The position numbers were made by a program, and so were the translations under genes. Of a stretch of 64,000 bases of DNA, positions 1 through 64,000 are shown piece by piece. Position 1 is the stretch's first letter; each line of letters starts with the position of its first letter. The stretch lies in NCBI GenBank assembly GCA_965205335.1, contig OZ242164.1, positions 832,001 through 896,000 on the forward strand. Reading direction: 5' to 3'. The notes under the pieces were generated by a model. That model was not told the origin of the DNA. It did no database searches and saw only the letters and a list, made by a program, of their open reading frames with translations. This stretch comes from Candidatus Woesearchaeota archaeon. Its GTDB lineage: Archaea > Nanobdellota > Nanobdellia > Woesearchaeales > UBA583.

Positions 1-1
1 G

Positions 2-1297
2 AAACTTCCTCAGAGACCAATAGATTGGAGAGAGACATTCAAAAAAGAATCAAAGCAAATGTTTGAAATAGTAAAGGCGAAGAAACTTTTATCAAAGATA
101 TTTGATTTTAATAGGAAGTACTTATATTGGTCTGAATTGATATATAAGATTGAAGATGAATCTCATAGGAAGTATATCTGGACATTTATGAAATTTTTAC
201 GTTCAGAAAAATATGAAGATTTCAAATTTAATTCAATAAAATTAAAGTATTCTTTAATTGCAGACTTCAATAGAAAATTACATAATTTTGATAAGTTTTT
301 AGCAGGAAATATTGAGATTCAGAGAAAAACATTGGGTTTACAAAAAAGAGATATGATTAGTTCTTTGATGGAGGAAGCTATAGCTTCGAGTGTTATTGAA
401 GGAGCCTCAACAACAAGAAAAGTTGCAAAATCTATGCTTCGGGAAAGAAGAAAGCCTAAAACTGAATCTGAGAAAATGATTGTGAATAATTATGAGGTTA
501 TGCAGTATGTCTTGAGTATTAAGGAAAAAAAATTAACGCCTGAAATATTACTAAACATCCAGAAAATAGTAACTAAAGATACACTTGATAATCCTGCTGA
601 TGAAGGAGCTTTTAGAAACAATAATGATATTTTTGTAGGTCCTCAAGAGGCTATTGCACATATTCCTCCTGATTATAAGAAGATTTCTAATTTAATAGAG
701 AAATTGTGTGATTTTGCAAATAAAGAATCTGATGAATTTATTCATCCAGTAATAAAAGGAATTATATTGCATTTTATGATAGGATATATCCATCCATTTA
801 ATGATGGCAATGGAAGATGTGCAAGAAGTGTGTTTTATTGGTATATGCTATCCCAGAGATACTGGCTTTTTGAGTACATATCAGTTTCAAGAATAATTGT
901 TCGTTCAAGAAAAAAATATGATTTATCTTATCTATATACAGAATATGATGAGATGGATTTGACATATTTTATAAAGTATAACATTGAATGTATAGATGAA
1001 TCTTTAAGTGAATTAATAGAATATATCAAGGTAAAGCAAAAAGAACAAAAGGAAACTAAAGAGATATTATATAAGAATCCTGATTTAAACTTAAGACAAG
1101 CAATGATTCTTGAGGAATTTATGAAAAATACTAATAAGATATTCTTAATTAAAGAAATTTGCGAAACTTATAAGGTTGCTTACCAGACAGCAAGAACCGA
1201 TTTGTTGTTATTAGCAGATAAAAGATTCATAAATAAAAAAATGGCAGGGAGAGCATTTGTATTCTCATTTAATGAAGAAGATGATATTCTCAGTTGA
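2..1297 (+). CDS. Fic family protein (class II, with inhibitory helix) with probable C-terminal wHTH; 5'-partial
   Basis: Fic motif HPFNDGNGRCAR and inhibitory (S/T)xxxEG motif SSVIEG. The frame is open from position 2 (KLPQRPIDW...), so the true start probably lies at or before the window edge rather than at 59. Confidence 0.9.
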   Translation, partial: KLPQRPIDWRETFKKESKQMFEIVKAKKLLSKIFDFNRKYLYWSELIYKIEDESHRKYIWTFMKFLRSEKYEDFKFNSIKLKYSLIADFNRKLHNFDKFLAGNIEIQRKTLGLQKRDMISSLMEEAIASSVIEGASTTRKVAKSMLRERRKPKTESEKMIVNNYEVMQYVLSIKEKKLTPEILLNIQKIVTKDTLDNPADEGAFRNNNDIFVGPQEAIAHIPPDYKKISNLIEKLCDFANKESDEFIHPVIKGIILHFMIGYIHPFNDGNGRCARSVFYWYMLSQRYWLFEYISVSRIIVRSRKKYDLSYLYTEYDEMDLTYFIKYNIECIDESLSELIEYIKVKQKEQKETKEILYKNPDLNLRQAMILEEFMKNTNKIFLIKEICETYKVAYQTARTDLLLLADKRFINKKMAGRAFVFSFNEEDDILS

Positions 1298-1402
1298 AGT
1301 TTAACTATTCAAAAATATATAGATTCCTTACTTTACAGAAGAAATTTTGCTTAGGATATATATCAAAACCTTTAAATAAAATTACTTAGAAATATATTTA
1401 AA

Positions 1403-2128
1403 ATGATTTGGAAAACAAAAATATCGAAAGCTACAAAAAACAAAACAGTGCTTAGAGGTTATGATTTAGATGAATTAACGAAGAAGCTAAATTTCACTCA
1501 GACAATATTTCTAACACTTAAAGGGGAATTGCCAACCAAAAAAGAAGAAAAAATGCTTGACGCAATACTTGTATCATCTGTTGAACATGGAATTGAGCCA
1601 TCATCAATTATCACTGCAAGATGCACAGCGGCCGCAGGCAATCCATTTAATTCATCAGTTGCGGCAGGAATTGGAACATTTGGGAAATATCATGGAGGAG
1701 CAGTTGAAGATTGCGCCAAAATATTAAACCAGAATAAATCTGCAAAAGAAATTGTATCAAAAGCAGTCTCAGAAAAGAAAAGATTATTTGGTTTTGGACA
1801 TAAAATATATACTAAAGACCCAAGAACACAGACATTATTGAAAATCGCAAAAGACAACAAAATCTATGGACAATACTGCAAGAAAGCACAGGAGATTGAA
1901 AAAGAACTTGAGAAGCAAAAAGGGAGAAAACTATGCTTAAACATTGACGGATGCATAGCCGCAATCATCTTGGATATGGGTTTCCCCCAAACTCTTGGCA
2001 ATGCATTCTTTATAATTTCAAGATGTGTTGGAATCTGTGCCCATGTTCACGAAGAACTAACAGAAGAAAAACCAGTAAGAAGATTAGAAGATACAAAATA
2101 CATAGGAAAAAAAAGCAGAAAACTCTAA
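1403..2128 (+). CDS. Citryl-CoA lyase / citrate synthase-family small subunit
   Basis: Citrate synthase-fold motifs EHG, HGGA, GFGHKIY..DPR and LNIDG; 241 aa; WKTKIS N-terminus typical of citryl-CoA lyase. Confidence 0.85.
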   Translation: MIWKTKISKATKNKTVLRGYDLDELTKKLNFTQTIFLTLKGELPTKKEEKMLDAILVSSVEHGIEPSSIITARCTAAAGNPFNSSVAAGIGTFGKYHGGAVEDCAKILNQNKSAKEIVSKAVSEKKRLFGFGHKIYTKDPRTQTLLKIAKDNKIYGQYCKKAQEIEKELEKQKGRKLCLNIDGCIAAIILDMGFPQTLGNAFFIISRCVGICAHVHEELTEEKPVRRLEDTKYIGKKSRKL

Positions 2129-2196
2129 ATTCCATTTCTCAAATTTCTATTGTAGATACCATAATATTTTTAATGCATAAGTTCTCATTTAATATT

Positions 2197-3393
2197 ATGC
2201 CATATAAATATGAGAACGTATATGAATTTGAAGAGGACTCAAAACTCATGTTAAACTGTTCTTTGCGTGAAATTGAAAAAATAAAAAAGAGTAATTTGAA
2301 AATCTGCGAAGTTGGTGTTGGCAGTGGTTTTGTTATTTCAAACATTGCAAAAAAATATTCAAAAAATCATTATTTTGGATGTGATATAAATTCTTACGCA
2401 GTTAATCTAACAAAAGAAGAATCATCAAAAACAGAAGTTAAATTTGAAATATTAGCATCAGATTTGCTTTCAGATTTTAATCAGAGATTTGATATGATTT
2501 TATTTAATGCTCCTTATCTGCCGTTTGAAAATAAAAATGATTCTTTTCAAAATATCTCAATTAAAGATAGGGCAATTTATGGAGGAAAAAAAGGATATGA
2601 AATTGCTTTAAGATTAATATATCAGATAAACGATAAACTAAACAATGAAGGAATCTGTTTAATTATTATAAGTTCTCAAACTAATTTAGATTACATTAAA
2701 GAAAGAATTGAAGAGAATTTTTTTGAGTGTAAATTATTAGAAAATAAAGATTCTTTCTTTGAGAAAATCCATTGCATAAAAATTACCAAATCAGAAATTT
2801 TGAAAGAACTAACAGACAAAGGCATTACACAGATCAAATACTTAGATTGTGGAAAACATTCAAAGGTCTTAGAAGGAGTTTACAGTAAAAATCCAGTAAT
2901 AATTAAAATTGGAAAATCACAGCACATTCAAAAAGAAATCGCCTTTGAGAAGAAACTTCAACAGGAATCCTTTGTTCCAAAGATGTTTCTTTATGAAGAT
3001 AATTTTATTGTTTGTGAAAAAATTGAAGGAGAATTAATCGTTGATTTTTTTGAGAACTGCAAGAGCAAAGAACTTCTAATTAAAATTCTAAATAAAATAT
3101 TAGATGCAACAATAAGACTTGATGAATTTGGAATTAATAAATTTGAAATGATTAATCCATACAAGCATATTTATATTTTAGACAGCGAAGAGATTAAATT
3201 CATTGATTTTGAGAGATGCATTTATACAGACAAACCAAAAAACACAACTCAGGTTCTTGAATTTTTCAGAAGACATTCCAAACAACTTTCAAGAAACAAA
3301 ATAAAAATTGATGAAAATAAAATATTCAGTATTTCAAAAAAATATAAAAAAAAGAATTTCAGGTTTGGAATAGAAGATGTTTTATGTGAATGA
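2197..3393 (+). CDS. HemK2/PrmC-like SAM methyltransferase fused to a COG2112-like atypical Ser/Thr kinase domain
   Basis: VYEFEEDS, EVGVGSG and FNAPY (NPPY-like) motifs; C-terminal GKHSKV..IIKI and IKFIDFER. Start moved from 1951, which overlaps the previous gene, to ATG 2197. Confidence 0.8.
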   Translation: MPYKYENVYEFEEDSKLMLNCSLREIEKIKKSNLKICEVGVGSGFVISNIAKKYSKNHYFGCDINSYAVNLTKEESSKTEVKFEILASDLLSDFNQRFDMILFNAPYLPFENKNDSFQNISIKDRAIYGGKKGYEIALRLIYQINDKLNNEGICLIIISSQTNLDYIKERIEENFFECKLLENKDSFFEKIHCIKITKSEILKELTDKGITQIKYLDCGKHSKVLEGVYSKNPVIIKIGKSQHIQKEIAFEKKLQQESFVPKMFLYEDNFIVCEKIEGELIVDFFENCKSKELLIKILNKILDATIRLDEFGINKFEMINPYKHIYILDSEEIKFIDFERCIYTDKPKNTTQVLEFFRRHSKQLSRNKIKIDENKIFSISKKYKKKNFRFGIEDVLCE

Positions 3394-3422
3394 GGATTAT
3401 ATCTTTAAATTTGCATTTAGTT
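3355..3422. repeat. 68-bp imperfect direct repeat, copy 1 (3' end of HemK-kinase gene plus downstream bases)
   Basis: Aligns without gaps to 5374-5441. Confidence 0.85.
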
Positions 3423-3430
3423 TGAGACAG

Positions 3431-3547
3431 GGCTTTGTACGAAAAGTAACAATTGCTTTAAAAAAGATTAAAACATTATATTATATATTGATAATTTTAA
3501 TTATTTCTAATTTATTATTAATTCTTAATGACTTTTCGTACAAAGCC
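3431..3547. mobile_element. MITE family A, copy 1 (117 bp)
   Basis: 17-bp perfect TIR GGCTTTGTACGAAAAGT; 9-bp TSD TTGAGACAG (3422-3430 and 3548-3556); identical to 5474-5590. Confidence 0.95.
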
Positions 3548-3562
3548 TTGAGACAGAAAAAG

Positions 3563-3570
3563 TTTATAAA
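3563..3570 (+). promoter_or_regulatory. TATA box (TTTATAAA) of the SBP gene, with purine-rich BRE upstream
   Basis: 24 nt upstream of ATG 3595. Confidence 0.7.
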
Positions 3571-3594
3571 AACAAGTACACTTATCACATTACT

Positions 3595-4761
3595 ATGAGA
3601 ATAAATAGAGTCATCATAATATTAATTGTTGGATTGAGTTTGCTCTTCGCTTCTTGTTCCAAGACAACATATACAGAAGTTCCCCAAGAGACTCCTAAAG
3701 TTGTAGAAGAAGAAATATTGGTTGAAGTCCCACTAACAAATGTAGGAGTAATTGCTCCACTTACAGGAAACTCCGCCCTTGATGGACAAGAAACACTAAA
3801 AGTTATACAACTTGCCCAAAGAGTTTTCGGAGAGAAAATAAATCTGATTATAGAAGATGGAAAATGTGAAGGTCCAAAAAGTGAGCAAGCCGCCAACAAA
3901 TTAGTAAATTTAGATGACGTAAAATACATTCTCGGAGGAATTTGTAGTGATGAAACTCTTGCAGCCGCACCTATCGTAGAAGAAGGAAAAGTCATTTTAA
4001 TTTCAAGTGCTTCAACTTCCCCAAAAATTACAAACGCTGGAGAATACATTTTTAGAACAGTCTCATCTGACACTTTCCAAGGAAGAGTTATGGCAGAATT
4101 CTCAAAAAAAATGAGATGGAACAGAATTTTCATCCTATACGAAAATACTAATTACGGACAAGCACTTGCCCAAGTTTTCAAAAATAGTGTTGAAGGGATG
4201 GGAACAGAAGTTACATCCTTTGAAAGTTTCAAAAAAGACGAAACAAATTTCGGGCCAATTATTGAAAAAATCATAAATTCAGAAATTGACGCTCTTTATT
4301 TCGTTCCACAAAATGCCAAAAACGCCCAAACATTTGGAGAACAATTAAGAGAGAAAAATGTAAAGATTCAGATTTTAGCAAGTGAAACATTTGAAAACAA
4401 TGAATTAGCACAAAGTCATGGAGATATCTATGATGGAGCTTTTGTAGCAAGTCCAAAAGTTGATGAAAATTCTCAAAAAGTAAAAGAATTCAAACAGTTA
4501 TGGGAAGAAAATTACGGAGAATTCAAAAATGAAATGGGAACTCTCCTATATTATCTGTCCGCATTTGAAAACTTCAAACTAATTTCCGAAAGCATTGAAA
4601 AGTGTGGAGAAGATACACAATGTGCCAAAGAAAACCTAAACTCCATAGAAAACAGAGAAGGTTACATCGGAACTTACTCAATAGATAAAAACGGAGATGT
4701 CTCAAACACCAAATACAACATCAAACAACTTAAAGAAAACAAATTCCAAATTTACGAATAA
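3595..4761 (+). CDS. Branched-chain amino acid ABC substrate-binding protein (LivJ/LivK-like lipoprotein)
   Basis: Lipobox-like LLFASC; VGVIAPLTG, IIEDGKC, ILGGICS, STSPKITNAGEYIFR motifs. Confidence 0.88.
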   Translation: MRINRVIIILIVGLSLLFASCSKTTYTEVPQETPKVVEEEILVEVPLTNVGVIAPLTGNSALDGQETLKVIQLAQRVFGEKINLIIEDGKCEGPKSEQAANKLVNLDDVKYILGGICSDETLAAAPIVEEGKVILISSASTSPKITNAGEYIFRTVSSDTFQGRVMAEFSKKMRWNRIFILYENTNYGQALAQVFKNSVEGMGTEVTSFESFKKDETNFGPIIEKIINSEIDALYFVPQNAKNAQTFGEQLREKNVKIQILASETFENNELAQSHGDIYDGAFVASPKVDENSQKVKEFKQLWEENYGEFKNEMGTLLYYLSAFENFKLISESIEKCGEDTQCAKENLNSIENREGYIGTYSIDKNGDVSNTKYNIKQLKENKFQIYE

Positions 4762-4978
4762 ACAAATAAATTTTTATTTTTTAATATTTTATGTTAGAAA
4801 ATTACGCATTATATATTATAATAACAATAAATATTTTTCTAATTTTGACAATAGGACAAAACATCACCATCGGAAATTTTGGAAGAGAATTTTCAAAGAA
4901 AATATTGCATAATTACAAACAGCGATGATAAAAAACAAAAAAATTCATTCAAATAAGTTAAAGTGATGCCCACATACA

Positions 4979-5328
4979 ATGGTAAGAATTAATATTATCA
5001 ACCCTGAACTTCTAAGTGATCAGCATCTGATTGATGAGTTTAACGAACTTTTAATGTTTAATCTCATATATCAAAAACTTTATACAAAAGACATCAGCAA
5101 CTTGCAGATGAAATGAAAAAAAGGAAATTTAATCCAACCAAACACAAATTCTGGAGCTTAAATGATTTTCCTATTGAACTTCAAAATGACTGGAAGTCCA
5201 CAAGAGAAGATGAAACTATCATAATTCAGAGAATAATAGAAAAACTTAATGAAAAAAGTGAATGGTATAAATATTATGGGGAGAAGAAAGTAGACAAACT
5301 CCTTATAAAAAAATTAAAAAATTATTAA
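4979..5328 (+). pseudogene. Pyrimidine-dimer DNA glycosylase (T4 endonuclease V-like) pseudogene
   Basis: ATG 4979 reads MVRINIINPELLSDQHLIDEF (compare T4 EndoV MTRINL...LADQHL). The frame then shifts to ...EMKKRKF...NDW...WYKYYG, and the central region is missing. Confidence 0.8.
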
Positions 5329-5373
5329 AATTTCTAAAGATAAACTAAATAATCATAGTAATCAAAACAGAAT

Positions 5374-5441
5374 AATTTCAAGTTTGGAATAGAGGAGGTT
5401 TTGTGTTAATGATAATTATTTCTTTAAATTTATTTTTAGTT
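5374..5441. repeat. 68-bp imperfect direct repeat, copy 2 (diverged duplicate of the kinase gene 3' end)
   Basis: Translates NFKFGIEEVLC* versus NFRFGIEDVLCE* in copy 1. Confidence 0.85.
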
Positions 5442-5473
5442 ATGGGAGTAAATATTTCACATATGAGAGAACA

Positions 5474-5590
5474 GGCTTTGTACGAAAAGTAACAATTGCT
5501 TTAAAAAAGATTAAAACATTATATTATATATTGATAATTTTAATTATTTCTAATTTATTATTAATTCTTAATGACTTTTCGTACAAAGCC
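5474..5590. mobile_element. MITE family A, copy 2 (117 bp)
   Basis: Same sequence as 3431-3547 but with a different 9-bp TSD, GAGAGAACA (5465-5473 and 5591-5599), so an independent insertion. Confidence 0.95.
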
Positions 5591-5760
5591 GAGAGAACAT
5601 AAACTTTTATAAAGTTTGGTTCTAGTGTAAATTCAGTTGGAGATAATTATTAATATTATGTGGGTAGTTTTAAAAAGAATAAAGGTATTAATAAATTATG
5701 AATTGGTTGTATCATAAAAATAAATTAACAAAAAATTTCTATCACAAAACATAAAAAAAG

Positions 5761-7002
5761 ATGTCAGACGAAAAAATACATTACAAAATAAACATTGAAA
5801 GAATAAACTTTCTAATTGACTTCTTTAAAATCACAAAAGAAAAATTCTTAGAATTGACCAATGAAGGATTAAAATCAGATAAAAACAAAATAAAATTTGA
5901 AGACTTTGAAAATAAAATTGAACTATCAAAAATCAAAAGAATAGACAAAATATTCAATAAGGGATTATGCTGGTACATAGACACTGAAAAACCAAACAAA
6001 AAAAATAATTCAAGCATATTCTTTAGAAAAAAAAGTTTCAACTCAAAAATAGGAATTGAAGACATAAAAATAATAGACGAATTTGAAAAAAAAAGAATAC
6101 TAACAAGTATTCTGTGCAATAACATAGACTTTAAACTCCATAGAAAAATCAAAAAATTTGAAGTTAATGATGATGTTAATGAAATTGTAGAAATAGTAAG
6201 ATACAAATTTAAGGAGATTGAAGAAGAACTGATAAAAGAGAAGAAAATAAAAAAAATCCACAACAAAAACACAAAAGAGAATGACAAAAATTACTTAAAG
6301 AACCTATTTAGAATTATTGAAGAATTTAATATATTTGTATTTGAATATTTAGAAAATCACAATAAGAAAGAAAAAGTTAATTTTGAAGGATTTTACATAA
6401 AAAATATCATAGTAGTAAAAAGACAAGAGAATTTAAGAAAAGAGATTTTCACACTGCTTCATGAATTTGCTCATTATCTCCTAGAAGAAGAAGAAATTGA
6501 TGAGAACATAGACAACAACTTAAAGGATATAAAAAATAATAAAGTAGAAAAATGGTGCAATGAATTTGCTTTCAAACTATTATTGGGCGATTACAAAGAG
6601 ACTTTTTATCAAAAACTTCCAAATAAACAAAACAACTTCTGCCAAGAAGAAATCATAAATTTAGTAAAAAAAACATATTTGAACCCAATTTCTTTTTATA
6701 CTAACTTTCTGATAAATAAGAAAATAGATTATAAATATTATACAGACAAAAGAGATGAAATAGACAGAAACTTTAAGAGAAAGATAGAGAGAGAAAAGAA
6801 ACAAAGAAAAGAAGAAAATAAATTGAAAAAATCAAGTGGACAAAAAATTTCTCCTATGATTCCAAAGGAAATAAAATCAGAATTATTTTATGATATTGTG
6901 AAAATAAACTTTGATAGAGGAAAAATTGATGATAGAGATTTCTGTAATTATCTAAACATAAAAAATGAAAAAAGCAGAATGGAGACTTTCTTGTCAAAAT
7001 GA
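5761..7002 (+). CDS. ImmA/IrrE (COG2856-like) metallopeptidase with putative N-terminal HTH
   Basis: FTLLHEFAH (HEXXH) followed by EKWCNEFA. Confidence 0.85.
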   Translation: MSDEKIHYKINIERINFLIDFFKITKEKFLELTNEGLKSDKNKIKFEDFENKIELSKIKRIDKIFNKGLCWYIDTEKPNKKNNSSIFFRKKSFNSKIGIEDIKIIDEFEKKRILTSILCNNIDFKLHRKIKKFEVNDDVNEIVEIVRYKFKEIEEELIKEKKIKKIHNKNTKENDKNYLKNLFRIIEEFNIFVFEYLENHNKKEKVNFEGFYIKNIIVVKRQENLRKEIFTLLHEFAHYLLEEEEIDENIDNNLKDIKNNKVEKWCNEFAFKLLLGDYKETFYQKLPNKQNNFCQEEIINLVKKTYLNPISFYTNFLINKKIDYKYYTDKRDEIDRNFKRKIEREKKQRKEENKLKKSSGQKISPMIPKEIKSELFYDIVKINFDRGKIDDRDFCNYLNIKNEKSRMETFLSK

Positions 7003-7571
7003 AATTTATGATTGACAGAAATTCTTTAATGAACTTAGAGAGATATTATCCATTTGATAAACAACATAATAAAACAGAATACGAAAAATTTAGAACGTTT
7101 TTCAAAAACAAATTCAAAAACAAAGAAATAATTATAATTGACAAAGTTGATAACGAAGGAATAAAGATGATTAAAAAAGAGTTTGAAATAGACAATAGAG
7201 TCATTACAAACACTGAAAATATCTTAGATACTTTAAATGAAATTTCCAATAATGAAAAAAATATAAACATCAATCACAATTTAAATAGTGAAGCAGAAAT
7301 TGAAAGAACAAAAGAAGATGAAAGAGAAAACAAAGTGGATTTAAGTTTAATCGCTTATTGTGTATATTTAAAAAGACAAAAGAAGTTAATTAATGAGGAA
7401 GTTATTCTAATTACAGATGAGACTAAAAATGAGAAATACAATACAAAACTATACAAGAAAATTCCTAATATTTGTAAGAACTATAGTATTGAATGTAAAA
7501 ATCTTCCTTATTTGATATTTGAATTTTTCAGAGATGAAATTCAATTTAAAATAAATCTTAACCAAAAATAA
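6999..7571 (+). CDS. DUF4411-like PIN-domain protein
   Basis: MIDRNSL..RYYPFD, VDLSLIAY, LITDE and KIPNICK motifs; ATGA overlap with the ImmA gene. Confidence 0.75.
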   Translation: MKFMIDRNSLMNLERYYPFDKQHNKTEYEKFRTFFKNKFKNKEIIIIDKVDNEGIKMIKKEFEIDNRVITNTENILDTLNEISNNEKNININHNLNSEAEIERTKEDERENKVDLSLIAYCVYLKRQKKLINEEVILITDETKNEKYNTKLYKKIPNICKNYSIECKNLPYLIFEFFRDEIQFKINLNQK

Positions 7572-7662
7572 AAATGTATGGTATTTTTCGCATTAATCTC
7601 TGTAATTTTTCCATACAATTCACCTAATCATTTTATATAAATTTATAAAGATTTAAATTTTA

Positions 7663-9939
7663 ATGTTCATTATGAAAAAAGCAATACTTAAACCGGACTT
7701 CTCCCCCAGAACTTACCAACAAAGTATTTTTGCTAAATCACTTGATAAAAACTCCTTAGTCGTTTTACCAACAGGACTTGGAAAAACCATAATTGCTTTA
7801 ATGCTTGCAGTTTACTATTACAACAAAACAAACAAAAAAATACTGTTCTTAGCCCCAACCAAACCCCTTGTAGAACAGCAGGAAAAAACATTTAAACAAT
7901 TCATCAAAAACGAAAACGAATTTAAATTCCAAACTCTTGTTGGGACAATCTCTCCTAAAAAAAGAATTAACTTATATGAAAACTCAGACTTTATCTTTTC
8001 AACTCCCCAACTCATTGAAAACGACTTAATCAATGAAATAATCAAACCCTCTGATTTCTGTTACATAATCTTTGATGAAGCCCACAGAGCAATTGGAAGT
8101 TATTCGTATTGTTTTATTGCAGATGACTTTTCTCGAGAATCAAATACAAGATTTTTAGCACTAAGCGCATCCCCGGGGACATCAAAAGATGAAATAAACA
8201 CAATCATTTCAAACCTGAAAATTGAAGAAGTTGTAGTCAAATCATGTGATGACCCTGACGTCTTATCATACGTTAACAAAACCAAAATTGAATACATTGA
8301 AGTTGATATGCCAAAAGCATTTGAAGAAATCAGAGACCTCCTTATGATTTCATACAACAAAAGACTATCAAAACTAAAAGAGATTGGAGTTCTACACAGG
8401 AAAAATTTAAACATAGTTACAAAAACTGATTTACTTAATTTGCAAAATGAACTAAGAGCCCAAATAGGAACAGGAAAGACCTCAAAAAGTGTATGGGATG
8501 CAATCTCAATCTCAGCAGCATTAATGAAACTTGGGCATGGCATTGAACTATTTGAATCAGAAGAAGTAAGCAGTGCTCACACTTATTTCCATAACATATT
8601 AAGACTAAATGGAGATAACTCAAAAGCCGCAAAAGAACTCTCAATTGATGCATCATTTAGACAAGCCTATGAAAAAATAACAAGACTAAAACAAAACTCA
8701 GTTCTACATCCCAAACTAATCAAACTAAAAGAATTAATTAACTCTGAAATCAGAAAGCATAAAGACCTAAAAATCATCATATTCAGCCAATATCGTGACA
8801 CCGTAACTAAAATAGTTTCTGAATTAGAATCAATTCCCAACATTAAACCAAGCATTTTTCTTGGGCAGGCAATGAAAGGAGGAATTAAAATGTCACAAAA
8901 AGAACAAAGAGAAATCTTGGATAGTTTTAGAGAAAGCAAATTTAACATTTTAGTCTCAACAAGCGTTGGAGAAGAAGGACTTGACATTCCAAAAGTAGAT
9001 TTAGTTATTTTCTATGAACCAGTTCCAAGTGCAATCAGAACCATTCAGAGAATTGGACGAACAGGAAGATTTAACGAAGGAAGAGTATACATTTTGCAAA
9101 CGGCAGGAACTCGTGACATAATTACAAGATACATTGCAGGAGCAAAAGAAAAACGAATGTACAAAGTCTTGGACGAAATAAAAAAGGCTATTAATTCTGA
9201 CACATCCGATTCAGGACTTAATAAATTTATCAGAGAAAAAAAATCTTCATTAGAAAATACAAACATAGAAAATTCTAACGATGCATTTGATTCAAGAATT
9301 CCAATCTACATAGACCAAAGAGAAAACACATCATTAATTAAACAATTGCACAAAATTGATGAAATAAAAACAATATCAAAACAACTTGAAGTAGGCGATA
9401 TAATAATTGACGAAAACATTGGAATTGAAAGAAAAGAAAAATCAGACTTTGTTAATTCCATTATAGATAAGAGATTATTTCCCCAGTTAATTAATTTAGT
9501 AAGAAACTATAGAAGACCCATATTAATTTTAGAAGGTTCATCTAACATCTTTTCACTTAGAAACGTAAACCCCAATGTCATAAGAGCCTCAATTTCTGCA
9601 ATCACAGTTGATTTAAGAATTCCAATAATTTACACTGACAACATAGAAGAGACAGCCAATATGATTCTAACAATAGCAAAAAGAACTAAAAGGCCTAAAA
9701 AGGAAGTCTCCTTGGCAGACAGTAAGAAATTCTTTTCTCAAAATGAAGAACTTGAAAAAGTTGTTTCAACAATCCCAAAATTAAATGTCGTAACTGCAAA
9801 AAGTCTTCTTGGAAAATTTAAATCACTAAAAAATTTAGCCAATGCAAGCGAGAAGGACTTACTTGAATGTGAAGGCATTGGAAAAACAAGAGCAAAATTT
9901 ATTTCTGAGTTTTTTAAAAGAAAGTACACTGAGATATAG
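7663..9939 (+). CDS. hef: Hef (FANCM-like) SF2 helicase-ERCC4 nuclease
   Basis: PTGLGKT, DEAH, SVGEEGLDIP and QRIGRTGR; C-terminal ERKxxxD nuclease motif and HhH (GIGKTRA). Confidence 0.95.
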   Translation: MFIMKKAILKPDFSPRTYQQSIFAKSLDKNSLVVLPTGLGKTIIALMLAVYYYNKTNKKILFLAPTKPLVEQQEKTFKQFIKNENEFKFQTLVGTISPKKRINLYENSDFIFSTPQLIENDLINEIIKPSDFCYIIFDEAHRAIGSYSYCFIADDFSRESNTRFLALSASPGTSKDEINTIISNLKIEEVVVKSCDDPDVLSYVNKTKIEYIEVDMPKAFEEIRDLLMISYNKRLSKLKEIGVLHRKNLNIVTKTDLLNLQNELRAQIGTGKTSKSVWDAISISAALMKLGHGIELFESEEVSSAHTYFHNILRLNGDNSKAAKELSIDASFRQAYEKITRLKQNSVLHPKLIKLKELINSEIRKHKDLKIIIFSQYRDTVTKIVSELESIPNIKPSIFLGQAMKGGIKMSQKEQREILDSFRESKFNILVSTSVGEEGLDIPKVDLVIFYEPVPSAIRTIQRIGRTGRFNEGRVYILQTAGTRDIITRYIAGAKEKRMYKVLDEIKKAINSDTSDSGLNKFIREKKSSLENTNIENSNDAFDSRIPIYIDQRENTSLIKQLHKIDEIKTISKQLEVGDIIIDENIGIERKEKSDFVNSIIDKRLFPQLINLVRNYRRPILILEGSSNIFSLRNVNPNVIRASISAITVDLRIPIIYTDNIEETANMILTIAKRTKRPKKEVSLADSKKFFSQNEELEKVVSTIPKLNVVTAKSLLGKFKSLKNLANASEKDLLECEGIGKTRAKFISEFFKRKYTEI

Positions 9940-9962
9940 TATATTGTATGTATCTCATGCTT

Positions 9963-12839
9963 TCATTCAGAAACAATGACGGTTCCAGTTGCCTGTGGGT
10001 TTATGTGATCATGGAATCGCCATGAACCAGGTGTATTGAAAACAAACGAATATGTTTCTCCCATGCCCTTTGCCTCACATGCGTCAAATATAGTATCTTT
10101 TTCAGAAGTGAAGCATTTTACGATATTAGATCCTGGGTATGCGGTGTGTGTGGGGTGGAGATTAGAGGCCGGCCAAAATGCCTGATCATCATTAACCCAG
10201 GTAACCTTTTGTCCAATTGAAATATGTACTGTGTTGGGAACATACTCACTATTAACATACCGAATTACACCATTATCAGTTTTCTGGACATCATTGGCAA
10301 CACCTGTTTCATTGCTTATAGAAAGCGGTAACGCCCAAGACGGTTTTTGTGTGTTACATCTGTCATTATGTTGTTTAGGTAACTTATTACAGAAATCATC
10401 CATCCCTTCAGGAGGAATGACCTGAGCCGCAATATTTATTAATTGATCATAACATTGGACACGAAAAGAGGAGTGATGATCCAGTTTACAGAATGCAATT
10501 GCCCTTTCTGCATGTGTCTGATCCCAAATTAAATCGGCAAGCACACCGCTTAAACATATATTCCTATTCTTTATATCCTGAATTGTCCCACATAACTCAA
10601 ATGATTGAACGGGATCCTGTAATACTGAACCTGAAATTGTTCTTCCCATGCTGCCGAAACAACTATGTTGAAATTGTTCTGGTATTTTCGCGCACTCATC
10701 TCCTATATGTCGTGGACTTCTCAGAAGTGTTAGCATGCGATCTGTCTGAAGAAAGTAACATGTATTTTTGTATTTATCATCAAGTATGGTGCATGGATAG
10801 TGTGGATCATCATTAAGATACTCAGTAATATGCTGTTCTTCATTTTCTGTGTCACTGCTCGCAAGACCACCGACAATGTTTTCCATAAAAACACCAGAAT
10901 AACATGAATTACGATGCTGTTTCTGTTCAATTAAATCACATGCATTCAATGCCCCATGAATATCATAATCAAACCATGCCATCAATCCGTGTCCAGTACC
11001 GTGAAGACATTGATGTAAACCAAAGGTTTCCTTTTCTTCCCTGCACAACAGTTTGATACTGTTTAGTAAGTTGTCAGTTCCCTTATCGGCAAAAAATGCC
11101 TCAGTAGCGCCGTGCCTGCATCCTGAATGGCACTCAACACCGCAACTTTTAAATGCAGTGCTGCCGAGCAATTCATACCCTCTTCTCCCTAATTCATGTG
11201 CGCGATTATGGCAATCAATGCCATTGGCATATCCGAGACGACTTAAGGATTGTGTGAGTGAACGAAGATTGTATGTTTTAATCATTTCATCCATAACCTC
11301 ATCATTATACAGCAACTTTTCAGAATCCTCTTCAGGTTTTAAAATTTTATTTGGTGTATCAATAGTTATTTTATCTATAACAGCATTATCATACAGCAAC
11401 TGCTCAGAATCCTCTTCAGATTTTAAAGTCTTATTTGGTGTATCAATAGTTTTCTCTTCAATTAGATCACTACCAGAAAATCCATCCAGTATCAGCTCAA
11501 AAGAGGCGCGAATGAGTATCCAAATCTTTCGCATTGAGTCTCTGATAAAAAAAATCAGTCCTGTTTCTTTCTGTTGATTTATATATGTGTGGTTATTCTT
11601 ATCCTGTATCTCCACATCTTCAGTTTCTAAGTGGTTATCCATATCCAGTACCTCTTTACTACTATGACTCAGACAGTCATCTTTAAATTCATCAGGTACA
11701 ATGTTACAAACCTTTTCGTATTCATCATAATCTGTAACTAAATTACCAACATTAGCACCAACCCATTTAAAACATTCTGAGGTCATATTAATTGCCGTGC
11801 AAAATTCTGATGATCTTTCAAGATTTAATGTGTCAAAATTAGCAAGATTAGCAACTGCTGCCCAGTAGCATTCTTGTATATATTCACTCGGAAACCTATC
11901 ACAGATATGAACAGCAGTTTCTATGAAATTTCCTTCAAATGATCCTCTTAGAACTTTCTGCCAACCCGGATTCGTTGTCATAAGTCCTATAGAACGAATA
12001 CAGAATGTAGTATGGTCCCCTGCATTCAGACATGCGTTTGTGGCATTTTCTAATGAATAATTAAAATAATCTATTAAATATCCCGCATGGTTTTCGTAGC
12101 ATTGCTGACGATATTTAGTATCAACAGTGTTACATGGCGCGAGCGGGTCATCTTTTTTAAAACCAAGCAACGCATCCGACTCTCCACTGAATTTTCCATT
12201 AACATTTTCCATAAAAACTCCCTGCCAACATCCTTCTTGAGCGGTTGGAGTTGACAGTGTATCACAAAGATTTAAGGCTTTTGTGAGATTATAACTTACA
12301 TAAAACATATAACCATGCCCAACACCATGATAGCAGTAAAATCTATCTTTAAGGGGGGTTGAGGGCAGACTTTCACATATACTTTCTGCGGCTTTCGCAG
12401 GCTCATTATGTTTTGCCAGTGCTTTTTCAAAAAATCCATGCTGGCAGCCGTAGTTAAAATCAGCAGGACATCGTAAAAAAGATTTTCCTGTTGCACCTAA
12501 GTGGTGAGATGCAGACCTTCCGATTGTATGCGCTAACTGATGTCCGTCTGTTTTTATTTCAAATAAAGAACTTGCCATAATGTCTTGTAAAACCACTATT
12601 GCCTTTTCCGGACCGTTTATTGAGACTATAGCATCAAGAATTTCTTCTGCGCAAAGATATGATTCATTTTTACAAACCTTAATGTAACATGTCTCTCTCT
12701 CTTCTGATTGAGATAGGCATGTTTTAATTACATCACGCATTTGTTGAGAATCAGAAATTGCGTGTTTCTCACCTTTATGTGCGAATCCATCTAAAATCAG
12801 TAACCCAATTATAACTATCAGTATAATTTTAAGTTTCAT
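9963..12839 (-). CDS. Exported Cys/His-rich repeat protein with C-terminal cupredoxin-like domain
   Basis: Signal peptide; two copies of a unit with HxxAHxxGR, GCxHG, CxHGxGHG and GVFMEN; C-terminal G.KVTWVN...PGSWRFHDH...GTVIV. Confidence 0.7.
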   Translation of the reverse strand: MKLKIILIVIIGLLILDGFAHKGEKHAISDSQQMRDVIKTCLSQSEERETCYIKVCKNESYLCAEEILDAIVSINGPEKAIVVLQDIMASSLFEIKTDGHQLAHTIGRSASHHLGATGKSFLRCPADFNYGCQHGFFEKALAKHNEPAKAAESICESLPSTPLKDRFYCYHGVGHGYMFYVSYNLTKALNLCDTLSTPTAQEGCWQGVFMENVNGKFSGESDALLGFKKDDPLAPCNTVDTKYRQQCYENHAGYLIDYFNYSLENATNACLNAGDHTTFCIRSIGLMTTNPGWQKVLRGSFEGNFIETAVHICDRFPSEYIQECYWAAVANLANFDTLNLERSSEFCTAINMTSECFKWVGANVGNLVTDYDEYEKVCNIVPDEFKDDCLSHSSKEVLDMDNHLETEDVEIQDKNNHTYINQQKETGLIFFIRDSMRKIWILIRASFELILDGFSGSDLIEEKTIDTPNKTLKSEEDSEQLLYDNAVIDKITIDTPNKILKPEEDSEKLLYNDEVMDEMIKTYNLRSLTQSLSRLGYANGIDCHNRAHELGRRGYELLGSTAFKSCGVECHSGCRHGATEAFFADKGTDNLLNSIKLLCREEKETFGLHQCLHGTGHGLMAWFDYDIHGALNACDLIEQKQHRNSCYSGVFMENIVGGLASSDTENEEQHITEYLNDDPHYPCTILDDKYKNTCYFLQTDRMLTLLRSPRHIGDECAKIPEQFQHSCFGSMGRTISGSVLQDPVQSFELCGTIQDIKNRNICLSGVLADLIWDQTHAERAIAFCKLDHHSSFRVQCYDQLINIAAQVIPPEGMDDFCNKLPKQHNDRCNTQKPSWALPLSISNETGVANDVQKTDNGVIRYVNSEYVPNTVHISIGQKVTWVNDDQAFWPASNLHPTHTAYPGSNIVKCFTSEKDTIFDACEAKGMGETYSFVFNTPGSWRFHDHINPQATGTVIVSE
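11300..11451. repeat. 84-bp imperfect tandem repeat within the Cys-rich gene
   Basis: TIDTPNKTLKSEEDSEQLLY / TIDTPNKILKPEEDSEKLLY; atacagcaac at 11307 and 11391. Confidence 0.85.
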
Positions 12840-12955
12840 ACTTTCAAATTCTCACATAGGTTTTATAAATTTACTGAAAAATACTTATAAAAAAATATTA
12901 TAACTATATCAAATAAAATAAAAAATTTAGAGCCGAAACAACATAACAATCAATC

Positions 12956-13426
12956 CTAAAAAGGTAACCATGGAATTGTTTGGGCTAAACCTTGCATAAC
13001 TCCACTTACATATAAAGGAGTTAGATAATACGGAGCAAATCCAATCGCAAGAGCAATAACTAATTTATGCCATAATTTCTCCTTAAACCCTCTTCCTGAA
13101 ATACCTTTTACAGCGTGAGATGTAACCATCTTAATCATCATAAACAAAGTTACTAAAATTGAAACAACTAAACTATTACCTGACTCATCAATAAGCAAAA
13201 ACCTAAGCACCCATTCAGGAAACCACTCCTGAGATAAAAGCCATGGGACATTACTGGCAATTAAAACACCAATTATGGAAAAAAGAAGCCCATGCCACAT
13301 ATCACCAAAGAACTGACGCCCAGATGTCATATTTTCATCTTCATATACAAAATATGCCTCAATTATCCCTATTATCACGCCTACAAAGAAAGGCAGAACA
13401 ATATGTATAGTTACTTCCTCAGCCAT
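12956..13426 (-). CDS. Hypothetical multi-pass membrane protein
   Basis: About four hydrophobic segments; starts 2 bp after the scpA stop. Confidence 0.7.
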   Translation of the reverse strand: MAEEVTIHIVLPFFVGVIIGIIEAYFVYEDENMTSGRQFFGDMWHGLLFSIIGVLIASNVPWLLSQEWFPEWVLRFLLIDESGNSLVVSILVTLFMMIKMVTSHAVKGISGRGFKEKLWHKLVIALAIGFAPYYLTPLYVSGVMQGLAQTIPWLPF

Positions 13427-13428
13427 TT

Positions 13429-14235
13429 TTAATCAGAATCCTCAACCTTATGAATCTCTATATCTCCAAGGTGCTCTTTTTGTTTTAAATAAACTTTGTT
13501 TTGATTATGCAGGTGTAAAAGAGGCATGAAAACCTCTAATAACTCAATTTTACTCCTTGCATTTTTTGAAATATGCCCAAATGTAACATGTCCTTTCTTA
13601 GATTTCCACTCACAAACAATTAAATCATGAAGTTCAGAAATTATTGTTTTTAAATCTTTTTTCTTCTTCTCAAAAATAGGTCCATCATATTCCCATTCAT
13701 GATTCTTGTAAAAAAAATTCTCACGACGTCTATTACTTTGCTTAAAAGTATTCTCTAATAACTTAACCAAGTCAAAAATATTAACCTTTCTCTTTCGGGC
13801 GATTGGATTTCTCACCTTAATTGCATACCTTTCTTTTCTCTTAAAATCAGAAATATCCTCTAAATGATTATCTATTTCTTCAAGAGATTCAATCTCCTCC
13901 ATAGAATCATCACTTCTCTGAGCCTGTGCAATCTGTTCCACAATTCCTCTCAAATCCTGCTCCACTAAATTTTCCGCCTTAGTCTTAAGCAAGAATACTG
14001 CAATTGTTAAGAACTTACCAGAAGAGTCAAAATCAACTTTTTTCAGATTTCTCATAACTTCAAGATACTTCTGAGTTAAAACCCCCAAATCAATATCCCA
14101 AGGGTTAAGATTTTCATCGTGAATTAACTGATACAAAAAACTCTTCCAATTAATTTCATTCTTATCATTTGCAACCTTTAAAATTCTCTCTTCTGGTCTT
14201 ATATAATCAGCAGTCTCACCATGTTGAATATCCAT
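13429..14235 (-). CDS. scpA: Segregation/condensation protein A (kleisin)
   Basis: LNPWDIDL, SGKFLTIAVFLLKTK and C-terminal FMPLLHL...LKQ..HLGDI; ATG 14235 lies 23 nt from TTTATAAA. Confidence 0.88.
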   Translation of the reverse strand: MDIQHGETADYIRPEERILKVANDKNEINWKSFLYQLIHDENLNPWDIDLGVLTQKYLEVMRNLKKVDFDSSGKFLTIAVFLLKTKAENLVEQDLRGIVEQIAQAQRSDDSMEEIESLEEIDNHLEDISDFKRKERYAIKVRNPIARKRKVNIFDLVKLLENTFKQSNRRRENFFYKNHEWEYDGPIFEKKKKDLKTIISELHDLIVCEWKSKKGHVTFGHISKNARSKIELLEVFMPLLHLHNQNKVYLKQKEHLGDIEIHKVEDSD

Positions 14236-14337
14236 ATATTTCCCAATCAAAATCCTAATTTATAAATCTCTGTATTCTTTATCAAGTAGCATAAACTGAA
14301 ACAATACTAAGACTAACTATAAAACGAAAACATACAA

Positions 14338-15531
14338 CTATTTCCCTGAAATTATCTCAATAACATCACCAAACTCTAAAACATGTTCCTTCCCAACTGA
14401 CATCTTTGTTTTAATATTATTTGCCCGAATAAAATTCTTACCAAAGTCTGTATGCAACCTGAAAGCAAAATCAAGAGCGGTTGCATTACTCTCCATTAAA
14501 AAACAATCAGGCAGGACATTTCCATTCTTATCCTCAAGTTTAACGCCCCCAGGGAAAATAAGTTTCATTTTAAGCAAATCAAACACAGCAGAATTTAATG
14601 CCTCCTGAACTCCTGTTGTTTTCATAACATCTAATGCCTTTCTTATTTTATCTAAACCTGCAATTTGTATATCACTTAACCCAGAACTATCTACAATTTC
14701 AAAACCTGAATCCCCAGGAACATACATTAAAATATTAGAATCATGACCCTTTCTCAAATTAAACTCATACTCTGCCATAACTGGAATAATATTATACATT
14801 GGAAACTGTTCTCTTAACTTATTTAACTTAGTCTCCCACAAATTATTTTCCAAAAGAACATCGCATTTATTTGCTGCAATAATCATTGGCTTTGAAACCT
14901 CTCTAAGTTTCTTGGCAAGTTCAAACAAATTATCAGAAATACTAACCTTATCAAGACTTAACTCATTTACAGCCCAAAGGATCTGCCTCTCTGAAATCTT
15001 AAGCCCTGATAAAACAGAACCTAAAGCAATCTCAATTTTCATATCCTGCATTTTAACCTTCTTTTCAATATTTTCCCAGTGTTTTGAAATAATATTAAAA
15101 TACCAGTGATTTAACTCATCCTCTAAAAACTCAATATCATTTGCAGGATTATATGAATTAATCTCAACAATTTCCCCTTTATCATTTGTTGCTCCAGACA
15201 AATCAATCACATGAATTAGAGAATCTGCCTGCCTTAAATCATCTAAAAACTTATTTCCAAGTCCTCTACCTTCATGTGCCTTCGGAACAAGCCCTGCAAC
15301 ATCAATTATTTCAACAGGAACAAACCTGTAATCCCCTATCACATACCCCTCTCTTGGATTTGAATGCTTATTAAAATCAAGGGCCGGATCTCTTACCTTA
15401 ACATATCCCATTGCAAAATTAGGTTCAATCGTTGTAAAAGGGAAATTTCCTGAAGGAGCATTTGCAAGAGTTAAACTTCTAAAAAAAGCAGACTTCCCAA
15501 CATTTGGCTTACCAACAATCCCTATAATCAT
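14338..15531 (-). CDS. ychF: YchF/Ygr210-like OBG-family NTPase with TGS domain
   Basis: GKPNVGKS, FPFTTIEPN, DVAGLV, GLGNKFL, NKCD and C-terminal TGS domain. Confidence 0.92.
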   Translation of the reverse strand: MIIGIVGKPNVGKSAFFRSLTLANAPSGNFPFTTIEPNFAMGYVKVRDPALDFNKHSNPREGYVIGDYRFVPVEIIDVAGLVPKAHEGRGLGNKFLDDLRQADSLIHVIDLSGATNDKGEIVEINSYNPANDIEFLEDELNHWYFNIISKHWENIEKKVKMQDMKIEIALGSVLSGLKISERQILWAVNELSLDKVSISDNLFELAKKLREVSKPMIIAANKCDVLLENNLWETKLNKLREQFPMYNIIPVMAEYEFNLRKGHDSNILMYVPGDSGFEIVDSSGLSDIQIAGLDKIRKALDVMKTTGVQEALNSAVFDLLKMKLIFPGGVKLEDKNGNVLPDCFLMESNATALDFAFRLHTDFGKNFIRANNIKTKMSVGKEHVLEFGDVIEIISGK

Positions 15532-15609
15532 AAAATAACATCACGCATATTTGTTTAAAAATATTTACATTTCCCCAAATTATTTAAACAAATAAATTAT
15601 AACATACAT

Positions 15610-15957
15610 ATGGGTGAATTAAAACAGGTAATCTTAGTCAGAACAGATATAAAGATGTCAAAAGGAAAAACAGCAGTTCAGGTAGCTCACGCATCAGTTG
15701 AAGCAGTATTTAACACAAACAAAAAATTAGTCTCAAACTGGCGAAAAGAAGGAATGAAAAAAATAACTCTAAAAGTTGATTCATTAGAAGAACTAAAAAA
15801 ATTTGAGAAACAAGCAACTGATAACAATTTACCCACTGCTTTAATTACAGATGCAGGACATACTGAATTACCTCCCAAAACAATAACTGCTCTTGCAATA
15901 GGTCCTGCTCCAAGCATTAAAATAGATAAAATAACGCAAGATTTACCAAACCTTTAA
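15610..15957 (+). CDS. pth2: Peptidyl-tRNA hydrolase Pth2
   Basis: KQVILVRTD.KMSKGK..VQVAHA, DAGHTE and IGP motifs. Confidence 0.95.
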   Translation: MGELKQVILVRTDIKMSKGKTAVQVAHASVEAVFNTNKKLVSNWRKEGMKKITLKVDSLEELKKFEKQATDNNLPTALITDAGHTELPPKTITALAIGPAPSIKIDKITQDLPNL

Positions 15958-16050
15958 ATTCCATCACTTACTTCATTTAGACTAAGCCTTCCTAATTCCC
16001 TTATACTCTAAAACTATACACAAATGCTACAAAACCTAAGATAATACTTA

Positions 16051-16446
16051 TTACTTCCCTTTTACCTGAGCTAAGATTCCATCATTTCTTCTAAAAAACA
16101 AACCGAACATAATCATAAAAGATATTAAAGATACTATAAAAATAGACACCCTAATCATACTCTGCAAATAATTCTGATTATCATGTCTTGCATCAAGTGC
16201 TTTCTCATATGAATCTCTCAAATTAGGATCATCAACACCATATATATTCTTATCACTTAAACTGGCATTAACATACTTCAACTCATCACTCCAGACATTA
16301 TCCTCAACTGCTATAATATAATAAGATATCTCTTCGTCAAATGCAGATAACATAAGACTAAACAGGAAAAGAAACAAAATCAAAATAAAACCCACTACAA
16401 CTAAGACATTATTCCTTTTTCTTATATTTCCTACTCCCTTCACCAT
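16051..16446 (-). CDS. Hypothetical two-TM membrane protein
   Basis: Two hydrophobic helices; TTTATATA box on the minus strand at 16475-16482. Confidence 0.6.
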   Translation of the reverse strand: MVKGVGNIRKRNNVLVVVGFILILFLFLFSLMLSAFDEEISYYIIAVEDNVWSDELKYVNASLSDKNIYGVDDPNLRDSYEKALDARHDNQNYLQSMIRVSIFIVSLISFMIMFGLFFRRNDGILAQVKGK

Positions 16447-16474
16447 TGTGATTAAACATATTTTGCAAAGCCAC

Positions 16475-16482
16475 TATATAAA
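16475..16482 (-). promoter_or_regulatory. TATA box (TTTATATA) of the 16446 gene
   Basis: 28 nt upstream of the start codon and 6 bp from the IS481 TSD. Confidence 0.6.
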
Positions 16483-16502
16483 TATTTGGATTATCTGTGA
16501 AT

Positions 16503-17444
16503 TGTGTAGTGCAGTGACATATGTCACCACCTCAACTTTCTCTGAAAGTTGTCAAACTCATAAGAAGGAGTTTGACCAAATAAGCCCTCATGAGGCCTAA
16601 AAGCATTGTATCTATATCTAAATAACTCTAAATCATTGTTGCAATACTTAATTTCTCTGTCAATTGTTCCAAACAAACGTTCCACTTTTCCATTTGTTTG
16701 AGGACGGTTAACTCTAGTTCTAATGTGCTTAATCCCTCTTCTTTGACGCCATTTATCAAACTTAGACTTCTTACTTGTGAGTCCATATGGTGCTCCATTG
16801 TCACTGATTATTTGATTAGGATTTCCAAATTTCTTGATTAAATTATCAAGAAACTGTGTTACAATTGGCGTTGTAACAGTTGGAACGTGTAAAATACCTA
16901 AACAATAACGAATGGCATCATCAATGACTGCAATTATTTTACCTTTTTCCCCAAATTCACTGTCATCAATATGCCAAAGTGAATTTGAGTGTTTACGTTC
17001 GAAACGAACGTATTTAACCTGAGACCCTCTATTTCCTTCTTTACGAGTTAAATTATTCTCTCTAAGAACTTTATTAATGGTTCTCTCTGAAATATCCAGA
17101 TTAGGTAGGATTTTATGAAGCTTTTTAGATCCCCAACCAGTTTTATATCGAAGATTTAAAATTGCTTTCTCATCTTCTAAAGTAACTTTGTAATAGATCT
17201 TGTTTGGTCTTGTAGACTTATCTTGATAATCCCATATTTCTTTATCAAAACGTTGTTGCCAACGTTTTAAAGTACGAATACTTACAAAGTATTTGCACTT
17301 CTCAGCAAGTATTTTCTTGCATTTAGAATAAGAGTTTTGTTTAACTCTTAGTTTTATGAAAACTTTCCTAATTTCGTATTTTTTCATAAAATTAACAAGA
17401 ATTGTTAATTTTTAGACTGGTGACATATGTCACTGCACTACACA
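16503..17444 (-). mobile_element. IS481-family insertion sequence, intact (942 bp)
   Basis: 27-bp perfect TIR TGTGTAGTGCAGTGACATATGTCACCA; 14-bp TSD GATTATCTGTGAAT (16489-16502 and 17445-17458); TGT...ACA ends. Confidence 0.93.
16524..17387 (-). CDS. IS481-family DDE transposase (rve integrase core)
   Basis: LWHID, IISDNG, PQTNGKVER and YN..RPH motifs. Confidence 0.93.
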   Translation of the reverse strand: MKKYEIRKVFIKLRVKQNSYSKCKKILAEKCKYFVSIRTLKRWQQRFDKEIWDYQDKSTRPNKIYYKVTLEDEKAILNLRYKTGWGSKKLHKILPNLDISERTINKVLRENNLTRKEGNRGSQVKYVRFERKHSNSLWHIDDSEFGEKGKIIAVIDDAIRYCLGILHVPTVTTPIVTQFLDNLIKKFGNPNQIISDNGAPYGLTSKKSKFDKWRQRRGIKHIRTRVNRPQTNGKVERLFGTIDREIKYCNNDLELFRYRYNAFRPHEGLFGQTPSYEFDNFQRKLRW

Positions 17445-17502
17445 GATTATCTGTGAATAATACAGACAAATAAAACCTTAAAACAACATTTCAAAACCAA
17501 AC

Positions 17503-17510
17503 TTTATAAA
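17503..17510 (+). promoter_or_regulatory. TATA box of thermosome gene (probably leaderless transcript)
   Basis: TTTATAAA 21 nt upstream of ATG 17532. Confidence 0.65.
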
Positions 17511-17531
17511 TAAATTACTCCCTGCTAAGTT

Positions 17532-19118
17532 ATGAACAACTCAAACACTGATATTTTAGATGAAAACACAAAAAGGACTACTGGCTCTAATGCAATAATT
17601 TCAAACATTGAAGCCGCAAAAGCAGTTGCAGGCATTGTCAAAACAACTCTTGGCCCTATGGGAATGGACAAAATGCTAATTGATTCAGTAGGCGATTCAA
17701 TAATAACAAATGATGGCGTTAAAATTCTAAAAGAAATGGAAATTGAACACCCTGGGGCAAAACTTCTTGTTGAAGTTGCAAAAACACAGGAATTTGAAGT
17801 TGGAGATGGAACAACAACAGCAGTTATACTTGCTGGTGAAATGCTTAAATCTGCTCAGGAATTACTTGACAAAAAAATCCATCCCACAACAATTACAAGA
17901 ACATATAAAAAAGCACAGGAAATGGCTCTTTCAATATTAAAAAAAGAAGCAATAAAAGTTGACCCGCATAATGAAACACTAATAAGAGATATTTGCGAGA
18001 CTGCAATGACAGGCAAAGTTGCTGAATTTTCAAAAGAGAGATTATCTGAATTAATCTGTACAATAACAAAACAAATCCAGGAAAAAAACTCAATAGATAT
18101 TTCAAGAATTAAAATTCAGAAAGCATCAGGAGGGGAAATTGAAGAAAGCTCACTAATCAAAGGAATTGTACTTGATAAGAATCTTGCAAACCCAAATATG
18201 CCTAAATCATTAAGAAATGCAAGAATACTTCTCTTGTCAAACCCTCTTGAAGTAAAAGAACTTGATTCCGATGCAAAGATAAATATTAATTCTCTAAAAG
18301 AATATGAAGAATTCATGAAAGGAGAAGAGAATTATCTCTCATCAATAGTTGATAAAATAATTGAATCTGGGGCGAACGTTGTAATCTGTCAGAAAGGAAT
18401 AGATGATGATGTTGCATATCAACTTGCAAAAAACAATATTCTTGCAGTAAGAAGAACAAGAAAATCTGATCTGGAAAAACTATCATACGCATTAAATAAG
18501 AATATAATTTCAGGAACTAATGATATTAAAACAGAAAATGTAGGTGTTGCCAAAGAAGTAAATGTTCGCAAAATTCTAAATGAGAATTATGTATTTATTG
18601 AAGGTTGCGAAAATCCCAAGGCAGTAACTTTATTTCTTAAAGCATCAACTAACCATATTCTTGATGAATTGGAAAGAGCAATTGAAGATGCATTAGGCGA
18701 TGTGAACTCAATTCTTAAATCAAAGCAGATTGTTGCAGGAGGTGGAGCAGTAGAACTTGAATTACACAAACAATTAAATGAATATTCAAAAGAATTTCAC
18801 GGCAAAGAGCAATTAATAATTGAAGCCTACTCTCGAAGTTTTTTATCCATCCCAAAAATACTCTGTGAAAATTCTGGATTTGATGAAATTGAAACAATCA
18901 CAAAACTAATTTCACAGCATGAAAAAGGAAAGTCCAAATCAGGAATAAATTCATTTGAAGGTGTTGTAATTGATACAATAAAACACAAAATAATTGAACC
19001 AATCAACATTAAATCTCAAGCGATAAAATCTGCAACTGAAACCTCATCTATGATATTAAGAATAGACGATATTATAGCCGCTAAAAAACTCTCAAACTCA
19101 GATATATCCAACCTCTAA
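17532..19118 (+). CDS. ths: Thermosome (group II chaperonin) subunit
   Basis: [28 protein letters not shown] and ILRIDDII. Confidence 0.96.
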
Positions 19119-19217
19119 GTTTTGTAAACTTTATCATGATGTTCATACTTACAAAAGTAAACAATGCTCTTGTTGTCTAATAAAAAATTATTTAAATGAA
19201 CTTCCTAAGATAATATT

Positions 19218-19925
19218 ATGACTAATATTCAAGGGGTTATATTTTTTGACTTAGATGATACACTTGTTAATAAAATAGAATTCTTCAATTATGCAGTTAA
19301 GACCTCCCTGCAAGAAGTAATTGAGAATGGATTTGATAGAGCCCCTCTTGATGCCATAGTAGAAGAATATCTAAGAATATACAGAAGAGATAAAAACGCT
19401 CAAAATCACTATGATTCACTTTTCTCTAAATACTTTGAAGATGAGGATTTGATACAAAAATACACAGAAATAGCAGTTGAAACGAGACATAGAATCAAAT
19501 CCCAGAAGTATAGAAAATACAGATACAAAAGAACCAAGCAAATCTTGGAAGAACTAATTGAAAGAAATTTTATAATAGGAATTATTTCTGATGGAATTTG
19601 CTCAAAACAAGAAGAGAAACTTAAATTACTGGGAATTGATGAATTATTTGATACTGAAAATATATGGATTACTAAAAAACAAGGATTTGAGAAATGCGAA
19701 GAATTTTACAGAACAATTTACGACACATACTCACAAAAATATAAAACACTAAATATATGGATGATTGGTGATAGAGAAGATAAAGACATAACATCTCCGA
19801 AAAGAGTTGGATTTAAAACTATTAAAGTAAGAGGAGAAAATGGCTTAGATGAACACACACAAACAATAGCAGATTACGAAATAGAAGCAATAGATGATTT
19901 GGATATTTCTGCATTTAGTGAATGA
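19218..19925 (+). CDS. HAD-superfamily hydrolase
   Basis: FDLDDTL and MIGDREDKDI motifs. Confidence 0.9.
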   Translation: MTNIQGVIFFDLDDTLVNKIEFFNYAVKTSLQEVIENGFDRAPLDAIVEEYLRIYRRDKNAQNHYDSLFSKYFEDEDLIQKYTEIAVETRHRIKSQKYRKYRYKRTKQILEELIERNFIIGIISDGICSKQEEKLKLLGIDELFDTENIWITKKQGFEKCEEFYRTIYDTYSQKYKTLNIWMIGDREDKDITSPKRVGFKTIKVRGENGLDEHTQTIADYEIEAIDDLDISAFSE

Positions 19926-19928
19926 AAT

Positions 19929-20354
19929 ATGGCAAGATACATAAAAAACAAAAAGGCGAAAGGAACTCTTACTGAGAATGAACTCCTTCATACATTCTGG
20001 GACAATAACTGGGTTTGTGTTCGCGTGGCAGGTTCAGGTTCAACAAAATACCCAGCACCAGATATCTTGGCATCAAACGGATTTCGCAAAATAGTTATGG
20101 AAGTAAAAATGGTAAACGAAACAAAAAAATACTTCCCAAAAAAAGAAATAGAAGATTTAGAATTCTTTGCCCAGAAATTCGGAGCTACATCTTGGATTGG
20201 CGTTAAATTCATACAAGCCCAATGGTTTTTCATACCAACATCAGAACTCAAACAAACAAAATCAGAAAACTTTGCAATTGACATTATCACCATGAAAAGA
20301 AAAGGATTCACATTTAAAGAAATGATTGGAGAAAACCAAAATGAAAACATTTAA
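19929..20354 (+). CDS. hjc: Holliday junction resolvase Hjc
   Basis: KG..TENEL, RVAGSG, PDILA and EVK motifs. Confidence 0.92.
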   Translation: MARYIKNKKAKGTLTENELLHTFWDNNWVCVRVAGSGSTKYPAPDILASNGFRKIVMEVKMVNETKKYFPKKEIEDLEFFAQKFGATSWIGVKFIQAQWFFIPTSELKQTKSENFAIDIITMKRKGFTFKEMIGENQNENI

Positions 20355-20670
20355 CGAAAAATGCTATGAATTGCTAAGAACTGTTCCGAAAGGAAAAATT
20401 ACAACTTACTCATCTATTGCTCATGCTCTTGGTTGCAGAGCATACAGAGCCGTAGGAAATGCCATGAATAAGAATCCCCATGATACAAATAAAGTCCCCT
20501 GTCACAGAGTTGTTAAATCAGATGGTAGATTAGGAGACTACGCCTTTGCTCCTGAAATAAAAGTAAAAAAATTAGAAGATGAAGGAATTCAAATAGAAAA
20601 ATTTGGTGGCACAATAAAAGATTGGAAAATTAAAAACTTTGAAAAAGTCCTATATGAATTCAAACTCTGA
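20341..20670 (+). CDS. ogt: Methylated-DNA-protein-cysteine methyltransferase (MGMT), C-terminal domain only
   Basis: VPKGKITTY, RAVGNA and PCHRV; start set to ATG 20341. Confidence 0.9.
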   Translation: MKTFNEKCYELLRTVPKGKITTYSSIAHALGCRAYRAVGNAMNKNPHDTNKVPCHRVVKSDGRLGDYAFAPEIKVKKLEDEGIQIEKFGGTIKDWKIKNFEKVLYEFKL

Positions 20671-20675
20671 TTACT

Positions 20676-21365
20676 TTATTTATCATCCACAACAACATCC
20701 AAATTCTTATTTTTCTTCTTTAAGTATCTTGACAAATAATAACTTCCAATAAGCAATATTGTAGAGAAAATTACATATGAAATAATTGTCTTTGTTTCAA
20801 TCTCAGAACCACTTCCTATCATATGTCCGATTAAAACAAAAATTATAAGCCCGGGGATAATTCCTATAAAAGTTCCAAGAGCAAATTCTCTTTGTTTCAT
20901 CTTAGTCAAACCTAAACCATAATTAACGGCATCAAAAGGAGCCCAAGCTAACCTTAAAATAAGAGTTGTTGTAAACCCATCCTCTGTTGCTCTTTTATCA
21001 ATTTTTTTTACCCATGAAATATTATAATCTCCATCCTTTCTGAAATACCTTGCAACAAAAAATGCTAGATTAGCTGATATGTTCTCACCAATTGTAGTAA
21101 TGATCATACCCCATACAGGTCCAAACAAAGCTCCTGCAAGAGTAGTTAAAATAGATGCTGGGAAAAAAATTAAAGGACGAATAGTATAAGCAATAATAAA
21201 GATGACCCCTGCCCAAATCCCTAAATCTGCCGCCCATCTATCAATTATATCCCCAACATGAGAATAAATATCAAATATTGAAACACCATTATAAATAAAA
21301 TACCCAAAAAAACTTCCAATAAGAATTAGCCATAAAATTCCTATCACAATTTTTGCCCTTTTCAT
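20676..21365 (-). CDS. TVP38/TMEM64 (DedA/VTT) family membrane protein
   Basis: PASILTTLAGALFG, LRL...PFD.VNY..G and GTFIGIIP. Confidence 0.9.
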   Translation of the reverse strand: MKRAKIVIGILWLILIGSFFGYFIYNGVSIFDIYSHVGDIIDRWAADLGIWAGVIFIIAYTIRPLIFFPASILTTLAGALFGPVWGMIITTIGENISANLAFFVARYFRKDGDYNISWVKKIDKRATEDGFTTTLILRLAWAPFDAVNYGLGLTKMKQREFALGTFIGIIPGLIIFVLIGHMIGSGSEIETKTIISYVIFSTILLIGSYYLSRYLKKKNKNLDVVVDDK

Positions 21366-22030
21366 TTTCTCTTAACACTGTCTGAATTTATATCAACATA
21401 ACCATTTGCTATAAGATTGCCAAGTTCGGTAAGCCTTATACAAATCCTCGATTTTGTCCTCTTAGTCTCAACCAAATTCATTGAAACCAAACCCATTGAA
21501 TCTCTATTTCCTCTAAGATGATATGCGATAAGAGGAAGAGACATCTTGGATTTCTTTGAAAGCATCTCCATAGAATCAAACTTTCCATTATCATTAATAA
21601 GTCTTAAAATCTCCATTTTCTTATCATTTACCGCATTATAATATGAAAATTTCATAATTGGATACGTTATAATCTCATCGCCTAAAATTCCAATTGCTGC
21701 AATCCCATTAACAAATGCAGAAGACAATGCAAGACATGAAGTCATATAATCACAATCTACATTAATTACAATAGTATCTCCTTTATATAAAGACTCAATA
21801 TCGCGAATCTTCATAAAAACCTCTTCAATATTAGGAAAATCTGAAATCTCATAAACATCAATATCTATATCATGTTTCTCTAAATTTCTCTCAATTCTTT
21901 TTGCAGATTTAATGTATTTACTCTTTACCAAAAGAACAATAACATCAGGATAAAATCTCTTAAAACCCTTAAATAAAATCTCTTCACAGTCCTTATCTTC
22001 CCCAACAATTCCAATTAAAACATTTGCCAT
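21362..22030 (-). CDS. CARF-like Rossmann domain + winged-HTH transcriptional regulator (Csa3/DUF6293-like)
   Basis: N-terminal alpha/beta pattern with IVINV..., ALSSAF and YP; C-terminal wHTH ending LTELG. Start set to MANVL. Confidence 0.6.
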   Translation of the reverse strand: MANVLIGIVGEDKDCEEILFKGFKRFYPDVIVLLVKSKYIKSAKRIERNLEKHDIDIDVYEISDFPNIEEVFMKIRDIESLYKGDTIVINVDCDYMTSCLALSSAFVNGIAAIGILGDEIITYPIMKFSYYNAVNDKKMEILRLINDNGKFDSMEMLSKKSKMSLPLIAYHLRGNRDSMGLVSMNLVETKRTKSRICIRLTELGNLIANGYVDINSDSVKRK

Positions 22031-22134
22031 TTTTCTTATTTTTATATGAACATACAATAAATACTTTAATTAAAAATATTATTTAATTTATAAATATTAG
22101 TTTTAATCCTTGACAAAACTATGATAAAGAAAAT

Positions 22135-23685
22135 CTATTGATAACTTAGATTTACATACTCCTCAAGATCATAATAATTAGATTCATTAATCCCCAAACT
22201 CTCCTCTAAACCATATAAATGATTATAAGAGCAAACACCTCTTCTCCAGATGCAACTCTCCTTATTATTACAAGCCTTCTCACTTTTAATATCATAACAA
22301 TTTAAGGCTACACACTCTCCATATCTGAAAGTACAATCAGACGAATTCTCGCAACTAATTTTATCATTAGACTTAGTAAAACACAAATAATCAACATCAC
22401 GAACACTGCAATAAAAATTCTCACAAATATCATCAATACATACATCTCCTGATAAAGTTCTATCCAAACCATTAAACCTATCAATTTCAACTAACTTAGT
22501 CTCACCACCTTTAATGCTAAAATCTGAAGACACAGTATCTAACACTTCATCACTATAAAGATCTCCATTATTAACAGAAACCTTTGAACTATGATCTACA
22601 ATACCTTCTAACATTACTCCTATCTTATCTTTACTGCATGCAGTATCAGAAACAATCACTTTAATAGGCAACTCAAACTCAGAATCATCAATATTTCTAT
22701 CAATAGATATTATATTAAACCCAAAAACTTTATTATATACATCTTCATTAGTTATCTTGGACTTTGTTGAAAGTTCAATGCTCATCTCAAGAGGTACACT
22801 TGTTTCTCTCTCAAAACAAATTCTTATAATACCCTTATCGGATTCATCTACATCTCCTGTATCTAAATCTCCCATTAAATCCTCATAAATACCATCCCTA
22901 CCTATTAATTCCAAATACCTGTTCCAATCACTAATATGAACAGTAAAACTATCACATGTCCATTCCTTTATCTTTTTAGAACCATTATATTCAATTCCAA
23001 CAGTGCCGTTTTCAAGTACTGTCTCAAATTCCTCTGGTGTAAAGACTTCCCTAAAATCTGGGGTGTCCATTGCTCCCAAAAAATCTAATGAGTTATCACT
23101 TTGACCATCATCACTTCTCTTACATGAATATGAACTCTCTCCTAAAAAGCCTCCCTCTGTGCAAGTAATATTAACATATCCAAGATTAAACTGGTCAAAA
23201 ATAATCTTTCCGGATTCACCTAAAAATGAAATTATGATCTCAGAAGTCATTCTCTCCTTACCATCCTTTGTGGCAAATCTGGCTTTCATGCTAAACCCCT
23301 CTGAAAGAATCCCAAGAAACCCAACATCTACATCATACGATAAAGCCACATTATCCATATCCCCAAAATTATTCACATGCATTATATATTCATCATAAGG
23401 ATTAACAAAATAATTTCTTATATCATCATAGAACAAATAACTAAAAACCCCAATTAATAATAAAAGAACTATAATTATCCCCCAAATCAAATTTGTATGT
23501 TTCCTCCTGCCAGAATCAGGAGATCCCAATTCAGACACACTCTCAAGTTCTCTGTATATCTTTTCAATTTGTTCTCTCTTTGCTCCTGCGCTAATTAATT
23601 TATCTATTATTACATCTTTTGAATATGAATCCTTGTATTTAGAAACATAATCTCTAATTATATTCTTATCCATACTCAAACTCAT
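22135..23685 (-). CDS. Hypothetical single-TM surface protein with Cys-rich C-terminus
   Basis: TM at about aa 66-85; acidic ectodomain; many C-terminal cysteines. Confidence 0.65.
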   Translation of the reverse strand: MSLSMDKNIIRDYVSKYKDSYSKDVIIDKLISAGAKREQIEKIYRELESVSELGSPDSGRRKHTNLIWGIIIVLLLLIGVFSYLFYDDIRNYFVNPYDEYIMHVNNFGDMDNVALSYDVDVGFLGILSEGFSMKARFATKDGKERMTSEIIISFLGESGKIIFDQFNLGYVNITCTEGGFLGESSYSCKRSDDGQSDNSLDFLGAMDTPDFREVFTPEEFETVLENGTVGIEYNGSKKIKEWTCDSFTVHISDWNRYLELIGRDGIYEDLMGDLDTGDVDESDKGIIRICFERETSVPLEMSIELSTKSKITNEDVYNKVFGFNIISIDRNIDDSEFELPIKVIVSDTACSKDKIGVMLEGIVDHSSKVSVNNGDLYSDEVLDTVSSDFSIKGGETKLVEIDRFNGLDRTLSGDVCIDDICENFYCSVRDVDYLCFTKSNDKISCENSSDCTFRYGECVALNCYDIKSEKACNNKESCIWRRGVCSYNHLYGLEESLGINESNYYDLEEYVNLSYQ

Positions 23686-23790
23686 ACAATCTTAATTTTT
23701 AAACATATCTTACTATTTATTAAGAGACATCATTTTAAGTTAAACAATAAGAAAATCATATATTCATAGTTATATTAAATCATACAGAAT

Positions 23791-24780
23791 TTACTTCTCA
23801 GATTCCTCTTGCTCCTTCTCATCCTCTTCCTTCTCTTTTTCTTTCTCTGGTTCTAATCTTTCACCTAAATAAATTTTATTTATCTTCCCAACTCTAATCC
23901 TATTTAATATCCTCTTAGAATTCAACTTTGTAATTATCTTGCTTAAATTTGACTTGGATATAGATGGAAGATGATTCAAAATATCATATTGTGAAATTCC
24001 ATTATTTTCCTTTACAATATCTGCTACATCTTTCTCATTCTCTGTTAAATACTTCTGAGTCACCTCCTCATACTTATCAGAAATCTCCTTTTCTTCATCC
24101 TTTGATACCCCTTCTGCCTTTGGCTTCTTCTTTACTCTATCCTTCCTTTTTAGTCTTATAAAAAACGTCAAAAACACTATCACAATTATTACAAAGACAG
24201 CTATTATAAGAATTGCTATTATTCTAAAATTCTTAGACCAGAAACTCTCTGAAACCTTTTCACTCCCGAAATTAACTAAAAATAAAATATCCGATGTTAC
24301 GTTTTCACTTTCCCACTCAACGTTATCCCTTGTTTGCGTGTAATCTCTTGGAAAAATTTCAGTTATATCCCCAAAATTTTCATACATTTCCATACGATGA
24401 ACTAATAATTCTACTGGGAAATCAAAATCGGAGTATATTGAAAATGATTTTTTGGAAACTACCTCCTCTGACACACTATATGAAATAAACCTAACTGAAA
24501 AATTATTATTTCTTATCTCATCGGGTCTTAGAATTAAATAATCCCCTACTGTTGTGTATTTTAAATCCTCTCCATCTTGATTTATTGCATAATCTATCTT
24601 TGCATCCTCACTTGGTTTTTCAAATGAAAATCTCTTATAATCATCCTCTTCATCAAAATAGAAATTATATGTAAATATAGTATTCTCTGAGAAAATATCA
24701 GACTTAATTTCCACAGTAACTCCAAATGCAGAACCTAAGCAGAAAAATAGCATTAATATCACAAAAATACGTGTATACAT
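23791..24780 (-). CDS. Membrane-anchored protein with extracellular beta domain and cytoplasmic wHTH (COG2512-like)
   Basis: Signal peptide, TM, then LTENEKDV...GISQ..I...SKSNLSKII..L...G.IN.IYL. Start set to MYTRIF, 25 nt from TTTATAAA. Confidence 0.75.
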   Translation of the reverse strand: MYTRIFVILMLFFCLGSAFGVTVEIKSDIFSENTIFTYNFYFDEEDDYKRFSFEKPSEDAKIDYAINQDGEDLKYTTVGDYLILRPDEIRNNNFSVRFISYSVSEEVVSKKSFSIYSDFDFPVELLVHRMEMYENFGDITEIFPRDYTQTRDNVEWESENVTSDILFLVNFGSEKVSESFWSKNFRIIAILIIAVFVIIVIVFLTFFIRLKRKDRVKKKPKAEGVSKDEEKEISDKYEEVTQKYLTENEKDVADIVKENNGISQYDILNHLPSISKSNLSKIITKLNSKRILNRIRVGKINKIYLGERLEPEKEKEKEEDEKEQEESEK

Positions 24781-24880
24781 ATTATTATTCATATAAGAAT
24801 GAAGATTTATAAATCTTTTCAAACTCTCTAGTATATAGCATTTCATCACTTAAGAAATATTAAAGTAGGAGAAAAGTTAA

Positions 24881-25618
24881 ATGGATGATAAAGACACAAA
24901 TATAAAGCATATTGGGTTTATAATGGATGGCAATAGACGTTATGCTAAAAAATTAGGTGTTGATAAATCGGAAGGTTATAAAGCAGGGCTAAACACATTT
25001 CTAAAATTTGTTTCATATCAGATTAAACATAATATTTACGAAACCAGTTTTTTTGCTCTCTCTGAGGATAATGTCCAGAAAAGAGGTTCTAATGAACTTG
25101 AGGTATTAGGGGATATTGTAAAATCTTTTTTTGAAGATGAGAATGTTAAAAATTTCTTCATATCAAATAAAATCAAAGTAAATTTAATTGGAGATATTGA
25201 AAAACTTGAAAATCATAAAAGTCTTAAAGGAAAAAAGATAAATAAGAAGGCTGTTAATTTATGGAATCTCAAAAATAAAAAACACAAATTTATTGTAAAT
25301 ATACTTATGAACTATGGCGGTGCAAGCGAGATAATTAATGCCACAAAAGAAATCTCTAAAAGAGTTTTAAATGGAGAAATTAAGATTGAATCTATTGATA
25401 ACAAACTAATGAAAAAATATATGTGGACATCTAACTCCCTACCCCCTCAGATAATTGTCAGAACAGGAGATTGCCCCCGTTTATCTGGATTTTTATTATG
25501 GGATTCAAAATATTCTGAAATTTATTTCACTCATAAACTATGGCCTCAGATGGATGAATCAGATTTTGTAGAAATTCTTGATTGGTATAAAAAAATTCAA
25601 AGAAACTTTGGCAAGTAA
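24881..25618 (+). CDS. uppS: Polyprenyl diphosphate synthase (UppS family cis-prenyltransferase)
   Basis: HIGFIMDGNRR, NYGG and RTG..RLSGFLLW. Confidence 0.93.
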   Translation: MDDKDTNIKHIGFIMDGNRRYAKKLGVDKSEGYKAGLNTFLKFVSYQIKHNIYETSFFALSEDNVQKRGSNELEVLGDIVKSFFEDENVKNFFISNKIKVNLIGDIEKLENHKSLKGKKINKKAVNLWNLKNKKHKFIVNILMNYGGASEIINATKEISKRVLNGEIKIESIDNKLMKKYMWTSNSLPPQIIVRTGDCPRLSGFLLWDSKYSEIYFTHKLWPQMDESDFVEILDWYKKIQRNFGK

Positions 25619-25662
25619 GTTCTTAAATTCAGAAAATAAAAAACTATTCTAAGAGAATTATT

Positions 25663-26814
25663 CTAATACAAGAATTCGTTCTTCTCAATTATAAATTCCT
25701 TAATTTCCACAGGTTTTGTTATTATCTTGATTTCATTTGTTCCAAACCTTAAATAAGATACAATTGATTTAATCTCATCACGTTTTAAACTCATAGTCTT
25801 TCCATTCAGCCTTATATCAATAACTTCCTTATCAAAATCCCCATACATTATCACATCAATTATATCATTAAACGAATTTATTGTAAACTTGTATACCTGC
25901 TGGTCATTAAAATAAACCTTATTAATTGAATACGCAACAGTATAGAAACCATTTGTTTCAAGTTCTAACACATTTGCATCTGGATTTAATATATTCTTAG
26001 GTACATTACCTGAAATTTTATTATACCTTGACAAGCAACGAGGATTTTCATTTGATATAGTATACCCATTAACAGTAATCTTAATTGCCTCAGAAACCTC
26101 TTTCTTTACATTACACTCAACTACTAAATCAATAAATACTCTCTCAAGAAACTTCTCATTATCGATCTGAAAATTGAAATCTCTTTTATTATTTTCCTGA
26201 TTATAAATAACCTCTGCAACTCTAAACTCTGAAATATCCATCTTATTCCAATTAATTATATTATACCATCTTGGCTTCTCTAATTCAAAAGATAAAGTTG
26301 TTTTCGTAAAATTTTCAGGATTTTGTATCCTTATTGGAACCCTGATGGGAATATCAGAATTTCTGGCAAGGGTTTTAATAAACTTCTTACCATCAACCTT
26401 AATTATCAAATGATTATCTCCCCAAACCCTGTCAGGATTAAAATACAGCAAAATATGCTTCACATCTTGAGGATTTAAAAAAGTTAAATCCATCTCATAA
26501 TTGTTAGCACCAATAAAATTAGCATTTAACCTAAATGAACTTCCTAAATAAATCACATTTGTAACTTCCTTTGAACCTAACTCTATATTTGGAAAACTCT
26601 CAGTTACTCTTCGTTGCCTTCCTATATCCGTATCATTTAAATAGAATAAATAAGAATCATAAGAATCAGAATCTCCCCCTTCTCCCTTTTTCTTTATGAA
26701 TGGGTTATCTGAATCATCTGAACCAAAAAAAATAGAGCCTACAACTAATAAAAGTGCCATAGCTATTATCCCTATAGCCACTTCATTTACACCTTTTTTA
26801 TTTCCTATATTCAT
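25663..26814 (-). CDS. Hypothetical exported protein with class III-like signal (KKG|VNE)
   Basis: Basic leader ending in KKG followed by a hydrophobic stretch; beta-rich body. Confidence 0.6.
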   Translation of the reverse strand: MNIGNKKGVNEVAIGIIAMALLLVVGSIFFGSDDSDNPFIKKKGEGGDSDSYDSYLFYLNDTDIGRQRRVTESFPNIELGSKEVTNVIYLGSSFRLNANFIGANNYEMDLTFLNPQDVKHILLYFNPDRVWGDNHLIIKVDGKKFIKTLARNSDIPIRVPIRIQNPENFTKTTLSFELEKPRWYNIINWNKMDISEFRVAEVIYNQENNKRDFNFQIDNEKFLERVFIDLVVECNVKKEVSEAIKITVNGYTISNENPRCLSRYNKISGNVPKNILNPDANVLELETNGFYTVAYSINKVYFNDQQVYKFTINSFNDIIDVIMYGDFDKEVIDIRLNGKTMSLKRDEIKSIVSYLRFGTNEIKIITKPVEIKEFIIEKNEFLY

Positions 26815-26815
26815 T

Positions 26816-27316
26816 TTAGATATTCACCACATGTTTTTGCATAATTGTCCTAATTGCCTTTATATCCTTCATAAGAATCATAGAACACTTAGTTATTTCA
26901 TCATTTGCAAAATACTTATCATATAACTTAGAACCGAATTCCATAAGTGCACTTCTAGTTCTCTTTTCCTGAAAATCAGGCAGAACATATGGATTAATTA
27001 TGATGCTCACATTTCCCTTTGCAAGAATTTTTGTTTTACCATTAACCTTAACTTCCGTACCCTTTCCTCGCATGCTAATTTTAAGAGATAGAATTAACAT
27101 ATAATAGTCTGTATATTCCAAATCAGCCTCAGCATATGAATCCATACGCTTTACTCCATCCGTATTTTTCTCAATATAGTTCTTCTCAGTCCAATCATAA
27201 TGTCTTTCATCCTCTATAAATCCTCTTATTTCATCATACAACTTATACATGTCAAAATAACCATCAAAAGAATACTGTTTCTGAGAACCTGCAGGAATTT
27301 TATCTAAGCTACCCAT
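26816..27316 (-). CDS. Hypothetical protein
   Basis: 166-aa ORF translationally coupled to the 26814 gene, with TATA upstream. Confidence 0.65.
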   Translation of the reverse strand: MGSLDKIPAGSQKQYSFDGYFDMYKLYDEIRGFIEDERHYDWTEKNYIEKNTDGVKRMDSYAEADLEYTDYYMLILSLKISMRGKGTEVKVNGKTKILAKGNVSIIINPYVLPDFQEKRTRSALMEFGSKLYDKYFANDEITKCSMILMKDIKAIRTIMQKHVVNI

Positions 27317-27425
27317 AATATCTGTTTATATAACATGTTTCTGTTTTATAAATATTTCTCTTAACGTTGCCGTTAGGTTTAAATAATTAGAAAATTTTTT
27401 AAAGAAGGTTTACTGTTTTTTTTAT

Positions 27426-28598
27426 ATGGTTCATATATGTCTTAGAAGGAACTTCAAGAAAACAACTGAAATGAGTCTAATTCGTTTGGTTACATCATCA
27501 TCTGTTGCTATTTTTGTAACTGTCTGGGCTTTATACTTAGCATCATTTAATTTACCTAATTCAGTAATAGGATTTATTGCAGGTGCTCTTATGTTAGTTT
27601 CATTTGTGTTTTCTTTTTATAGCCCTTTTATTCTTGAAAAATTTGGGGATTATGTAATCTTGAAACTTAGTGTTTTTATGATTTTTATCTCCTTTCTGTT
27701 AATATACTTCTTTGACAATTTGTATGCATTTTTAATTCTTAGTTTTGTCTATACATTATTATATGTTTTAAAAACGGATAGCTTTGACATATTATTTAGA
27801 GATGAATCTGATATTGACAGTCTTAACAAAGTTGAAGGATTAATGTATGCATTATTTAACTTTGGACTTTTTGTCGGGCCATTTATTGCAGGATATATTA
27901 TGCAGTTGTTTAACATTAGAAGTACTTTTCTTGTGGCAGGTTTACTAATGCTTGCAGCATATTTTATGTTTTATTCAATGAAAGCCCAAATACCATACAA
28001 AGAAAAAATTCAGAACTCTGAAAGTGCACTTCATTTAGCTAAAGCTTTTGTTGAATATAGAAAAACCATACTGCCATTTCTAATTGTTTGTGGAATGTAT
28101 ATCTGGTGGTCTATGATATACATATATATCCCATTGTATATTATAGATTCGGGTTTTGATACAAGTATAATAGGTTTTTTTATGGGCATTGTTTTATTGC
28201 CTCTTGTAATAAATGATTACTTTATAGGAGTTTTATCTCAGAAGTATGGTTTTAGAAAATTTTTCATTACTGGGTATTTTATGTTATTTGTCTTATCTCT
28301 TGTTATGTTCTTTCTACATGGTAATTTATATTATGTTTTAATTCTGTGTTTTATAGCATCATTTATGATATCTCTAATTGACCCTCTTCAAGACAGTTAT
28401 TTCTTTAAACAAATCACAAGAAGTTCTGATGAGGAGAGATTTTACCCAATCTTTGCAACCTCTGAATATTTTGGGCATTTTATAGGAAGAATTGCTCCTG
28501 CTGTTGTTCTATTATTTTTACCTGTCTATTACATCTTTTTATCAATTTCTTTTTTTATGTTCATTCTGTTTCTAATAAGTTTAAAAGTAAGAGATTAG
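27426..28598 (+). CDS. MFS transporter
   Basis: About 12 hydrophobic segments; GxLSQKYGFRK motif A-like; GLFVGPFIAG. Confidence 0.85.
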   Translation: MVHICLRRNFKKTTEMSLIRLVTSSSVAIFVTVWALYLASFNLPNSVIGFIAGALMLVSFVFSFYSPFILEKFGDYVILKLSVFMIFISFLLIYFFDNLYAFLILSFVYTLLYVLKTDSFDILFRDESDIDSLNKVEGLMYALFNFGLFVGPFIAGYIMQLFNIRSTFLVAGLLMLAAYFMFYSMKAQIPYKEKIQNSESALHLAKAFVEYRKTILPFLIVCGMYIWWSMIYIYIPLYIIDSGFDTSIIGFFMGIVLLPLVINDYFIGVLSQKYGFRKFFITGYFMLFVLSLVMFFLHGNLYYVLILCFIASFMISLIDPLQDSYFFKQITRSSDEERFYPIFATSEYFGHFIGRIAPAVVLLFLPVYYIFLSISFFMFILFLISLKVRD

Positions 28599-28722
28599 AT
28601 TTTGTAATATGAATTCCTTCAAGTCAAGTCCAACTTTTTATCCTAGATTTTAGTTTATCTCATTAGTTTCCTACTATGCAAGTACAAAAAGCATTTAAAA
28701 TATTACTCACTTGGGATATAGC

Positions 28723-29847
28723 ATGAAAAATCCAAAGGCAGTATTGGTTATGGTGGTTGTAATGACATTTCTTTTAATTCATACCTCATATCAGCATGGT
28801 AATCATGCAAGTGCAGAAACAATATTAAAACATACAGTGTATTCTCCATTTAATACTACATTAGTAGATACTGAGAATGAGTATATTAAGGGGGGAGGAG
28901 AGACAGAAGATGCGGGAATAACACCAATATCTGATAGATTCAAGGATTTAAATTATCCTAGTGGTCTTACAGATACACCTTTTTGTAAGATTGGTGGTTG
29001 GTATACAATAAATGTCTATAATGATCCAGGTGAACATGCGAGGGGTCCCCATGTTCATCCCCGTGCCTCTATATTCAATGAAAGTTTTGAATTATTTTAT
29101 TGTAAAACTACTCTTGACTTAGCAAAAAAAATAAAAATTCCAAGTTCTTGGGATACAACAAATGATCATTTGACATTGTATTGTAATGACGGAGAAGGAC
29201 TTGGCACAAATACTATCAACTTTGAAATATGGACAAGAAATTTAGGAGCATACAAACTATGCATATTAAAAAATCATGATAGAAGCGCAAATAACACAGT
29301 AATTTATGGTTTTGAAGTTGGAAACTCAGTCATTGATTCTAATTCAAATTATTTTTATGATAAAGATGACTTAGGTGATAATCATATTATGAAAGAATTT
29401 AGTACAGATTCTACTGAATCTAATAATTATACATTCTCTAATAAAAATTTTAAATTTGCATATGATCTGGAGGATAGTTTTTTCACATTAACAGATTCTA
29501 ATAAACCATTAGATAAAGATTTAGACTTACCAACCTCTCTTACTGATAATTTATCAAGGGTTTTAATTTTAAACAGAAGAAATGGTGTAACTGCATATGG
29601 ATATGAAACGGCACATAGATTATATAGCGGGGGAGGAAATTCAATAAAACCAGTATATGTTATTGATTTATCAGACTTCTCAGATGAAATGACACAGGAA
29701 AGATGTGAGCATATGTTAGCAAGTTATGGGAATGGAATTAAATGTGATGAATCAAAGAAAATTATAATAGACTCAACAGAATTTGATGAACCAAAAATTC
29801 CATTTAATCTATTCAAGAACATAGTCCTAAGTGCTCAAGATGGATAG
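28723..29847 (+). CDS. Hypothetical secreted protein
   Basis: N-terminal hydrophobic signal; start set to ATG 28723. Confidence 0.6.
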   Translation: MKNPKAVLVMVVVMTFLLIHTSYQHGNHASAETILKHTVYSPFNTTLVDTENEYIKGGGETEDAGITPISDRFKDLNYPSGLTDTPFCKIGGWYTINVYNDPGEHARGPHVHPRASIFNESFELFYCKTTLDLAKKIKIPSSWDTTNDHLTLYCNDGEGLGTNTINFEIWTRNLGAYKLCILKNHDRSANNTVIYGFEVGNSVIDSNSNYFYDKDDLGDNHIMKEFSTDSTESNNYTFSNKNFKFAYDLEDSFFTLTDSNKPLDKDLDLPTSLTDNLSRVLILNRRNGVTAYGYETAHRLYSGGGNSIKPVYVIDLSDFSDEMTQERCEHMLASYGNGIKCDESKKIIIDSTEFDEPKIPFNLFKNIVLSAQDG

Positions 29848-29911
29848 TACAACAAGATAAATATTCCACAACCACAAGAAACACCAAATAACTTTCCTTA
29901 AATTAATTAAA

Positions 29912-30097
29912 ATGAAAAAATTGAAGAACAATAAAAAGGCTATTGAATTAACATTTCAGACAATTGTAATATTTATTATACTAATAATTGTTCTAATATT
30001 TGTCATTGTGTTTTTCACAGAACACTTCACATCAAACAGTAATGTAGCAAAAAACATTAGTGATGGAGTAATTGATTCTGCAAGAAATCTAAACTAA
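29912..30097 (+). CDS. Small archaeal type IV pilin-like protein
   Basis: KKA|IELTFQTIVIFIILIIVL class III signal peptide. Confidence 0.7.
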   Translation: MKKLKNNKKAIELTFQTIVIFIILIIVLIFVIVFFTEHFTSNSNVAKNISDGVIDSARNLN

Positions 30098-30474
30098 TTC
30101 TCGTAATCAAAAGCTCCTTTTGAAAATGCATTTAACGATAATAAGGCACAGTTAACTCTATTTGGGCTTATTTTAATACCTACTAAATCAAAAATATCCT
30201 TCTCTGTTAAACTTTTTGCATCCTTAAAATCCATTCCAATTAACTTAGATGACAGAAGAGAAAAAGATGCAGTTGAAAGAGCGCAACCTTCCCCTTCAAA
30301 CTTAACATCTGAAATCTTTCCCCTATCAACCTTAACATAAATAGTAAACTCGTCACCACACAGAGCATTCTTCTCATATCTAAAAAAAGTATAGTCATCT
30401 AATTTACCGACATTTTGAGGATTCTTATAATTGTCCATCAACTGCTCTTTATAAAACTGCTCTTCATCATCCAT
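30094..30474 (-). CDS. IscU/SufU-type Fe-S cluster scaffold
   Basis: N..CGD, GCALS.AS and R..CALL (three Cys plus Asp). Confidence 0.92.
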   Translation of the reverse strand: MDDEEQFYKEQLMDNYKNPQNVGKLDDYTFFRYEKNALCGDEFTIYVKVDRGKISDVKFEGEGCALSTASFSLLSSKLIGMDFKDAKSLTEKDIFDLVGIKISPNRVNCALLSLNAFSKGAFDYEN

Positions 30475-30630
30475 TATACAAAAAGACTATCAAAGAACTA
30501 TTATAAAAGTTTTTATTTTAAATCTAAAACTTCTCATATCACTTGGAATTTTAAGTTCTTAAGCATTTAAGATTTTCTAAACGAATCCATCTATCTAAAC
30601 TTTATAAACTAAACTCAATTTCATCTCTAT

Positions 30631-31848
30631 ATGAAAAAAACATCTCTTAAAGACTACTTAAGTGAAACACTTGGAGAAGACTTGGCAAAAAAAGTAAACA
30701 GAGCATTTGAAGTAGTTGGAGACATTGCAATAATTGAAATAAATCCTGAGTTAGACAAATACTCAAAACAAATTGGAGAAGCCCTTCTAAAAACAAACAA
30801 ATCCATAAAGACAGTTCTAAAAAAATCAGGAATCCATCATGGGGAATTCAGAACTCAAGATTTAATATATGTTGCAGGAGAAAACAAAAAAGAGACTCAA
30901 TACACCGAAAACGGAATAAGACTTAAAATCAATCCCGTGGCAGTATACTTCTCAGCAAGACTTTCAACAGAAAGAGCCAATCTAATGGATAAATTAAAAC
31001 CTAATAAAAGAATTCTTGTAATGTTTTCAGGAATTGGACCTTACACATTTGTTGCCATGAAAAAACAACCTGACATTAAAAACATCACATCAATTGAAGT
31101 AAATCCAGAAGGACACAAATATGCATTAGAAAACCTAAAACTAAACAAAAACCTCATAAAAAAATCAAAAGATTACAAACAAGTAACACAATTTCTAAAA
31201 GATAACAACATCCTCTTTCACGAAAAAGAATTAATAAGATTAATTAACAATCTAAAATACACATTCATTAACGAAGATGTAAGAAAAGTCATACCAGAAT
31301 TAAAACTAAAAAAATACACAAGGGAAATTTCAAACTACCACAACGAACTCTTCACGATGTCACCAAAAGACATATCTGATTTCTTAAAAGATGCCAAATT
31401 CAAGGAAATATTCATTGACTTAGACAACTTAGAAGATAGAACAAAACTAAAAAACTTATTCATAATATTTTCAGAAAAATTTAATTATATACTAAAAACA
31501 AATAATAAAAAGTACATATTTGATGATTATATAACTAAAACATACCTATTAGACGTTCTAAGAGGCGATAACATTGAAGATATAAACAAATTTGATGAAA
31601 TATATATGCCCCTCCCAAAAGACTCCTCATTATTTCTTAATGTGGCATTCAAAGTTGCAAAACCCCAAACAATAATTCACACATATGATTTTGTTTCATA
31701 TAAAGATTTCCCAGATAAAACACAGAAATCAATTAAAGATATTGCCCAAAAAAATAACGTTAAAATACAAATAATTCAGACAAGAAAATTAGGACAATAC
31801 TCTCCAAGAAAATACAGGGTATGCTGTGACTTTAAAATCATCTCATAA
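30631..31848 (+). CDS. trm5: tRNA (guanine37-N1) methyltransferase Trm5 family, with insertions
   Basis: FEVVGDIAII, ENG, VYFSARLSTER, MFSGIGP and MPLPK. Confidence 0.85.
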   Translation: MKKTSLKDYLSETLGEDLAKKVNRAFEVVGDIAIIEINPELDKYSKQIGEALLKTNKSIKTVLKKSGIHHGEFRTQDLIYVAGENKKETQYTENGIRLKINPVAVYFSARLSTERANLMDKLKPNKRILVMFSGIGPYTFVAMKKQPDIKNITSIEVNPEGHKYALENLKLNKNLIKKSKDYKQVTQFLKDNNILFHEKELIRLINNLKYTFINEDVRKVIPELKLKKYTREISNYHNELFTMSPKDISDFLKDAKFKEIFIDLDNLEDRTKLKNLFIIFSEKFNYILKTNNKKYIFDDYITKTYLLDVLRGDNIEDINKFDEIYMPLPKDSSLFLNVAFKVAKPQTIIHTYDFVSYKDFPDKTQKSIKDIAQKNNVKIQIIQTRKLGQYSPRKYRVCCDFKIIS

Positions 31849-31876
31849 TTATTCCTTAGTTCATTTCTCTACAATG

Positions 31877-31974
31877 GTATAACTTATATCGGTGCACCGT
31901 CAAGGCATGGCATCCGTAGCCGCGAACAGTCGAAAAATTCTCTAAATTGTCTAGTGATGCTGATATGATTATAA
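31877..31974. other. GC-rich imperfect inverted repeat (attC-like or element remnant)
   Basis: tataacttatatcggtgcac ... gtgatgctgatatgattata can pair; the minus strand ends in GTTATAC. Confidence 0.3.
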
Positions 31975-32001
31975 TATACATATCTGATTTTCTATGCAAG
32001 A

Positions 32002-32949
32002 TCAAGCAGTCAAAGGACAACTACTTGATTTTTTAAATTGCTCCAAATTTCCCCAATTTTTCTTTTTATAATTCCATGTGGTAAATTTCAGCCGTATATC
32101 AATGTGTATGAACTCGGCTTCCTTGTTCACTCCCATACCTTTAAAACCATATTTGCGAGCAGAACATATAAATGCTTTCATTTTTTCATAACTCCACCCC
32201 CTGGTACTGATATCAACCGCTGTTCCTCTTAAATGTTCGGAATTCCTGGCATCCGACACATCATCGTTATGTTTGGGGGATCTATAGGCACTGTTGATGA
32301 TAAGTGGTTTATTCAAACCAATGTCTTGGTGCACTGCTTTAAGTTTGGACCATACAATATCTCTGACTCCCTCATACCTCTTTCCGGGTCTTTCATCAGT
32401 GTAACAACCTCTATTGCAGTTGCAACTCACCACACATTCGCTTAATTTTATCATGCCTCCTCTCTCTATCTCATCCTTTATTTTCTCTTTATTTGTATTC
32501 GTCTTATCCTCATCCTTCCTATCCTCATCTGTCCTGTCCCCATCAGTCCTATCTTTATCCGCCCTATTCTCATTTAATAAATTCTTGAACTTCTCATGTA
32601 ATTTACCACCGCAACCTAAATTTTCTTTCTTTTCATTATCTATATCAGAACTATCACATTGCTTAAAATACTTTTCCCACATTTCCCATCTCTTAAAATC
32701 TTTCTCCTCACAACTCTTCTCTAAAAGCATATCCTTAGTACATCTTTCAATATTACACAACTTATCTGTTCTCTCGCACTTCTCAATTGCCAAAGCTTGG
32801 GAAGGAGTTAAAATAACATTAGGAGAATCCTGAAAGAACTTACCAACAACTAAAATTATAACTAAAATAACCACTCCTATAATGATTAGTTCTATAACCT
32901 TTTGAAGGGACAACTCAACAGCTTTTTTATTACCTATTGGGCTTCTCAT
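32002..32949 (-). CDS. Pilin-type class III signal peptide fused to peptidase M15A (Peptidase_M15_3) zinc peptidoglycan peptidase domain
   Basis: KKA|VELSLQKVIELIIIGVVIL; SAYRS, HLRGTAVD (Hx6D) and FIHIDIR. Confidence 0.85.
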   Translation of the reverse strand: MRSPIGNKKAVELSLQKVIELIIIGVVILVIILVVGKFFQDSPNVILTPSQALAIEKCERTDKLCNIERCTKDMLLEKSCEEKDFKRWEMWEKYFKQCDSSDIDNEKKENLGCGGKLHEKFKNLLNENRADKDRTDGDRTDEDRKDEDKTNTNKEKIKDEIERGGMIKLSECVVSCNCNRGCYTDERPGKRYEGVRDIVWSKLKAVHQDIGLNKPLIINSAYRSPKHNDDVSDARNSEHLRGTAVDISTRGWSYEKMKAFICSARKYGFKGMGVNKEAEFIHIDIRLKFTTWNYKKKNWGNLEQFKKSSSCPLTA

Positions 32950-32957
32950 CTTAAACT

Positions 32958-34439
32958 CTATCCCTTAATCACTTCAAAAGAATGGAAATATCTTCTAATC
33001 TTCCCGTGGATTTTAGCTTCAATTTCCAAATCAGGAATCTTAATATCTCCTAAAATACCTTTCTTATTCACAAGTGCAAACCCAATAATTCTTGAATCAT
33101 TCTTTTCAAACCTCTTAAAATTCCAGACTAATTTGAACTGATTTCTCCCCTTCATAACATGATTTGGTTCAGTTAATAAAAAAGAATTATCCCTAATCTG
33201 AAGATACCCAGGCATTCTAAAAATAATCTTCAACAAATCAATCTCGGATTCCTTTATATTTTCAAACCCAATTTTAACCTTCATACTTTTAACACCCTCA
33301 TGCTCAACTTTCTCAACTTCATAAATATCAGTTTCAACATCTAAAGGATTTGATGATTTTCTAATATACCAATAAGTTGCAACACATAAAACAATTAAAA
33401 CCAAAAGATAAAGTGTCAGATAATTAACTGAATAAGTTATAGATTTAGTCTCCCCTTTTTCCAGAGGAATGTTAAATTTTATTCCCTTGTCTGTTTTTTC
33501 ATAATTATCCGAACCTGATGATGAAAATAAGAATCTTTCAAAAAACCCAAGTTTTACATCCCTAACATAAGTATCAAAAACATTACCATTATTTGTTACA
33601 GTAATCATAACCTCATCTTCAAGAAAATTTGATTTAGGTTCAACAACTTCATTTATTTGCCTAATTTCTACAACATTTATTAAACTATTCGCAAACCATT
33701 CTTGAGCAGTGTTTGTATTATTCTCTGTGTGTCTAATAATAACTCTCGCCTCGTACTCCTTTGGATCAATCTTAGGAGATATTTCTGCCTGATAAACTTT
33801 ATAATTTAAAGATTTTGAAAAAGTATCATCAAAGTTCGCAATCTCATGTTCACCTAATTCTACTCTTACATTAACTGAAATTTCCTCTCCCATATTTTTT
33901 ACTTCAATAGTATAATCCAAAGGAGATGCAGGGGACACATCACTTACTGCAAATCTTGGATTAAAAATTATTGGAACAGAATTAGGTTTCTCGATTTTAA
34001 CACGGAACTTCACTAAAACTTCTTCATTTTTTCCTACTACCTTAATAGGAAGATCAAATTCCCCATTATACTCATTATCCTGAGAAATAATTATCTCCTC
34101 AGGGGAAATAACATCAGTACTGTAATCAAACTCTGAATTAGCACTATAACTAAAAGTAATCAGCTTTTTTTTGTTAATTCCTAAATTGAATGTTTTATAA
34201 TTTACTTCAGTATCCCATCCTTTCTGATCAAAAATTACAACTTCAAAGTTCTGAGAAGAATCCAAATTATTATTAACTTCAAGTGCGAATTCTCCATTAA
34301 TATCATCATTAAATACAATACTTTCCTGAGTTTCAATTACTACAGAAAAATCTCCATTTTCATTCAAAGTTATAGCAAAAGCACTACAAATGCCAAATAA
34401 AATCACAAAAAATGTAATAATAAAGGATTTAAAAATCAT
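32958..34439 (-). CDS. Hypothetical surface/S-layer-associated Ig-like protein with signal peptide and internal TM
   Basis: Signal MIFKSFII...SAFA; TM near aa 340; start set to 34439, behind a GA-rich SD. Confidence 0.7.
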   Translation of the reverse strand: MIFKSFIITFFVILFGICSAFAITLNENGDFSVVIETQESIVFNDDINGEFALEVNNNLDSSQNFEVVIFDQKGWDTEVNYKTFNLGINKKKLITFSYSANSEFDYSTDVISPEEIIISQDNEYNGEFDLPIKVVGKNEEVLVKFRVKIEKPNSVPIIFNPRFAVSDVSPASPLDYTIEVKNMGEEISVNVRVELGEHEIANFDDTFSKSLNYKVYQAEISPKIDPKEYEARVIIRHTENNTNTAQEWFANSLINVVEIRQINEVVEPKSNFLEDEVMITVTNNGNVFDTYVRDVKLGFFERFLFSSSGSDNYEKTDKGIKFNIPLEKGETKSITYSVNYLTLYLLVLIVLCVATYWYIRKSSNPLDVETDIYEVEKVEHEGVKSMKVKIGFENIKESEIDLLKIIFRMPGYLQIRDNSFLLTEPNHVMKGRNQFKLVWNFKRFEKNDSRIIGFALVNKKGILGDIKIPDLEIEAKIHGKIRRYFHSFEVIKG

Positions 34440-35382
34440 TTTCTCCCCCTTCCTCTTCTTTTGATTTAGCTTTAATTTTTTTAATCTCATCTTCTAAATT
34501 TAATTTAGAAATTATTTCTTTATATCTGTTTCGTATAGTAACCTCCGTAACTCCTGAAACATCTGAAATATCTCTTTGGGTTTTCCTCTCTCCTTCAAGT
34601 AAGCCTGCGATGTATAAAGCCGCTGCTGCAATTCCTATAGGACCACGGCCAGAAGTTAATTCAAGAGATAAAGCCTTTGATAGAATCTCAACAGCTCTTG
34701 ACTGGGTTCCAGCCCCATAATTTAGAACAGATGCAAATCTTGATATGTAATCTACCGGATTTGAAGGCAAAATCTTAATTCTAAGTTCTCTTGTAATATA
34801 ACGATAAGACCTTCCGATTTCTTTTTTATCAATTCCGGATGCTTCCGCGATCTCATCTAATGTTCTGGGGATATTTTGTCTTCTGCATGCTGCATATACC
34901 ACACCTGCTACAACAGATTCAATACTTCTCCCCCTAACTAAGTTTTTCTGAACAGCTTCAGTATACACCTTTCCTGCTTCCTCTTCAATTGAGGATGGTA
35001 GATTCAGAAAAGATGATAACCTCCTAAGTTCTCCTAATGCAATTTTAAGATTCTTTTCCATAACTGTTGAAAGTCTCTTCTGCCACCTCTTTAATCTCTG
35101 AAGCTTATATCTTTGTTTCTTATCCAGAGAAAAAGCATCTGATTCAGAACCAATTGCAGTTCCCATACCCAAATCAAACTTAGTATATGATGTAGGTGCA
35201 CCAGACCTTCTCATCTCGGAATCATCACTTTCTTCAAAATCCCTCCATTCCTTTCCAAGCGAAATATTCTTTCCATCAATTAGAAGCCCACAACTTCTGC
35301 ATATTATTTCTCCCTTATCCTTGTTGTTGTAAAGATTAGAACTTGCACACTCAGGACATTTTTTAATATTATCTCCACTCAT
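34429..35382 (-). CDS. tfb: Transcription initiation factor IIB
   Basis: CPEC/CRSC zinc ribbon, EWR.F, RGRSIES, PRTLDEIA and GVTEVTIRNRYKE. Confidence 0.97.
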   Translation of the reverse strand: MSGDNIKKCPECASSNLYNNKDKGEIICRSCGLLIDGKNISLGKEWRDFEESDDSEMRRSGAPTSYTKFDLGMGTAIGSESDAFSLDKKQRYKLQRLKRWQKRLSTVMEKNLKIALGELRRLSSFLNLPSSIEEEAGKVYTEAVQKNLVRGRSIESVVAGVVYAACRRQNIPRTLDEIAEASGIDKKEIGRSYRYITRELRIKILPSNPVDYISRFASVLNYGAGTQSRAVEILSKALSLELTSGRGPIGIAAAALYIAGLLEGERKTQRDISDVSGVTEVTIRNRYKEIISKLNLEDEIKKIKAKSKEEEGGENDF

Positions 35383-35748
35383 TTGTTATAAACTGTAATC
35401 TTTTAAAAAATATTCAAAATTCAATTCTATTACCACAAAGTTTTTAAAGTTTACTAAAAACAAATGGTTTTCAATTTATAATACTCTGTAATTACTATTA
35501 GTGCTAATTATATGAATTAAAGACTATTACTCAAAATATTTATGCATGAATTCTGACCACCATAATCAAATAAAAAATGAAAAGAAACATAAGAATATAT
35601 AGTCAGAGTTTCTATCTAATGATGTACTAAATTCTTTCTTTAAAGCCATATTTCAATGGAGAAATAAAATTACAAGTAAATCAATTTAGAAAAGTCCTCA
35701 TCCCAATAATTTTTTAAACTATTATTTCTTTCCTTTTATGAAGTTGTA

Positions 35749-36288
35749 ATGAGTGATGTGCCAGACATAGACAGATTTTTCTTAGAAAAAGACAGAATTG
35801 CAGTTTTTATAGGGCGTAATGGTTCTTGGAAAAAAAAATTTGAAGAGACTTTTAACTGCAAAATAAACATTAATTCAGATAATGGCGAAGTAATAGTTGA
35901 AAGCAACAACCCAACATCTCGGTTTGTATTATCTAATATTATTCACGCAATAAACTATGGACATAACCCTCAGAGTGCAATAAAACTTGAAGACGAAAAC
36001 TATGTCTTAGACGTAATTGACATAAAAACTATGGTTCGCGATCACAACAGATTAAACACAATTATAGGAAGAATCATTGGAAAAAATGGTTCAACAAGAA
36101 AGTTAATTGAAGACATAACAAAATGCAACGTTAGTGTCTATAATAACTATGTAAGTATTATTGGACCTTATGAGAACACTACACTTGTACATGAAGCATT
36201 GGAAATGTTAATCAATGGAGCATCACACAAATCCTTTTATTTGTTCTTAGAAAGAAACAGGGTGAAAATGGACACAGGACTGCTATGA
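35749..36288 (+). CDS. KH-domain rRNA-processing protein (Pno1/Dim2-like)
   Basis: Two KH GxxG motifs: IGRNG and GRIIGKNG. Confidence 0.9.
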   Translation: MSDVPDIDRFFLEKDRIAVFIGRNGSWKKKFEETFNCKININSDNGEVIVESNNPTSRFVLSNIIHAINYGHNPQSAIKLEDENYVLDVIDIKTMVRDHNRLNTIIGRIIGKNGSTRKLIEDITKCNVSVYNNYVSIIGPYENTTLVHEALEMLINGASHKSFYLFLERNRVKMDTGLL

Positions 36289-36389
36289 ACTGCTCTCATT
36301 TATTCAAACACAGAAAAAATTTCTAATTCATCAATTCATAATATCAAGTAGTAACGAAAACATTAAATCATATTTCATTAGAAAATACT

Positions 36390-38825
36390 ATGGATGAACA
36401 AACATTAAGAACCAAAGAAGTTTTTATAGAAAGCGAGCTAAAAGAAGCCTATCTATCATATGCTATGAGTGTAATAATAGGACGTGCTCTGCCTGATGTG
36501 TGTGATGGGCTAAAACCAGTTCACAGAAGAATAATCTATGCAATGCAGGATTTAGGAAACACATTTAACAAACCTCATAAAAAATCTGCAAGAATTGTTG
36601 GAGAAGTAATAGGTAAATATCACCCTCACGGAGACTCCTCAGTTTATGATGCAATGGTAAGACTTGCTCAGGACTGGAATATGCGATACACCCTTGTAAA
36701 CGGACAGGGAAACTTTGGAAGCATTGATGGTGATAATCCTGCGGCTATGCGTTACACTGAAGCTAAAATGTCTAAAATTACAGAAAAATTCTTATTAGAC
36801 ATTGAAAAAGAAACAGTTGAGTGGAGACCAAACTTTGATGACTCACTAAAAGAGCCAGTTGTTCTTCCAACCCGAATCCCTGCCCTTTTAGTTAATGGTT
36901 CTTCGGGAATTGCTGTGGGTATGGCAACAAACATTCCTCCTCATAACCTAAGAGAAATATTAGATGCTGCAATTGATACTATTGATAACCCAGAGCAATC
37001 AGTTGAAGAATTAGTTAGAAAAAACCTCGTAAAAGGTCCTGATTTTCCAACAGGAGCATTAATGCTAAACTCTCCTCAGATTCAGGAAATATATATAAAT
37101 GGAGAAGGTGCTGTTACAATGAAAGCCATCTGTGACATAGAAGAAACAAATAAAGGACGTGAAATAATAGTAATTCATGCAATACCTTACCAATTAAACA
37201 AAGTAAACCTAATTAACCAAATGGTTGAAAATGTAAGAACTGGCAGAATAAAAGACATAACAGACATAAGAGATGAATCAAACAAAAAAGGCATAAGAGT
37301 TGTAATTGAGATAAAAAAGGATTCAGACCCTAATATAATCCTAAACCAATTATACAAATTTACAAATCTTCAGATGAATTTCAATGCAAGACTCTTAGCT
37401 ATCGTTAAAGGAGTTCCAACTATTCTAAACCTGAAATCATATCTTATGAACTTTATCAATTTTAGAAAAGAAATCATAGTAAGAAGAACTAAATTTGAAC
37501 TTAAAAAATCCCAAGAAAGACTGCACATCTTAGAAGGATTAACAATTGCGCTTGATGATATTGATGATGTAATCACTCTTATTAAAAGTTCCAGATCAGG
37601 AGTTGAAGCAAAAGAAGGTTTAATGGGCAGATACAACTTATCAGAAATCCAATCTCAGGCAATCTTGGATATGAGATTACAAAAACTAACAGGACTTGAA
37701 ATGGATAAAATAAGACTTGAATACAAAGAAATCCAAGAACAAATCAAAAGATTAAATTTCATCTTAGATAACGATTCCGAGCAATACAAAATAATCAAAT
37801 TTGAATTTGAAGAAATAAAAGAACAATTTGGTGACGAAAGAAAAACTAAAATAGTTGCAGATGAGGGGACTATGAGCATTGAAGACTTGATTAAAGATGA
37901 AGATTTTGTTGTAATGATTACTCAAAATGATTACATTAAAAAAGTTCCTCTTGAAGAATACAGATCTCAAAAAAGAGGAGGAAAAGGAGTTAATGCAAAC
38001 TTTAAAGGGGAAGATACGATTAAAAACTTATTTGTCTCAAATTCAAAAGATAACATCTTAATATTTACAAATGATGGAAACATAAACTGGATGAAAGCTT
38101 ATGAAGTTCCAACAGTTAAAACTACTATGAAAGGGCGTCCAATTGTAAACTACATTGATTTAAGAGGAAAAAAAATTACAAACATTATTAATGTATCAAA
38201 TCTGCAGGAAGGATATTTAATATTTTTAACAAAGAAAGGAATTATAAAGAAAACTGAAATGAAGAATTTCTGCAGGCCAAGGGCAGGAGGAATTAAAGCA
38301 ATCAATCTTGATGAAGGGGATACTGTTCTATCAGTAATCTATACAAAGGATGTATCACAGGATTTAATAATTCAGTCAAACGTTGGCATGGCAATTCGGT
38401 TCAGGCAGAATGATTTATCCGTTCTTGGAAGAACAGCAAGAGGGGTTAAATCTATGAATTTAAGAAATAATGAGGAAGTTGTAGGTATTGAATTAGCTCA
38501 GGCGGGAAAAACTCTTTTAACCGTCACAAGAAAAGGATTTGGAAAAAGAACTCTATTATCTGAATATCCAACCATTAAAAGAGCAGGACGCGGGGTAATT
38601 GACATTAAAACAGATGAGAGAAACGGAGAAGTTGTCCGGATGAATGCTGTTGGTGAAGATGATGAGATTTTAATTATTACAAAAAAGAAAATTGTACGAA
38701 CACATGTATCTGATTTTAGAATTATCGGAAGAAATACAAAAGGTGTAAAAGTTGTAAACCTTGAAGATGATGATGAGATTCTAAGTGTTGAAAAAATCAC
38801 TAATGAAGATAACAGTGAGGATTAA
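36390..38825 (+). CDS. gyrA: DNA gyrase subunit A
   Basis: [22 protein letters not shown] (catalytic Tyr), GyrA-box QKRGGKG and beta-pinwheel repeats. Confidence 0.97.
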
Positions 38826-38904
38826 TTTCATATTTATATCTTTATCTTTCATTTATAAGATGCTATTTTAAGAATATACTTATTAATTGAAGAATTTTAA
38901 TCCT

Positions 38905-39405
38905 TTATAGTTTCTTATTTCTTGGCTGTTCTCTTATTGCTGGTTTCTTTGAGAATTTATTGTCTAATTTACCTGATAAAAATTCCTCAATAATCTTAGT
39001 TAAAATCCCAATAAACTCCTCTTTTCCCTTTTCATATTCTTCACGGGTTACAAATTCTATAGGATTCCATAAATCAATATATTTCTCAAGTTTTGCAACC
39101 TCATCTCTTGTTGTCATAATCTTTAATTGCTTTGAAACTCTCAAGTTAAACTCCTTAATTGAATTAATATTCTCTCTTAGACTTAATATATCTGCTCTTA
39201 AGGATTTAATATCCGATGCAATTTTTTTAAAATTTGATATAGAATTATGATCAAGCAGTTCAATCTTTTCATCTGCTAAATCAATCTTTGATTCTAAATC
39301 CTTTTGTCTCTGGGTTACTGATAACAGGGCTTTTGAGTGAGTATCAACTTTATCATAGAATGCTTCCTTATTCTTGTCATCACCGCCAAATATATTTGTA
39401 GGCAT
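38905..39405 (-). CDS. Hypothetical coiled-coil protein
   Basis: Heptad pattern; LEKYIDLWNPIEFVTRE motif. Confidence 0.7.
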   Translation of the reverse strand: MPTNIFGGDDKNKEAFYDKVDTHSKALLSVTQRQKDLESKIDLADEKIELLDHNSISNFKKIASDIKSLRADILSLRENINSIKEFNLRVSKQLKIMTTRDEVAKLEKYIDLWNPIEFVTREEYEKGKEEFIGILTKIIEEFLSGKLDNKFSKKPAIREQPRNKKL

Positions 39406-39539
39406 ATATCCAATCTATCTCTAAATACATTTTAAATATTATAGTTGTAACTATGGGATTAAAAATAAATGATGGAGAGTTACCTCTAAAAGTAGAATAC
39501 AAAATCTTAAAAAACCAAGAAATCAAAAGAGGGTAGATA

Positions 39540-40421
39540 ATGGCTTTTTTAGCAGATAGTTTTGATAGATTTGGAATAGACATAGCAGGATTTTTAAGTG
39601 ATGAGTATTTTGTTATTGGTTTATTGTTTATTGCATTTCTTCTTGGAACTTTTGCTATGTTTAAGGGTCTTTTAAGATTTTCATTCAAAAATTCTGGTCA
39701 GTTTCAGAAAAAAGAAATAAATGTTATTGCATTAATGCTATCAATTATTAGTTCTGCTGGGATTTTCTTTATTTTCAGAGATAGCCCTTCTACAATGATT
39801 TATCTCTTTGGGGGATTTGGTGGTTTGTTTATTGTAATGTTTTTGATAATCTTTTTGATGCATACAATGTATACATTTGCAGAACATTTTAAGGATGAAG
39901 ATGGTCTTTTGGGCAAGGGAGTTGGATGGATTTTCATAATGTCTTTAGGAGTTGTTCTTAGTAGTTATCTGCTTCTTGGATATTCAAATCAAGTTATAAA
40001 AGGACTTACGAACAGTGGTTTATTTAGCTGGATTTCTAATATAGTTGGTGTTGTTACTGAACTTGCATTACTTGCTGCAATTATTTTTGGTTTTATATGG
40101 CTTTTTAAAGGCAATGGTTCGGAAAATAATGATAGTAATGCACATCCCTCATCTGATAATGATTCAGGAGAAGGAATTTTTGGTATTTCAAAGAAGAAAC
40201 AGAAGAATAGAAAGGATGCTGGGGAGATTAAAGGTGTTATGGGGGATATGGTAAAAGGGATTCAAAGGGCAGACAGTGCATTTCGTGAAAAACAGGAAAA
40301 GTTGCAGGAATTAAGTAGAATGGTTCAAGCGCAAGCAGATAACTCTCTTCCTCAACAAAACGAGCAACAAGAAGGAAGTTCTCAAGGAGGTGAAAATAAT
40401 GGAAGTAATCAAAGTGGTTAG
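39540..40421 (+). CDS. Multi-TM membrane protein A with C-terminal coiled coil and low-complexity tail
   Basis: About 5-6 TMs; KEINVIALMLSIISSAGIFFI segment shared with 43805-44596. Confidence 0.8.
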   Translation: MAFLADSFDRFGIDIAGFLSDEYFVIGLLFIAFLLGTFAMFKGLLRFSFKNSGQFQKKEINVIALMLSIISSAGIFFIFRDSPSTMIYLFGGFGGLFIVMFLIIFLMHTMYTFAEHFKDEDGLLGKGVGWIFIMSLGVVLSSYLLLGYSNQVIKGLTNSGLFSWISNIVGVVTELALLAAIIFGFIWLFKGNGSENNDSNAHPSSDNDSGEGIFGISKKKQKNRKDAGEIKGVMGDMVKGIQRADSAFREKQEKLQELSRMVQAQADNSLPQQNEQQEGSSQGGENNGSNQSG

Positions 40422-40446
40422 TTGTGAATTAGGAGGTGATTTTTGA
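40399..40446 (+). CDS. Putative 15-aa mini-ORF (MEVIKVVSCELGGDF)
   Basis: Perfect SD GGAGGTGA at 40386-40393, 5 nt before ATG; stop 2 nt before the next ATG. Confidence 0.35.
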   Translation: MEVIKVVSCELGGDF

Positions 40447-40448
40447 AA

Positions 40449-41777
40449 ATGTCAAGACGAAGAAGAGATAATGTAAAACTTATTATTGTTCAGAGAATAA
40501 TCCAACTTAATGATACTCTTATAACTGAAGTTACAAGATGGATTAGACAGATTAATGATATAGATGAAATTTTAAAAAAAGATGAGAATTTGGAAATTGA
40601 AGAGAAGGATATGAGTATGAGTTTTGGAAGAAGGAATTTTTCCAAGAAATACAAAGATTTATTTAAATCAATTCAAATGTATGATAACGATTTAAAAAAG
40701 AGACTTAACAAACTAGAGGAATCATTAGAACGTGAAAATAAAGTACTTGCAAAAGTTTTATCAGAAGTTAGTGTTAGAGAAGTTACAATATCTGCAAGTC
40801 TTTTTACAAGCATTGTAGAACATAACAAAGAACAGGTTAGAATTTACACAGATTTGCATAGAAATTATTGGAATTCATTCTTTGGCAATATTCAACAAGT
40901 AGTTGGAGCTTTTGAAGAGGAGGTTTCAGAAGATTCACGTTTGTTTGTAGAGAAGTTTAGCCATTTGTGTGATGTACTTAGAAATGAACATAGAGAAGGA
41001 AAACCTAATGTTGAGGACTTGTTTCTTCATCTCATAGAATGTGTCGACATATTAAACAGATATATACCAGATAATAATTCAAAAGAAGTATTCATACAAG
41101 GTATTGAAGAGAAATCACATGCAAAAAAATTTGCAGATAATTATTTCAATAGTAGAAATGTTCGAAATCAAATCTTTTCAAATAAAAACAAAATTCATAA
41201 ATTGATTTTAAAGGCGAGAGATGGATTTAAGGCCGAAGGGATTGATAAAGATGGTAGAAAGAAAATTAAGAAATTTACAAATGATGTACTTAAAATCCTA
41301 TTTAGAGGGATTGAGGAATTTAAGGATAGGATTGATGATTTGGGAGGAAGTGATAGTAGTTCAAGTGAAGGGACAGGAAGTCTTACCCGAGAAGAGAAAC
41401 AGAAAATAAAAGAGGCATGGAATCAGATATATAGTCGGATACCTAGTGGAACATTTAATACAAGTGGTATTGTACCAGAAGATAAAGTTACCTTAAAATC
41501 TCATTTGATGAATCTAATGGACACATTATTTGGAGGAGAGGAGAAAATTAAGGAGAATAATGGAAGTTATAAGTGTGCACAGTTTTCAAAAGTATGTAAA
41601 GAAATTAGCTCATCAATAGAAGGTAGGGCTAAGCAAAGTAATGTATGGAATGATTTACTTGATTATGCAAAAAAGAATTATCTCAGTATCACCGATTGTA
41701 ATGATCAAAATGTCAATGAATTTCTCCAACGTTTACATTATGTAATATTAGATTTACAGAATCTTGAGAGGTTCTAA
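40449..41777 (+). CDS. Hypothetical alpha-helical/coiled-coil protein B
   Basis: SD GGAGGTGA at 40432-40439; helical heptad patterns; TTG 40443 is an alternative start. Confidence 0.75.
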   Translation: MSRRRRDNVKLIIVQRIIQLNDTLITEVTRWIRQINDIDEILKKDENLEIEEKDMSMSFGRRNFSKKYKDLFKSIQMYDNDLKKRLNKLEESLERENKVLAKVLSEVSVREVTISASLFTSIVEHNKEQVRIYTDLHRNYWNSFFGNIQQVVGAFEEEVSEDSRLFVEKFSHLCDVLRNEHREGKPNVEDLFLHLIECVDILNRYIPDNNSKEVFIQGIEEKSHAKKFADNYFNSRNVRNQIFSNKNKIHKLILKARDGFKAEGIDKDGRKKIKKFTNDVLKILFRGIEEFKDRIDDLGGSDSSSSEGTGSLTREEKQKIKEAWNQIYSRIPSGTFNTSGIVPEDKVTLKSHLMNLMDTLFGGEEKIKENNGSYKCAQFSKVCKEISSSIEGRAKQSNVWNDLLDYAKKNYLSITDCNDQNVNEFLQRLHYVILDLQNLERF

Positions 41778-43740
41778 AAATAGTAAGATGATCTTTTCAT
41801 TTAAGCATAAAAATCTGTATTCTGATGTAGGGAATGGGCAATGTGTGTTTATTCCATTTAATTTTAATTATATAAAAATAGAATCTTTGTATATTAAAAA
41901 TGAAGCAGGAAATCAGTTCAGTTACAGAATATATTTAGATTTGAATTGCCCATTCACACTTACTCAAAAAGGAGTGTATAGATTTAGAATTCAAAAACTA
42001 AGAACTTCAGGAAATGTAGTTTATCATTATTATTTGCTTAAAGAATGTGTTCAATTGCTAAAAGAAATATTAGAACCAATTCTTCTTGAAATTATTAAAG
42101 GTTCTGGAGATAGACACGCTGACAAACTAACAACACTTGATGAAATAAAAAGAATAAATTCTAAGAAAGAAGATAAAGGAAATGATAAGATTAGATATAC
42201 TGTTTTACACGTTGAAATAGATTCTGTACCTCAAGGGGAGGAACGAAACCCATTTTATTTTATTCAAAGCCCTGACGAAGAATTATTAACACAACTTTCG
42301 GATTTTTCTGAAATGGCAAATGTTATTTATAGCCGTAAAACAATAATGGAAGGCAATGAGGCAAAGAATAAGGTTAAAGAAATATTTAATAAATATGATA
42401 TACCTGAAGATCTTCAAATGCAATTAAGATCTGCATTCAAGATTGATGCTTTTATAGATAGGGATATGAAGAAAATTCAAGTTGGGTGCGGTGGTATTCT
42501 ATATGGTCCTTTTGGAACAGGAAAGACTTTTATTATTCAAAACCCAATTAGAGAAATTTTTGAAGGAGTTTTAGGTTTTGGATATGAAGAGGTTAATCTG
42601 GTTGAAAATGTAGGTACAGACGATAGTATGTATTGGGGAGCAGCAATGAGAACAGTAAATAGGGTCTTCATGCCTATATTTAAGAAAATTCAAACAGAGC
42701 AAAAGCCTTATTTCTACTTTGTTGATGAAGGAGATAAATTTGCCAAGACTCCATCGCATGCAGATGATGATGAAGGGGCAGCGGGTATTAAGAATCTATT
42801 AAATCCTAAGGCGTATCCGGGATTAATATTATGTTTGAACACAAATCTTAAGTCTTCTGAGTTAAATATGGCTTTAATTGGTAGAAGATTAGAAGGTGTT
42901 GAGATTGGGTATCCTAATGAGGAAACTTGTTTTAAAATGTGGAAGATATATAAAAGACTCGTTTTTGGTGAAGATAATGAAGGGAATATTACAGATGAAC
43001 AATACAGAGAATTAGCAAAAATTGTTGCTGGTAGAATTGGTATTGATGCTATTGAAAGTTTTTGTTCACATTATAGAACGCTTACACAATCCGAGATAAA
43101 TGAGGATGTGGATTTTATTGAGTTTAAAAATAAATTTTTTAGGTATGTCTTAAAAAGAGTAAATGATAGAATGGAAAATGACATAAATAAGATAACTTCC
43201 AATCCTGCCACTAATCGTATGAGTGATAGTGAAATTGAGAGTATTAGAAGAGATGCACAGGAGCAAATAAGGAGTATAACAGCAGCATTTTCTGGAAAGG
43301 ATTCAACAGCTATAAATTCTGAATTAATAGAAAAACTTGCTGAGAGTGGAGAGAAGAATCTCTATTTTAAAAATTACAAAATGTTTCGTAAATTACTTTG
43401 TGAGGGTGGAGTGAAGGATGCTATTTTTAAGTACTATAATAATAAATCAGAAATAGATGATGAAGATATAAGCAAGTTAGAAGAATGTTTCGGAAATATA
43501 GATTTTATTATAAGATTTTATGAATATGCACCTTCTGATGTTAAAAATAAATTATTGCCTCTTATTAATAGCATAAATACACTTAGAAATTACATGATTC
43601 ATATTCTATTAGATTTGAATTCTAACAGATTTCGAACAGAGTTTCCACATCTTATAACTGAGAGTGGAAAAAATTTAAGTAGTGAACAAATTGTGGGAAT
43701 TACTACATACCTTATGAGGGAATTGCCAAGTCTTGAATAA
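41764..43740 (+). CDS. Divergent classical-clade AAA ATPase (CDC48/Vps4/PAN-like module) with unknown N- and C-terminal domains
   Basis: Walker A GPFGTGKT, pore-loop-like SMYWG, Walker B YFVDEGD, SRH-like NTN...LNMALIGRRL, then YPNEE. Confidence 0.85.
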   Translation: MRGSKNSKMIFSFKHKNLYSDVGNGQCVFIPFNFNYIKIESLYIKNEAGNQFSYRIYLDLNCPFTLTQKGVYRFRIQKLRTSGNVVYHYYLLKECVQLLKEILEPILLEIIKGSGDRHADKLTTLDEIKRINSKKEDKGNDKIRYTVLHVEIDSVPQGEERNPFYFIQSPDEELLTQLSDFSEMANVIYSRKTIMEGNEAKNKVKEIFNKYDIPEDLQMQLRSAFKIDAFIDRDMKKIQVGCGGILYGPFGTGKTFIIQNPIREIFEGVLGFGYEEVNLVENVGTDDSMYWGAAMRTVNRVFMPIFKKIQTEQKPYFYFVDEGDKFAKTPSHADDDEGAAGIKNLLNPKAYPGLILCLNTNLKSSELNMALIGRRLEGVEIGYPNEETCFKMWKIYKRLVFGEDNEGNITDEQYRELAKIVAGRIGIDAIESFCSHYRTLTQSEINEDVDFIEFKNKFFRYVLKRVNDRMENDINKITSNPATNRMSDSEIESIRRDAQEQIRSITAAFSGKDSTAINSELIEKLAESGEKNLYFKNYKMFRKLLCEGGVKDAIFKYYNNKSEIDDEDISKLEECFGNIDFIIRFYEYAPSDVKNKLLPLINSINTLRNYMIHILLDLNSNRFRTEFPHLITESGKNLSSEQIVGITTYLMRELPSLE

Positions 43741-43804
43741 TTTTATTGATTAATCCTAAGAAGTGAAAGCAAATTTTTATAAGTCATTAAGATAAGGAAA
43801 GGAT

Positions 43805-44596
43805 ATGTTTAGAAAATATTATTTAGCTCTTTTTGGTTTTCTCTTAGCAATAGAGAATTCTTTCGCTAATACCATTACAGAAACTCTCGTGGACACCATT
43901 AGCAGTATTCTTGGTGAAAGGGGCTTGTCAAGTTTAATAACTAATAAATATGTTGTTTTTGCTCTAATATTTATAGGAGTTTTAGTAGGAACTTATAGTA
44001 TTCTTAAAATTCCTCTGTCTATGGCATTTAAAAGCCATCAAAAAGAAGCCAATGTAATTTCAATAATGATATCATTAATATCAACTACTGGGATGTTTTT
44101 TATTCTTACTAACGGAGAACCTTCTCGAGTAGAAGCCGCAATTGCTATTTTTGGAGGAACAATTGGTCTTATAGTTCTATCCATATTTGGAATTTTACTT
44201 TTGGTTTTAGTTGATTATATACTCGTAAATACACTTGAGAGAGAAAGACTATCTCGCTGGTGGGTTGCTGGAATGATTGGTACAGGACTTTTAGTAACTT
44301 CCGTGTTATTAGTAGTTATAGACAAAACAGTAGAATTATATACTGAAACTTCCATGACTCAGTGGTTAAGTGGGTTACTTTTATCATTAGAAAATATATT
44401 TACTATTATCTTAATTTTAACGTTCATCTATATTATTTTCCGAAGTAGGAGAAAAAGCAAAGAAGGGCAAGAATTATTAAAAAGCAATCCTAATATTAGA
44501 AAAGCACAAAATATTATTAAAAAGATTAATAAGAACAATAAAAAAATGAAAGAAATACTAAGGGATATTAAACATAAAGTTGGAGGAGGTTCATAA
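43805..44596 (+). CDS. Multi-TM membrane protein A' (paralog of 39540)
   Basis: KEANVISIMISLISTTGMFFI, IFGG..GL and WLS..L motifs; signal peptide; C-terminal coiled coil. Confidence 0.8.
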   Translation: MFRKYYLALFGFLLAIENSFANTITETLVDTISSILGERGLSSLITNKYVVFALIFIGVLVGTYSILKIPLSMAFKSHQKEANVISIMISLISTTGMFFILTNGEPSRVEAAIAIFGGTIGLIVLSIFGILLLVLVDYILVNTLERERLSRWWVAGMIGTGLLVTSVLLVVIDKTVELYTETSMTQWLSGLLLSLENIFTIILILTFIYIIFRSRRKSKEGQELLKSNPNIRKAQNIIKKINKNNKKMKEILRDIKHKVGGGS

Positions 44597-44597
44597 A

Positions 44598-45641
44598 ATG
44601 GCAGGAAATTTAATAGCGGATTTAATCGAAGATTTTAAAAGTTTAGGGACATTGGCTGAAGTAACTCAAGATGATTTAAAAACTCTTGAAGGTTTATCTG
44701 TAAATCCTGATGAGTTAGATGAAGGTCCACTGGCAAGTATAATTTCACCATTTAAAAAAATGTATCGTAATAATCACTTAAAACTAACAAGTGATGTAAA
44801 TGGAGCTATTGAACACCTTAAAGGAGTTAGTAAGTATAGTGATGAAATAGTAAAATGGCTTGGAGACTTTAGAGTTATAAGAGAACATTCTGAATTAATG
44901 AAGTTATTTAATAATCCTAATCAAGAAGGTGCTACGTTCTCAAGTCAAATTGAAGGATTGTCTCGAAATTTTGATTTATATGTCCAAAAGGTAGGTATGT
45001 CTTTAGAAAAAGAAGAAAATTTAATAGGTGAATCTGCTGAAATAGAACATATGTCTACTTATCGTGATAAAATAGTTAAGAAATTAGAAGAAATTAAAAG
45101 TATTCAAGGGGAGAATAATTATAAAGACATTAAGGAAATGTTTATAGAGTATGCTACAGGAGAGATAGGTAGGAGAATTAGAGATAGTACATCTATAAGT
45201 AAAGTAGTAAGAGAAGTTCTTCCTCAAATTAATCAGTTAATACTTCTGGCAGAAGATGAAATTTTTAAGAAACTTAATGGAAATTTTGATAGTTATAGGA
45301 GGGGAATTATTAGAGGTTTCTTTGTAATATTTTTTGGAGATTTAGAAAAGTTTAAAGAAGAAAATTCTAATGAATATCTAGAAAATTGCCTTAAAGAAAT
45401 TAATGGTCTAGAAACATTGAAATATGGGAATTTTGAAGTAAATATTAAAGACCCAAGTAGAATTGAATATAAAGGTAAGCCCAATGAAATCTTCAAACTT
45501 TCTTCTACCACGTTATTGCATTCAGTTCTTATAAGTCCAGATGGTCTTTCTTTAAGGTTTAAAGATACAAATGATGGAAAAGAAGTGACTAAAAAGATTT
45601 CTACATTAAACCTAAGGACACCTCCTCCCCAAAAGATGTGA
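44598..45641 (+). CDS. Hypothetical helical protein B'
   Basis: SD GGAGGT at 44585-44590 before ATG 44598; Pro-rich C-terminus LRTPPPQKM. Confidence 0.75.
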   Translation: MAGNLIADLIEDFKSLGTLAEVTQDDLKTLEGLSVNPDELDEGPLASIISPFKKMYRNNHLKLTSDVNGAIEHLKGVSKYSDEIVKWLGDFRVIREHSELMKLFNNPNQEGATFSSQIEGLSRNFDLYVQKVGMSLEKEENLIGESAEIEHMSTYRDKIVKKLEEIKSIQGENNYKDIKEMFIEYATGEIGRRIRDSTSISKVVREVLPQINQLILLAEDEIFKKLNGNFDSYRRGIIRGFFVIFFGDLEKFKEENSNEYLENCLKEINGLETLKYGNFEVNIKDPSRIEYKGKPNEIFKLSSTTLLHSVLISPDGLSLRFKDTNDGKEVTKKISTLNLRTPPPQKM

Positions 45642-45784
45642 CATCTCAAAGAGAGCAGTAAGTTTGGGATGTTGAAGTTTCAACGTCTATTTCTGTTAAG
45701 GTTAATAATAATGAAAATAAAAATGATTACTAATGAGTAGTTAAAAAGGAAAGATTTATAAATAAAAGTCTCTTACTCCTTTAC

Positions 45785-46507
45785 ATGGAAAGTTCAGGTA
45801 TTAAAAGAAAAGCTAGCGAGTCAGGCACTCCTAATGGTAGTGATAGAGAAAATAGGTTAACAGAAATCATAGGTTATGTAACCATTGGTAATTTAAATTC
45901 ATATCGGAAGAAACATCCTAAAATAGCAACAGGAGTATTGGCTCTAGCATTAGCAGGTGGTATATTAGGAATTAAATATTGTGGTAATAATGAAGCAGTT
46001 AATGTTCCTCCTACTGTTCAAGAGATCTATACTGAAAGATCAAAGGAGAAAAAACCTGATGAAGTAACAATTTTAGAGGATACATCTAAAGGATCTGATG
46101 TTCCAGCTACTCCACAAACACCTAGTGTTCCAAGTAAAAGTGTTGAGAGGCAACCATATAGTAAAGGACCAGAGAAAGAACCAACAAAGGTCCTCTTACA
46201 AAAAAAAAGCCATTTAGAAGAAATGTGTCCTAACTATAATCCATCTGAAGAGGACAGAGATGATATACTTAGATGTATAAATAAGGAAGCACGTTATTTA
46301 GTTCACGGTAAGCGTGAAGACCAACAATATTTAACAAGTATATCTGGAGTAGTTAATCTTTTAGAAGATGAAAGAATAAGAGGAATTAAGAAAAGAGCAA
46401 TTCTTAGTCCTTATGCTCAAAGATGTGGAATTTCAGAAGATGAAATAAGAAGTTCGAATATAGAAGATTTAGAAGAAAAGGTAAATAGTTGTTATACCTC
46501 AAAATAA
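45785..46507 (+). CDS. Single-TM protein with Pro/Lys/Glu-rich linker and small Cys-containing domain
   Basis: TM ATGVLALALAGGILGI; own TATA at 45755-45762. Confidence 0.7.
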   Translation: MESSGIKRKASESGTPNGSDRENRLTEIIGYVTIGNLNSYRKKHPKIATGVLALALAGGILGIKYCGNNEAVNVPPTVQEIYTERSKEKKPDEVTILEDTSKGSDVPATPQTPSVPSKSVERQPYSKGPEKEPTKVLLQKKSHLEEMCPNYNPSEEDRDDILRCINKEARYLVHGKREDQQYLTSISGVVNLLEDERIRGIKKRAILSPYAQRCGISEDEIRSSNIEDLEEKVNSCYTSK

Positions 46508-46871
46508 AATAATTAATTCTATAATTCTTTAGATAATGTAATTCTTATAGTGGAATCTTTTAATAAGTATTACCATAATTTTACAGTGCAAGATAACTAA
46601 ATTTATAAGAAAATATCTTATAAATTTTATCCTTCTCAGAAATAAGTAAATCAATAAATAAAGAGACAGTGTTTTTGAAAAAACAAAACTATGGATATAT
46701 TTTTACATATAAAATTGATTATGTACATACAATTAGGATAGAGTCTCTCTTTAATAAAATTATGTCAGAAAAGGCACTTAATTGTTTGCTTAAATTTATC
46801 CTTACTTGGAAGTAACAAATACAAAAGCTTTATAAATAATAAGATATTATTACTATTTAACAGTAAAGAAA

Positions 46872-48296
46872 ATGAAAATGAAAACAAATTTAGAGGGTTT
46901 GTGTATACGAGGACTTGCATCCTCATTTAAAAAAAGTATAACGACTGCCGCATTAGCGGCAATGATGGCATCGGGTCCACAAGTTTCCGCACAACAAGCG
47001 GCAATGATGGCATCGGGTCCACAAGTTTCCGCACAACAATATAATCTCGCAGAAAGAACAGATTGTGTTAGTGAAAATGTGGAAGTAGTTTCTCTTGATG
47101 ATAAACAAGGATATTCAGTTGCAAAAACATATTGTCCTAGTAAAGGTAAACCAGTTGGACAATTTAGTGATAGACTTCGAGAGTCTTTGGGTTTGGAACA
47201 GGATGAAAGTAAAGTAATAGAGGCATATTATCTTGATGATTCAGGAAAGCCTGCACTTTCTCCTATTGGTGTGTATTGTACTTTGAATGATTCTCATATG
47301 ACTGACTTAACTCATTTAGGAAGAGATCATCCTTCAGGTGTCCCACTTGGAGTTAGAGTTAGAGAATCTACAGAAGAAGATGGATGTGCTGTTGAATCAG
47401 AGGTTCATTATGCGATTGAAAATGATTTCAATGAAAAATTTGAGGATTTAACTGGTAGAATTAGAAAATTAGAAGAGATTGGTAGTAGTCGCCCACAATC
47501 AGAAAAATCATCGGAAGCACCAGTAGAACCACCTGAGGTACAAGCAGTTCCTGCAGAACCAGTAGAACCACCAACGGAAGTTGTACAAATTCCTCATTTC
47601 GTAGTACCATTAAGAGGTAACAGCACTAAGAATTTACCAGTTGTAGTTTACGAAGATAATTTAGTTAAATCAGTTATAGGATTAGATCCAAGGAATGGAT
47701 ATTCTCCAGAATATGGTAATGCAAGTTATGACTCATTCCAGCTTTCTAATGAAGAAATTGCGAAAGAGTTATTAAGACAAGCAAATTTGGAAAAATTAAT
47801 ACATTCTGTTTCCTCAAAGATAGGTGCTATGGCTGTTAAAGAACATTATGGAGGTGCCCCTGAATTAGGAAGAGATATAATTTTACATGAAACTTTAGGT
47901 GATCTTGGTCTCTCTAAAAAAGAGTTACTTAATGGTGGGTTCAATTACGGAGCAGATTCGGCTGCAGCAGACTTAGTAGTAGAAAGAGCTAAGGAGGGAG
48001 GAATATATACAATGCAAGATCTTGCTGGACTTACAGACAAAAATCTTCTTTCAAAGTTTCTGGATCTTGGATATAAATTTATAACGGTTAAACGTATTGT
48101 CCCCGGCAGTTCTTTTAATCATGTGCGTACTAAAGGAACAAGAAGAGCATTAAACAAAGAGATTAAACGTGCTAAGAAGGATGTTTTTAAAACATGTGGA
48201 TCTTTAGGCTCCCAGAATGGGAGGATAGCATGTGCTTTTGATAGAGGATATCGTGTAATAGGAGAAATTGTTGGGAACAGAGGTAATAGAAAATGA
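46872..48296 (+). CDS. Hypothetical secreted protein
   Basis: Signal-like N-terminus; Pro/Glu-rich linker; ATGA overlap with the next gene. Confidence 0.7.
   Translation: MKMKTNLEGLCIRGLASSFKKSITTAALAAMMASGPQVSAQQAAMMASGPQVSAQQYNLAERTDCVSENVEVVSLDDKQGYSVAKTYCPSKGKPVGQFSDRLRESLGLEQDESKVIEAYYLDDSGKPALSPIGVYCTLNDSHMTDLTHLGRDHPSGVPLGVRVRESTEEDGCAVESEVHYAIENDFNEKFEDLTGRIRKLEEIGSSRPQSEKSSEAPVEPPEVQAVPAEPVEPPTEVVQIPHFVVPLRGNSTKNLPVVVYEDNLVKSVIGLDPRNGYSPEYGNASYDSFQLSNEEIAKELLRQANLEKLIHSVSSKIGAMAVKEHYGGAPELGRDIILHETLGDLGLSKKELLNGGFNYGADSAAADLVVERAKEGGIYTMQDLAGLTDKNLLSKFLDLGYKFITVKRIVPGSSFNHVRTKGTRRALNKEIKRAKKDVFKTCGSLGSQNGRIACAFDRGYRVIGEIVGNRGNRK
46956..47039. repeat. Perfect 42-bp tandem duplication (AAMMASGPQVSAQQ x2)
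   Basis: gcggcaatgatggcatcgggtccacaagtttccgcacaacaa occurs twice. Confidence 0.97.
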
Positions 48297-48871
48297 ATAA
48301 AAAATTAATTAAAATAGTAGGTGCTGCAGCGTTATTATATGGCGCATCTACATTAGAGGCAGGACCACTTCATACTGGTTATGTTGCTAATTTGGAGAAA
48401 AAATATGTAAAAAGAATGTGTAAAGATAACAAAGGATTAAGGGCTAAATATAGAAATAATCTAGAACAGTGTGTACAAGATGTTAATGGAAGTTTCAATC
48501 AAAAAGCTCAGGTAGTTAAGAGGTTAATGGATTTCAATGTTGCAACAGGATATCTTGGTGATAGTCTGCCTCGTCTACCTCAATATTCTATGGTAAGTGC
48601 TTCTGAAGAAGACAAACTTAGAATAGCAGCAAAAGTAGCAATAGATGTGACTCCAGAAACATTGTCATACTTTAATGCCACAATGCTAGAAGTCAAAGGA
48701 CACAATAAAATTAAGGGAGACCTTAATGAAGCAATAAGAGATGATATAATTGCAACGGGAGTACTTACTGCTGTGGGTTCGTTTTTCTTAGGAAATGGTG
48801 TAGCGAAAGCAGTTGAAGGAGTTAGTCATAAATCCCCTAAGATTATGATAAGAGCACCGGGTGTAAATTAA
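48293..48871 (+). CDS. Hypothetical secreted protein with hydrophobic Gly/Ala-rich C-terminal helix
   Basis: Signal MNKKLIKIVGAAALLYGASTLEA; C-terminal IIATGVLTAVGSFFLG. Confidence 0.7.
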   Translation: MNKKLIKIVGAAALLYGASTLEAGPLHTGYVANLEKKYVKRMCKDNKGLRAKYRNNLEQCVQDVNGSFNQKAQVVKRLMDFNVATGYLGDSLPRLPQYSMVSASEEDKLRIAAKVAIDVTPETLSYFNATMLEVKGHNKIKGDLNEAIRDDIIATGVLTAVGSFFLGNGVAKAVEGVSHKSPKIMIRAPGVN

Positions 48872-48895
48872 AAGTTAGAAAGAGGAAAAAATAAA

Positions 48896-51800
48896 ATGAA
48901 AAAACAATTACTACTGATGCTGTTTGCAATCTTATTATCTTTAGGATTTGCATTTGCTTCAGAGACACAAGGTGAACAATATCATGTTTTCCAGATGAAC
49001 TTTGCAGATGAAGTTCCAAATTCAGTATTTGTAACAGGTGGAGAATGTGCCAATACTCTGTGTAGTACATTTAAACCATCATCACAAGTTGAAGTGTACA
49101 ATGGCGCACAAGCATTTGAATGTGACAGATTATATTCAAATAATGTGAATGACTTCAAATCATGTATGGCGAGAGCTAAACTGAGTTCAAACATTCATCC
49201 AATACAAAATAATGGAGATTATGTTGCAGTTAAAGTTAATATACCTAACAATTATGCATTTGGACACTTACTATGGTTCTCAACAGAAGGAGACACATAC
49301 ATACCTTGGTATGCTCAGGTAACATATGACTGTTCAGGTGGAGAAGTATGTTTTTATCCAGCGGCAAGTAGCAAGGGAAATGCAACAGACATTAACTTTG
49401 ACAAATTTCAAAGAATTGCAATTGCTGAAGTAAGTCAAGTTAACATAAAAAACCTTGACGATGACACAAAACCAATTCAAATAGAGGTTCCAGTTCAAAT
49501 AGAAGAAACTGTTTGTTCAGCTTATAGAGCAGCTAATGGTAACTATGAAGTTCCAAACTTCCCCCAAGGATACTCTGATCTTAGTGCTAACACAAACATT
49601 AAACTAACTATTAAAAACAATCATAACAGCGAAGTGCTATTAACAGAAGATGTTAACTTACCTATTGAAGCAGACACATGTGCAGCGCTTCATGCATTTA
49701 CATGGACTCCTCCAGAAGATTTACTTGACACAGAAATTAAATTTAGAGTGGAAACAGATGTTGTTGACAAACAAGTAAGTGAGTCCAAAAAAGACTTCCA
49801 CGAAGTAATTGAAACAATCTACCCAGAAGACCTTACCGGACAATGTTGGAGTAGAGCTTACGATTTAGTATTAACAAATGATCCATATGAAGAATTATCA
49901 ACAAGTATAGTTGAAATAACTAAAGGAGAGAAAGTATATGCAATATTTAATGCAGGAACATGGAAAGGTAATGAAATAACTCCTCTTGAAACATCTTGGC
50001 AAATTAAATTTAACAGTACAGTAGTTAAAGAGGGAGAATTTCAGACTCAAACAAATGATGTGCAGAAAATTACAGTTGATCTAACAGAGGCTATCTCAGT
50101 TGTTGATGCAGGAAATTATAGAGTTCAATTAATAACAAGAGCATCAAGTACTCAGAATTGTGATGTGAGTGTACCTGTAGTTCAGAATGTGAACTTAGAC
50201 GTTCGTGAAATTGATATGTTTGAAGTTGAATTTGAAGTAATGGAAGAAGGAGACCAATACAACAAAATAGATGGAGCAAACATTAGCTTAGTATTAACCG
50301 AGTCTCACGAGTACTTTGCAAGCAAACCAGAATATGACAAAAGTCAAACAACTGACACGCAAGGAAAAACTACATTTAACGAAGCTACAAGAGGAGAATA
50401 CACGTACACAATAACAAAAAGTGGATTCCAGAGAGTTACAAACAATGTAATTGTTGGTTCAGACACAACGGTAACAATCTCTCTACCAAAAAATAACAAT
50501 GCACCTACAATTGATTTACCTCACAACAGAACAGTAGATATTAAGAGCACATTAGAACTAGATTTAGAAGATTATGTACATGACTTTGAAGATGCATTTA
50601 GTGATTTAAATCTTAGCGTAAGAAAAGCATCAGGAAACGCGCAAGTGCAAATAGAGAACTCAAAATTAATAGTAAAAAAGAATTCAGTTGGAAATGTTGA
50701 CCTTGAAGTAACAGTAACTGACAGTCAAGGGGCATCAGCTAGTGATTCAATGTTAGTTAGTTTCATTGATAACAATGCTCCTGTAATTAATTCATTTGTT
50801 GCAAATCCTACTAACGGAGATGCTCCATTTACAACTACATTTGAAATAGATGTTCATGATGCTGATGGAGATACTCTAAGATGTACTATAAACTATGATG
50901 ATAGAAGTACAAATAAAGAAGGTAACTGTGATGAAATTGATGGAATAACTCACACATACAACACAGTTGGAACATACAATGTAGTTTTAACAGTAAGTGA
51001 TGGCAAAAATGATCCTGTTAAACAAACTGAGCAGGTATTTGTATTTGAAAGAAACTACTCATCACCTCATATTGGGTTTTTCACATTAGAATCAAGCAAT
51101 GGTGATTATATACCAACTGATTTAACATTAGTTTGGGAAGTAACTCACCCTGACAACCTTGATACAAAATGTTTCCTTAGAATTAATGGAGTTTCAGAGA
51201 GCGTTAATTGTAAAGATACAAAGAATATAAACAACTTTGACAGATTAGGAGAATCCAGATTCATATTGCTTGCAGATGATGGGGAACACCAAGTATCAAG
51301 AAAACACATTAAAGTATTTTATAGAGAAGAAGATGAGGAAAACACACCACCAGTAATTGATGAATTCACAGTTAATACAACAAAAAGCACATTAGGTATG
51401 ATTGCACAATTTACCACAGCAGTATCAGATGCTGATGGAGATAGTTTAAGATGCTCTATTAACTTTGGAGATGGAGTTACAATACAAGACTCAGAATGTG
51501 ATCCATTAAGAAGTGTAGAACATCAATATAATGGAGTAGAAGACTTCACTGCAATATTTAGTGTAACAGATGGAGTAGACACAACATCAGAATCTATTAC
51601 AGTTGCATTAGAAGAAGATAAAGTAGAAGTGAATAACACACCTCCAGTAATTGAAGAATTCACAGCAGATCCAACAGAAGGCTCGGTAGGAGTGGAAGTA
51701 ACATTTACTACAAGAGTATCAGATGTTGATGAAGATAGTTTAAAATGTTCTATTGACTTTGGAGATAGCGTTACAGAAGATGATACATACTGTACATTTT

Positions 51801-53446
51801 TAGAAACAATAAAACATCAATACAACAGTTTAGGAACATACACCGCAACATTTAATGTAACAGATGGAACAGACACAGCATCAGAATCTATTACAATCAC
51901 AGTAACTGATGAGGAAAACTCACGTCCAGTAATTGAAGAATTCACAGCAGATCCAACAGAAGGCTCAGTAGGAGTGGAAGTAACATTTACTACAAGAGTA
52001 TCAGATGTTGATGAAGATAGTTTAAAATGCTCTATTGACTTTGGAGATGGAGTTGCAGAAGATGACACATATTGTGTCTTCTTAGAAACAGTAGAACATC
52101 AATATAACACTGTGGGAACATTCACTGTAAGATTTAGTGTAACAGATGGGACAAACACAGTCTCAGAATCTATTGCAATCAATGTAAGAGAAAACAACGC
52201 ACCTGTTATAAACCGATTTGAAGCAAGCCCTAGCGGAGGACGTTCACCTCTTATTGCTTCATTTTATGTGGACGTAACTGATTCAGATGGAGATAGTGTA
52301 TCATGTAGAATTGATTTTGGAGATGGAACATTATCACATCAGGATGATTGTTACTTATTAAATGGAGTGACTCACCAATACATAGGAATTGGTAAATATA
52401 CTGCAAAATTAGTTGCAGAAGATGAGTTTGGTAAGGAAATTTATGCAACAGAAACAATTAGAGTAATATCTCAAGAACCTTTAGTTGAGTTCTTTACTCT
52501 AAGCACATCAACAGGAAGTTATATCCTTCCAAATGACATAACACTGCAATGGAAAGCAACTCACCCTGATGAAGTGCCAGTTACATGTGACTTAATAGTT
52601 AACGGTGCTAAAACATCTAATGTTGGATGTCAGAACTCAAAAACACTCTCAAACTACAATGTTGAAGGAACTGCAAAATTCGAGATAGTTGTAAGAGATG
52701 GATATGGAAACTCAGATAGCAAGAGCATTGAACAATTATTTGCGAAAGTTCCGTTAACTCATGAAAATTTAGACTTGGAAATTGACTCTGTAATTGAACC
52801 GGGAGATTTCAGATTCTACTTAGAAGTTAGTGACGAGAGTATTGCAAGAAGACAATTGTACTTAGAACCACAAATCAGATGTAATGGAGTTACAAGCCCG
52901 CTATCTAACAGCAGAAAATTAGAAACTTCCGCTAAATCAAGTGTATACATTGGTTCAGTTACAAGATTTGAATTTATAACAAATACACTTGATTACCGTT
53001 CAAATATTCCAAAAGAAACTCAGTGTGTATTCTCTGTAAGAGTTACAGACAAATATGGAACAGACCTTGAGTTAAATGAGGATGTAAGATTTGAATACGG
53101 AGTGGGTCAGACTCAAATCCAATCAATTAGAGGAAGTGGAACTGACATTGCAAATTACATGCAAACAGCTCTTAGTGGCAATATTGAACCAGGATTTAAT
53201 TCAGTAGAGTTCAATTTGATAAATAATGAAGTAGAGGACAAAAGAATTACAGTCTCACTATTGAGCAGAGAACTTGGAATCAATTATGTATTGGATAGAA
53301 GATTAGAACCAGATACATTACTGAGAGTTCAAATTCCAATATACATTTCAGATAATGTAGAATCAGGAATGTATCCTGTTAGAATTAGTTTCACTGATGA
53401 AAACGAAGGAAGACAAACAAGATACACTTACATAAACATTGAATAA
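48896..53446 (+). CDS. Large secreted PKD/Ig-like repeat surface protein (putative adhesin)
   Basis: Signal peptide; repeated NxxPVIxxF...D.DGD.L.C.IDFGDG...H.Y...G.Y...V.DG PKD units. Confidence 0.88.
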   Translation: MKKQLLLMLFAILLSLGFAFASETQGEQYHVFQMNFADEVPNSVFVTGGECANTLCSTFKPSSQVEVYNGAQAFECDRLYSNNVNDFKSCMARAKLSSNIHPIQNNGDYVAVKVNIPNNYAFGHLLWFSTEGDTYIPWYAQVTYDCSGGEVCFYPAASSKGNATDINFDKFQRIAIAEVSQVNIKNLDDDTKPIQIEVPVQIEETVCSAYRAANGNYEVPNFPQGYSDLSANTNIKLTIKNNHNSEVLLTEDVNLPIEADTCAALHAFTWTPPEDLLDTEIKFRVETDVVDKQVSESKKDFHEVIETIYPEDLTGQCWSRAYDLVLTNDPYEELSTSIVEITKGEKVYAIFNAGTWKGNEITPLETSWQIKFNSTVVKEGEFQTQTNDVQKITVDLTEAISVVDAGNYRVQLITRASSTQNCDVSVPVVQNVNLDVREIDMFEVEFEVMEEGDQYNKIDGANISLVLTESHEYFASKPEYDKSQTTDTQGKTTFNEATRGEYTYTITKSGFQRVTNNVIVGSDTTVTISLPKNNNAPTIDLPHNRTVDIKSTLELDLEDYVHDFEDAFSDLNLSVRKASGNAQVQIENSKLIVKKNSVGNVDLEVTVTDSQGASASDSMLVSFIDNNAPVINSFVANPTNGDAPFTTTFEIDVHDADGDTLRCTINYDDRSTNKEGNCDEIDGITHTYNTVGTYNVVLTVSDGKNDPVKQTEQVFVFERNYSSPHIGFFTLESSNGDYIPTDLTLVWEVTHPDNLDTKCFLRINGVSESVNCKDTKNINNFDRLGESRFILLADDGEHQVSRKHIKVFYREEDEENTPPVIDEFTVNTTKSTLGMIAQFTTAVSDADGDSLRCSINFGDGVTIQDSECDPLRSVEHQYNGVEDFTAIFSVTDGVDTTSESITVALEEDKVEVNNTPPVIEEFTADPTEGSVGVEVTFTTRVSDVDEDSLKCSIDFGDSVTEDDTYCTFLETIKHQYNSLGTYTATFNVTDGTDTASESITITVTDEENSRPVIEEFTADPTEGSVGVEVTFTTRVSDVDEDSLKCSIDFGDGVAEDDTYCVFLETVEHQYNTVGTFTVRFSVTDGTNTVSESIAINVRENNAPVINRFEASPSGGRSPLIASFYVDVTDSDGDSVSCRIDFGDGTLSHQDDCYLLNGVTHQYIGIGKYTAKLVAEDEFGKEIYATETIRVISQEPLVEFFTLSTSTGSYILPNDITLQWKATHPDEVPVTCDLIVNGAKTSNVGCQNSKTLSNYNVEGTAKFEIVVRDGYGNSDSKSIEQLFAKVPLTHENLDLEIDSVIEPGDFRFYLEVSDESIARRQLYLEPQIRCNGVTSPLSNSRKLETSAKSSVYIGSVTRFEFITNTLDYRSNIPKETQCVFSVRVTDKYGTDLELNEDVRFEYGVGQTQIQSIRGSGTDIANYMQTALSGNIEPGFNSVEFNLINNEVEDKRITVSLLSRELGINYVLDRRLEPDTLLRVQIPIYISDNVESGMYPVRISFTDENEGRQTRYTYINIE
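51350..52190. repeat. Tandem PKD-coding repeats (periods 294 and 282 bp)
   Basis: ccagtaattga at 51350, 51644 and 51926; the last two units are nearly identical at DNA level. Confidence 0.9.
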
Positions 53447-53505
53447 TCCTTTCAATTTCATCATTTTCTTTAACAAATACCTCTAAATTCAAGTTAAACT
53501 TTTTT

Positions 53506-54633
53506 TTAATCTAAATCTAACACAATCTCATTATTTTTGTAATTCAATTTAGAAACCACCTTTTTTAACTTCTCATCAGAATTAATCATTTCTTTAACAT
53601 AATCCCACCCTTTTTCTTTCCCAGTTTTACTTATGCGTTCAAGCAATTGCTCAACTAAAGAATAATTCTCATATATCTTATTCCCATACAAATTATATCT
53701 CTCATAATCCCTTAGAACTTCCTCTTTTAATTTTTCCTGTTTAGAAAGCCTATTTTGAAGTTTTTTAAACTCAGTGCTCAATTGCTCCACTTTACTATCT
53801 TTCTGCTCAATATGTTGCTCAAAATAGCCCTTAATTGCATCATTAAAAGAATTAACTCTCTCTAAATTACTCACTGACTTAAATCTAATAGGAAAAAAAT
53901 CTAAAATCATGCCATTCTCCCTTAAAACACATGGTTCTTCCTTAGAACTTAAAACAGAATTAACTGAACTAATCAACTTCTTAACGTCCTTAAACTCACT
54001 GCATAAAACATCCTTATTAACTTCCAACCTAAAACAAACCTCCTCAGAGAATTTCCCACCAAGTCCTAAATTAATTGCTAAAAACTTAACTAAACTCAAA
54101 TCAGAACCTCTCAGTTCATCACTTAATTTCATCTCATCTGTATTCATATAAGAAATATCCTTTTTAGGAGGCAACTTGTAAACATCATGAACCATCACAT
54201 TTCTTGCTTTAAACTTTCTTTTAACCAAAGAATTCAAAATCACATTATCACTATCACAAACTATAATGTTCCCCTTAGCAAAAAGTTCTAAATAAACATA
54301 ATATGTCTCTATCTTTTCCAATCTTTTCTGCTCAAAACTAATCTTAATAATACGTTCATTTGGAATTAAAGAAATCTCTCTAATAAAAGATGATTTCAAA
54401 TACTTACGCAGATAAGACACAAAGGAATCAGGCGTGGAACTATCAACCTTGGAATCACCGAGATAAATATACTTAGAGACTTTATTTATCAAATATCTAT
54501 GCCCAACTCCGCGAACATAAACCCTTATATAGAAAATCCCCTCATCATAATAAAAACTATCCACACGGTTATTCTCAAAGACTTTAAACTCACGAACCAA
54601 ATAAAATAAATCAACTGATGAAATCTGTTTCAT
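53506..54633 (-). CDS. NFACT/Rqc2 (FbpA-N) family protein lacking the C-terminal NFACT-R domain
   Basis: SSVDL, F..YLRKYL, ERII, LELFAKGNII and GLGGKFSEE; ends after the coiled coil. Confidence 0.85.
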   Translation of the reverse strand: MKQISSVDLFYLVREFKVFENNRVDSFYYDEGIFYIRVYVRGVGHRYLINKVSKYIYLGDSKVDSSTPDSFVSYLRKYLKSSFIREISLIPNERIIKISFEQKRLEKIETYYVYLELFAKGNIIVCDSDNVILNSLVKRKFKARNVMVHDVYKLPPKKDISYMNTDEMKLSDELRGSDLSLVKFLAINLGLGGKFSEEVCFRLEVNKDVLCSEFKDVKKLISSVNSVLSSKEEPCVLRENGMILDFFPIRFKSVSNLERVNSFNDAIKGYFEQHIEQKDSKVEQLSTEFKKLQNRLSKQEKLKEEVLRDYERYNLYGNKIYENYSLVEQLLERISKTGKEKGWDYVKEMINSDEKLKKVVSKLNYKNNEIVLDLD

Positions 54634-54640
54634 TTGTCCT

Positions 54641-54703
54641 CTAAACTTCGGAATTGTTCCCCTCTTTCATTTTATCTTCCTTTTCAATCTCCCCAATTAT
54701 CAT
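54641..54703 (-). CDS. Putative leaderless 20-aa uORF upstream of the NFACT gene
   Basis: MIIGEIEKEDKMKEGNNSEV*; TTTATATA (54725-54732, minus strand) lies 21 nt upstream. Confidence 0.35.
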   Translation of the reverse strand: MIIGEIEKEDKMKEGNNSEV

Positions 54704-54797
54704 AACTTAGCCACAGTTTAACCTTATATAAAAGTTTGTTTTAAGAACAAAAAAATCAAATGTTAATATTTATAAATTCCCCATTCCAGATAAAAAT

Positions 54798-56048
54798 ATG
54801 AAAGATTTTGAAATACTCAAAGGAACAAAGGATTCCTCATTTAGTGAACAGATTAAAATCAACGAGATATTACAGACAATAAGAACCAATTTTGAAAAAT
54901 ATGGATTTAGACCCTTTGATACTCCAAGCATTGAATATATGGATACTCTAATGAATAAATACAAAGAAGACGATGAAATTGTTCAGGAGATATTTAAAGT
55001 AAAAGATAGAGGAGATAGGGATTTAGGTTTAAGATATGATTTAACTGTTCCTCTATGCCGTTATATTGCATCTTCAAAACAGCCCAAACTTCCATTTAAA
55101 AGATATGCAATTGGAAATGTGTTTCGAGATGGTCCTATTAAATCAGGTAGATTAAGAGAATTTACCCAGTGCGATGCAGATATTATAGGTATAAAGGATA
55201 TTTGCGCAGAAGCTGAAACTCTTAAAATGTTTTATGATACATATAAAGAAATTGGAATTGATGCAGTAATTGAACTAAACAATAATAAAATCTTAAGAGG
55301 GGCTTTATTACAGGAGGGATTTAAAGAAGAGGAATTGCAGGGATTAATCTTAAGCATTGACAAATTGAAAAAAATAGGCGAAAGAGGAATTCTTGATGAA
55401 ATCAAACAAAGAAATTTAGATGAGAACAAAGTTAAATCAGCCATTTTCACCCTATCATTAAAAACATTTGAAGAACTTGACAAGAAAGCATCCAATAACG
55501 AACTAAATGAAGGAATATCCCAATTAAAAGAACTAGTTAAATATCTTGATAATTTGAAAGTTAAATACAGACTTAATTTCTCAATGTCAAGAGGGCTTGC
55601 AATTTATACTGGTAATATTTGGGAAGCATACGACACTAAAAAAAGAATTGAATCTTCAATTGGTTCTGGTGGGAGATATGATAAGATAATTGGGGATTAT
55701 ATACAAGATGGGCGGGAGTATTCTGCATTTGGAGTTTCATTTGGTTTGGCTCCTATTCTAAAATGCATTAAATCAGAAGACAATAAAATTAGTAATACAG
55801 AGATTTTAGTTGCTCCGTTAAATTCAAATGAAAAATTGATAAACACTGCATTAAACTTAGCTCAAAATCTAAGAGGAAAGGGTAAAAACACAGAAATATG
55901 TTATGATTTCAAGTTAAAAAAAGCATTTGATTATGCGGATTACATAGGAGCAAAAGAGCTTGCAATAATTGGCAGAAAGGACTTAGAGAAAGAAGTTTAC
56001 ACATTAAAAAATCTTAGTACAAAAGAAGAAAAAGAAGTTAAATTATAA
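54798..56048 (+). CDS. hisS: Histidine-tRNA ligase
   Basis: KGTKD, LRYDLTVP, FRD....GRLREFTQCD, RGL..YTG and GGRYD. Confidence 0.96.
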   Translation: MKDFEILKGTKDSSFSEQIKINEILQTIRTNFEKYGFRPFDTPSIEYMDTLMNKYKEDDEIVQEIFKVKDRGDRDLGLRYDLTVPLCRYIASSKQPKLPFKRYAIGNVFRDGPIKSGRLREFTQCDADIIGIKDICAEAETLKMFYDTYKEIGIDAVIELNNNKILRGALLQEGFKEEELQGLILSIDKLKKIGERGILDEIKQRNLDENKVKSAIFTLSLKTFEELDKKASNNELNEGISQLKELVKYLDNLKVKYRLNFSMSRGLAIYTGNIWEAYDTKKRIESSIGSGGRYDKIIGDYIQDGREYSAFGVSFGLAPILKCIKSEDNKISNTEILVAPLNSNEKLINTALNLAQNLRGKGKNTEICYDFKLKKAFDYADYIGAKELAIIGRKDLEKEVYTLKNLSTKEEKEVKL

Positions 56049-56159
56049 TCATTATTTTCTAAAGTTAATTGTGTTTTTCTTGGCTTTAGATGTTCATTTT
56101 CGTCCGATTAATTTATAAATAAGAAAGCATTTACTTAGAATAGTAACAAGTAGATACTA

Positions 56160-58475
56160 TTGAAAGTGACAAATCAAGACAATTCTAGAGAAGAAGGACA
56201 AGAGAATTTAGAAGAGAAAATAGGGCTCTTTGGTAAATTCAGAGGACGAGGGAAGAAGAAAAAAGCAATAGTTGATGTGAGTTTTATGTCTTTACCAGGT
56301 CATAAAATTAATCTCAATGAAGGAGGAGGTGTTGATATTAATTCTGAAGAAGGTAAGGGTGTATCTTTGAAAATTCACAAAGAGAGGGGAAAGACTAGTA
56401 TTAATCCTACAGATGATCCGAACATTGCACATGTAAATTCTGATAGAGAGACTATTTTTGAGTCTTCTTTCCCTGGCATGGATGTTTTTGTTGGTAAAGG
56501 AGGGAATCGTTTTAAACCTATTGATGATAGAAATATTTCTTTTAACCTATTAGACAGGATGTTTTTGAATTTTGGTGGTAATATGAAAAATTATTTTCTT
56601 GCTAGACCTACATCCAGAAAAGGTATAAATTATATCATTAATGGTGTGATTGGGGTGGTTGAAGCTATCATTCCAAGAGGTGGAGGATTGCTTACTAAGT
56701 ATGGTGAGAAGGATACTAAATTAGTTCCTGTCTCCGAGTCAGGTACATCTGTTGAAGTAGGTAAGGAAGTTAAGGTGGTTGTTCCAAAAGATAGAGGATT
56801 GCTTACTAAGTATAGTGAGAAGGATACTAAATTAGTTCCTGTCTCCGAGCCAGGTACATCTGTTGAAGTAGGTAGGAAAGTTAAGGTGGTTACTCCAAAA
56901 AGAAAAAATTTATCTGCGAAATTTGGAGGAGATGGTACTGATACAATAAGTCCCACAGATAATTCTGTTCCAGTTGTTAATGCAGGTAGAGAATTTGAAG
57001 CTAGAACTTTAGAGGAGGAGATATTATCAGTGGAACTTGGCAGGAATTGGGCTATATTTAGACCTAAAGGCAAAGGGGATGATAACCCATCTGTAACTTT
57101 GCATGATAAGATAGAAGTTACGCCTCTGAAAAGTAGAGGTATAATTTGGAATGTGATAAAGAAAGGAAGATCAGCGGTGGTGACCGCTGAACCTATAAAA
57201 AAGGGAGGAAAATTTCTTAGAATGCCCAATGGAATACTTAATCTTAATAATTTTAAATATAAGTTGAGTGATGGGGGAATATTTGATTTTAATAAAGAAA
57301 AATGGAAGAAAAGATGGGTTAAAGGACTTTCTTTGATGGTATTAGGTAGCGCATTAGCAGGCGGAGTATTAAAATATCAATACCTAATGAATAATAATGA
57401 AGGGAGTTCTCCACAACAACCTCGTTCCAAGCGATTTGATAGTATACCAGAATTAGTAGAGGCAAATGGTATTTATATTTATCATAAGGGTGCTTTTGAT
57501 AGATGGACAGATGTCTGGTATGATATTAATACATCGCAAGGATTGTGTGAAAAAGATACTTATGTAACAGATAGAGTAAAAAGCAGACATCTTCTAGTAA
57601 GACTTGATGGGCGTGTCCCAAGGATTGTAAATACAAATGGGAACAATCAGAAAGAGAAAAAAAACCGAGGAAGAATGGTAGTTTCTCGTGAGATTCTAAT
57701 GAATTATGATTTGAGAATAGGTCATGGAGGAGATTTTGTTCTCCCTATAAGAAAAGGTGAACAAGGATATCCTTTTGCATTATATTGTAATGGAAGTAAA
57801 ATGGGAAAAGCAGTTGAGAGGTATCTTTCAGGAACGATACCACCTAATCAATGGTGGAAGGGGGCAGGATTGAAGAACAAGGAACTTAAATATGGTTCAG
57901 CATTTGAAGGAATTTTTAAAGATTTTAAAGATAATGAGGGAAATCCTACACTGCCCCAAGAACTTACACACTTACTTAAAGCACAAGCACTTGTTGAGAG
58001 TAGATTTATACCAGAGTCTATATCTCCTTCTGGTGCGAGGGGAATTCTGCAATTATTAAGAGGTACTCTTAGTCATTATGGTGTCAAGAGAGAGAATGAT
58101 TTTAAAATCCCTTATCAAATCAGATGTGCTTATGCACACTATGAAGATAAAATTAAGGAATTCAAACGATCATTGGGAGATATAAGAGCATCTGATGAAG
58201 ACAAAGCAAAACTTGCACTTTATTTAGCGATGCAGGCATATCATAGTGGGGAAGGTAATGTAAGTGGGATATTAAAAAAACCAGAATCAAAAGGAATCTT
58301 AGAAAAACTATTATCTGAAAACAGAAGTCCTCAAGAAGTAGTGCATGGATTGATAATATCAAATTATGGATTTGGAAAAATTTCTAATCGCAAAATAGGA
58401 GAAGAGTCCATAAATTACTTACCAAAGATCTTTGCCGCAGAAAGATTTCTATCAGAGAATGAATTGAGAAAGTAG
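56160..58475 (+). CDS. Membrane-anchored lytic transglycosylase (SLT/GH23-like) with long N-terminal repeat region
   Basis: ALVESRF (catalytic Glu), SGARGILQL, AYHSGEGNV and ESINYLPKI; TM at about aa 390-405. Confidence 0.85.
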   Translation: MKVTNQDNSREEGQENLEEKIGLFGKFRGRGKKKKAIVDVSFMSLPGHKINLNEGGGVDINSEEGKGVSLKIHKERGKTSINPTDDPNIAHVNSDRETIFESSFPGMDVFVGKGGNRFKPIDDRNISFNLLDRMFLNFGGNMKNYFLARPTSRKGINYIINGVIGVVEAIIPRGGGLLTKYGEKDTKLVPVSESGTSVEVGKEVKVVVPKDRGLLTKYSEKDTKLVPVSEPGTSVEVGRKVKVVTPKRKNLSAKFGGDGTDTISPTDNSVPVVNAGREFEARTLEEEILSVELGRNWAIFRPKGKGDDNPSVTLHDKIEVTPLKSRGIIWNVIKKGRSAVVTAEPIKKGGKFLRMPNGILNLNNFKYKLSDGGIFDFNKEKWKKRWVKGLSLMVLGSALAGGVLKYQYLMNNNEGSSPQQPRSKRFDSIPELVEANGIYIYHKGAFDRWTDVWYDINTSQGLCEKDTYVTDRVKSRHLLVRLDGRVPRIVNTNGNNQKEKKNRGRMVVSREILMNYDLRIGHGGDFVLPIRKGEQGYPFALYCNGSKMGKAVERYLSGTIPPNQWWKGAGLKNKELKYGSAFEGIFKDFKDNEGNPTLPQELTHLLKAQALVESRFIPESISPSGARGILQLLRGTLSHYGVKRENDFKIPYQIRCAYAHYEDKIKEFKRSLGDIRASDEDKAKLALYLAMQAYHSGEGNVSGILKKPESKGILEKLLSENRSPQEVVHGLIISNYGFGKISNRKIGEESINYLPKIFAAERFLSENELRK
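56683..56900. repeat. 111-bp (37-aa) tandem repeat in the SLT1 N-terminal region
   Basis: GLLTKY(G/S)EKDTKLVPVSE(S/P)GTSVEVG.. twice; gaggatt at 56683 and 56794. Confidence 0.93.
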
Positions 58476-58484
58476 TTAATAAAA

Positions 58485-59747
58485 ATGGATAATAAAAACC
58501 TTTACAGTAAAATAAAAAAATATGGAGCTTCGGCAGGACTGCTGTTTGGGCTCTTTTTAGGAGGTTGTGATTACAATTTTCATGATAAAAATAACTCTTC
58601 AGATGCTCAAACTAATAAAGTTACAAAAACCCTTCCTTTAGAGTATTCCAAAAGACATCCATCAATACAAGCCTTAATTAAAGATAGAGGTGTTGAATAC
58701 TACCCTCCTAGTTCTTTTCAAACATGGACTCATTCATTAGTTGATATTTGTACAGGCACAGGTATTTGCTCAAAAGACGAATATAAGAGGCAAAGGTACA
58801 GACGAGTTTTTATAAGACTTGATGGAAAACTTGCAGGAACTGTAAATAGTAATACATTACCAGCAAGTATTAGAGGAGGTCAGCCCAGACGATTTAATGA
58901 AACAGAATGGAAACAAGTTGACGTGAGAATTAAAAGTGGACATGATTATGTTATTCCTTTTAATCAAGGTGATAAAGGATATCCATTTGGATTTAAATGT
59001 AATGGAAACATATTAAGAATCGGAATTGAGAGATACCTAAGGGGAGATATTAGAGGAGAGTATGGAGAATATGGGGAATATAATGTAGATTTTTACGAAG
59101 CATCATGGGGTGTTTATGTTGAAAATGGATTTCGGAAAAGAGGGATATTGCCAGAAGAGATATTTTATATAGTTAATGGTATGGCAAATGTTGAGAGTAA
59201 TTTCCTAAGAAGTGCAGAAAATAGTTCAACGGGTGCAAGGGGAATACTTCAACAGATGCCCAAAACTCTTCAAGATTGTGGAGTTCCTCAAAGTATGCAT
59301 AAAGATAGACTTGCTCAACTTGATTGTGCTTATAGATATTTTGAAGATAGATTTTCTCATTATGAACCACTAATAAATAATATAAAGATTAGTTCAGAAC
59401 AAAGAAATGAATTCTTGCTTTATCTGGCTGTTCAGGCTTATCATACAGGACAAGGTAATATAGAAAAAATATTAAAAGACCCAGAATCAATTAAAATTGC
59501 AAATAGATTTGTAGAAGAAGGAAGAGACCCTATTGAAATAGTACATGGGTTAACGATATTAAATTATGGACTTGGAAATAATGGGACTAAGGTAGGATTA
59601 GTATCTAGTTCTTATCTTCCCAAAGTAATAGCATCAGTTAGAATCTTAGAAGAAGTTAGACGAAAAAGAAGAAAAGAAGGGAATAGGATTAAAGGATATT
59701 CACTCCCTCCTCTACTCTTTCCTGAAGAAGAGGAAGGTAATAAATAA
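58485..59747 (+). CDS. Lytic transglycosylase (SLT/GH23-like), putative lipoprotein; paralog of 56160
   Basis: LFLGGC lipobox-like; ANVESNF, TGARGILQQMP, AYHTGQGNI and SYLPKV. Confidence 0.87.
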   Translation: MDNKNLYSKIKKYGASAGLLFGLFLGGCDYNFHDKNNSSDAQTNKVTKTLPLEYSKRHPSIQALIKDRGVEYYPPSSFQTWTHSLVDICTGTGICSKDEYKRQRYRRVFIRLDGKLAGTVNSNTLPASIRGGQPRRFNETEWKQVDVRIKSGHDYVIPFNQGDKGYPFGFKCNGNILRIGIERYLRGDIRGEYGEYGEYNVDFYEASWGVYVENGFRKRGILPEEIFYIVNGMANVESNFLRSAENSSTGARGILQQMPKTLQDCGVPQSMHKDRLAQLDCAYRYFEDRFSHYEPLINNIKISSEQRNEFLLYLAVQAYHTGQGNIEKILKDPESIKIANRFVEEGRDPIEIVHGLTILNYGLGNNGTKVGLVSSSYLPKVIASVRILEEVRRKRRKEGNRIKGYSLPPLLFPEEEEGNK

Positions 59748-59760
59748 TCATAACTAACCC

Positions 59761-59888
59761 GGCTCTGTCCGGAAATTGCTTTTTCCAAAATCTATGCTAA
59801 CTATATTCAATCAAAGAAAAAAATTATTCGTCAAAAGTTGCTTTATTGATACAATATTTTAAGTTCTCTTGAATTTCCGGACAGAGCC
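59761..59888. mobile_element. MITE family B (128 bp)
   Basis: 17-bp perfect TIR GGCTCTGTCCGGAAATT; 8-bp TSD ACTAACCC (59753-59760 and 59889-59896). Confidence 0.92.
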
Positions 59889-59902
59889 ACTAACCCAAAA
59901 CT

Positions 59903-59910
59903 TTTATATA
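59903..59910 (+). promoter_or_regulatory. TATA box (TTTATATA) of aIF2-gamma
   Basis: 21 nt upstream of ATG 59932. Confidence 0.7.
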
Positions 59911-59931
59911 AGAACTTGAATTTATTTTTTT

Positions 59932-61146
59932 ATGTCATCAGATAACCTTCCAGTTCAACCGACAATTAATATGGGAATTGTTGGACATGTAGACCATGGA
60001 AAAACAACATTAACTAAACTTCTCTCGGGAAAATGGACTGATACGCACTCAGAAGAAATCAAAAGAGGAATTACAATAAAATTAGGATATACTAACTTTA
60101 CAATATATGAAAACTCAGATACATATTCAACAAAAAAAGAAGAGGGAGTACCTGTCAGGAAAATCTCAATAGTAGATGCCCCAGGTCACGAATCATTTAT
60201 GGCTACAATGATTTCAGGAGCCGCTGTTATGGATTGCGCCTTATTAGTCATTGCCGCAAACGAAAAATGTCCTCAGGCTCAAACAATTGAACACCTCAAA
60301 ACACTTGAAATCGCAGATGCAAAAAACATAATCATTGTCCAGAATAAAATAGATTTAGTTACAAAAGAAGAAGCCCTTGAAAATTTCAGGCAAATTAAAG
60401 CCTTTCTTAAAGGGACAATGGTGGAAAATGCTCCCATAATCCCAATCTCAGCCCAGCACGGAGCTAACCTATCAAACCTATTAAAATACATCTACAAAAC
60501 ATTTGAAAACCCAATCAGGGACACATCAGGAAATCCGAATATGAATATAATACGTTCATTTGACATTAACAAACCTGGAGAATCATATAAAAACCTAAAG
60601 GGGGGAATTCTTGGTGGAGCGATTAAATCAGGAACACTAAAAGTAGGAGATGAACTTGAAATAAAACCGGGACTTCAAAAATCAAAAGAAGGAAGAGTAA
60701 TCTGCACTCCAATAATTGCAAAAGTTGAGGACTTAATGTCAGACAAAGATAAACTAGAAAATGCAATCCCAGGAGGTTCCATCGCAATTATGACGGAATT
60801 AGACCCATACATAACCAAAACAGATTCATTAGTTGGTCAAATTGTAGGAATTAAAGACACTCTGCCTGAACCCTTATCTGAATTAACATTTGAACTGCAT
60901 ATGTTTGATAAAATAACCACATCCTCAGGAGAACACCCAGTTAAACCAATAATATTAGGAGAACCGTTAATGCTAATTGTTAATTCAATGACAACAGTTG
61001 GAGTTACCATTAAAGTAAACCCAAAAGAAGCATCAGTTAAATTAAAAAGACCGATTATGGCATTTGGGAATGATAGAGTAGTTATTTTCAGAAGATTTGA
61101 AGGAAACAAATGGAAAATAATGGGCTATGGAATAATTAAGAGTTAA
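59932..61146 (+). CDS. eif2g: Translation initiation factor aIF2 gamma subunit
   Basis: GHVDHGKTT, HSEEIKRGITIKLGY, DAPGHE, QNKID and RSFDINKPG. Confidence 0.97.
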   Translation: MSSDNLPVQPTINMGIVGHVDHGKTTLTKLLSGKWTDTHSEEIKRGITIKLGYTNFTIYENSDTYSTKKEEGVPVRKISIVDAPGHESFMATMISGAAVMDCALLVIAANEKCPQAQTIEHLKTLEIADAKNIIIVQNKIDLVTKEEALENFRQIKAFLKGTMVENAPIIPISAQHGANLSNLLKYIYKTFENPIRDTSGNPNMNIIRSFDINKPGESYKNLKGGILGGAIKSGTLKVGDELEIKPGLQKSKEGRVICTPIIAKVEDLMSDKDKLENAIPGGSIAIMTELDPYITKTDSLVGQIVGIKDTLPEPLSELTFELHMFDKITTSSGEHPVKPIILGEPLMLIVNSMTTVGVTIKVNPKEASVKLKRPIMAFGNDRVVIFRRFEGNKWKIMGYGIIKS

Positions 61147-61166
61147 ATGTATCTTCAGTCACAAAA

Positions 61167-62041
61167 TGTGTAGTATTATGACATATGTCACCACCTCAAC
61201 TTTCTCTGAAAGTTGTCAAACTCATAAGGAGGAGTTCGACCAAATAAGCTCTCATGAGGCCTAAAAGCATTGTATCTATATCTAAATAACTCTAAATCAT
61301 TGTTGCAATACCTAATTTCTCTGTCAATTGTTCCAAACAAACGTTCCACTTTTCCATTTGTTTGAGGACGGTTAACTCTAGTTCTAATGTGCTTAATCTT
61401 TCTTCTTTGGCACCATTTATCAAACTTAGACTTCTTACTTGTGAGTCCATATGGTGCTCCATTGTCACTGATTATTTGATTAGGATTTCCAAATTTCTTG
61501 ATTAAATTATCAAGAAATTGTGTTACAATTGGTGTTGTAACAGTTGGAACATGTAAAATACCTAAACAATAACAGGTGGCATCATCAATGACTGCAATTA
61601 TTTTACCTTTTTCACCAAATTCACTGTCATCAATATGCCAGAGTGAATTTGAGTGTTTACGTTCAAAACGAACGTATTTAACAAGAGACCCTCTATTTCC
61701 TTCTTTACGAGTTAAATTATTCTCTCTAAGAACTTTATTAATGGTTCTCTCTGAAATATCCAGATTAGGTAGGATTTTATGAAGCTTTAATAGATCTTGT
61801 TTGGTCTTGTAGACTTATCTTGATAATCCCATATTTCTTTATCAAAACGTTGTTGCCAACGTTTTAAAGTACGAATACTTACAAAGTATTTGCACTTCTC
61901 AGCAAGTATTTTCTTGCATTTTGAATAAGAGTTTTGTTTAACTCTTAGTTTTATGAAAACTTTCCTAATTTCGTATTTTTTCATAAAATTAACAAGAATT
62001 GTTAATTTTTAGACTGGTGACATATGTCATGATACTACACA
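61167..62041 (-). mobile_element. IS481-family copy 2 with 67-bp internal deletion (frameshifted transposase pseudogene)
   Basis: Near-identical to 16503-17444 (875 versus 942 bp); deletion junction gaagctttaatagatc near 61787; no TSD visible. Confidence 0.92.
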
Positions 62042-62057
62042 TTATTATAATTAAAAT

Positions 62058-62378
62058 TTATTTACAATATTTTTTTTGAAATTTCTTTTCATCCATACAT
62101 AATAATATTATACCCTCAATAAAACCAACTATTGCAGGAATAATAGTCCAAAAAAATACTAAGTATAATATACCCATTCCTGTTTGTCCTAAATAAAATT
62201 TATGAACTCCAAGACCACCAAATAAAATTCCAAACCATCCTGCTTTTTTTCTACTTAATTCTTTTCCTTCATCTATATGTTGTTTCACACCACAATGAGG
62301 ACATATCTCTGCTTGTTTCTTAATTGCATCTCCACAAGATGAACAATATACTTCATCAAATTTCTTTTCTTTTACCAT
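62058..62378 (-). CDS. TM2/NINE-domain membrane protein with N-terminal zinc ribbon
   Basis: CSSCG...CPHCG; GGLGVHKFYLGQ..GILYLVFFWT.IP. Confidence 0.9.
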   Translation of the reverse strand: MVKEKKFDEVYCSSCGDAIKKQAEICPHCGVKQHIDEGKELSRKKAGWFGILFGGLGVHKFYLGQTGMGILYLVFFWTIIPAIVGFIEGIILLCMDEKKFQKKYCK

Positions 62379-62446
62379 TTTTATTGTTTATTTTTCTATG
62401 TATATGTGGGAATTTCTTTATATTTTATAAGTTTTTCTATGTATAT

Positions 62447-62602
62447 ATGGTAAAAAAATATGTAGGAATATCACTTCCTCAAACTTTAGTAGATAAATTA
62501 GATTTATTTTTAAAACATAATAAAGAATATCAGAATCGTTCAGATTTTATTAAAGAAGCAGTCAGAATCAGAATACAACAAATAGAAAATAATAAAAAAT
62601 AA
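62447..62602 (+). CDS. Ribbon-helix-helix (CopG/NikR-N) protein
   Basis: GISLPQTLVDKLD...NRSDFIKEAVR; start set to ATG 62447. Confidence 0.8.
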   Translation: MVKKYVGISLPQTLVDKLDLFLKHNKEYQNRSDFIKEAVRIRIQQIENNKK

Positions 62603-62686
62603 CCTTAATTTAGGTGACGTTAACTTAACAACTCAAAAAATAATTACCTTTATAAACCTTTTCGGATTAACTAAAACTATATTAAA

Positions 62687-62968
62687 ATGGTATCAGGAAG
62701 ACTAAAATCGCACAGACTAAGAAGAGTTCAGGTTAAAACATCTAAGGGAACTAAAACTCATTACAGACAAAGAAACAGAAGCATTCCAAAATGTGCTATA
62801 ACCAAAAAACCGCTTAAAGGAATTCCCAGACTGACAAATCGCAAATTTAAAAATTTAAACAAATCGCAGAAAACCGTGTCAAGAGCATACGGAGGATATA
62901 TGAGTGCAGAAGCACTAAAACAAAAAATCCTAAACGAAATAGTTCTAAACTCAGAAAATAAAAACTAA
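62687..62968 (+). CDS. rpl34e: 50S ribosomal protein L34e
   Basis: RRVQVKT, HY, L.GIPR and SR.YGG motifs. Confidence 0.92.
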   Translation: MVSGRLKSHRLRRVQVKTSKGTKTHYRQRNRSIPKCAITKKPLKGIPRLTNRKFKNLNKSQKTVSRAYGGYMSAEALKQKILNEIVLNSENKN

Positions 62969-62970
62969 AC

Positions 62971-63990
62971 TCAATACCTTAAAATTGCTCCAATTCCTCC
63001 CAGACCATCAATTATCTTTCCGCTCTCGTTTTTTGAATTCACTATAACCAAATCACCATTTAACTTCTCACAGGTATTCATCAAATCATTTAACTCATTA
63101 TATGCATTCTCATCTCTTTTTCTGCTAATCAAATCAGTTGTAACAATTAATACCTCACATGAACCCTGAGTTACTTTCTGGGAAGTATTCAAAAACCCAT
63201 AAACATACTTATCGCCCTTATTCACATTCTCAAGAAACTTAGAAACAATTTCATTTTCAAAACCTAAATTTGAATTTAGCACTAACCCCTTCTCATTAAT
63301 CTCCTTAATAACCCTTGAAACTGAACTTGCTGAAACATCCGGAAAGCTATAAACCAAAACACTCAAACCAATCTTATCTTTAACATACTTAGCCAACTTA
63401 TCTTTAAAATGCCCTGCGCCTGCCAAAACGAAATTAGAATAATCCCTTTTCAGATACTCCTCAATTATATTAAACTTCTCCTCTTCCTCATCTACCTCGC
63501 TATGATATCCTTTCTTAGAACCAAGTCCCCTCTTCTCAAACAAAACACTAAAATTAAAATCAGTAAACTCAGTTACTATTAAATCATCCTTATCAAGCAA
63601 AACCAAAAGATTCTTGGACTTTTTAGATTCCATTGAACGCTTAAGAATTTTCTCCTCAAACTTTAAAACTCTTATCTTTTCAACTTTAACCTTATCATTA
63701 ACATTAAAACTAAGCGAATGTGCCTGCCCAATTGCGGTAAACTCTGTTTCATTTTGAATCTCTCCCCAAACTCTTAAAGTATCGCTTTGAAAAGATGTTT
63801 TTAAAACTTTCAGAACCACAAAAATAACCTTTCTTACCTGCTTTGTGTTGTTATCTCCTATCTTAACTTTTCTCTCTGTTGTGGCAAAAACCTTATCCTC
63901 AGGAGCAATAAACTGAGATAAAACCCATAAATCTTCAAGACTCTCAATTAACAATTCAAAATTAAGACTTTTCCGATTAATCAACTTCAT
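62971..63990 (-). CDS. pelA: Pelota/Dom34 ribosome rescue factor
   Basis: EDLWVL..I...D.V...TERK; C-terminal GLGGIGAILRY. Confidence 0.9.
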   Translation of the reverse strand: MKLINRKSLNFELLIESLEDLWVLSQFIAPEDKVFATTERKVKIGDNNTKQVRKVIFVVLKVLKTSFQSDTLRVWGEIQNETEFTAIGQAHSLSFNVNDKVKVEKIRVLKFEEKILKRSMESKKSKNLLVLLDKDDLIVTEFTDFNFSVLFEKRGLGSKKGYHSEVDEEEEKFNIIEEYLKRDYSNFVLAGAGHFKDKLAKYVKDKIGLSVLVYSFPDVSASSVSRVIKEINEKGLVLNSNLGFENEIVSKFLENVNKGDKYVYGFLNTSQKVTQGSCEVLIVTTDLISRKRDENAYNELNDLMNTCEKLNGDLVIVNSKNESGKIIDGLGGIGAILRY

Positions 63991-64000
63991 AAAATATCCT

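Follow-up and report, generated by a model that had tools for sequence, protein, structure and literature searches.

Transposable elements with two unrelated types of transposase insert at a precise register upstream of TATA boxes in the 1.2-Mb genome of a Candidatus Woesearchaeota archaeon. The insertions keep an exact distance to the box, lie on one side of it, use either element orientation, hit the same bonds repeatedly and are spread phylum-wide. There is an even chance that the landmark is the TBP-TFB complex on BRE/TATA, which would be abutted or touched by the transpososome. The fuller reading, that the TBP-TFB-promoter complex serves as docking site and molecular ruler for two unrelated lineages of DDE transposases in DPANN-type archaea, is plausible and falls just short of an even chance.

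Insertions in the Window

The window is the whole stretch of 64,000 nucleotides that was analyzed. Its relevant features are as follows (TSD, target-site duplication).

3431..3547, + strand: MITE-A1, 117 bp, ends GGCTTTGTACGAAAAGT, non-autonomous derivative of IS-A (IS5 family)
3422-3430 and 3548-3556, + strand: 9-bp TSD of MITE-A1, TTGAGACAG, read directly
3557-3562 and 3563-3570, + strand: promoter side of MITE-A1, where the TSD is followed by the spacer AAAAAG (3557-3562) and the TATA box TTTATAAA (3563-3570), read directly
3595..4761, + strand: substrate-binding protein gene (Peripla_BP_6), ATG 24 nt past the box of the MITE-A1 site
5474..5590, + strand: MITE-A2, 117 bp, identical to MITE-A1
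5465-5473 and 5591-5599, + strand: TSD of MITE-A2, GAGAGAACA, read directly
5606-5613, + strand: box TTTATAAA on the promoter side of MITE-A2, after the TSD and the spacer TAAACT, read directly
16503..17444, - strand: IS481-like insertion sequence, 942 bp, ends TGTGTAGTGCAGTGAC, transposase ORF 16524-17387
16489-16502 and 17445-17458: 14-bp TSD of the IS481-like copy, GATTATCTGTGAAT, read directly
16502-16475, - strand: promoter side of the IS481-like copy, with TSD (16502-16489), spacer CAAATA (16488-16483) and box TTTATATA (16482-16475), read directly
34429..35382, - strand: the single TFB gene of the genome, 317 aa, candidate host landmark protein
59761..59888, + strand: MITE-B, 128 bp, ends GGCTCTGTCCGGAAATT, derivative of the 1030-bp IS-B (IS5 family)
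59753-59760 and 59889-59896, + strand: 8-bp TSD of MITE-B, ACTAACCC, read directly
59903-59910, + strand: box TTTATATA on the promoter side of MITE-B, after the TSD and the spacer AAAACT, read directly
59932..61146, + strand: aIF2-gamma gene (GTP_EFTU + eIF2_C), ATG 21 nt past the box of the MITE-B site
61167..62041, + strand: IS481-like copy with an internal deletion, lacking both a TSD and a box at 20 bp

An earlier note on this DNA had described four sites at which a TSD is followed by 6 bp and a TATA box, and each was confirmed base for base. A blind scan for inverted repeats of at least 12 bp flanked by direct repeats of at least 4 bp returns exactly these four elements and two trivial hits. 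The deleted IS481-like copy at 61167-62041 is a fifth element, outside these four. Four other full copies of MITE-A in the genome match MITE-A1 at 100% identity. The IS481-like transposase has 287 aa and an rve integrase core, and the box next to its element (16482-16475, - strand) drives a 131-aa ORF (16446-16051) whose ATG lies 28 nt past the box. Box-to-ATG distances peak genome-wide at 21-25 nt, against 24, 21, and 28 nt at the MITE-A1, MITE-B, and IS481-like sites. The MITE-A2 site does not fit; as the earlier note had stated, its box lacks a start codon at leaderless distance. The nearest long ORF after it begins at 5761, 147 bp downstream.

Orthologous aIF2-gamma promoters of seven sister species have the box and lack the MITE. 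The TBP gene is single in the genome and located outside the window. Rfam gave no family at threshold over the window, and a search for related loci in the genome contigs gave three relatives only. Three sequencing runs of one sample contain the region, with no RNA run among those listed. In their contigs, which break at repeats, no joint skipped a MITE or the IS, and empty-site variants were not seen.

Element Families

The transposases of IS-A and IS-B belong to the IS5 family, with a DDE_Tnp_1 domain above cut-off (PF01609, E 8.9e-22 for IS-B and 1.9e-24 for IS-A). Their best NCBIfam model, NF033579 (IS5_2), scores 109 and 132 bits, below the 140-bit cut-off, and they are thus divergent members; in tblastn, the matches include plasmid genes with an IS5-family annotation, at 27-30% identity. 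Residues D115, D188, and E245 are invariant across 62 homologues and probably form the catalytic triad. The IS5-family elements have 17-bp ends, and perfect duplications of 8 bp (B) or 9 bp (A) flank 34 of them. Their MITEs are short, non-coding and multicopy, generate target duplications and have ends in common with IS-A (1664 bp) and IS-B (1030 bp). MITE-A (117 bp) is present in 6 full copies and MITE-B (128 bp) in 36. Transcription of the transposase gene by divergent activity of the target box was considered and rejected, the 5' end of the gene pointing toward the box in three full IS-B copies and away from it in two.

Members of the IS481 family have TGT...ACA ends and duplications of 4-15 bp. 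Their transposases combine an rve integrase core with an N-terminal HTH; the second enzyme studied here matches PF00665 (1.2e-10) and PF13683 above cut-offs and HTH_32 below cut-off. By far its best NCBIfam model is NF033577, at 182 bits; this is below the 224-bit cut-off, and the name is therefore written IS481-like. The ends are TGTG...CACA, and a single 16-bp duplication is just beyond the family range.

The two enzymes are unrelated (PF01609 vs PF00665; no BLASTP similarity, E 1.3 or worse), and both are small (287 and 304 aa), with no spare or extra domain evident. A structural model of the IS-B transposase from 62 sequences (pLDDT 81.6) runs from a helical N-terminal region through a DDE core to a long C-terminal helix; an earlier model from 7 sequences was unusable (pLDDT 41.6). 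A Foldseek search of the PDB with the IS-B model returned only the generic DDE/RNase H fold (piggyBac, Mos1, ISCth4, and HIV integrase; TM 0.25-0.39) and nothing bearing on targeting. Complex prediction for TBP, TFB core and IS-B transposase, with a 7-row alignment, scored 0.20 against a mark of 0.32, which speaks neither for nor against a complex.

Register of Insertion

Among 51 paired IS5-family elements of the genome (MITE-A, MITE-B, and their autonomous parents), 45 have a box matching at least 7 of 8 bases at exactly TSD+6, where 1.6% per element is expected by chance (P 8e-75). Of the six exceptions, stacking, mixed ends or a 1-bp shift account for four. When only elements with a perfect TSD are taken, a box of at least 6 of 8 bases is present in 32 of 34. 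The perfect palindrome is strongly preferred as box (31 of the 51 paired elements), and variants such as TTTATTAA and TTTAAAAA are also accepted.

The same register emerges from a TATA-blind census seeded with terminal repeats, in which random intergenic positions give 0.003 per offset. Ends of MITE-B and IS-B lie exactly 14 bp from WTTATAWA in 40 of 105 cases (binomial P 1.6e-72), and these 40 are drawn from only 48 ends with a box within 60 bp. Ends of MITE-A and IS-A lie exactly 15 bp from the motif in 8 of 22 cases (binomial P 2e-15). For the C-type elements, a box stands 14 bp from 6 of 24 ends.

For the IS481-like elements the constant is the distance from end to box, which is exactly 20 bp for 12 of 41 ends (null 1.1%, P 1.4e-14). 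Exact TSDs among 15 end pairs examined were 15 bp (four copies), 14 bp (the window copy), and 16 bp (one copy). With a 20-bp end-to-box distance and mostly 15-bp TSDs, the usual IS481-like offset is thus 5 bp, and 6 bp is peculiar to the window copy. The trait is lineage-specific. It is absent from a 984-bp IS481-like subgroup of the same genome, in which 0 of 5 seed-scan ends have a box at 20 bp (four copies inspected by eye are 20, 22, or 23 bp from a box, or have none near). It is also absent from the IS481-like copies with detectable ends in the sister genome G007 (35-37% identity), none of which has a box at 20 bp and two of which have one at 30-31 bp. A 69% identical copy in the genome of another relative has a weak box 5 bp from a 15-bp TSD. 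A search of 301 genomes of the order for IS481-like ends combined with a box returned this genome alone, so there is no cross-genome replication for this family.

The IS5-type pattern, TTTATAAA-gap-GGCTCTGTCC, is present in 43 of 401 genomes of the phylum (42 besides this one), and a reversed control gave 0 matches. Among the matches listed outside this genome the gap is 14 or 15 in 68 of 81 (hand tally; 27 values allowed), and it is 14 or 15 in 43 of 118 metagenome matches. GC-richer relatives show the identical peak, and IS5 sublineages with the register diverge down to 23% identity.

The genome-wide offset check thus bears out the claim of the earlier note that insertion occurs at a fixed register upstream of TATA. 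The common 6-bp offset proposed there holds for the IS5-family elements and fails for most IS481-like copies, with their 15-bp TSD and 5-bp spacer. More than one transposase family is indeed involved: the IS481-like element is unrelated to IS5, and MITE-A and MITE-B both derive from IS5-family elements with related ends.

Properties of the Target

Insertions occur on the upstream (BRE) side of the box in 36 cases and on the gene side in none, and promoters are left intact, as previously claimed. Either end of MITE-B may face the box (19 vs 14). The far flank showed no symmetric signal and no mirrored half-site. Of 48 target sites 47 are unique, and spacers and TSDs vary from site to site. The register does not depend on age, being found in 9 of 10, 14 of 16, and 10 of 10 MITE-B copies by identity class, the first class being 98-100% identical. 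Sites are also reused: the 8-mer GTGTTCAA occurs four times around three stacked elements (664537-665624), and nine junctions have exactly one TSD length between two elements.

Free promoters have a purine-rich BRE directly upstream of the box, with A at -4 (0.64) and A or C at -7. Targeted sites give the same BRE/TATA logo as free promoters in a sharper form (A at -3: 0.97 vs 0.82), with no extra element-specific bases. Promoters of protein genes are hit, and at least one tRNA promoter. Intergenic TTTATAAA occurs 311 times in the genome. By a crude ORF caller, 18 of the 48 occupied boxes are without a suitably placed ORF, and occupancy is 18 of 134 for such boxes and 30 of 177 for promoter-like ones. 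Boxes lacking an ORF are thus occupied about as often, and sequence may suffice without an active promoter; no tRNA genes were found downstream of the 18 occupied ORF-less boxes.

Possible Landmark and Alternatives

In the favored explanation, the elements themselves choose the target: IS5-family transposases move IS-A, IS-B, C-type elements and the derived MITEs, and one IS481-like transposase lineage targets likewise for its own copies. The promoter-side staggered cut falls 6 bp (for IS481-like elements mostly 5 bp) upstream of TATA, at the upstream edge of BRE, and the distal cut lies another 8, 9, or 14-15 bp away. Duplication of the segment between the cuts lets the promoter keep its native sequence to -14, -15, or -20 and stay functional, and the site upstream of BRE is a safe harbor in an 85%-coding genome. 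The TBP-TFB landmark would then be the archaeal counterpart of TFIIIB, on which Ty3 integrase docks. Several points count against this landmark: the transposases are small, with no spare domain evident, the near-edge offset differs between the superfamilies (6 vs mostly 5 bp), ORF-less TTTATAAA boxes are occupied about as often as promoter-like ones, and prokaryotic target specificity is usually read directly from DNA.

Such direct reading, in which the transposases recognize, by sequence or shape, the BRE/TATA DNA on one side of the target (an A-rich stretch from -6 to -3 together with TTTATAAA) and need no host protein, is a serious possibility that falls somewhat short of probable, and it fits the sequence data about as well as the TBP-TFB landmark. 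Both superfamilies would have evolved the recognition independently because the site is a safe harbor. The near-equal occupancy of ORF-less boxes (18/134 vs 30/177), the preference for the perfect palindrome (31/51), the lack of an extra domain in either transposase and the element-specific nature of the trait (0/5 in the 984-bp subgroup, none at 20 bp in G007) speak for it. Nevertheless, one motif would have to be read at a near-equal distance by both unrelated enzymes and by IS5 sublineages with as little as 23% identity. Moreover, symmetric DDE transpososomes do not usually have a one-sided motif 6-14 bp outside the duplication, no mirrored half-site is seen, and the target logo has no feature that free promoters lack.

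Many transposases prefer bent target DNA, and a bend or distortion made by TBP-TFB could attract any DDE transposase with the element unadapted, which would explain a landmark common to two unrelated superfamilies. The absence of the trait from the 984-bp subgroup (0/5 ends at 20 bp) and from the G007 copies (none at 20 bp, two at 30-31 bp) argues against a passive bend usable by any transposase, and no such bias was found reported for archaeal IS in the literature searched; this explanation is improbable. Random insertion followed by purifying selection, leaving the promoter-sparing copies in a compact, 85%-coding genome, also predicts the lack of gene-side insertions (0 vs 36). Positions 7-40 bp upstream should, however, be at least equally harmless, yet 40 of 48 near-box ends are at exactly 14 bp; copies of 98-100% identity already show the pattern (9/10), stacks reuse the same 8 bp, and the peak recurs in GC-richer relatives. 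Selection is thus already contradicted by the offset distribution and very improbable, in line with the earlier argument that it cannot alone give a single exact offset; the peak being too sharp for it, targeting is element-encoded. An artefact, i.e., a box that is part of the element, or copies that are segmental duplications and not independent events, is suggested by the similar left flanks of MITE-A1 and MITE-A2. It can practically be dismissed, being already contradicted by the varying spacers and TSDs, the 47 unique sites of 48, the position of the box outside the TSD and on either element side, and the MITE-free aIF2-gamma promoters with a box in seven sister species.

Implications

No published precedent in Archaea was found in a literature search, and this would be the first case found there of transposition aimed at a basal promoter register. 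Its carriers are abundant, barely annotated IS/MITE families of uncultivated small-genome archaea. The piling up of elements in stacks just outside BRE explains why about 12% repeated DNA is tolerated in a 1.2-Mb genome of which 85% is coding. The targeting is convergent with that of eukaryotic safe-haven retroelements. In metagenome-assembled genomes, the ends of the elements pinpoint promoters with single-base accuracy. If the TBP-TFB landmark is correct, tethering to an initiation complex, as of Ty3 on TFIIIB, would also exist in prokaryotes, on machinery of the archaeal ancestor type, and the positions of MITEs would provide a natural map, accurate to the base, of where TBP-TFB sits in organisms that cannot be grown. 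Whether a prokaryotic transposase can take the archaeal pre-initiation complex as its landmark can be tested simply in this system, and the enzymes are candidate tools for inserting cargo immediately upstream of archaeal promoters, which would remain unbroken.

Comparison with Known Systems

TFB is the archaeal relative of Brf1 and TFIIB. Fixed distance and one-sidedness, as in integration tethered to an initiation complex, are both found for the elements described here. In yeast, Ty3 integrates at RNA polymerase III genes under the guidance of TFIIIB (TBP, Brf1, and Bdp1); its intasome contacts TBP within TFIIIB, and the site is thereby precisely set, a constant few bp from the TBP-containing initiation complex (PMC8632968). 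Further likenesses are the harmless site in a gene-dense genome and the rve-type integrase core of the IS481-like transposase. As an LTR retrotransposon, however, Ty3 inserts downstream of the box, where transcription starts, whereas DNA transposons and MITEs land here upstream of BRE. Ty3 uses an integrase chromodomain; no docking domain is evident here.

Dictyostelium TRE5-A and DGLT-A and yeast Ty1 insert upstream of tRNA genes and illustrate unrelated elements of compact genomes converging on a transcription-linked landmark (PMC6101501). These are eukaryotic retroelements with windows of tens of bp that target polymerase III genes only, whereas here a single bond is used, at protein-gene promoters and at least one tRNA promoter.

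Tn7 inserts through TnsD at attTn7, on one side of and at a fixed distance from a protein-bound site, leaving the adjacent gene unharmed, and the elements here resemble it in sidedness, fixed distance and harmlessness. Tn7 relies on a dedicated DNA-binding protein that the element encodes, and it enters a single site per genome in one orientation. The elements here have hundreds of potential sites, insert either way round and show no separate targeting protein. The bacterial IS903 makes a 9-bp duplication, has ends beginning GGCTTTGT and shows a symmetric flanking preference, and IS5 uses specific sites upstream of glpFK and flhDC. Both are like the present elements in Pfam transposase family, 8-9 bp duplication and terminal sequence. 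Their preferences are symmetric or confined to local hot spots, whereas the archaeal elements keep a one-sided register relative to a basal promoter element.

Insertions in the window

The four insertions described in the earlier note were confirmed by direct reading of the sequence, and a blind scan of the window for inverted repeats with flanking direct repeats returned the same four elements and otherwise nothing substantial. A fifth element is a deleted copy.

3431-3547: MITE-A1, 117 bp, 9-bp duplication
5474-5590: MITE-A2, 117 bp, identical to MITE-A1, 9-bp duplication
16503-17444: IS481-like IS, 942 bp, 14-bp duplication
59761-59888: MITE-B, 8-bp duplication
61167-62041: deleted IS481-like copy, without duplication and without TATA box

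At all four intact sites six bases separate the target-site duplication (TSD) from a TATA box, TTTATAAA or TTTATATA. The start codon lies 24 nt past the box for the substrate-binding protein gene at MITE-A1, 21 nt for aIF2-gamma at MITE-B, and 28 nt for a 131-aa ORF at the IS481-like element. The reservation made earlier about the box beyond MITE-A2 holds: no start codon is found nearby, and the next long ORF begins 147 bp downstream. In seven sister species the aIF2-gamma promoter lacks a MITE, and its box is retained at 21-24 nt from the ATG.

The left flanks of MITE-A1 and MITE-A2 (window 3330-3420 and 5370-5460) are roughly three-quarters alike by eye, and the MITEs are identical; apparently the 3' end of the methyltransferase gene region was duplicated first and was then hit by two independent insertions. 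At window 3431, contigs from the source-sample run X1 end in a MITE-A flank foreign to the copies of this genome, with TTTATAAA nearby, and these loose ends may come from a co-occurring strain with further insertions.

The genome and its elements

The genome is a single contig (G000:C1) of 1,199,749 bp with 30.9% G+C, in which a simple ORF caller found 1090 ORFs (85% coding). In most genes having a WTTATAWA box, its end is 21-25 nt from the ATG, thus transcripts are largely leaderless. Clustered giant ORFs rich in repeats (762 to 5178 aa; G000:C1:280000-403000) contain much of the non-IS repeated DNA. MITE fragments, occupied boxes that lack an ORF, and small repeat families are unusually frequent in the region G000:C1:12000-185000, which may be a variable island.

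MITE-B has its ends in common with a 1030-bp IS (IS-B; 8-bp duplication, 304-aa transposase), present as three intact and identical copies, one at 89% and several decayed. The ends of MITE-A are those of a 1664-bp IS (IS-A; 9-bp duplication) encoding a 282-aa DDE ORF and a separate 104-aa SWIM zinc-finger ORF, the two overlapping by 4 nt; one end of IS-A (L002, G000:C1:589112-590775) carries three subterminal TGTACGAAAAGT copies. Both transposases contain PF01609, have NCBIfam IS5 as best model with a score under its cut-off, and are 27-30% identical to plasmid genes that bear an IS5-family annotation. For the IS-B transposase, 268 homologues were found (E <=1e-10); nearly all are unnamed, and the sole informative name is 'transposase [Nanoarchaeota archaeon]'. 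A third end group (GGTTCTGTTAA...; C-type) has a box at 14 bp in 6/24 ends, and some of its ends flank a MORN-repeat ORF. Such ORFs (196-274 aa) lie without transposase between IS5-like ends of GGTTCTGTTCAATTTGAGAGGG type at G000:C1:664673-665488 (L004) and 1194783-1195789 (L003); these are passenger-carrying, non-autonomous elements.

Position of IS5-type insertions

Element ends were located by terminal-repeat sequence alone, blind to the flanks. The genome-wide distribution of offsets, which the earlier note had proposed to set against intergenic controls, is not flat and peaks sharply: the first WTTATAWA stands at exactly 14 bp (8 + 6) from 40 of the 105 MITE-B/IS-B ends, with one or two at each other offset. 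No box occurs within 60 bp at 57/105 ends, as expected if it stands on only one side of each element. MITE-A/IS-A ends have the box at exactly 15 bp (9 + 6) in 8/22. With random intergenic positions giving 0.003 per offset, P is 1.6e-72 and 2e-15, respectively. Full-length IS copies keep the same register as the MITEs derived from them.

Among 51 paired elements, 45 have a box of at least 7/8 bases 6 bp past the TSD on one side (null 1.6%), and it is perfect in 31 (null 0.33%). Of the six exceptions, one is at offset 5, one is a mixed-end copy whose other side fits 8 + 6, two lie on the outside of stacks, and the remaining two (502957 and 1035357) are genuine. Where the duplication is perfect (34 elements), 32 have a box matching 6/8 bases or more. 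Target sites are unique in 47/48 and hence independent.

For TTTATAAA boxes flanked by a gene on a single side only, the element stands upstream 36 times and never on the gene side; one of the 33 strict-box elements at the register also has a possible ORF reading towards it. Either MITE-B end may face the box (19 vs 14), and the box is found with copies of every identity class (9/10 at 98-100%, 14/16 at 92-98%, 10/10 at 80-92%). At nine junctions across the genome, two element ends are spaced by exactly one duplication length (8-15 bp); in one of these, a MITE-B lies within the duplication of an IS481-like copy and adjoins the same box. In the stack at 664537-665624 a C-type element stands between two MITE-B copies; four copies of GTGTTCAA lie between and around the three elements, with the box 6 bp past the first. 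This order is exactly what three successive insertions at the same bonds produce.

In three MITE-B copies (G000:C1:47345-47472, 147223-147350, 460577-460703) the flanks do not match, and each side has a TATA box at 14 bp. A likely cause is either a deletion or inversion through recombination of two copies that sat at separate promoters, or insertion between divergent promoters that lie close together.

The IS481-like lineage

The enzyme of the window IS (287 aa, rve-type) has IS481 as best model, under that model's cut-off, and is not similar to the IS-B enzyme (E 1.3 at best); the IS5-type (PF01609) and rve-type elements are thus unrelated, in line with the different families named earlier. 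In the main IS481-like subgroups a box of at least 7/8 bases stands at exactly 20 bp in 12/41 ends, with no more than two at any other offset (null 1.1%, P 1.4e-14). Four copies have an exact duplication of 15 bp, the window copy has one of 14 bp, and a single boxless copy has one of 16 bp. The family constant is therefore the 20 bp from IS end to box, and the common 6-bp offset, valid for IS5-type elements and the window copy, gives way to a usual IS481-like spacer of 5 bp. A 984-bp subgroup with different ends had no box at 20 bp in the 5 ends found by the scan; by eye, its four copies lie 20, 22 or 23 bp from a box, or near none. Replication of the IS481-like trait was sought in other genomes and not achieved.

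The target site

In free promoters (n=245) the profile is BRE-like: A predominates at -3 (0.82) and -4 (0.64), and position -7 is A or C, seldom T. At targeted sites this profile recurs in sharper form (A at -3, 0.97), with no additional signal and no mirrored signal on the far flank. This profile places the cuts between -7/-6 and between -15/-14 (or -16/-15, or -21/-20). A promoter that has been hit keeps its own sequence as far as the far cut, so that, judged by retained native sequence, promoters would be left intact as the earlier note proposed.

By a crude definition of 'promoter-like', 30/177 such intergenic TTTATAAA boxes and 18/134 others are occupied. Seventeen of these 18 were read by eye, and A at -3 was found in 17/17 on the element side and 7/17 on the opposite side; no tRNA genes lie downstream of the 18. 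A tRNA-Gly gene (G000:C1:386015-386276) does have a 135-bp MITE-A-type element upstream, its end separated from the box by 9 bp + 6-7 bp; tRNA promoters are thus also hit.

Other genomes and metagenomes

The sister species G007 has an IS whose terminal 10 bases are identical and whose 9-bp duplication is followed, after 6 bp, by TTTATAAA. G032, from another family of the order, has an element whose ends differ and whose transposase aligns at 23% identity; here TTTTTAAA stands 6 bp past a 9-bp duplication. A search for TTTATAAA followed after 4-30 free bases by GGCTCTGTCC matched 12/151 genomes of the order and 43/401 of the phylum (35/281 genera), and a backward-read control gave zero matches in the same genomes. 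Among the 81 matches listed outside this genome, of which seven are from other orders of the class, the gap by hand count is 15 in 52, 14 in 16, 16 in 4 and other in 9. At the fetched loci the MITEs are 162-298 bp long and most have 9-bp duplications, and 12 of the 23 matches examined have an ATG 21-23 nt past the box, pointing away. Among 118 matches listed from public metagenomes of all kinds, gap 15 occurs 26 times, gap 14 17 times and each other gap at most 8 times; A at -3 is present in 39/43 with gaps 14/15 and in 29/73 with gaps other than 14, 15 and 16.

Basis of the targeting

Searches of full-text literature (main texts outside subscription journals) found no description of archaeal elements inserting at a BRE/TATA register. 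A Woesearchaea genome is among the archaea richest in MITEs according to PMC11602168, in which the word TATA is absent, and PMC6640164 deals with Pyrococcus IS numbers and antisense transcripts, targets not being its topic.

Selection alone, as the earlier note argued, cannot give one exact offset: positions farther upstream are as harmless but empty, and young identical copies and stacks are already in register. Nor can a passive hot spot account for the pattern, since the register is ignored by other IS481-like elements, here and in G007. It follows that targeting is a trait of particular transposase lineages. These transposases may read the target DNA directly, which is somewhat less probable than not; the occupation of boxes without genes and the small size of the enzymes speak in its favor. 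The preferred landmark, with about an even chance of being right, would be the TBP-TFB complex at the promoter. It is favored over direct reading because the landmark is one-sided though the transpososome is presumably symmetric, because the information content of the target is that of the promoter and no more, because box variants are tolerated, and because the landmark is common to two unrelated enzymes, one of which, the IS481-like enzyme, belongs to the same integrase superfamily as that of Ty3, whose pairing with TFIIIB provides the precedent (PMC8632968).

Follow-up and report, generated by a model that had tools for sequence, protein, structure and literature searches.

A gene slot with exchangeable, putatively murein-cleaving heads in a genus of Woesearchaeota

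A stretch of 64,000 nucleotides from a Candidatus Woesearchaeota archaeon (GCA_965205335.1 OZ242164.1:832001-896000), called here the window, carries within 28 kb an M15 peptidase gene, two SLT genes, a PKD-repeat surface protein gene, several orphan genes and a module encoding an AAA ATPase and membrane proteins. Do these genes form a single apparatus, as proposed in a sequence-only reading of this DNA, and on what would the enzymes act? All the genes listed in that reading were recovered in place by ORF and Pfam analyses (Table 1), and its statement that they are not one operon also held: genes for TFB, a KH protein, GyrA, NFACT, HisRS, and aIF2-gamma (Pfam) are located between the parts. 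The export signals it had attributed to the three enzymes were found by simple hydropathy analysis in two of them: the M15 protein shows one strong N-terminal anchor (residues 18-36) and SLT420 a short N-terminal hydrophobic stretch ending in a lipobox-like cysteine, whereas SLT771 has no N-terminal signal, and its segments 155-171 and 387-403 are weakly hydrophobic. The genome of the strain (G000; 1.2 Mb, single contig, 95% complete) carries four SLT or M15 genes, three of which lie inside the window, the third SLT gene being located 63 kb downstream. In a rough scan of 176 other signal- or anchor-bearing proteins of this genome, no further wall hydrolases were identified. The tlyC-like CorC_HlyC gene was given no weight, since the same search matched 11 of 14 control genomes.

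Table 1. Location of the features discussed in the text (positions counted from the first nucleotide of the window).
Feature	Position	Strand	Size, family or basis
TRM5/TYW2-type methyltransferase	30631..31848	+	Pfam E 1.5e-28
M15 peptidase (X of G000)	32002-32949	-	315 aa, Peptidase_M15_3
M15 head of X, Pfam stretch	about 32095-32355	-	aa 199-284/285
N-module of X	32575-32949	-	aa 1-125, anchor and Cys-rich stalk
sec510 surface protein	32958..34436	-	hydropathy
TFB (transcription factor B)	34429..35382	-	Pfam TFIIB E 1.7e-43
Module: 5-TM, helical 444-aa, AAA 658-aa, 5-TM and 353-aa proteins	39540..45641	+	
First 5-TM protein	39540-40421	+	paralog of the second, on the other side of the AAA gene
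AAA ATPase	41764-43740	+	658 aa, PF00004
Second 5-TM protein	43805-44596	+	paralog of the first
Orphan proteins	45785-46507, 46872-48296, 48293-48871	+	240, 474, 192 aa
PKD-repeat surface protein	48896-53446	+	1516 aa, 5 PKD stretches
SLT771	56160-58475	+	771 aa, SLT E 4.9e-9
SLT420	58485-59747	+	420 aa, SLT E 2.2e-7

The slot between sec510 and the TRM5/TYW2 gene

The M15 gene occupies a position, denoted X, in the gene order TFB -> sec510 -> X <- TRM5/TYW2, which was found across all 20 genomes of the genus set (G000 included; the genomes are mutually related and mostly draft MAGs). X is the gene directly 3' of sec510 in 19/19 mapped loci, and in G000 it starts 8 nt after sec510 on the same strand. 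On its other side, a TRM5/TYW2 homolog lies at most 103 nt from X, or slightly overlaps it, in 16 of the 19 relatives, while one unrelated ORF separates the two in G001 and G003. TFB sits 5' in most of the loci and adjoins sec510 at 92-93% identity in G017, G002, and G012. The sec510 protein, which had no match in Pfam, shows on hydropathy a signal peptide, a TM segment (residues 358-376 in the numbering of the 510-aa ORF), and a cytoplasmic tail. It has a homolog in each of the 19 genus relatives and in 34 of the 41 genomes searched, its own included. Its nearest ESM Atlas clusters consist of hypothetical Woesearchaeota/Nanobdellota proteins, some with DUF11, and a weaker row (score 0.85) corresponding to a COG1361 S-layer-family/CARDB cluster is taken as a lead only. 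The sec510-like genes of three genomes outside the genus (G025, G038, and G040) have other neighbors, so that the slot is a feature of this lineage and is not DPANN-wide.

The head of X was assigned with strong support to a murein hydrolase in 16 of the 20 genomes. Pfam scores above the curated cut-offs identified a PF11860 muramidase head in eight of them (G003, G005, G008, G009, G012, G014, G017, and G018), an SLT head in G001 and G016, an M23 head in G001 and G007, an Amidase_2 head in G002, and the M15_3 head in G000, and the sequences of the heads in G006 (2.3e-33), G010 (7.5e-24), and G019 (4.5e-27) match the PDB entry 9udh_A, a 'lytic transglycosidase', those of G019 and G006 also matching the 'Internal protein' 9k2v_E. 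The four other heads fall below this level of support: those of G004 and G013 have at most a sub-threshold VgrG3-like_C match, and nothing relevant among the PDB sequences; that of G011 has at most a sub-threshold SLT match; and that of G015, where X is 173 aa long, matches no family. Wall-binding domains (LysM, PG_binding_1, SH3, etc.) were detected in none of the 20 X proteins, nor in SLT771 or SLT420, with Pfam at E<=0.01. Elsewhere PF11860 is rare, being present in 2 of the 401 genomes of our phylum sample, so that its frequency in the slot is specific to the lineage.

The M15 head of G000 scores 60.7 bits with Peptidase_M15_3 (PF08291; cut-off 23.2; E 1.7e-16), and 63.3 bits in the whole-genome scan. 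It shares 29-39% identity with M15 endolysins or peptidases among the matches listed. The zinc ligands of the Streptomyces albus DD-carboxypeptidase 1LBU (1lbu_A) are His154, Asp161, and His197, and in the alignment with this enzyme the first two correspond to His239 and Asp246 of the head; its third ligand histidine, His282, was placed by means of the FIHID motif (280-284), which lies outside the 1LBU alignment.

That the heads are replaced can be seen from closely related loci. At least 11 changes of head state were counted on the sec510 tree (19 rows). Between G008 and G016, DNA identity is 95% across sec510 and roughly the first 20 nt of X, and 92% across TRM5, whereas the body of X, encoding a muramidase in the former and an SLT protein in the latter, shows no similarity; the flanking identity could mean close strains or binning overlap and not two species, but the difference between the cassettes holds regardless. 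In a global alignment of the G000 protein with its sister-strain counterpart P0009, 100 of 124 positions are identical in residues 1-125 (81%) and 46 of 162 after them, the P0009 head differing from the M15 head behind the kept N-module. At this one locus, the N-terminal part is constant and the C-terminal enzymatic heads vary. No cognate immunity gene was found directly 3' of X, this place being taken by TRM5/TYW2 (16/19 relatives).

All 20 X proteins show an N-terminal hydrophobic anchor on hydropathy. In 13 of them KK(G/A) precedes the hydrophobic helix, while four begin right at the helix without any basic stretch, and the stalk between anchor and head usually contains cysteine. Small pilin-sized proteins encoded elsewhere in the genome bear similar N-termini. 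The Class_IIIsignal and pilin family models did not match the N-terminus of the M15 protein at E<=10, nor those of 12 of the 13 other candidates, the remaining one giving E 0.44, and no Pfam or NCBIfam model assigns the M15 N-terminus to a signal of any class. The prepilin peptidase family Peptidase_A24 and the assembly ATPase family T2SSE have two matches each in the genome. When residues 1-125 of the G000 protein were searched against a set of 5.8 billion proteins, P0009 alone was found.

Probable substrate and use of the slot enzymes

Neither a Mur ligase nor a PBP transpeptidase was matched in the 95%-complete, single-contig genome, which suggests that the substrate of these enzymes is foreign murein. 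For GH23 and LAS-fold enzymes, other glycans or peptides can also be substrates. A slot that is always filled, with an anchored protein whose heads cut different bonds of one bacterial polymer, is difficult to account for if murein is not the target under selection. As far as can be judged from sequences, the M15 and SLT enzymes look active, in view of their intact catalytic motifs, and the case for selection on murein cleavage is made much more strongly by the comparison of the M15 slot than by the proximity of the genes.

We consider it fairly probable that X is a murein hydrolase that is anchored at the cell surface, exchanged as a cassette, and put to use when the cell comes into contact with bacteria, and that the region consists of three independent units. 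X would be co-transcribed with the sec510 surface protein and, judging from its hydropathy, exposed on the outside of the membrane, where it might open the murein of a bacterium touched by the cell, be it a partner, prey, or a competitor. The two tandem SLT proteins may contribute glycan cleavage. The head would be replaced by recombination, either between the flanks of X, which are conserved, or behind the N-module, and the new head could retune the enzyme to different wall chemistries. If so, the slot points to direct contact of the archaeon with bacteria, and it could be used as a marker locus in population metagenomes, where head type is predicted to track the co-occurring bacteria.

Whether the genus actually lives on bacteria, as an episymbiont or a predator, is more doubtful. 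In that case the slot behind the main surface-protein gene would determine host range, encoding a wall drill that is carried by the membrane or a pilus and that has its head exchanged, by recombination between the flanks, to suit the peptidoglycan chemistry of the current partner, and head type would predict the type of bacterial partner; this is a tentative proposal. The statement in the sequence-only reading that characterized DPANN hosts are archaea agrees with the literature, where all cultivated DPANN archaea are described as depending on an archaeal host (PMC11291902), and the use of bacteria by some DPANN has been posed as an open question (PMC8204110).

The same enzymes might instead serve neither feeding nor attachment to a host, but competition, as a diffusible or surface antibacterial weapon. 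Such a role has been shown for haloarchaeal peptidoglycan hydrolases, and the turnover of heads in the slot would fit an arms race, but we regard it as unlikely here: the hydrophobic anchor kept in every X suggests an enzyme bound to the cell rather than released, the slot is filled in 20/20 genomes and not patchily, and the genome is small.

The other genes of the window and the weaker alternatives

SLT771 and SLT420 are tandem paralogs (phmmer E 5e-65; 37% identity), scoring 36.2 and 30.9 bits, respectively, against a cut-off of 21.3 (PF01464, GH23), while the third copy scores 54.3 bits. They share a middle domain, which follows a repeat-bearing N-terminal half in SLT771 and the lipobox-like N-terminus in SLT420. 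The SLT domain is C-terminal in the former (aa 604-711, Glu613) and spans aa 218-338 in the latter (Glu237). SLT771 is probably membrane-associated, and the lipobox-like cysteine of SLT420 is kept in its two archaeal orthologs. An alignment of seven sequences of the family shows no variation in the motifs Glu-Ser, GILQ, and QAYH (E237-S238, G253/L255/Q256, and Q317-A318-Y319-H320-G322), and the E-S motif aligns weakly (E 0.056) with the IESGG of E. coli EmtA. Foldseek searches of the PDB with the AlphaFold2 model of SLT420 (mean pLDDT 66.9) gave lytic transglycosylases (MltF, MltD, MltC, MltE, Slt, and Cj0843) for all but two of the matches listed, the best E-value of 1.2e-3 lying just above the 0.001 line and the TM score being about 0.3. 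Bacterial homologs of the whole SLT420 unit exist, such as a Marinobacter hypothetical protein.

The 658-aa protein is a classic-clade AAA ATPase. It has 52 relatives at E<=1e-3 among 1.84 billion representatives; PF00004 was found in 24/24 members of the family, the GPxGxGKT motif is invariant, D321-E322 is taken as Walker B, and the pore loop has the consensus YVG in the family and is YWG in the window protein. The core of its model (pLDDT 81.3) is p97/Rpt/FtsH-like (Foldseek E 5e-9). Searching related loci with the AAA-family alignment yielded generic AAA genes via Walker-motif patterns and none of this family, and the helical 444-aa protein had no usable match in the ESM Atlas. The alignment of the 5-TM proteins matches 15 of 301 genomes across the order, mostly weakly and partially outside the genus, and the module is specific to the lineage. 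The PKD protein has an N-terminal hydrophobic signal (hydropathy), and its homologs lie 3' of the AAA module in G011, G002, and G001. The orphan proteins encoded between this module and the PKD gene evolve rapidly and bear signals or anchors (hydropathy); none of the three matched Pfam, PHROG, or NCBIfam, and the genes in equivalent positions of G002, G011, G012, and G001 show no detectable similarity to them. One such position in G011, inside the AAA/TM-PKD cluster, is occupied by an SLT protein (383 aa, E 9.6e-13).

That the M15 enzyme, the SLT pair, the PKD adhesin, the orphans, and the AAA/TM module constitute one co-inherited apparatus for attachment and wall breaching is improbable. All of them lie within 28 kb, synteny between G000 and G011 extends from the TM protein to HisRS, the G011 cluster contains the SLT protein just mentioned, and SLT is present in 10 of the 13 M15-bearing genomes versus 193/401 overall (one-sided Fisher p 0.03, the genomes being related and not independent). 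However, the housekeeping genes divide the region into three units with differing phyletic patterns. The phylogenetic profiling that the sequence-only reading had suggested showed SLT to be common (193/401 in the phylum sample; 29/41 relatives), M15 to be rare (13/401; 4/41 relatives), and the cluster to be independent of SLT: among the 20 genus genomes, the cluster is present in eight, six having both, two the cluster only, eight SLT only, and four neither (Fisher p 0.54). G002 carries the module and the PKD protein without any SLT match, M15 never adjoins SLT in the M15-bearing genomes with listed SLT positions, and the SLT420-type genes of the relatives are not located beside HisRS or aIF2-gamma. 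The AAA/TM/PKD cluster represents a surface system of its own, specific to the lineage.

Scavenging, in which the wall debris of dead bacteria would be digested for carbon and nitrogen, is quite unlikely, although secreted nucleases and solute-binding proteins are present in the genome and the recycling of cell material has been discussed by Vigneron et al. (PMC9723730). Three markers, AnmK, glucosamine-6-P isomerase/deaminase, and GH3/NagZ, had no match in the genome. It is least credible that the slot is what remains of the lysis cassette of some virus or mobile element, or that the enzymes serve on the archaeon's own wall or the pseudomurein of an archaeal host, since, although the heads are endolysin-like (phrog_894 E 1.6e-20; 468 phage records matching the M15 head), the slot lies in all 20 genomes among genes for TFB, the conserved surface protein sec510, and the TRM5/TYW2 tRNA methyltransferase, with no viral genes, pseudomurein synthesis also needs a Mur-ligase homolog, which was not found in the genome, and Amidase_2, M23, M15, PF11860, and SLT are all murein-cleaving families cutting different bonds of one polymer.

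Comparison with known systems

The families found in X (M15, Amidase_2, PF11860, SLT, and M23) and the swapping of modules recall phage endolysins and virion-associated lysins, and the PHROG matches of the window enzymes are an endolysin and a lytic tail protein. In contrast with phage lysins, X stands in an archaeal housekeeping neighborhood, with no phage genes near, and is fused to a membrane anchor.

In polymorphic toxins, a constant N-terminal trafficking or anchoring part is joined to interchangeable C-terminal heads, which are replaced by recombination, and a cognate immunity gene is located directly downstream, often together with orphan head cassettes. The X slot resembles these systems (Zhang et al., 2012, cited in PMC6393860) in its constant N-terminal part and exchanged enzymatic heads. 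It differs from them in that some pairs of X differ by the whole gene and not by the tip alone, and that it has no adjacent immunity gene or orphan-head array, since TRM5/TYW2 abuts X; a producer devoid of the target polymer needs no immunity.

That DPANN SLT proteins are aimed at bacteria is already published (PMC8204110, PMC9723730, and PMC12352652); what is new here is the result on the M15 gene slot. Castelle et al. (2021, PMC8204110) and Vigneron et al. (2022, PMC9723730) proposed that large extracellular SLT/GH23 proteins, encoded by the small genomes of Woesearchaeota and Pacearchaeota, bind or degrade bacterial walls. SLT771, SLT420, and the third SLT gene are of this kind, and the family is common in our sample (193/401). 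The hydrolases described in these two studies are SLT/GH23 only; a conserved slot, further families, and the exchange of cassettes are not described, although their supplementary tables may list more. As in the present genus, bacterial-type PGH domains were reported in archaea, prominently in Nanoarchaeota, in a survey of modular archaeal PGHs that kill bacteria (PLoS Biol 2025, PMC12352652). Proteins had to have a known cell-wall-binding domain to enter that survey; no such domain was detected in X, so that X proteins would not be counted under its criterion, and archaeal wall hydrolases may be undercounted by surveys of this kind. The genes it describes are patchy or plasmid-biased, whereas X has a membrane anchor and a fixed chromosomal slot that is filled genus-wide.

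Setting and contents of the window

The genome (G000) consists of a single contig of 1,199,749 bp and is 95% complete. The window (G000:C1:832001-896000), at about 30% GC, carries the archaeal markers TFB, thermosome, aIF2-gamma, Hef-type helicase-nuclease and Pelota-like genes; the kingdom holding the Nanobdellota, Nanobdellati, is presumably the NCBI's name for DPANN. Together with the taxa nearest to one of its surface proteins (sec510, below), these markers make a DPANN archaeon likely. The M15, the two SLT, the PKD and the AAA/TM genes listed in the sequence-only reading are all present, every item being matched by Pfam. The export signals attributed to all the enzymes are clear in the M15 protein and in the PKD protein and plausible in SLT420, where a conserved Cys follows a short hydrophobic stretch, and SLT771 has no N-terminal signal. 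Since TFB, KH, GyrA, NFACT, HisRS and aIF2-gamma genes are interspersed between the parts, these do not form one operon, in agreement with the sequence-only reading.

The ORF at the start of the window contains HPFNDGNGR, which we take to be a Fic/AMPylation motif. An ORF of 287 aa, putatively for a transposase or integrase-like protein, shares its N-terminus with a 65-aa fragment, which is identical to it over the first 50 residues (the part compared). The two represent a single insertion element present twice, once in truncated form.

Coordinates of the features discussed (window positions unless a genome and contig, G:C, or a fetched locus, L, is named)
Feature	Position	Strand	Basis
ORF with HPFNDGNGR	2-1297	+	
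287-aa ORF	16524-17387	-	
Peptidase_M15_3 protein	32002-32949	-	Pfam
AAA-domain protein	41764-43740	+	Pfam; 5-TM protein on either side (hydropathy)
240-aa orphan	45785-46507	+	
474-aa orphan	46872-48296	+	
PKD protein, 1516 aa, five PKD stretches	48896-53446	+	Pfam
SLT771	56160-58475	+	Pfam SLT
SLT420	58485-59747	+	Pfam SLT
65-aa fragment	61787-61984	-	
Beta-lactamase2-family protein	G000:C1:733442-734386 (L051:14885-15829)	-	E 4.8e-22
Third SLT protein	G000:C1:957334-959769 (L063:9068-11503)	+	
DUF87/HerA-type ATPase	L063:6962-8290	-	
Giant surface proteins, examples (G000)	L027:8181-15383; L029:1-7320; L074:2361-8183; C1:355289-370825		
SLT genes beside sec510-like gene	L128 (G030:C26):5798-6991; 7046-7810	-	

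A conserved slot with exchanged heads

The main result is that the M15 gene occupies a conserved yet hypervariable slot. The homologue search performed with the M15 protein led to a 321-aa database protein, P0009, which is identical at 100 of 124 positions in the first 125 residues (the N-module), the remainder (46/162 in a forced global alignment) being unrelated; Pfam offers a single hint for P0009, a weak match to a Hedgehog/LAS fold (E 0.0027). The GyrA and TFB proteins tied to P0009 share 90%-identity clusters with those of the window, as would be expected if P0009 came from a sister strain carrying this locus. Upon searching the relatives with P0009, the N-module was identified in G017, G002 and G012, where homologues of TFB and of sec510, a surface protein of 492 aa, immediately precede it, and was followed by a PF11860 muramidase, an Amidase_2 and a PF11860 muramidase head, respectively. 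The sec510 gene was located in all 19 relatives belonging to the genus (G001-G019), and the ORFs and domains were mapped at these loci. A homologue of the convergent gene TRM5/TYW2 abuts the slot gene, X, in 16 of the 19; one gene lies between them in G001 and G003, and the contig ends in G010. All 20 X proteins start with a hydrophobic helix, preceded by KK[G/A] in 13 cases. The heads are strongly supported in 16 genomes, with weak hints in three and none in one. Six hydrolase families are strongly supported, VgrG3-like_C being a possible seventh with sub-threshold matches only.

Heads of the slot gene X in the genome studied (G000) and its same-genus relatives
Genome	Head	Support
G000	M15_3	Pfam above cut-off
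G001	SLT + M23	8.8e-22 and 1.1e-13
G002	Amidase_2	1.2e-21
G003, G005, G008, G009, G012, G014, G017, G018	PF11860 muramidase	1.5e-18 to 5.6e-41
G007	M23, plus SLT-like stretch	6.6e-16; 5e-7 (phmmer)
G016	SLT	23.0 bits vs cut-off 21.3
G006, G010, G019	Like PDB 9udh_A 'lytic transglycosidase'	2.3e-33, 7.5e-24, 4.5e-27
G004, G013	VgrG3-like_C	Sub-threshold only
G011	SLT	Sub-threshold
G015 (173 aa)	None	No match

On the maximum-likelihood tree of sec510 (19 rows, G018 being omitted on account of a stop codon within its gene), at least 11 changes of head state are required. The DNA of G008 and that of G016 are 95% identical through sec510 to about 20 nt inside X and 92% identical across TRM5/TYW2, with no detectable similarity across the stretch enclosed by them, where one carries a muramidase and the other an SLT: the cassette has been cleanly exchanged, and the sequence on either side conserved. 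In the G000/P0009 pair, a second mode is seen, in which the part behind the N-module is replaced. PF11860 was found in just 2 of the 401 genomes of the phylum sample, and its dominance in the slot is therefore a lineage feature. Since two SLT genes directly adjoin a sec510-like gene in another family of the order, the association between surface-protein gene and wall hydrolase may extend past the genus, in another arrangement.

Distribution of the other parts

The single integrated kit proposed in the sequence-only reading was not confirmed by phyletic profiling, the check which that reading had itself named: its parts are not co-inherited as a set. Among 41 genomes (our own, 19 of the same genus and 21 from other families of the order), SLT was identified in 29, M15_3 in four (two above cut-off), the AAA protein in eight, all within the genus, and SLT420-type proteins in six. 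In the phylum sample, SLT occurs in 193/401 genomes (a tally including one match in the unpublished genome G227) and M15_3 in 13, ten genomes carrying both (one-sided Fisher p 0.03, kin not being independent). Across the 20 genomes of the genus, the AAA module occurs independently of SLT (both 6, module only 2, SLT only 8, neither 4; p 0.54).

The AAA/TM/PKD cluster is a unit separate from the slot and the SLT genes. Based on tblastn and ORF maps, its order is 5-TM, helical protein, AAA, 5-TM, X-like protein, two to four unrelated proteins and a protein of ~190-214 aa, followed by the PKD gene in G011, G002 and G001; the G012 locus stops short of where the PKD gene could be seen. Few relatives of the AAA protein were found, 52 at E<=1e-3 out of 1.84 billion cluster representatives. 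Its predicted model (pLDDT 81.3) shows a p97/Rpt/FtsH-like core, and the pore loop reads YVG in the family consensus and YWG in the window protein, features that would fit a protein-threading motor. The only direct link between the cluster and wall hydrolysis is an SLT protein (E 9.6e-13) located inside it in G011; in G002, the cluster is present without any SLT match. The 240-aa orphan of the window occupies the position of this SLT protein, and its membrane anchor (…LALAGGILGIKY) is similar to SLT771's weak TM (…SALAGGVLKYQY), with a phmmer E of 0.022, so that it may be a hydrolase gene without its former head. In the N-terminal region of the 474-aa orphan, AAMMASGPQVSAQQ is duplicated exactly and in tandem.

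A third SLT protein (811 aa), encoded 63 kb downstream of the window, begins with a K/E-rich N-terminus, contains four TM segments and ends in an SLT domain in which the ES, GLMQ and AYNGG motifs are canonical. Its gene lies beside a divergently oriented DUF87/HerA-type ATPase gene, a pairing that recalls the VirB4-like ATPase and VirB1-like hydrolase of conjugation/DNA-transfer systems. Similar ATPase N-termini ('MYDIILGR...GKQYVQMGQTSSLSNPIY') occur near the X slot in G002, G009, G012, G013 and G017, and truncated ORFs with the core motif in G011 and G016. The adhesin repertoire is large for a 1.2-Mb genome: several giant surface proteins of 1940-5178 aa are encoded, and the three scanned contain cadherin, LRR and fn3 repeats. 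Also present in the genome are two secreted Exo_endo_phos nucleases.

Probable target of the heads and comparison with published systems

Alignment with 1LBU places His239 and Asp246 of the M15 protein opposite His154 and Asp161, and FIHID is found at 280-284. When SLT420 was aligned with SLT771 (C-terminal half), two orthologues from archaea and three more homologues, of which at least one is bacterial (Marinobacter sp.), no variation was seen at the E-S, G-x-L-Q and Q-A-Y-H-x-G positions. The matches to the predicted model of SLT420 (pLDDT 66.9) are lytic transglycosylases in all but two of those listed, and are weak (best E 1.2e-3). Neither Mur_ligase_M nor the PBP transpeptidase domain was matched in G000, the control genomes being positive in 12/14 and 10/14 cases, respectively, which argues that the organism makes neither murein nor, we infer, pseudomurein. 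This archaeon, which lacks a PBP match, also encodes a Beta-lactamase2-family protein of 314 aa with a signal; it could be an unneeded defence against bacterial beta-lactams or another murein-related enzyme.

The sec510 and X genes lie on the same strand, 8 nt apart in the window and overlapping or abutting in the relatives, so that they are likely to be co-transcribed. The nearest ESM Atlas clusters of sec510 come from Woesearchaeota/Nanobdellota, with DUF11, CARDB and S-layer-family hints; as a lead only, its family may be one of 460-490-aa proteins that these lineages commonly encode. X would be displayed next to this major surface protein, the head being extracellular, and the alternative heads would all cleave one polymer, at its glycan, its MurNAc-L-Ala amide bond or its peptide. 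Because they would attack different bonds of a polymer that the producer apparently does not make, bacterial murein would be their most economical common target. The membrane anchoring suggests that X acts on contact, and the contact with a bacterium may be parasitic, predatory or competitive. The N-terminus of X resembles those of small pilin-sized proteins in G000, where T2SSE ATPases and two A24 peptidases are present; since it was recognised by none of the curated models searched, a pilus-borne route is only a possibility. Scavenging of the bacterial wall is less likely, because the three markers searched in G000 (AnmK, glucosamine-6-P isomerase and GH3) were all unmatched.

SLT/GH23 proteins of Woesearchaeota and Pacearchaeota have been proposed to act on bacterial walls (Castelle et al. 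2021, PMC8204110; Vigneron et al. 2022, PMC9723730). Haloarchaeal PGHs kill bacteria, and diverse PGHs were noted in Nanoarchaeota in the same study, where repeated replacement of catalytic domains was proposed (PLoS Biology 2025, PMC12352652); that survey counted solely proteins with a known wall-binding domain, which X does not have. The available passages of Makarova et al. 2019 (PMC6393860) mention archaeal polymorphic toxins and DPANN pilins and not wall hydrolases. Within the accessible text of the literature, supplements (which may list individual genes) aside, nothing was found that describes murein-hydrolase heads being exchanged in a fixed slot. The bacterial wall proposed as target in the sequence-only reading was thus already in print as an idea; its comparative support is now markedly stronger, and comes from a locus first seen as one M15 gene.

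Follow-up and report, generated by a model that had tools for sequence, protein, structure and literature searches.

A putative surface-anchored M15/LAS zinc peptidase at a Woesearchaeota locus whose relatives carry other predicted murein hydrolases

The window analyzed here is a stretch of 64,000 nucleotides from a Woesearchaeota genome that consists of one 1.2-Mb contig and is 95% complete. Within this window, genes for transcription factor B (TFB), an envelope protein (p510), and the protein under study follow one another on the minus strand and face a convergent gene for a Trm5/Tyw2 methyltransferase (Table 1). The ATG of the focal gene is located 8 nt past the stop codon of the 510-residue open reading frame (ORF) upstream, the likely start of which gives a protein of 493 residues (from 34439); p510 matched no Pfam family and resembles DPANN clusters, 11-31% of which carry DUF11. 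The focal ORF is real, and all of the features listed for it in the initial annotation are present: from the N-terminus, a class III-type leader, a hydrophobic helix, a six-Cys stalk, a repeat linker, and an M15/LAS zinc peptidase. An Rfam scan of the window gave no match, a terminator scan found none, and promoter-like sites were no commoner than in shuffled sequence.

Table 1. Positions of the focal gene, its parts, and neighboring genes in the 64,000-nucleotide window
Feature	Position	Strand	Basis or remark
Mini-pilin-like ORF, 61 aa	29912..30097	plus	N-terminus ...NNKKAIELTFQ followed by a hydrophobic helix
Trm5/Tyw2 methyltransferase gene	30631..31848	plus	Pfam and synteny; convergent with the focal gene; 3' flank of the slot
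Focal gene, 315 aa, ATG start	32002..32949	minus	ORF, Pfam, and AlphaFold model
M15/LAS zinc peptidase domain, aa 190-295	32065..32382	minus	PF08291, fold, conserved columns
Zinc ligand codon, H282	32104..32106	minus
Zinc ligand codon, D246	32212..32214	minus
Zinc ligand codon, H239	32233..32235	minus
Charged flexible linker, aa 133-189	32383..32553	minus	Tandem repeat, low pLDDT, Cys positions
Six-Cys helical stalk domain, aa 39-135	32545..32835	minus	AlphaFold helices and locally built HMM
Hydrophobic N-terminal helix, aa 11-38, Glu at +2	32836..32919	minus	AlphaFold helix 9-38
Basic leader, aa 1-10, MRSPIGNKKA	32920..32949	minus	Prepilin-peptidase cut predicted after Ala10
p510, upstream envelope-protein gene	32958..34490	minus	Synteny; 5' flank of the slot
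TFB gene	34429..35382	minus	PF00382 and PF08271; upstream of p510

In the AlphaFold model, the N-terminal helix reaches a pLDDT of 94 and stops at residue 38. A low-confidence break (residues 41-44) leads into an all-helical stalk (helices 49-132, pLDDT 70-88), the six cysteines of which are at positions 58, 65, 70, 80, 98, and 113. No Pfam family matched this stalk, which at roughly 95 residues would represent an undescribed domain. The Cys-rich, D/R-repeat linker described earlier is also found: the string DKDRTDGDRTDEDRKDEDK occupies residues 131-149, and its 5-residue units reflect a tandem repeat of 15 nt in the DNA (4.9 copies, 32500-32573). The linker, modeled at a pLDDT of 51-58, also contains a CxxxCxCxxxC cluster (Cys172-182).

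The catalytic domain matched PF08291 (Peptidase_M15_3) at residues 199-284, with an E value of 1.7e-16 and 60.7 bits relative to a cut-off of 23.2, and was modeled at a pLDDT of 86-96. The complete M15A zinc site claimed in the initial annotation is indeed there, as SAYR (220-223), H239-x6-D246, and H282-I-D284, with S220 and R223 corresponding to the conserved S-x-x-R of the M15 family. In a 66-sequence alignment, the focal protein keeps all 12 columns with at least 90% conservation. The MepK/YcbK-type family PF05951 was likewise matched (31.8 bits vs. a cut-off of 27), while identity with the MepK equivalog (NF053624) was ruled out at 41 bits relative to a cut-off of 185. An M15/LAS sequence does not tell bond specificity, and MepK was the best NCBIfam match, below its cut-off. 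PDB 1lbu was the best structure both by sequence (E 6.7e-4) and by fold (Foldseek E 7.7e-5), followed in the Foldseek search by ChiX, the hedgehog N-domain, phage endolysins, and VanXYc. Closest in sequence to the domain are phage genes annotated as "peptidase M15" or endolysin; 486 phage records matched the domain, all with less than 60% identity (33-39% in the 15 rows listed). A Pfam search of the focal protein gave M15 families only and no murein-binding domain such as LysM, PG_binding_1, or SH3. A cluster look-up of 10 relatives returned only singletons or pairs without names, and the donor of the M15 domain was not placed. These sequence data support the presence, in a DPANN archaeon, of a complete M15/LAS zinc peptidase with a signal predicted for export or anchoring.

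That such archaea lack peptidoglycan had been taken as established in the initial annotation, and the present genome agrees with this, with neither Mur_ligase_M nor penicillin-binding-protein (PBP) transpeptidase matched. It does contain three ORFs with SLT domains, a glycan-cutting complement to the peptidase.

The N-terminus of the focal protein has a pilin-type layout, in which a short basic leader ending in Ala (MRSPIGNKKA) is directly followed by VELSLQK and the hydrophobic helix. The likeness of this leader to that of the small pilin at 29912, as first noted, amounts to 7 identical residues out of 10 across NKKA-x-EL-x-x-Q; the 61-residue ORF is situated 2 kb from the focal gene and matched no curated family. 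A leader of the NKK[GA] style occurs in about 20 ORFs of the genome, and the archaellin of the same genome (PF01917, E 4e-24) carries ...NKKG/AQGIGTL. Two Peptidase_A24 (prepilin peptidase) matches over the cut-off, in the contig regions around 624767 and 1022146, and two T2SSE ATPase matches were found, one set of which may belong to the archaellum. Among 22 orthologues from related loci (see below), 15 have a [KR]-x-[GA] leader; the remaining seven are leaderless, begin with M-E-[LIF]-... exactly at the predicted +1, and could be plain signal anchors. A class III-type signal is thus plausible, given that the leader style is common to the archaellin and about 20 ORFs, that A24 peptidases are encoded, and that the leaderless proteins start at +1. 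None of the curated pilin, class III, or archaeal-flagellin N-terminal models matched the focal protein or its first 60 residues, so leader processing is predicted at the level of motifs; the same 60 residues gave no Pfam family at E values up to 1 and only chance-level NCBIfam matches.

A more specific reading makes the protein a genuine minor pilin of the modular kind, which would be cleaved, enter a type IV filament of the mini-pilin or sit on its tip, and cut walls at pilus contact. Besides the close match of its leader and mature N-terminus to the nearby 61-residue ORF, this reading draws on the Glu at +2, which is kept in most orthologues and in the pilin-like ORFs of the same genome with an x-E-L N-terminus; a conserved N-terminal Glu is a feature of bacterial pilins. 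The A24 peptidases and T2SSE ATPases would provide the machinery, and bacterial modular pilins with grafted modules have been documented (PMC8179133). However, the AlphaFold model has no pilin head, with no beta-sheet before the peptidase domain and a helix that ends at the low-confidence break, and one of the two ATPases may belong to the archaellum. Moreover, large non-pilin ORFs of the same genome (744-1123 residues) carry similar leaders, and class III signals are also found on archaeal surface proteins outside filaments, for example those of the Sulfolobus bindosome (PMC3047682). With a pilin head absent from the model and curated pilin models unmatched, the pilus display of the enzyme proposed in the initial annotation is at most a possibility; we regard a minor pilin as possible but somewhat doubtful. 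That bacteria would be cut at contact is likewise something that we infer.

The gene occupies a slot with the order TFB, DUF11-like envelope protein (p510), X, and Trm5. The order p510-X-Trm5 was found in all 13 loci with both flanks, and further loci were also identified. In 22 related loci, X keeps an N-terminal anchor and a Cys-rich region and carries other murein hydrolases. The C-terminal domain is a muramidase (PF11860, all over the cut-off) in eight, a lytic transglycosylase (LT) in five (the profile of which matches PDB 9udh with an E value of 2.9e-52), and a MurNAc-L-Ala amidase (Amidase_2) in two. Two others combine an LT with M23: both domains are over the cut-off in one (L104), while in the other (L020) M23 is over the cut-off and the LT part was recognized by a tblastn match. 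Four more are VgrG3C-like, an assignment that has weak Pfam matches and a VIA Z of 12.9 to 4noo for a helical domain, taken from a weak model (mean pLDDT 58.8); fold comparison was used for this group as its profile found nothing below an E value of 0.5 among PDB sequences. The last of the 22 has no C-terminal domain. M15 itself was not matched at 80 TFB loci (E 1e-5), and locus searches of genome contigs with the focal protein alone or p510 alone gave no match.

The stalk is shared unevenly among these proteins. An HMM built here for the stalk matched five of the 22 slot proteins as well as the protein P0036, and no other ORF of the focal genome; the stalk domain so defined carries five different C-terminal domains. 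Slot proteins outside the HMM have Cys-rich regions that are alike in layout only. The focal protein and P0003 are 80% identical over 125 aligned N-terminal residues and unrelated beyond.

Exchange of the gene body is seen in a pair of loci, one with an LT (L015) and the other with a muramidase (L110). From p510 to the seventh codon of the slot gene, the two are 95% identical at the DNA level; the gene body cannot be aligned, and beyond it the loci are 92% identical from the 3' end of Trm5, where the recombination breakpoint is located. This pair shows a clean cassette replacement between flanks of 92-95% identity. When the type of catalytic domain was mapped onto a quick tree of p510, 13 changes were counted, compared with a minimum of 6 and a mean of 13.6 for shuffled labels; the domain type is, as judged from this flanking gene, unclustered. 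In a sample of 401 genomes of the phylum, PF11860 occurred in two, so the slot is a feature of this clade rather than of the phylum. PF08291 occurred in 13 of these genomes, and only the focal one combines it with a class III-type N-terminus; in six others, a Sec-like signal accompanies repeats that look LysM-like by eye.

We consider the focal product to be probably a cell-surface M15/LAS zinc peptidase that cuts peptide bonds of murein and is encoded in a fast-swapping slot of an archaeon that does not make murein. Comparative sequence data strongly favor murein as the substrate, since the same slot in 22 relatives holds murein hydrolases on the same kind of anchor. To this extent the wall-cutting role first proposed finds support in the predicted muramidase, LT, amidase, M23, and VgrG3C-like domains of the relatives. 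The N-terminal hydrophobic helix would bring the protein into the membrane, and one of the two A24-family peptidases would probably remove the 10-residue basic leader. The resulting end, V-E-L-S-L-Q-K on a 28-residue helix, may then either hold the protein in the membrane or allow its entry into a type IV filament. As modeled, the six-Cys helical stalk and a charged repeat linker of roughly 55 residues would keep the catalytic domain off the cell, where the zinc site (H239/D246/H282) is predicted to hydrolyze stem peptides or cross-links. Recombination, both within the conserved flanks and at the linker, would swap the murein-hydrolase domain of the slot. A contest with bacterial hosts or prey would be expected to produce turnover of this kind; the retention of anchor and genome position, together with the exchange of wall-cutting enzymes, points to a contest of long standing.

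A bolder version of this interpretation, which we offer tentatively, is that the clade keeps a "warhead slot", in which a pilin-type carrier on or beside a type IV filament has its murein-cutting domain repeatedly replaced by cassette recombination. Under that description, the carrier comprises a class III leader, a helix with Glu at +2, a disulfide stalk, and a flexible linker, and the list of warheads comprises M15, hedgehog-like LAS, amidase, muramidase, LT, M23, and VgrG3C-like domains.

The enzyme may instead be a scavenger that, together with the SLT proteins, breaks down free murein debris as a source of sugars and amino acids while sparing live cells. Several murein-cutting genes are present in the genome, anchoring would hold the products near a cell with a small genome, and Strock et al. 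(PMC12352652) treat scavenging as an open alternative for archaeal peptidoglycan hydrolases (PGHs). Rapid and repeated exchange of catalytic domains would, by analogy, be expected at antagonistic or host-specific interfaces more than in enzymes for bulk nutrients, and scavenging appears to us the less probable role.

If the substrate is not murein, it may be free D-Ala-D-Ala or a surface protein of the archaeon itself. Members of the LAS fold include enzymes that act on dipeptides (VanX) as well as proteins with non-catalytic roles (hedgehog); hedgehog and VanXYc both appear in the fold search, and the Pfam results, with no murein-binding domain, agree with such a role. Against this, murein is the one substrate common to the muramidase, LT, and MurNAc-L-Ala amidase domains of the slot, and the nearest sequences are the phage M15 and endolysin genes described above; a substrate other than murein is therefore improbable.

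Least likely of all, to the point of being nearly negligible, is that the gene is foreign or an artifact, either a bacterial or phage gene brought in by mis-binning or a chimeric assembly or the lysin of a provirus: the GC content of the gene is high (36.3%, which places it among the top 8% of windows; the genome averages 30.9%) and relatives of its catalytic domain are mostly bacterial or phage-like, but the genome is a single contig, the neighbors are housekeeping genes, the adjacent TFB gene has a GC content of 36.4%, the archaeal-style N-terminus and stalk are common to syntenic archaeal orthologues, a search of viral contigs (a weak test with one peptide pattern) found no close relative, and run-level contigs bridge the Trm5-M15 and M15-p510-TFB junctions with 0 differences. 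The last result, which agrees with the earlier view that a chimera was unlikely, comes from three DNA runs of one sample, probably the source of the assembly, and is hence not independent support. No RNA run carrying the locus was present among the sequencing runs searched, and repeats flanking the focal gene, as from a mobile element, were not found.

Murein hydrolases of DPANN archaea are already published; a search of the literature returned no description of the class III-type anchor, the stalk, or the cassette slot. To our knowledge, no host has been described for Woesearchaeota. Compared with the murein hydrolases noted earlier in such genomes, a single conserved locus at which catalytic domains turn over at about the rate of shuffled labels speaks more clearly for an interaction with bacterial walls that is still going on. 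The small set of natural warheads on one carrier provides a handle for testing candidate bacterial partners, and the defined anchor, with its assayable processing, provides a second. If true, the more tentative slot reading would make the locus an archaeal counterpart of evolved VgrG spikes or of phage lysin swapping, and direct genomic evidence that these DPANN archaea live or prey on bacteria, not archaea.

Among known enzymes, the zinc D-Ala-D-Ala carboxypeptidase of Streptomyces albus G (PDB 1lbu), a member of MEROPS subfamily M15A, shares with the focal protein the LAS fold and a zinc site made up of H-x6-D and a later His. The two are only 18% identical in the structural alignment, and the Streptomyces enzyme, which is secreted by a bacterium, has an N-terminal domain of its own but no class III-type anchor, Cys stalk, or repeat linker. 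MepK/YcbK-type L,D-endopeptidases (PF05951, NF053624) and phage "peptidase M15" endolysins belong to the same domain superfamily. Phage M15 lysins are small, soluble, and released from inside the host cell, whereas the focal protein is predicted to be anchored at the surface of an archaeon. Evolved VgrG spikes and polymorphic toxin loci combine a conserved carrier with interchangeable C-terminal wall-degrading domains. The slot may be likened to them in that one of its warhead classes resembles the VgrG3 C-terminal hydrolase; unlike them, it has no T6SS genes, needs no immunity gene, and uses a membrane or pilin-type helix as the carrier, in an archaeon.

Bacteria-directed murein hydrolases of archaea that lack murein, such as Woldo and Danwoldo of Halogranum, were surveyed by Strock et al. 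(2025; PMC12352652), in whose account they are prominent and diverse in Nanoarchaeota. To be counted in that survey, a protein needed a known binding domain in addition to a catalytic one; Sec or Tat signals were scored, and the main text of the paper contains no occurrence of "pilin", "class III", or "M15". Unlike the modular PGHs so defined, the focal protein has no recognized binding domain and has a class III-style anchor, and a protein of this type would therefore probably be missed by that screen. Screens based on Sec/Tat signals and binding domains will thus undercount archaeal wall-degrading enzymes. The modular type IV pilins PilB and PilC of S. sanguinis (Raynaud et al. 2021; PMC8179133) resemble the focal protein in that a class III-type N-terminus bears a grafted module via a linker. 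Modules named in that text comprise adhesins or lectins plus a single peptidase (IPR030392), and the word "archaea" does not occur in it; bacterial modular pilins keep the pilin head, in place of which the focal protein has a helical Cys stalk. From the same lineage come the large murein-like LT proteins of Woesearchaeota and Pacearchaeota (Castelle et al. 2021, PMC8204110; Vigneron et al. 2022, PMC9723730), for which the same attack on, or attachment to, bacterial walls has been proposed. Those proteins are very large GH23-type glycan cutters, whereas the focal protein would be a small cutter of peptide bonds, carried on a conserved anchor in a slot that swaps its enzymes.

In the relatives gathered through the TFB gene, labelled Woesearchaeota, Nanoarchaeia or Nanoarchaeota except for some evidently mislabelled bins, no M15 homologue appears at E 1e-5 in any of the 80 TFB loci. 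The gene for p510, a 510-residue envelope protein, lies downstream of TFB in 14 of these loci, and in 13 of the 14 Trm5 follows in convergent orientation a short distance beyond. The gap between p510 and Trm5 holds exactly one gene in all 13, whose product combines a hydrophobic helix at the N-terminus with a Cys-rich region and a C-terminus that varies between loci. This position is herein called the slot, and the C-terminal hydrolase domain of its product the warhead. A p510 profile search added five genomes and four new metagenome contigs, two duplicates and one truncated contig being dropped from the metagenome scan; the slot sample comprised 22 relatives and the focal genome.

Eight of the 22 relatives carry a muramidase (PF11860, all over the cut-off) in the slot. 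Five carry a lytic transglycosylase (LT), of which one is over the cut-off for the LT domain SLT; the five-sequence profile matches PDB 9udh, "lytic transglycosidase", at E 2.9e-52. SLT plus M23 is found in two relatives: in L104 both are over the cut-off, and in L020 M23 is over it and the LT part is a tblastn match to the focal genome's own SLT protein. Pfam assigns Amidase_2 in two. A VgrG3C-like domain is present in four, with PF21277 below the cut-off in three (E 7e-5 to 3.5e-3). Its model is weak (mean pLDDT 58.8, domain blocks 62-94), and the best alignment was to the V. cholerae VgrG3 C-terminal hydrolase (Z 12.9, rmsd 3.0, 187 residues; chitosanases next), a Z below about 13 not being decisive for a helical domain. 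One slot protein of 173 residues (L019) has no recognisable domain. By comparison with these slot domains, the initial annotation's reading of the focal protein as a wall-cutting enzyme directed at bacterial murein is well supported. The slot proteins of two loci, L025 and L027, extend past the muramidase or transglycosylase into an extra module at the C-terminus, which has an H-x6-D-like motif with an H-x-D further on but no Pfam match, and looks like another LAS peptidase.

The carrier of these domains is conserved. A stalk HMM was built from the stalk regions of four sequences, the focal protein and three related proteins (P0002, P0005 and P0003), and iterated until it converged. It matched five of the 22 slot proteins (L106, L024, L023, L117 and L116) as well as P0036, another related protein; the remaining 3758 ORFs of the focal genome gave no match. 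The consensus is C-E-x(n)-C-x4-C-x(n)-C-x-E-x5-W-x5-Y-x-K-x-C-x(n)-C. Thus, five kinds of domain (M15, hedgehog-like LAS, amidase, muramidase and VgrG3C-like) sit on one homologous stalk. Over 125 aligned residues at the N-terminus the focal protein shares 80% identity with P0003; beyond them the two are unrelated, the break falling at the low-complexity linker. Between L015 (transglycosylase) and L110 (muramidase), loci from two species-level genomes, a 1121-nt stretch of DNA with 95% identity spans p510 and the slot gene's first seven codons, which encode its leader. The next 702 nt of L015 and 813 nt of L110 cannot be aligned, and from the 3' end of Trm5 onward identity returns, at 92%. The pair is a clean case of cassette replacement. 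On a p510 protein tree (23 rows, quick search), the seven warhead labels required 13 changes against a minimum of 6; shuffled labels gave a mean of 13.6, with a count this low in 86 of 200 shuffles. Warhead labels are therefore unclustered on this tree.

No Pfam family matches p510. The Atlas groups it with DPANN-wide clusters, some members of which contain DUF11, and it is constantly paired with TFB and the hydrolase gene. A p510 homologue in L111 has one in-frame stop and is either a pseudogene or the product of an assembly error; the Bdellovibrionales label of that bin looks wrong, as its genes are Woesearchaeota-like.

The initial annotation's observation is confirmed, and the focal gene is an ATG-started ORF. 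Its ATG lies 8 nt beyond the p510 stop, and the GGGA purine run preceding it comes from the last codons of p510. The Cys-rich segment and D/R-repeat linker noted earlier are likewise present: six cysteines fall within residues 58-113 and four more within 172-182, and a 15-nt tandem repeat of 4.9 copies encodes the linker, DKDRTDGDRTDEDRKDEDK. The assignment as an M15 peptidase, predicted from comparison, is well supported. Two Pfam families score above their cut-offs: Peptidase_M15_3 with 60.7 bits (cut-off 23.2, E 1.7e-16) and Peptidase_M15_2 with 31.8 bits (cut-off 27). The sole solved structure matched by sequence was 1lbu, a Streptomyces zinc DD-peptidase (E 6.7e-4, H-x6-D aligned). In a 66-sequence alignment the columns conserved at 90% or more are S220, R223, N228, S237, H239, A244, D246, G271, G273, H282, D284 and W292, all kept in the focal protein; the M15A zinc site is complete, as had been proposed. 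An AlphaFold2 model from 66 sequences (mean pLDDT 75.9) has no beta-sheet pilin head. Foldseek against the PDB placed 1lbu at the top (E 7.7e-5), followed by the L-Ala-D-Glu endopeptidase ChiX, hedgehog N-domains, phage endolysins (LysECD7, T5, Ply500, LysB4) and VanXYc; the catalytic domain has the LAS fold.

Coordinates of features in the window, elsewhere in the focal genome (contig C1), in relatives and along the focal protein
Feature	Location	Strand	Length	Remarks
rve-family integrase/transposase ORF	16524-17387	-	287 aa	
Large ORF	25663-26814	-	383 aa	class III-style MNIGNKKG-VNEVAIG...; no Pfam family
Small ORF	29912-30097		61 aa	...NNKKA-IELTFQ, then hydrophobic stretch
Run-level contigs, Trm5-M15	31759-32830			
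Trm5/M15 spacer	31849-32001		153 nt	between convergent genes
Focal M15 gene	32002-32949	-	315 aa	
Run-level contigs, M15-p510-TFB	32057-36000 and beyond			
Linker repeat DNA	32500-32573			
p510 gene	32958-34490	-	510 aa	signal-like N-terminus; TM helix near aa 350; highly conserved C-terminal domain of ~140 aa
SLT ORF, tandem	56160-58475	+	771 aa	C-terminal SLT, 39.9 bits
SLT ORF, tandem	58485-59747	+	420 aa	C-terminal SLT, 33.6 bits; lipobox-like start ...GLFLGGC
Giant ORF	C1:303514-310833		2439 aa	outside window
Giant ORF	C1:355289-370825		5178 aa	outside window
SLT ORF	C1:957334-959769	+	811 aa	outside window; C-terminal SLT, 58.4 bits
Slot gene with extra module	L025:8457-10187			
Slot gene with extra module	L027:8492-10234			
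p510 homologue	L111:2-1441			
Focal protein, helix	aa 9-38			AlphaFold2 model
Focal protein, low-confidence break	aa 41-44			AlphaFold2 model
Focal protein, all-helical stalk	aa 49-132			AlphaFold2 model, pLDDT 70-88
Focal protein, linker	aa 131-149			
Focal protein, poorly ordered stretch	up to about aa 189			AlphaFold2 model
Focal protein, alpha/beta domain	aa 190-295			AlphaFold2 model, confident, pLDDT 86-96
Focal protein, Peptidase_M15_3	aa 199-284			Pfam

The full architecture is rare. A search of 1.84 billion representative proteins gave 2641 matches at E 1e-3 or better, and among the 150 listed nearly all cover the peptidase domain alone (focal residues ~165-305). Also among those listed, P0005 (312 aa, 54% identity) has the full focal architecture, P0003 (74%) matches only residues 1-138, and P0036 (30%) matches residues 19-150. 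P0003 continues into a different, weakly hedgehog-like domain (PF01085, E 0.0027), and P0036 into Amidase_2. A word-index search agrees, with P0002 51% identical over the full length. Among annotated relatives, phage genes named "peptidase M15" or endolysin come nearest to the catalytic domain, which matches 486 phage records, with 33-39% identity among the 15 matches listed. Twelve other genomes of the phylum bear PF08291. Six of them (L004, L005, L008, L010, L011 and L013) encode proteins with a Sec-like signal, repeats judged LysM-like by eye, and M15 as the C-terminal domain, a predicted second and different M15 export route in the phylum.

The focal N-terminus, MRSPIGNKKA-VELSLQK (hyphens in leaders mark the predicted cut), is followed by a hydrophobic stretch. 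It shares 7 of 10 residues across the junction with the 61-residue ORF, the small pilin to which the initial annotation had likened it; curated pilin, class III and archaeal-flagellin N-terminal models matched neither. Motifs were read by eye in the slot orthologues: in 15 of the 22 the hydrophobic stretch is preceded by a basic leader whose last residue is Gly or Ala (e.g., KKG-VELSLRK, KKG-VELSISK, KKA-LEITSGK and KKG-MELPSTK). The leader is absent in the other seven, five of which start M-ELSLTK, M-EITARK, M-EFSLRK, M-ELAPRK and MG-LELRK; in the first four the predicted +1 (the first residue after the cut) coincides exactly with the initiator Met, and in the fifth the predicted cut follows Gly. 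This pattern, with Glu retained at +2, is compatible with a prepilin-peptidase site after Gly or Ala. The lack of matches to the curated N-terminal models speaks against it, as does the occurrence of such leaders on ORFs of 744-1123 aa. Processing of the focal leader by such a peptidase, predicted from these motifs, is likely. That the enzyme enters a filament, is displayed on a pilus and acts at contact is a minority possibility. The genome contains, over the cut-off, two Peptidase_A24 and two T2SSE ATPase genes, and an archaellin (PF01917, E 4e-24, leader ...NKKG-AQGIGTL). About 20 ORFs of 57 to 1123 aa, picked by eye from 34 regex matches in the focal genome, have a [KR][KR][GA] leader and hydrophobic stretch. 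The 383-residue ORF near the focal gene is a candidate for another large prepilin-peptidase substrate.

The focal genome is one contig of 1,199,749 bases (30.9% GC, 95% complete). Mur_ligase_M and the PBP transpeptidase domain had no match in it, and most bacterial control genomes match; the organism thus makes no murein and, in all likelihood, no pseudomurein, in line with the lack of peptidoglycan stated at the outset. Three other ORFs in the genome contain SLT domains. Two, inside the window, are tandem paralogues between HisRS and aIF2-gamma, both over the cut-off; with the M15 gene they are predicted to give the genome a glycan-plus-peptide murein-cutting set. The third has a lysine-rich N-terminus and several hydrophobic segments, and resembles published large Woesearchaeota transglycosylase proteins (PMC8204110, PMC9723730). 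Two giant ORFs, identical over their first 70 residues and with a signal-like N-terminus, are probably duplicated surface proteins.

Neighbouring genes encode thermosome, GyrA, a KH protein, TFB, Trm5, NifU, UPP synthase and an MFS transporter, and the integrase/transposase ORF is the only mobile-element gene within 15 kb. The focal gene has 36.3% GC (top 8% of windows) and the adjoining TFB gene 36.4%. Run-level contigs (three runs, one sample) bridge both gene junctions with zero differences, joints or loose ends, in keeping with the earlier view that a chimeric contig is unlikely; the runs are probably those of the source sample, and the bridging is consistency and not independent support. 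The Trm5/M15 spacer contains a GC-rich island, in an AT-rich genome, that includes a perfect 10-nt palindrome, CGGTGCACCG; Rfam and terminator scans of it gave no match.

For Woesearchaeota and Pacearchaeota, earlier papers have described murein-like lytic transglycosylases and raised the idea of hosts that are bacteria (PMC8204110; PMC9723730). Strock et al. showed killing of bacteria by archaeal peptidoglycan hydrolases, found the genes prominent in Nanoarchaeota, and scored Sec or Tat signals in 32% (67/210); the words "pilin", "class III" and "M15" are absent from the main text (PMC12352652). A full-text literature search returned no account of a class III-anchored archaeal murein hydrolase or of a hydrolase cassette slot, and supplementary tables may list such proteins. 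Modular pilins, as far as the account in PMC8179133 goes, are described in bacteria only. Relative to these systems, the chief interest of the present finding is a conserved carrier combined with a fast-swapping warhead slot.
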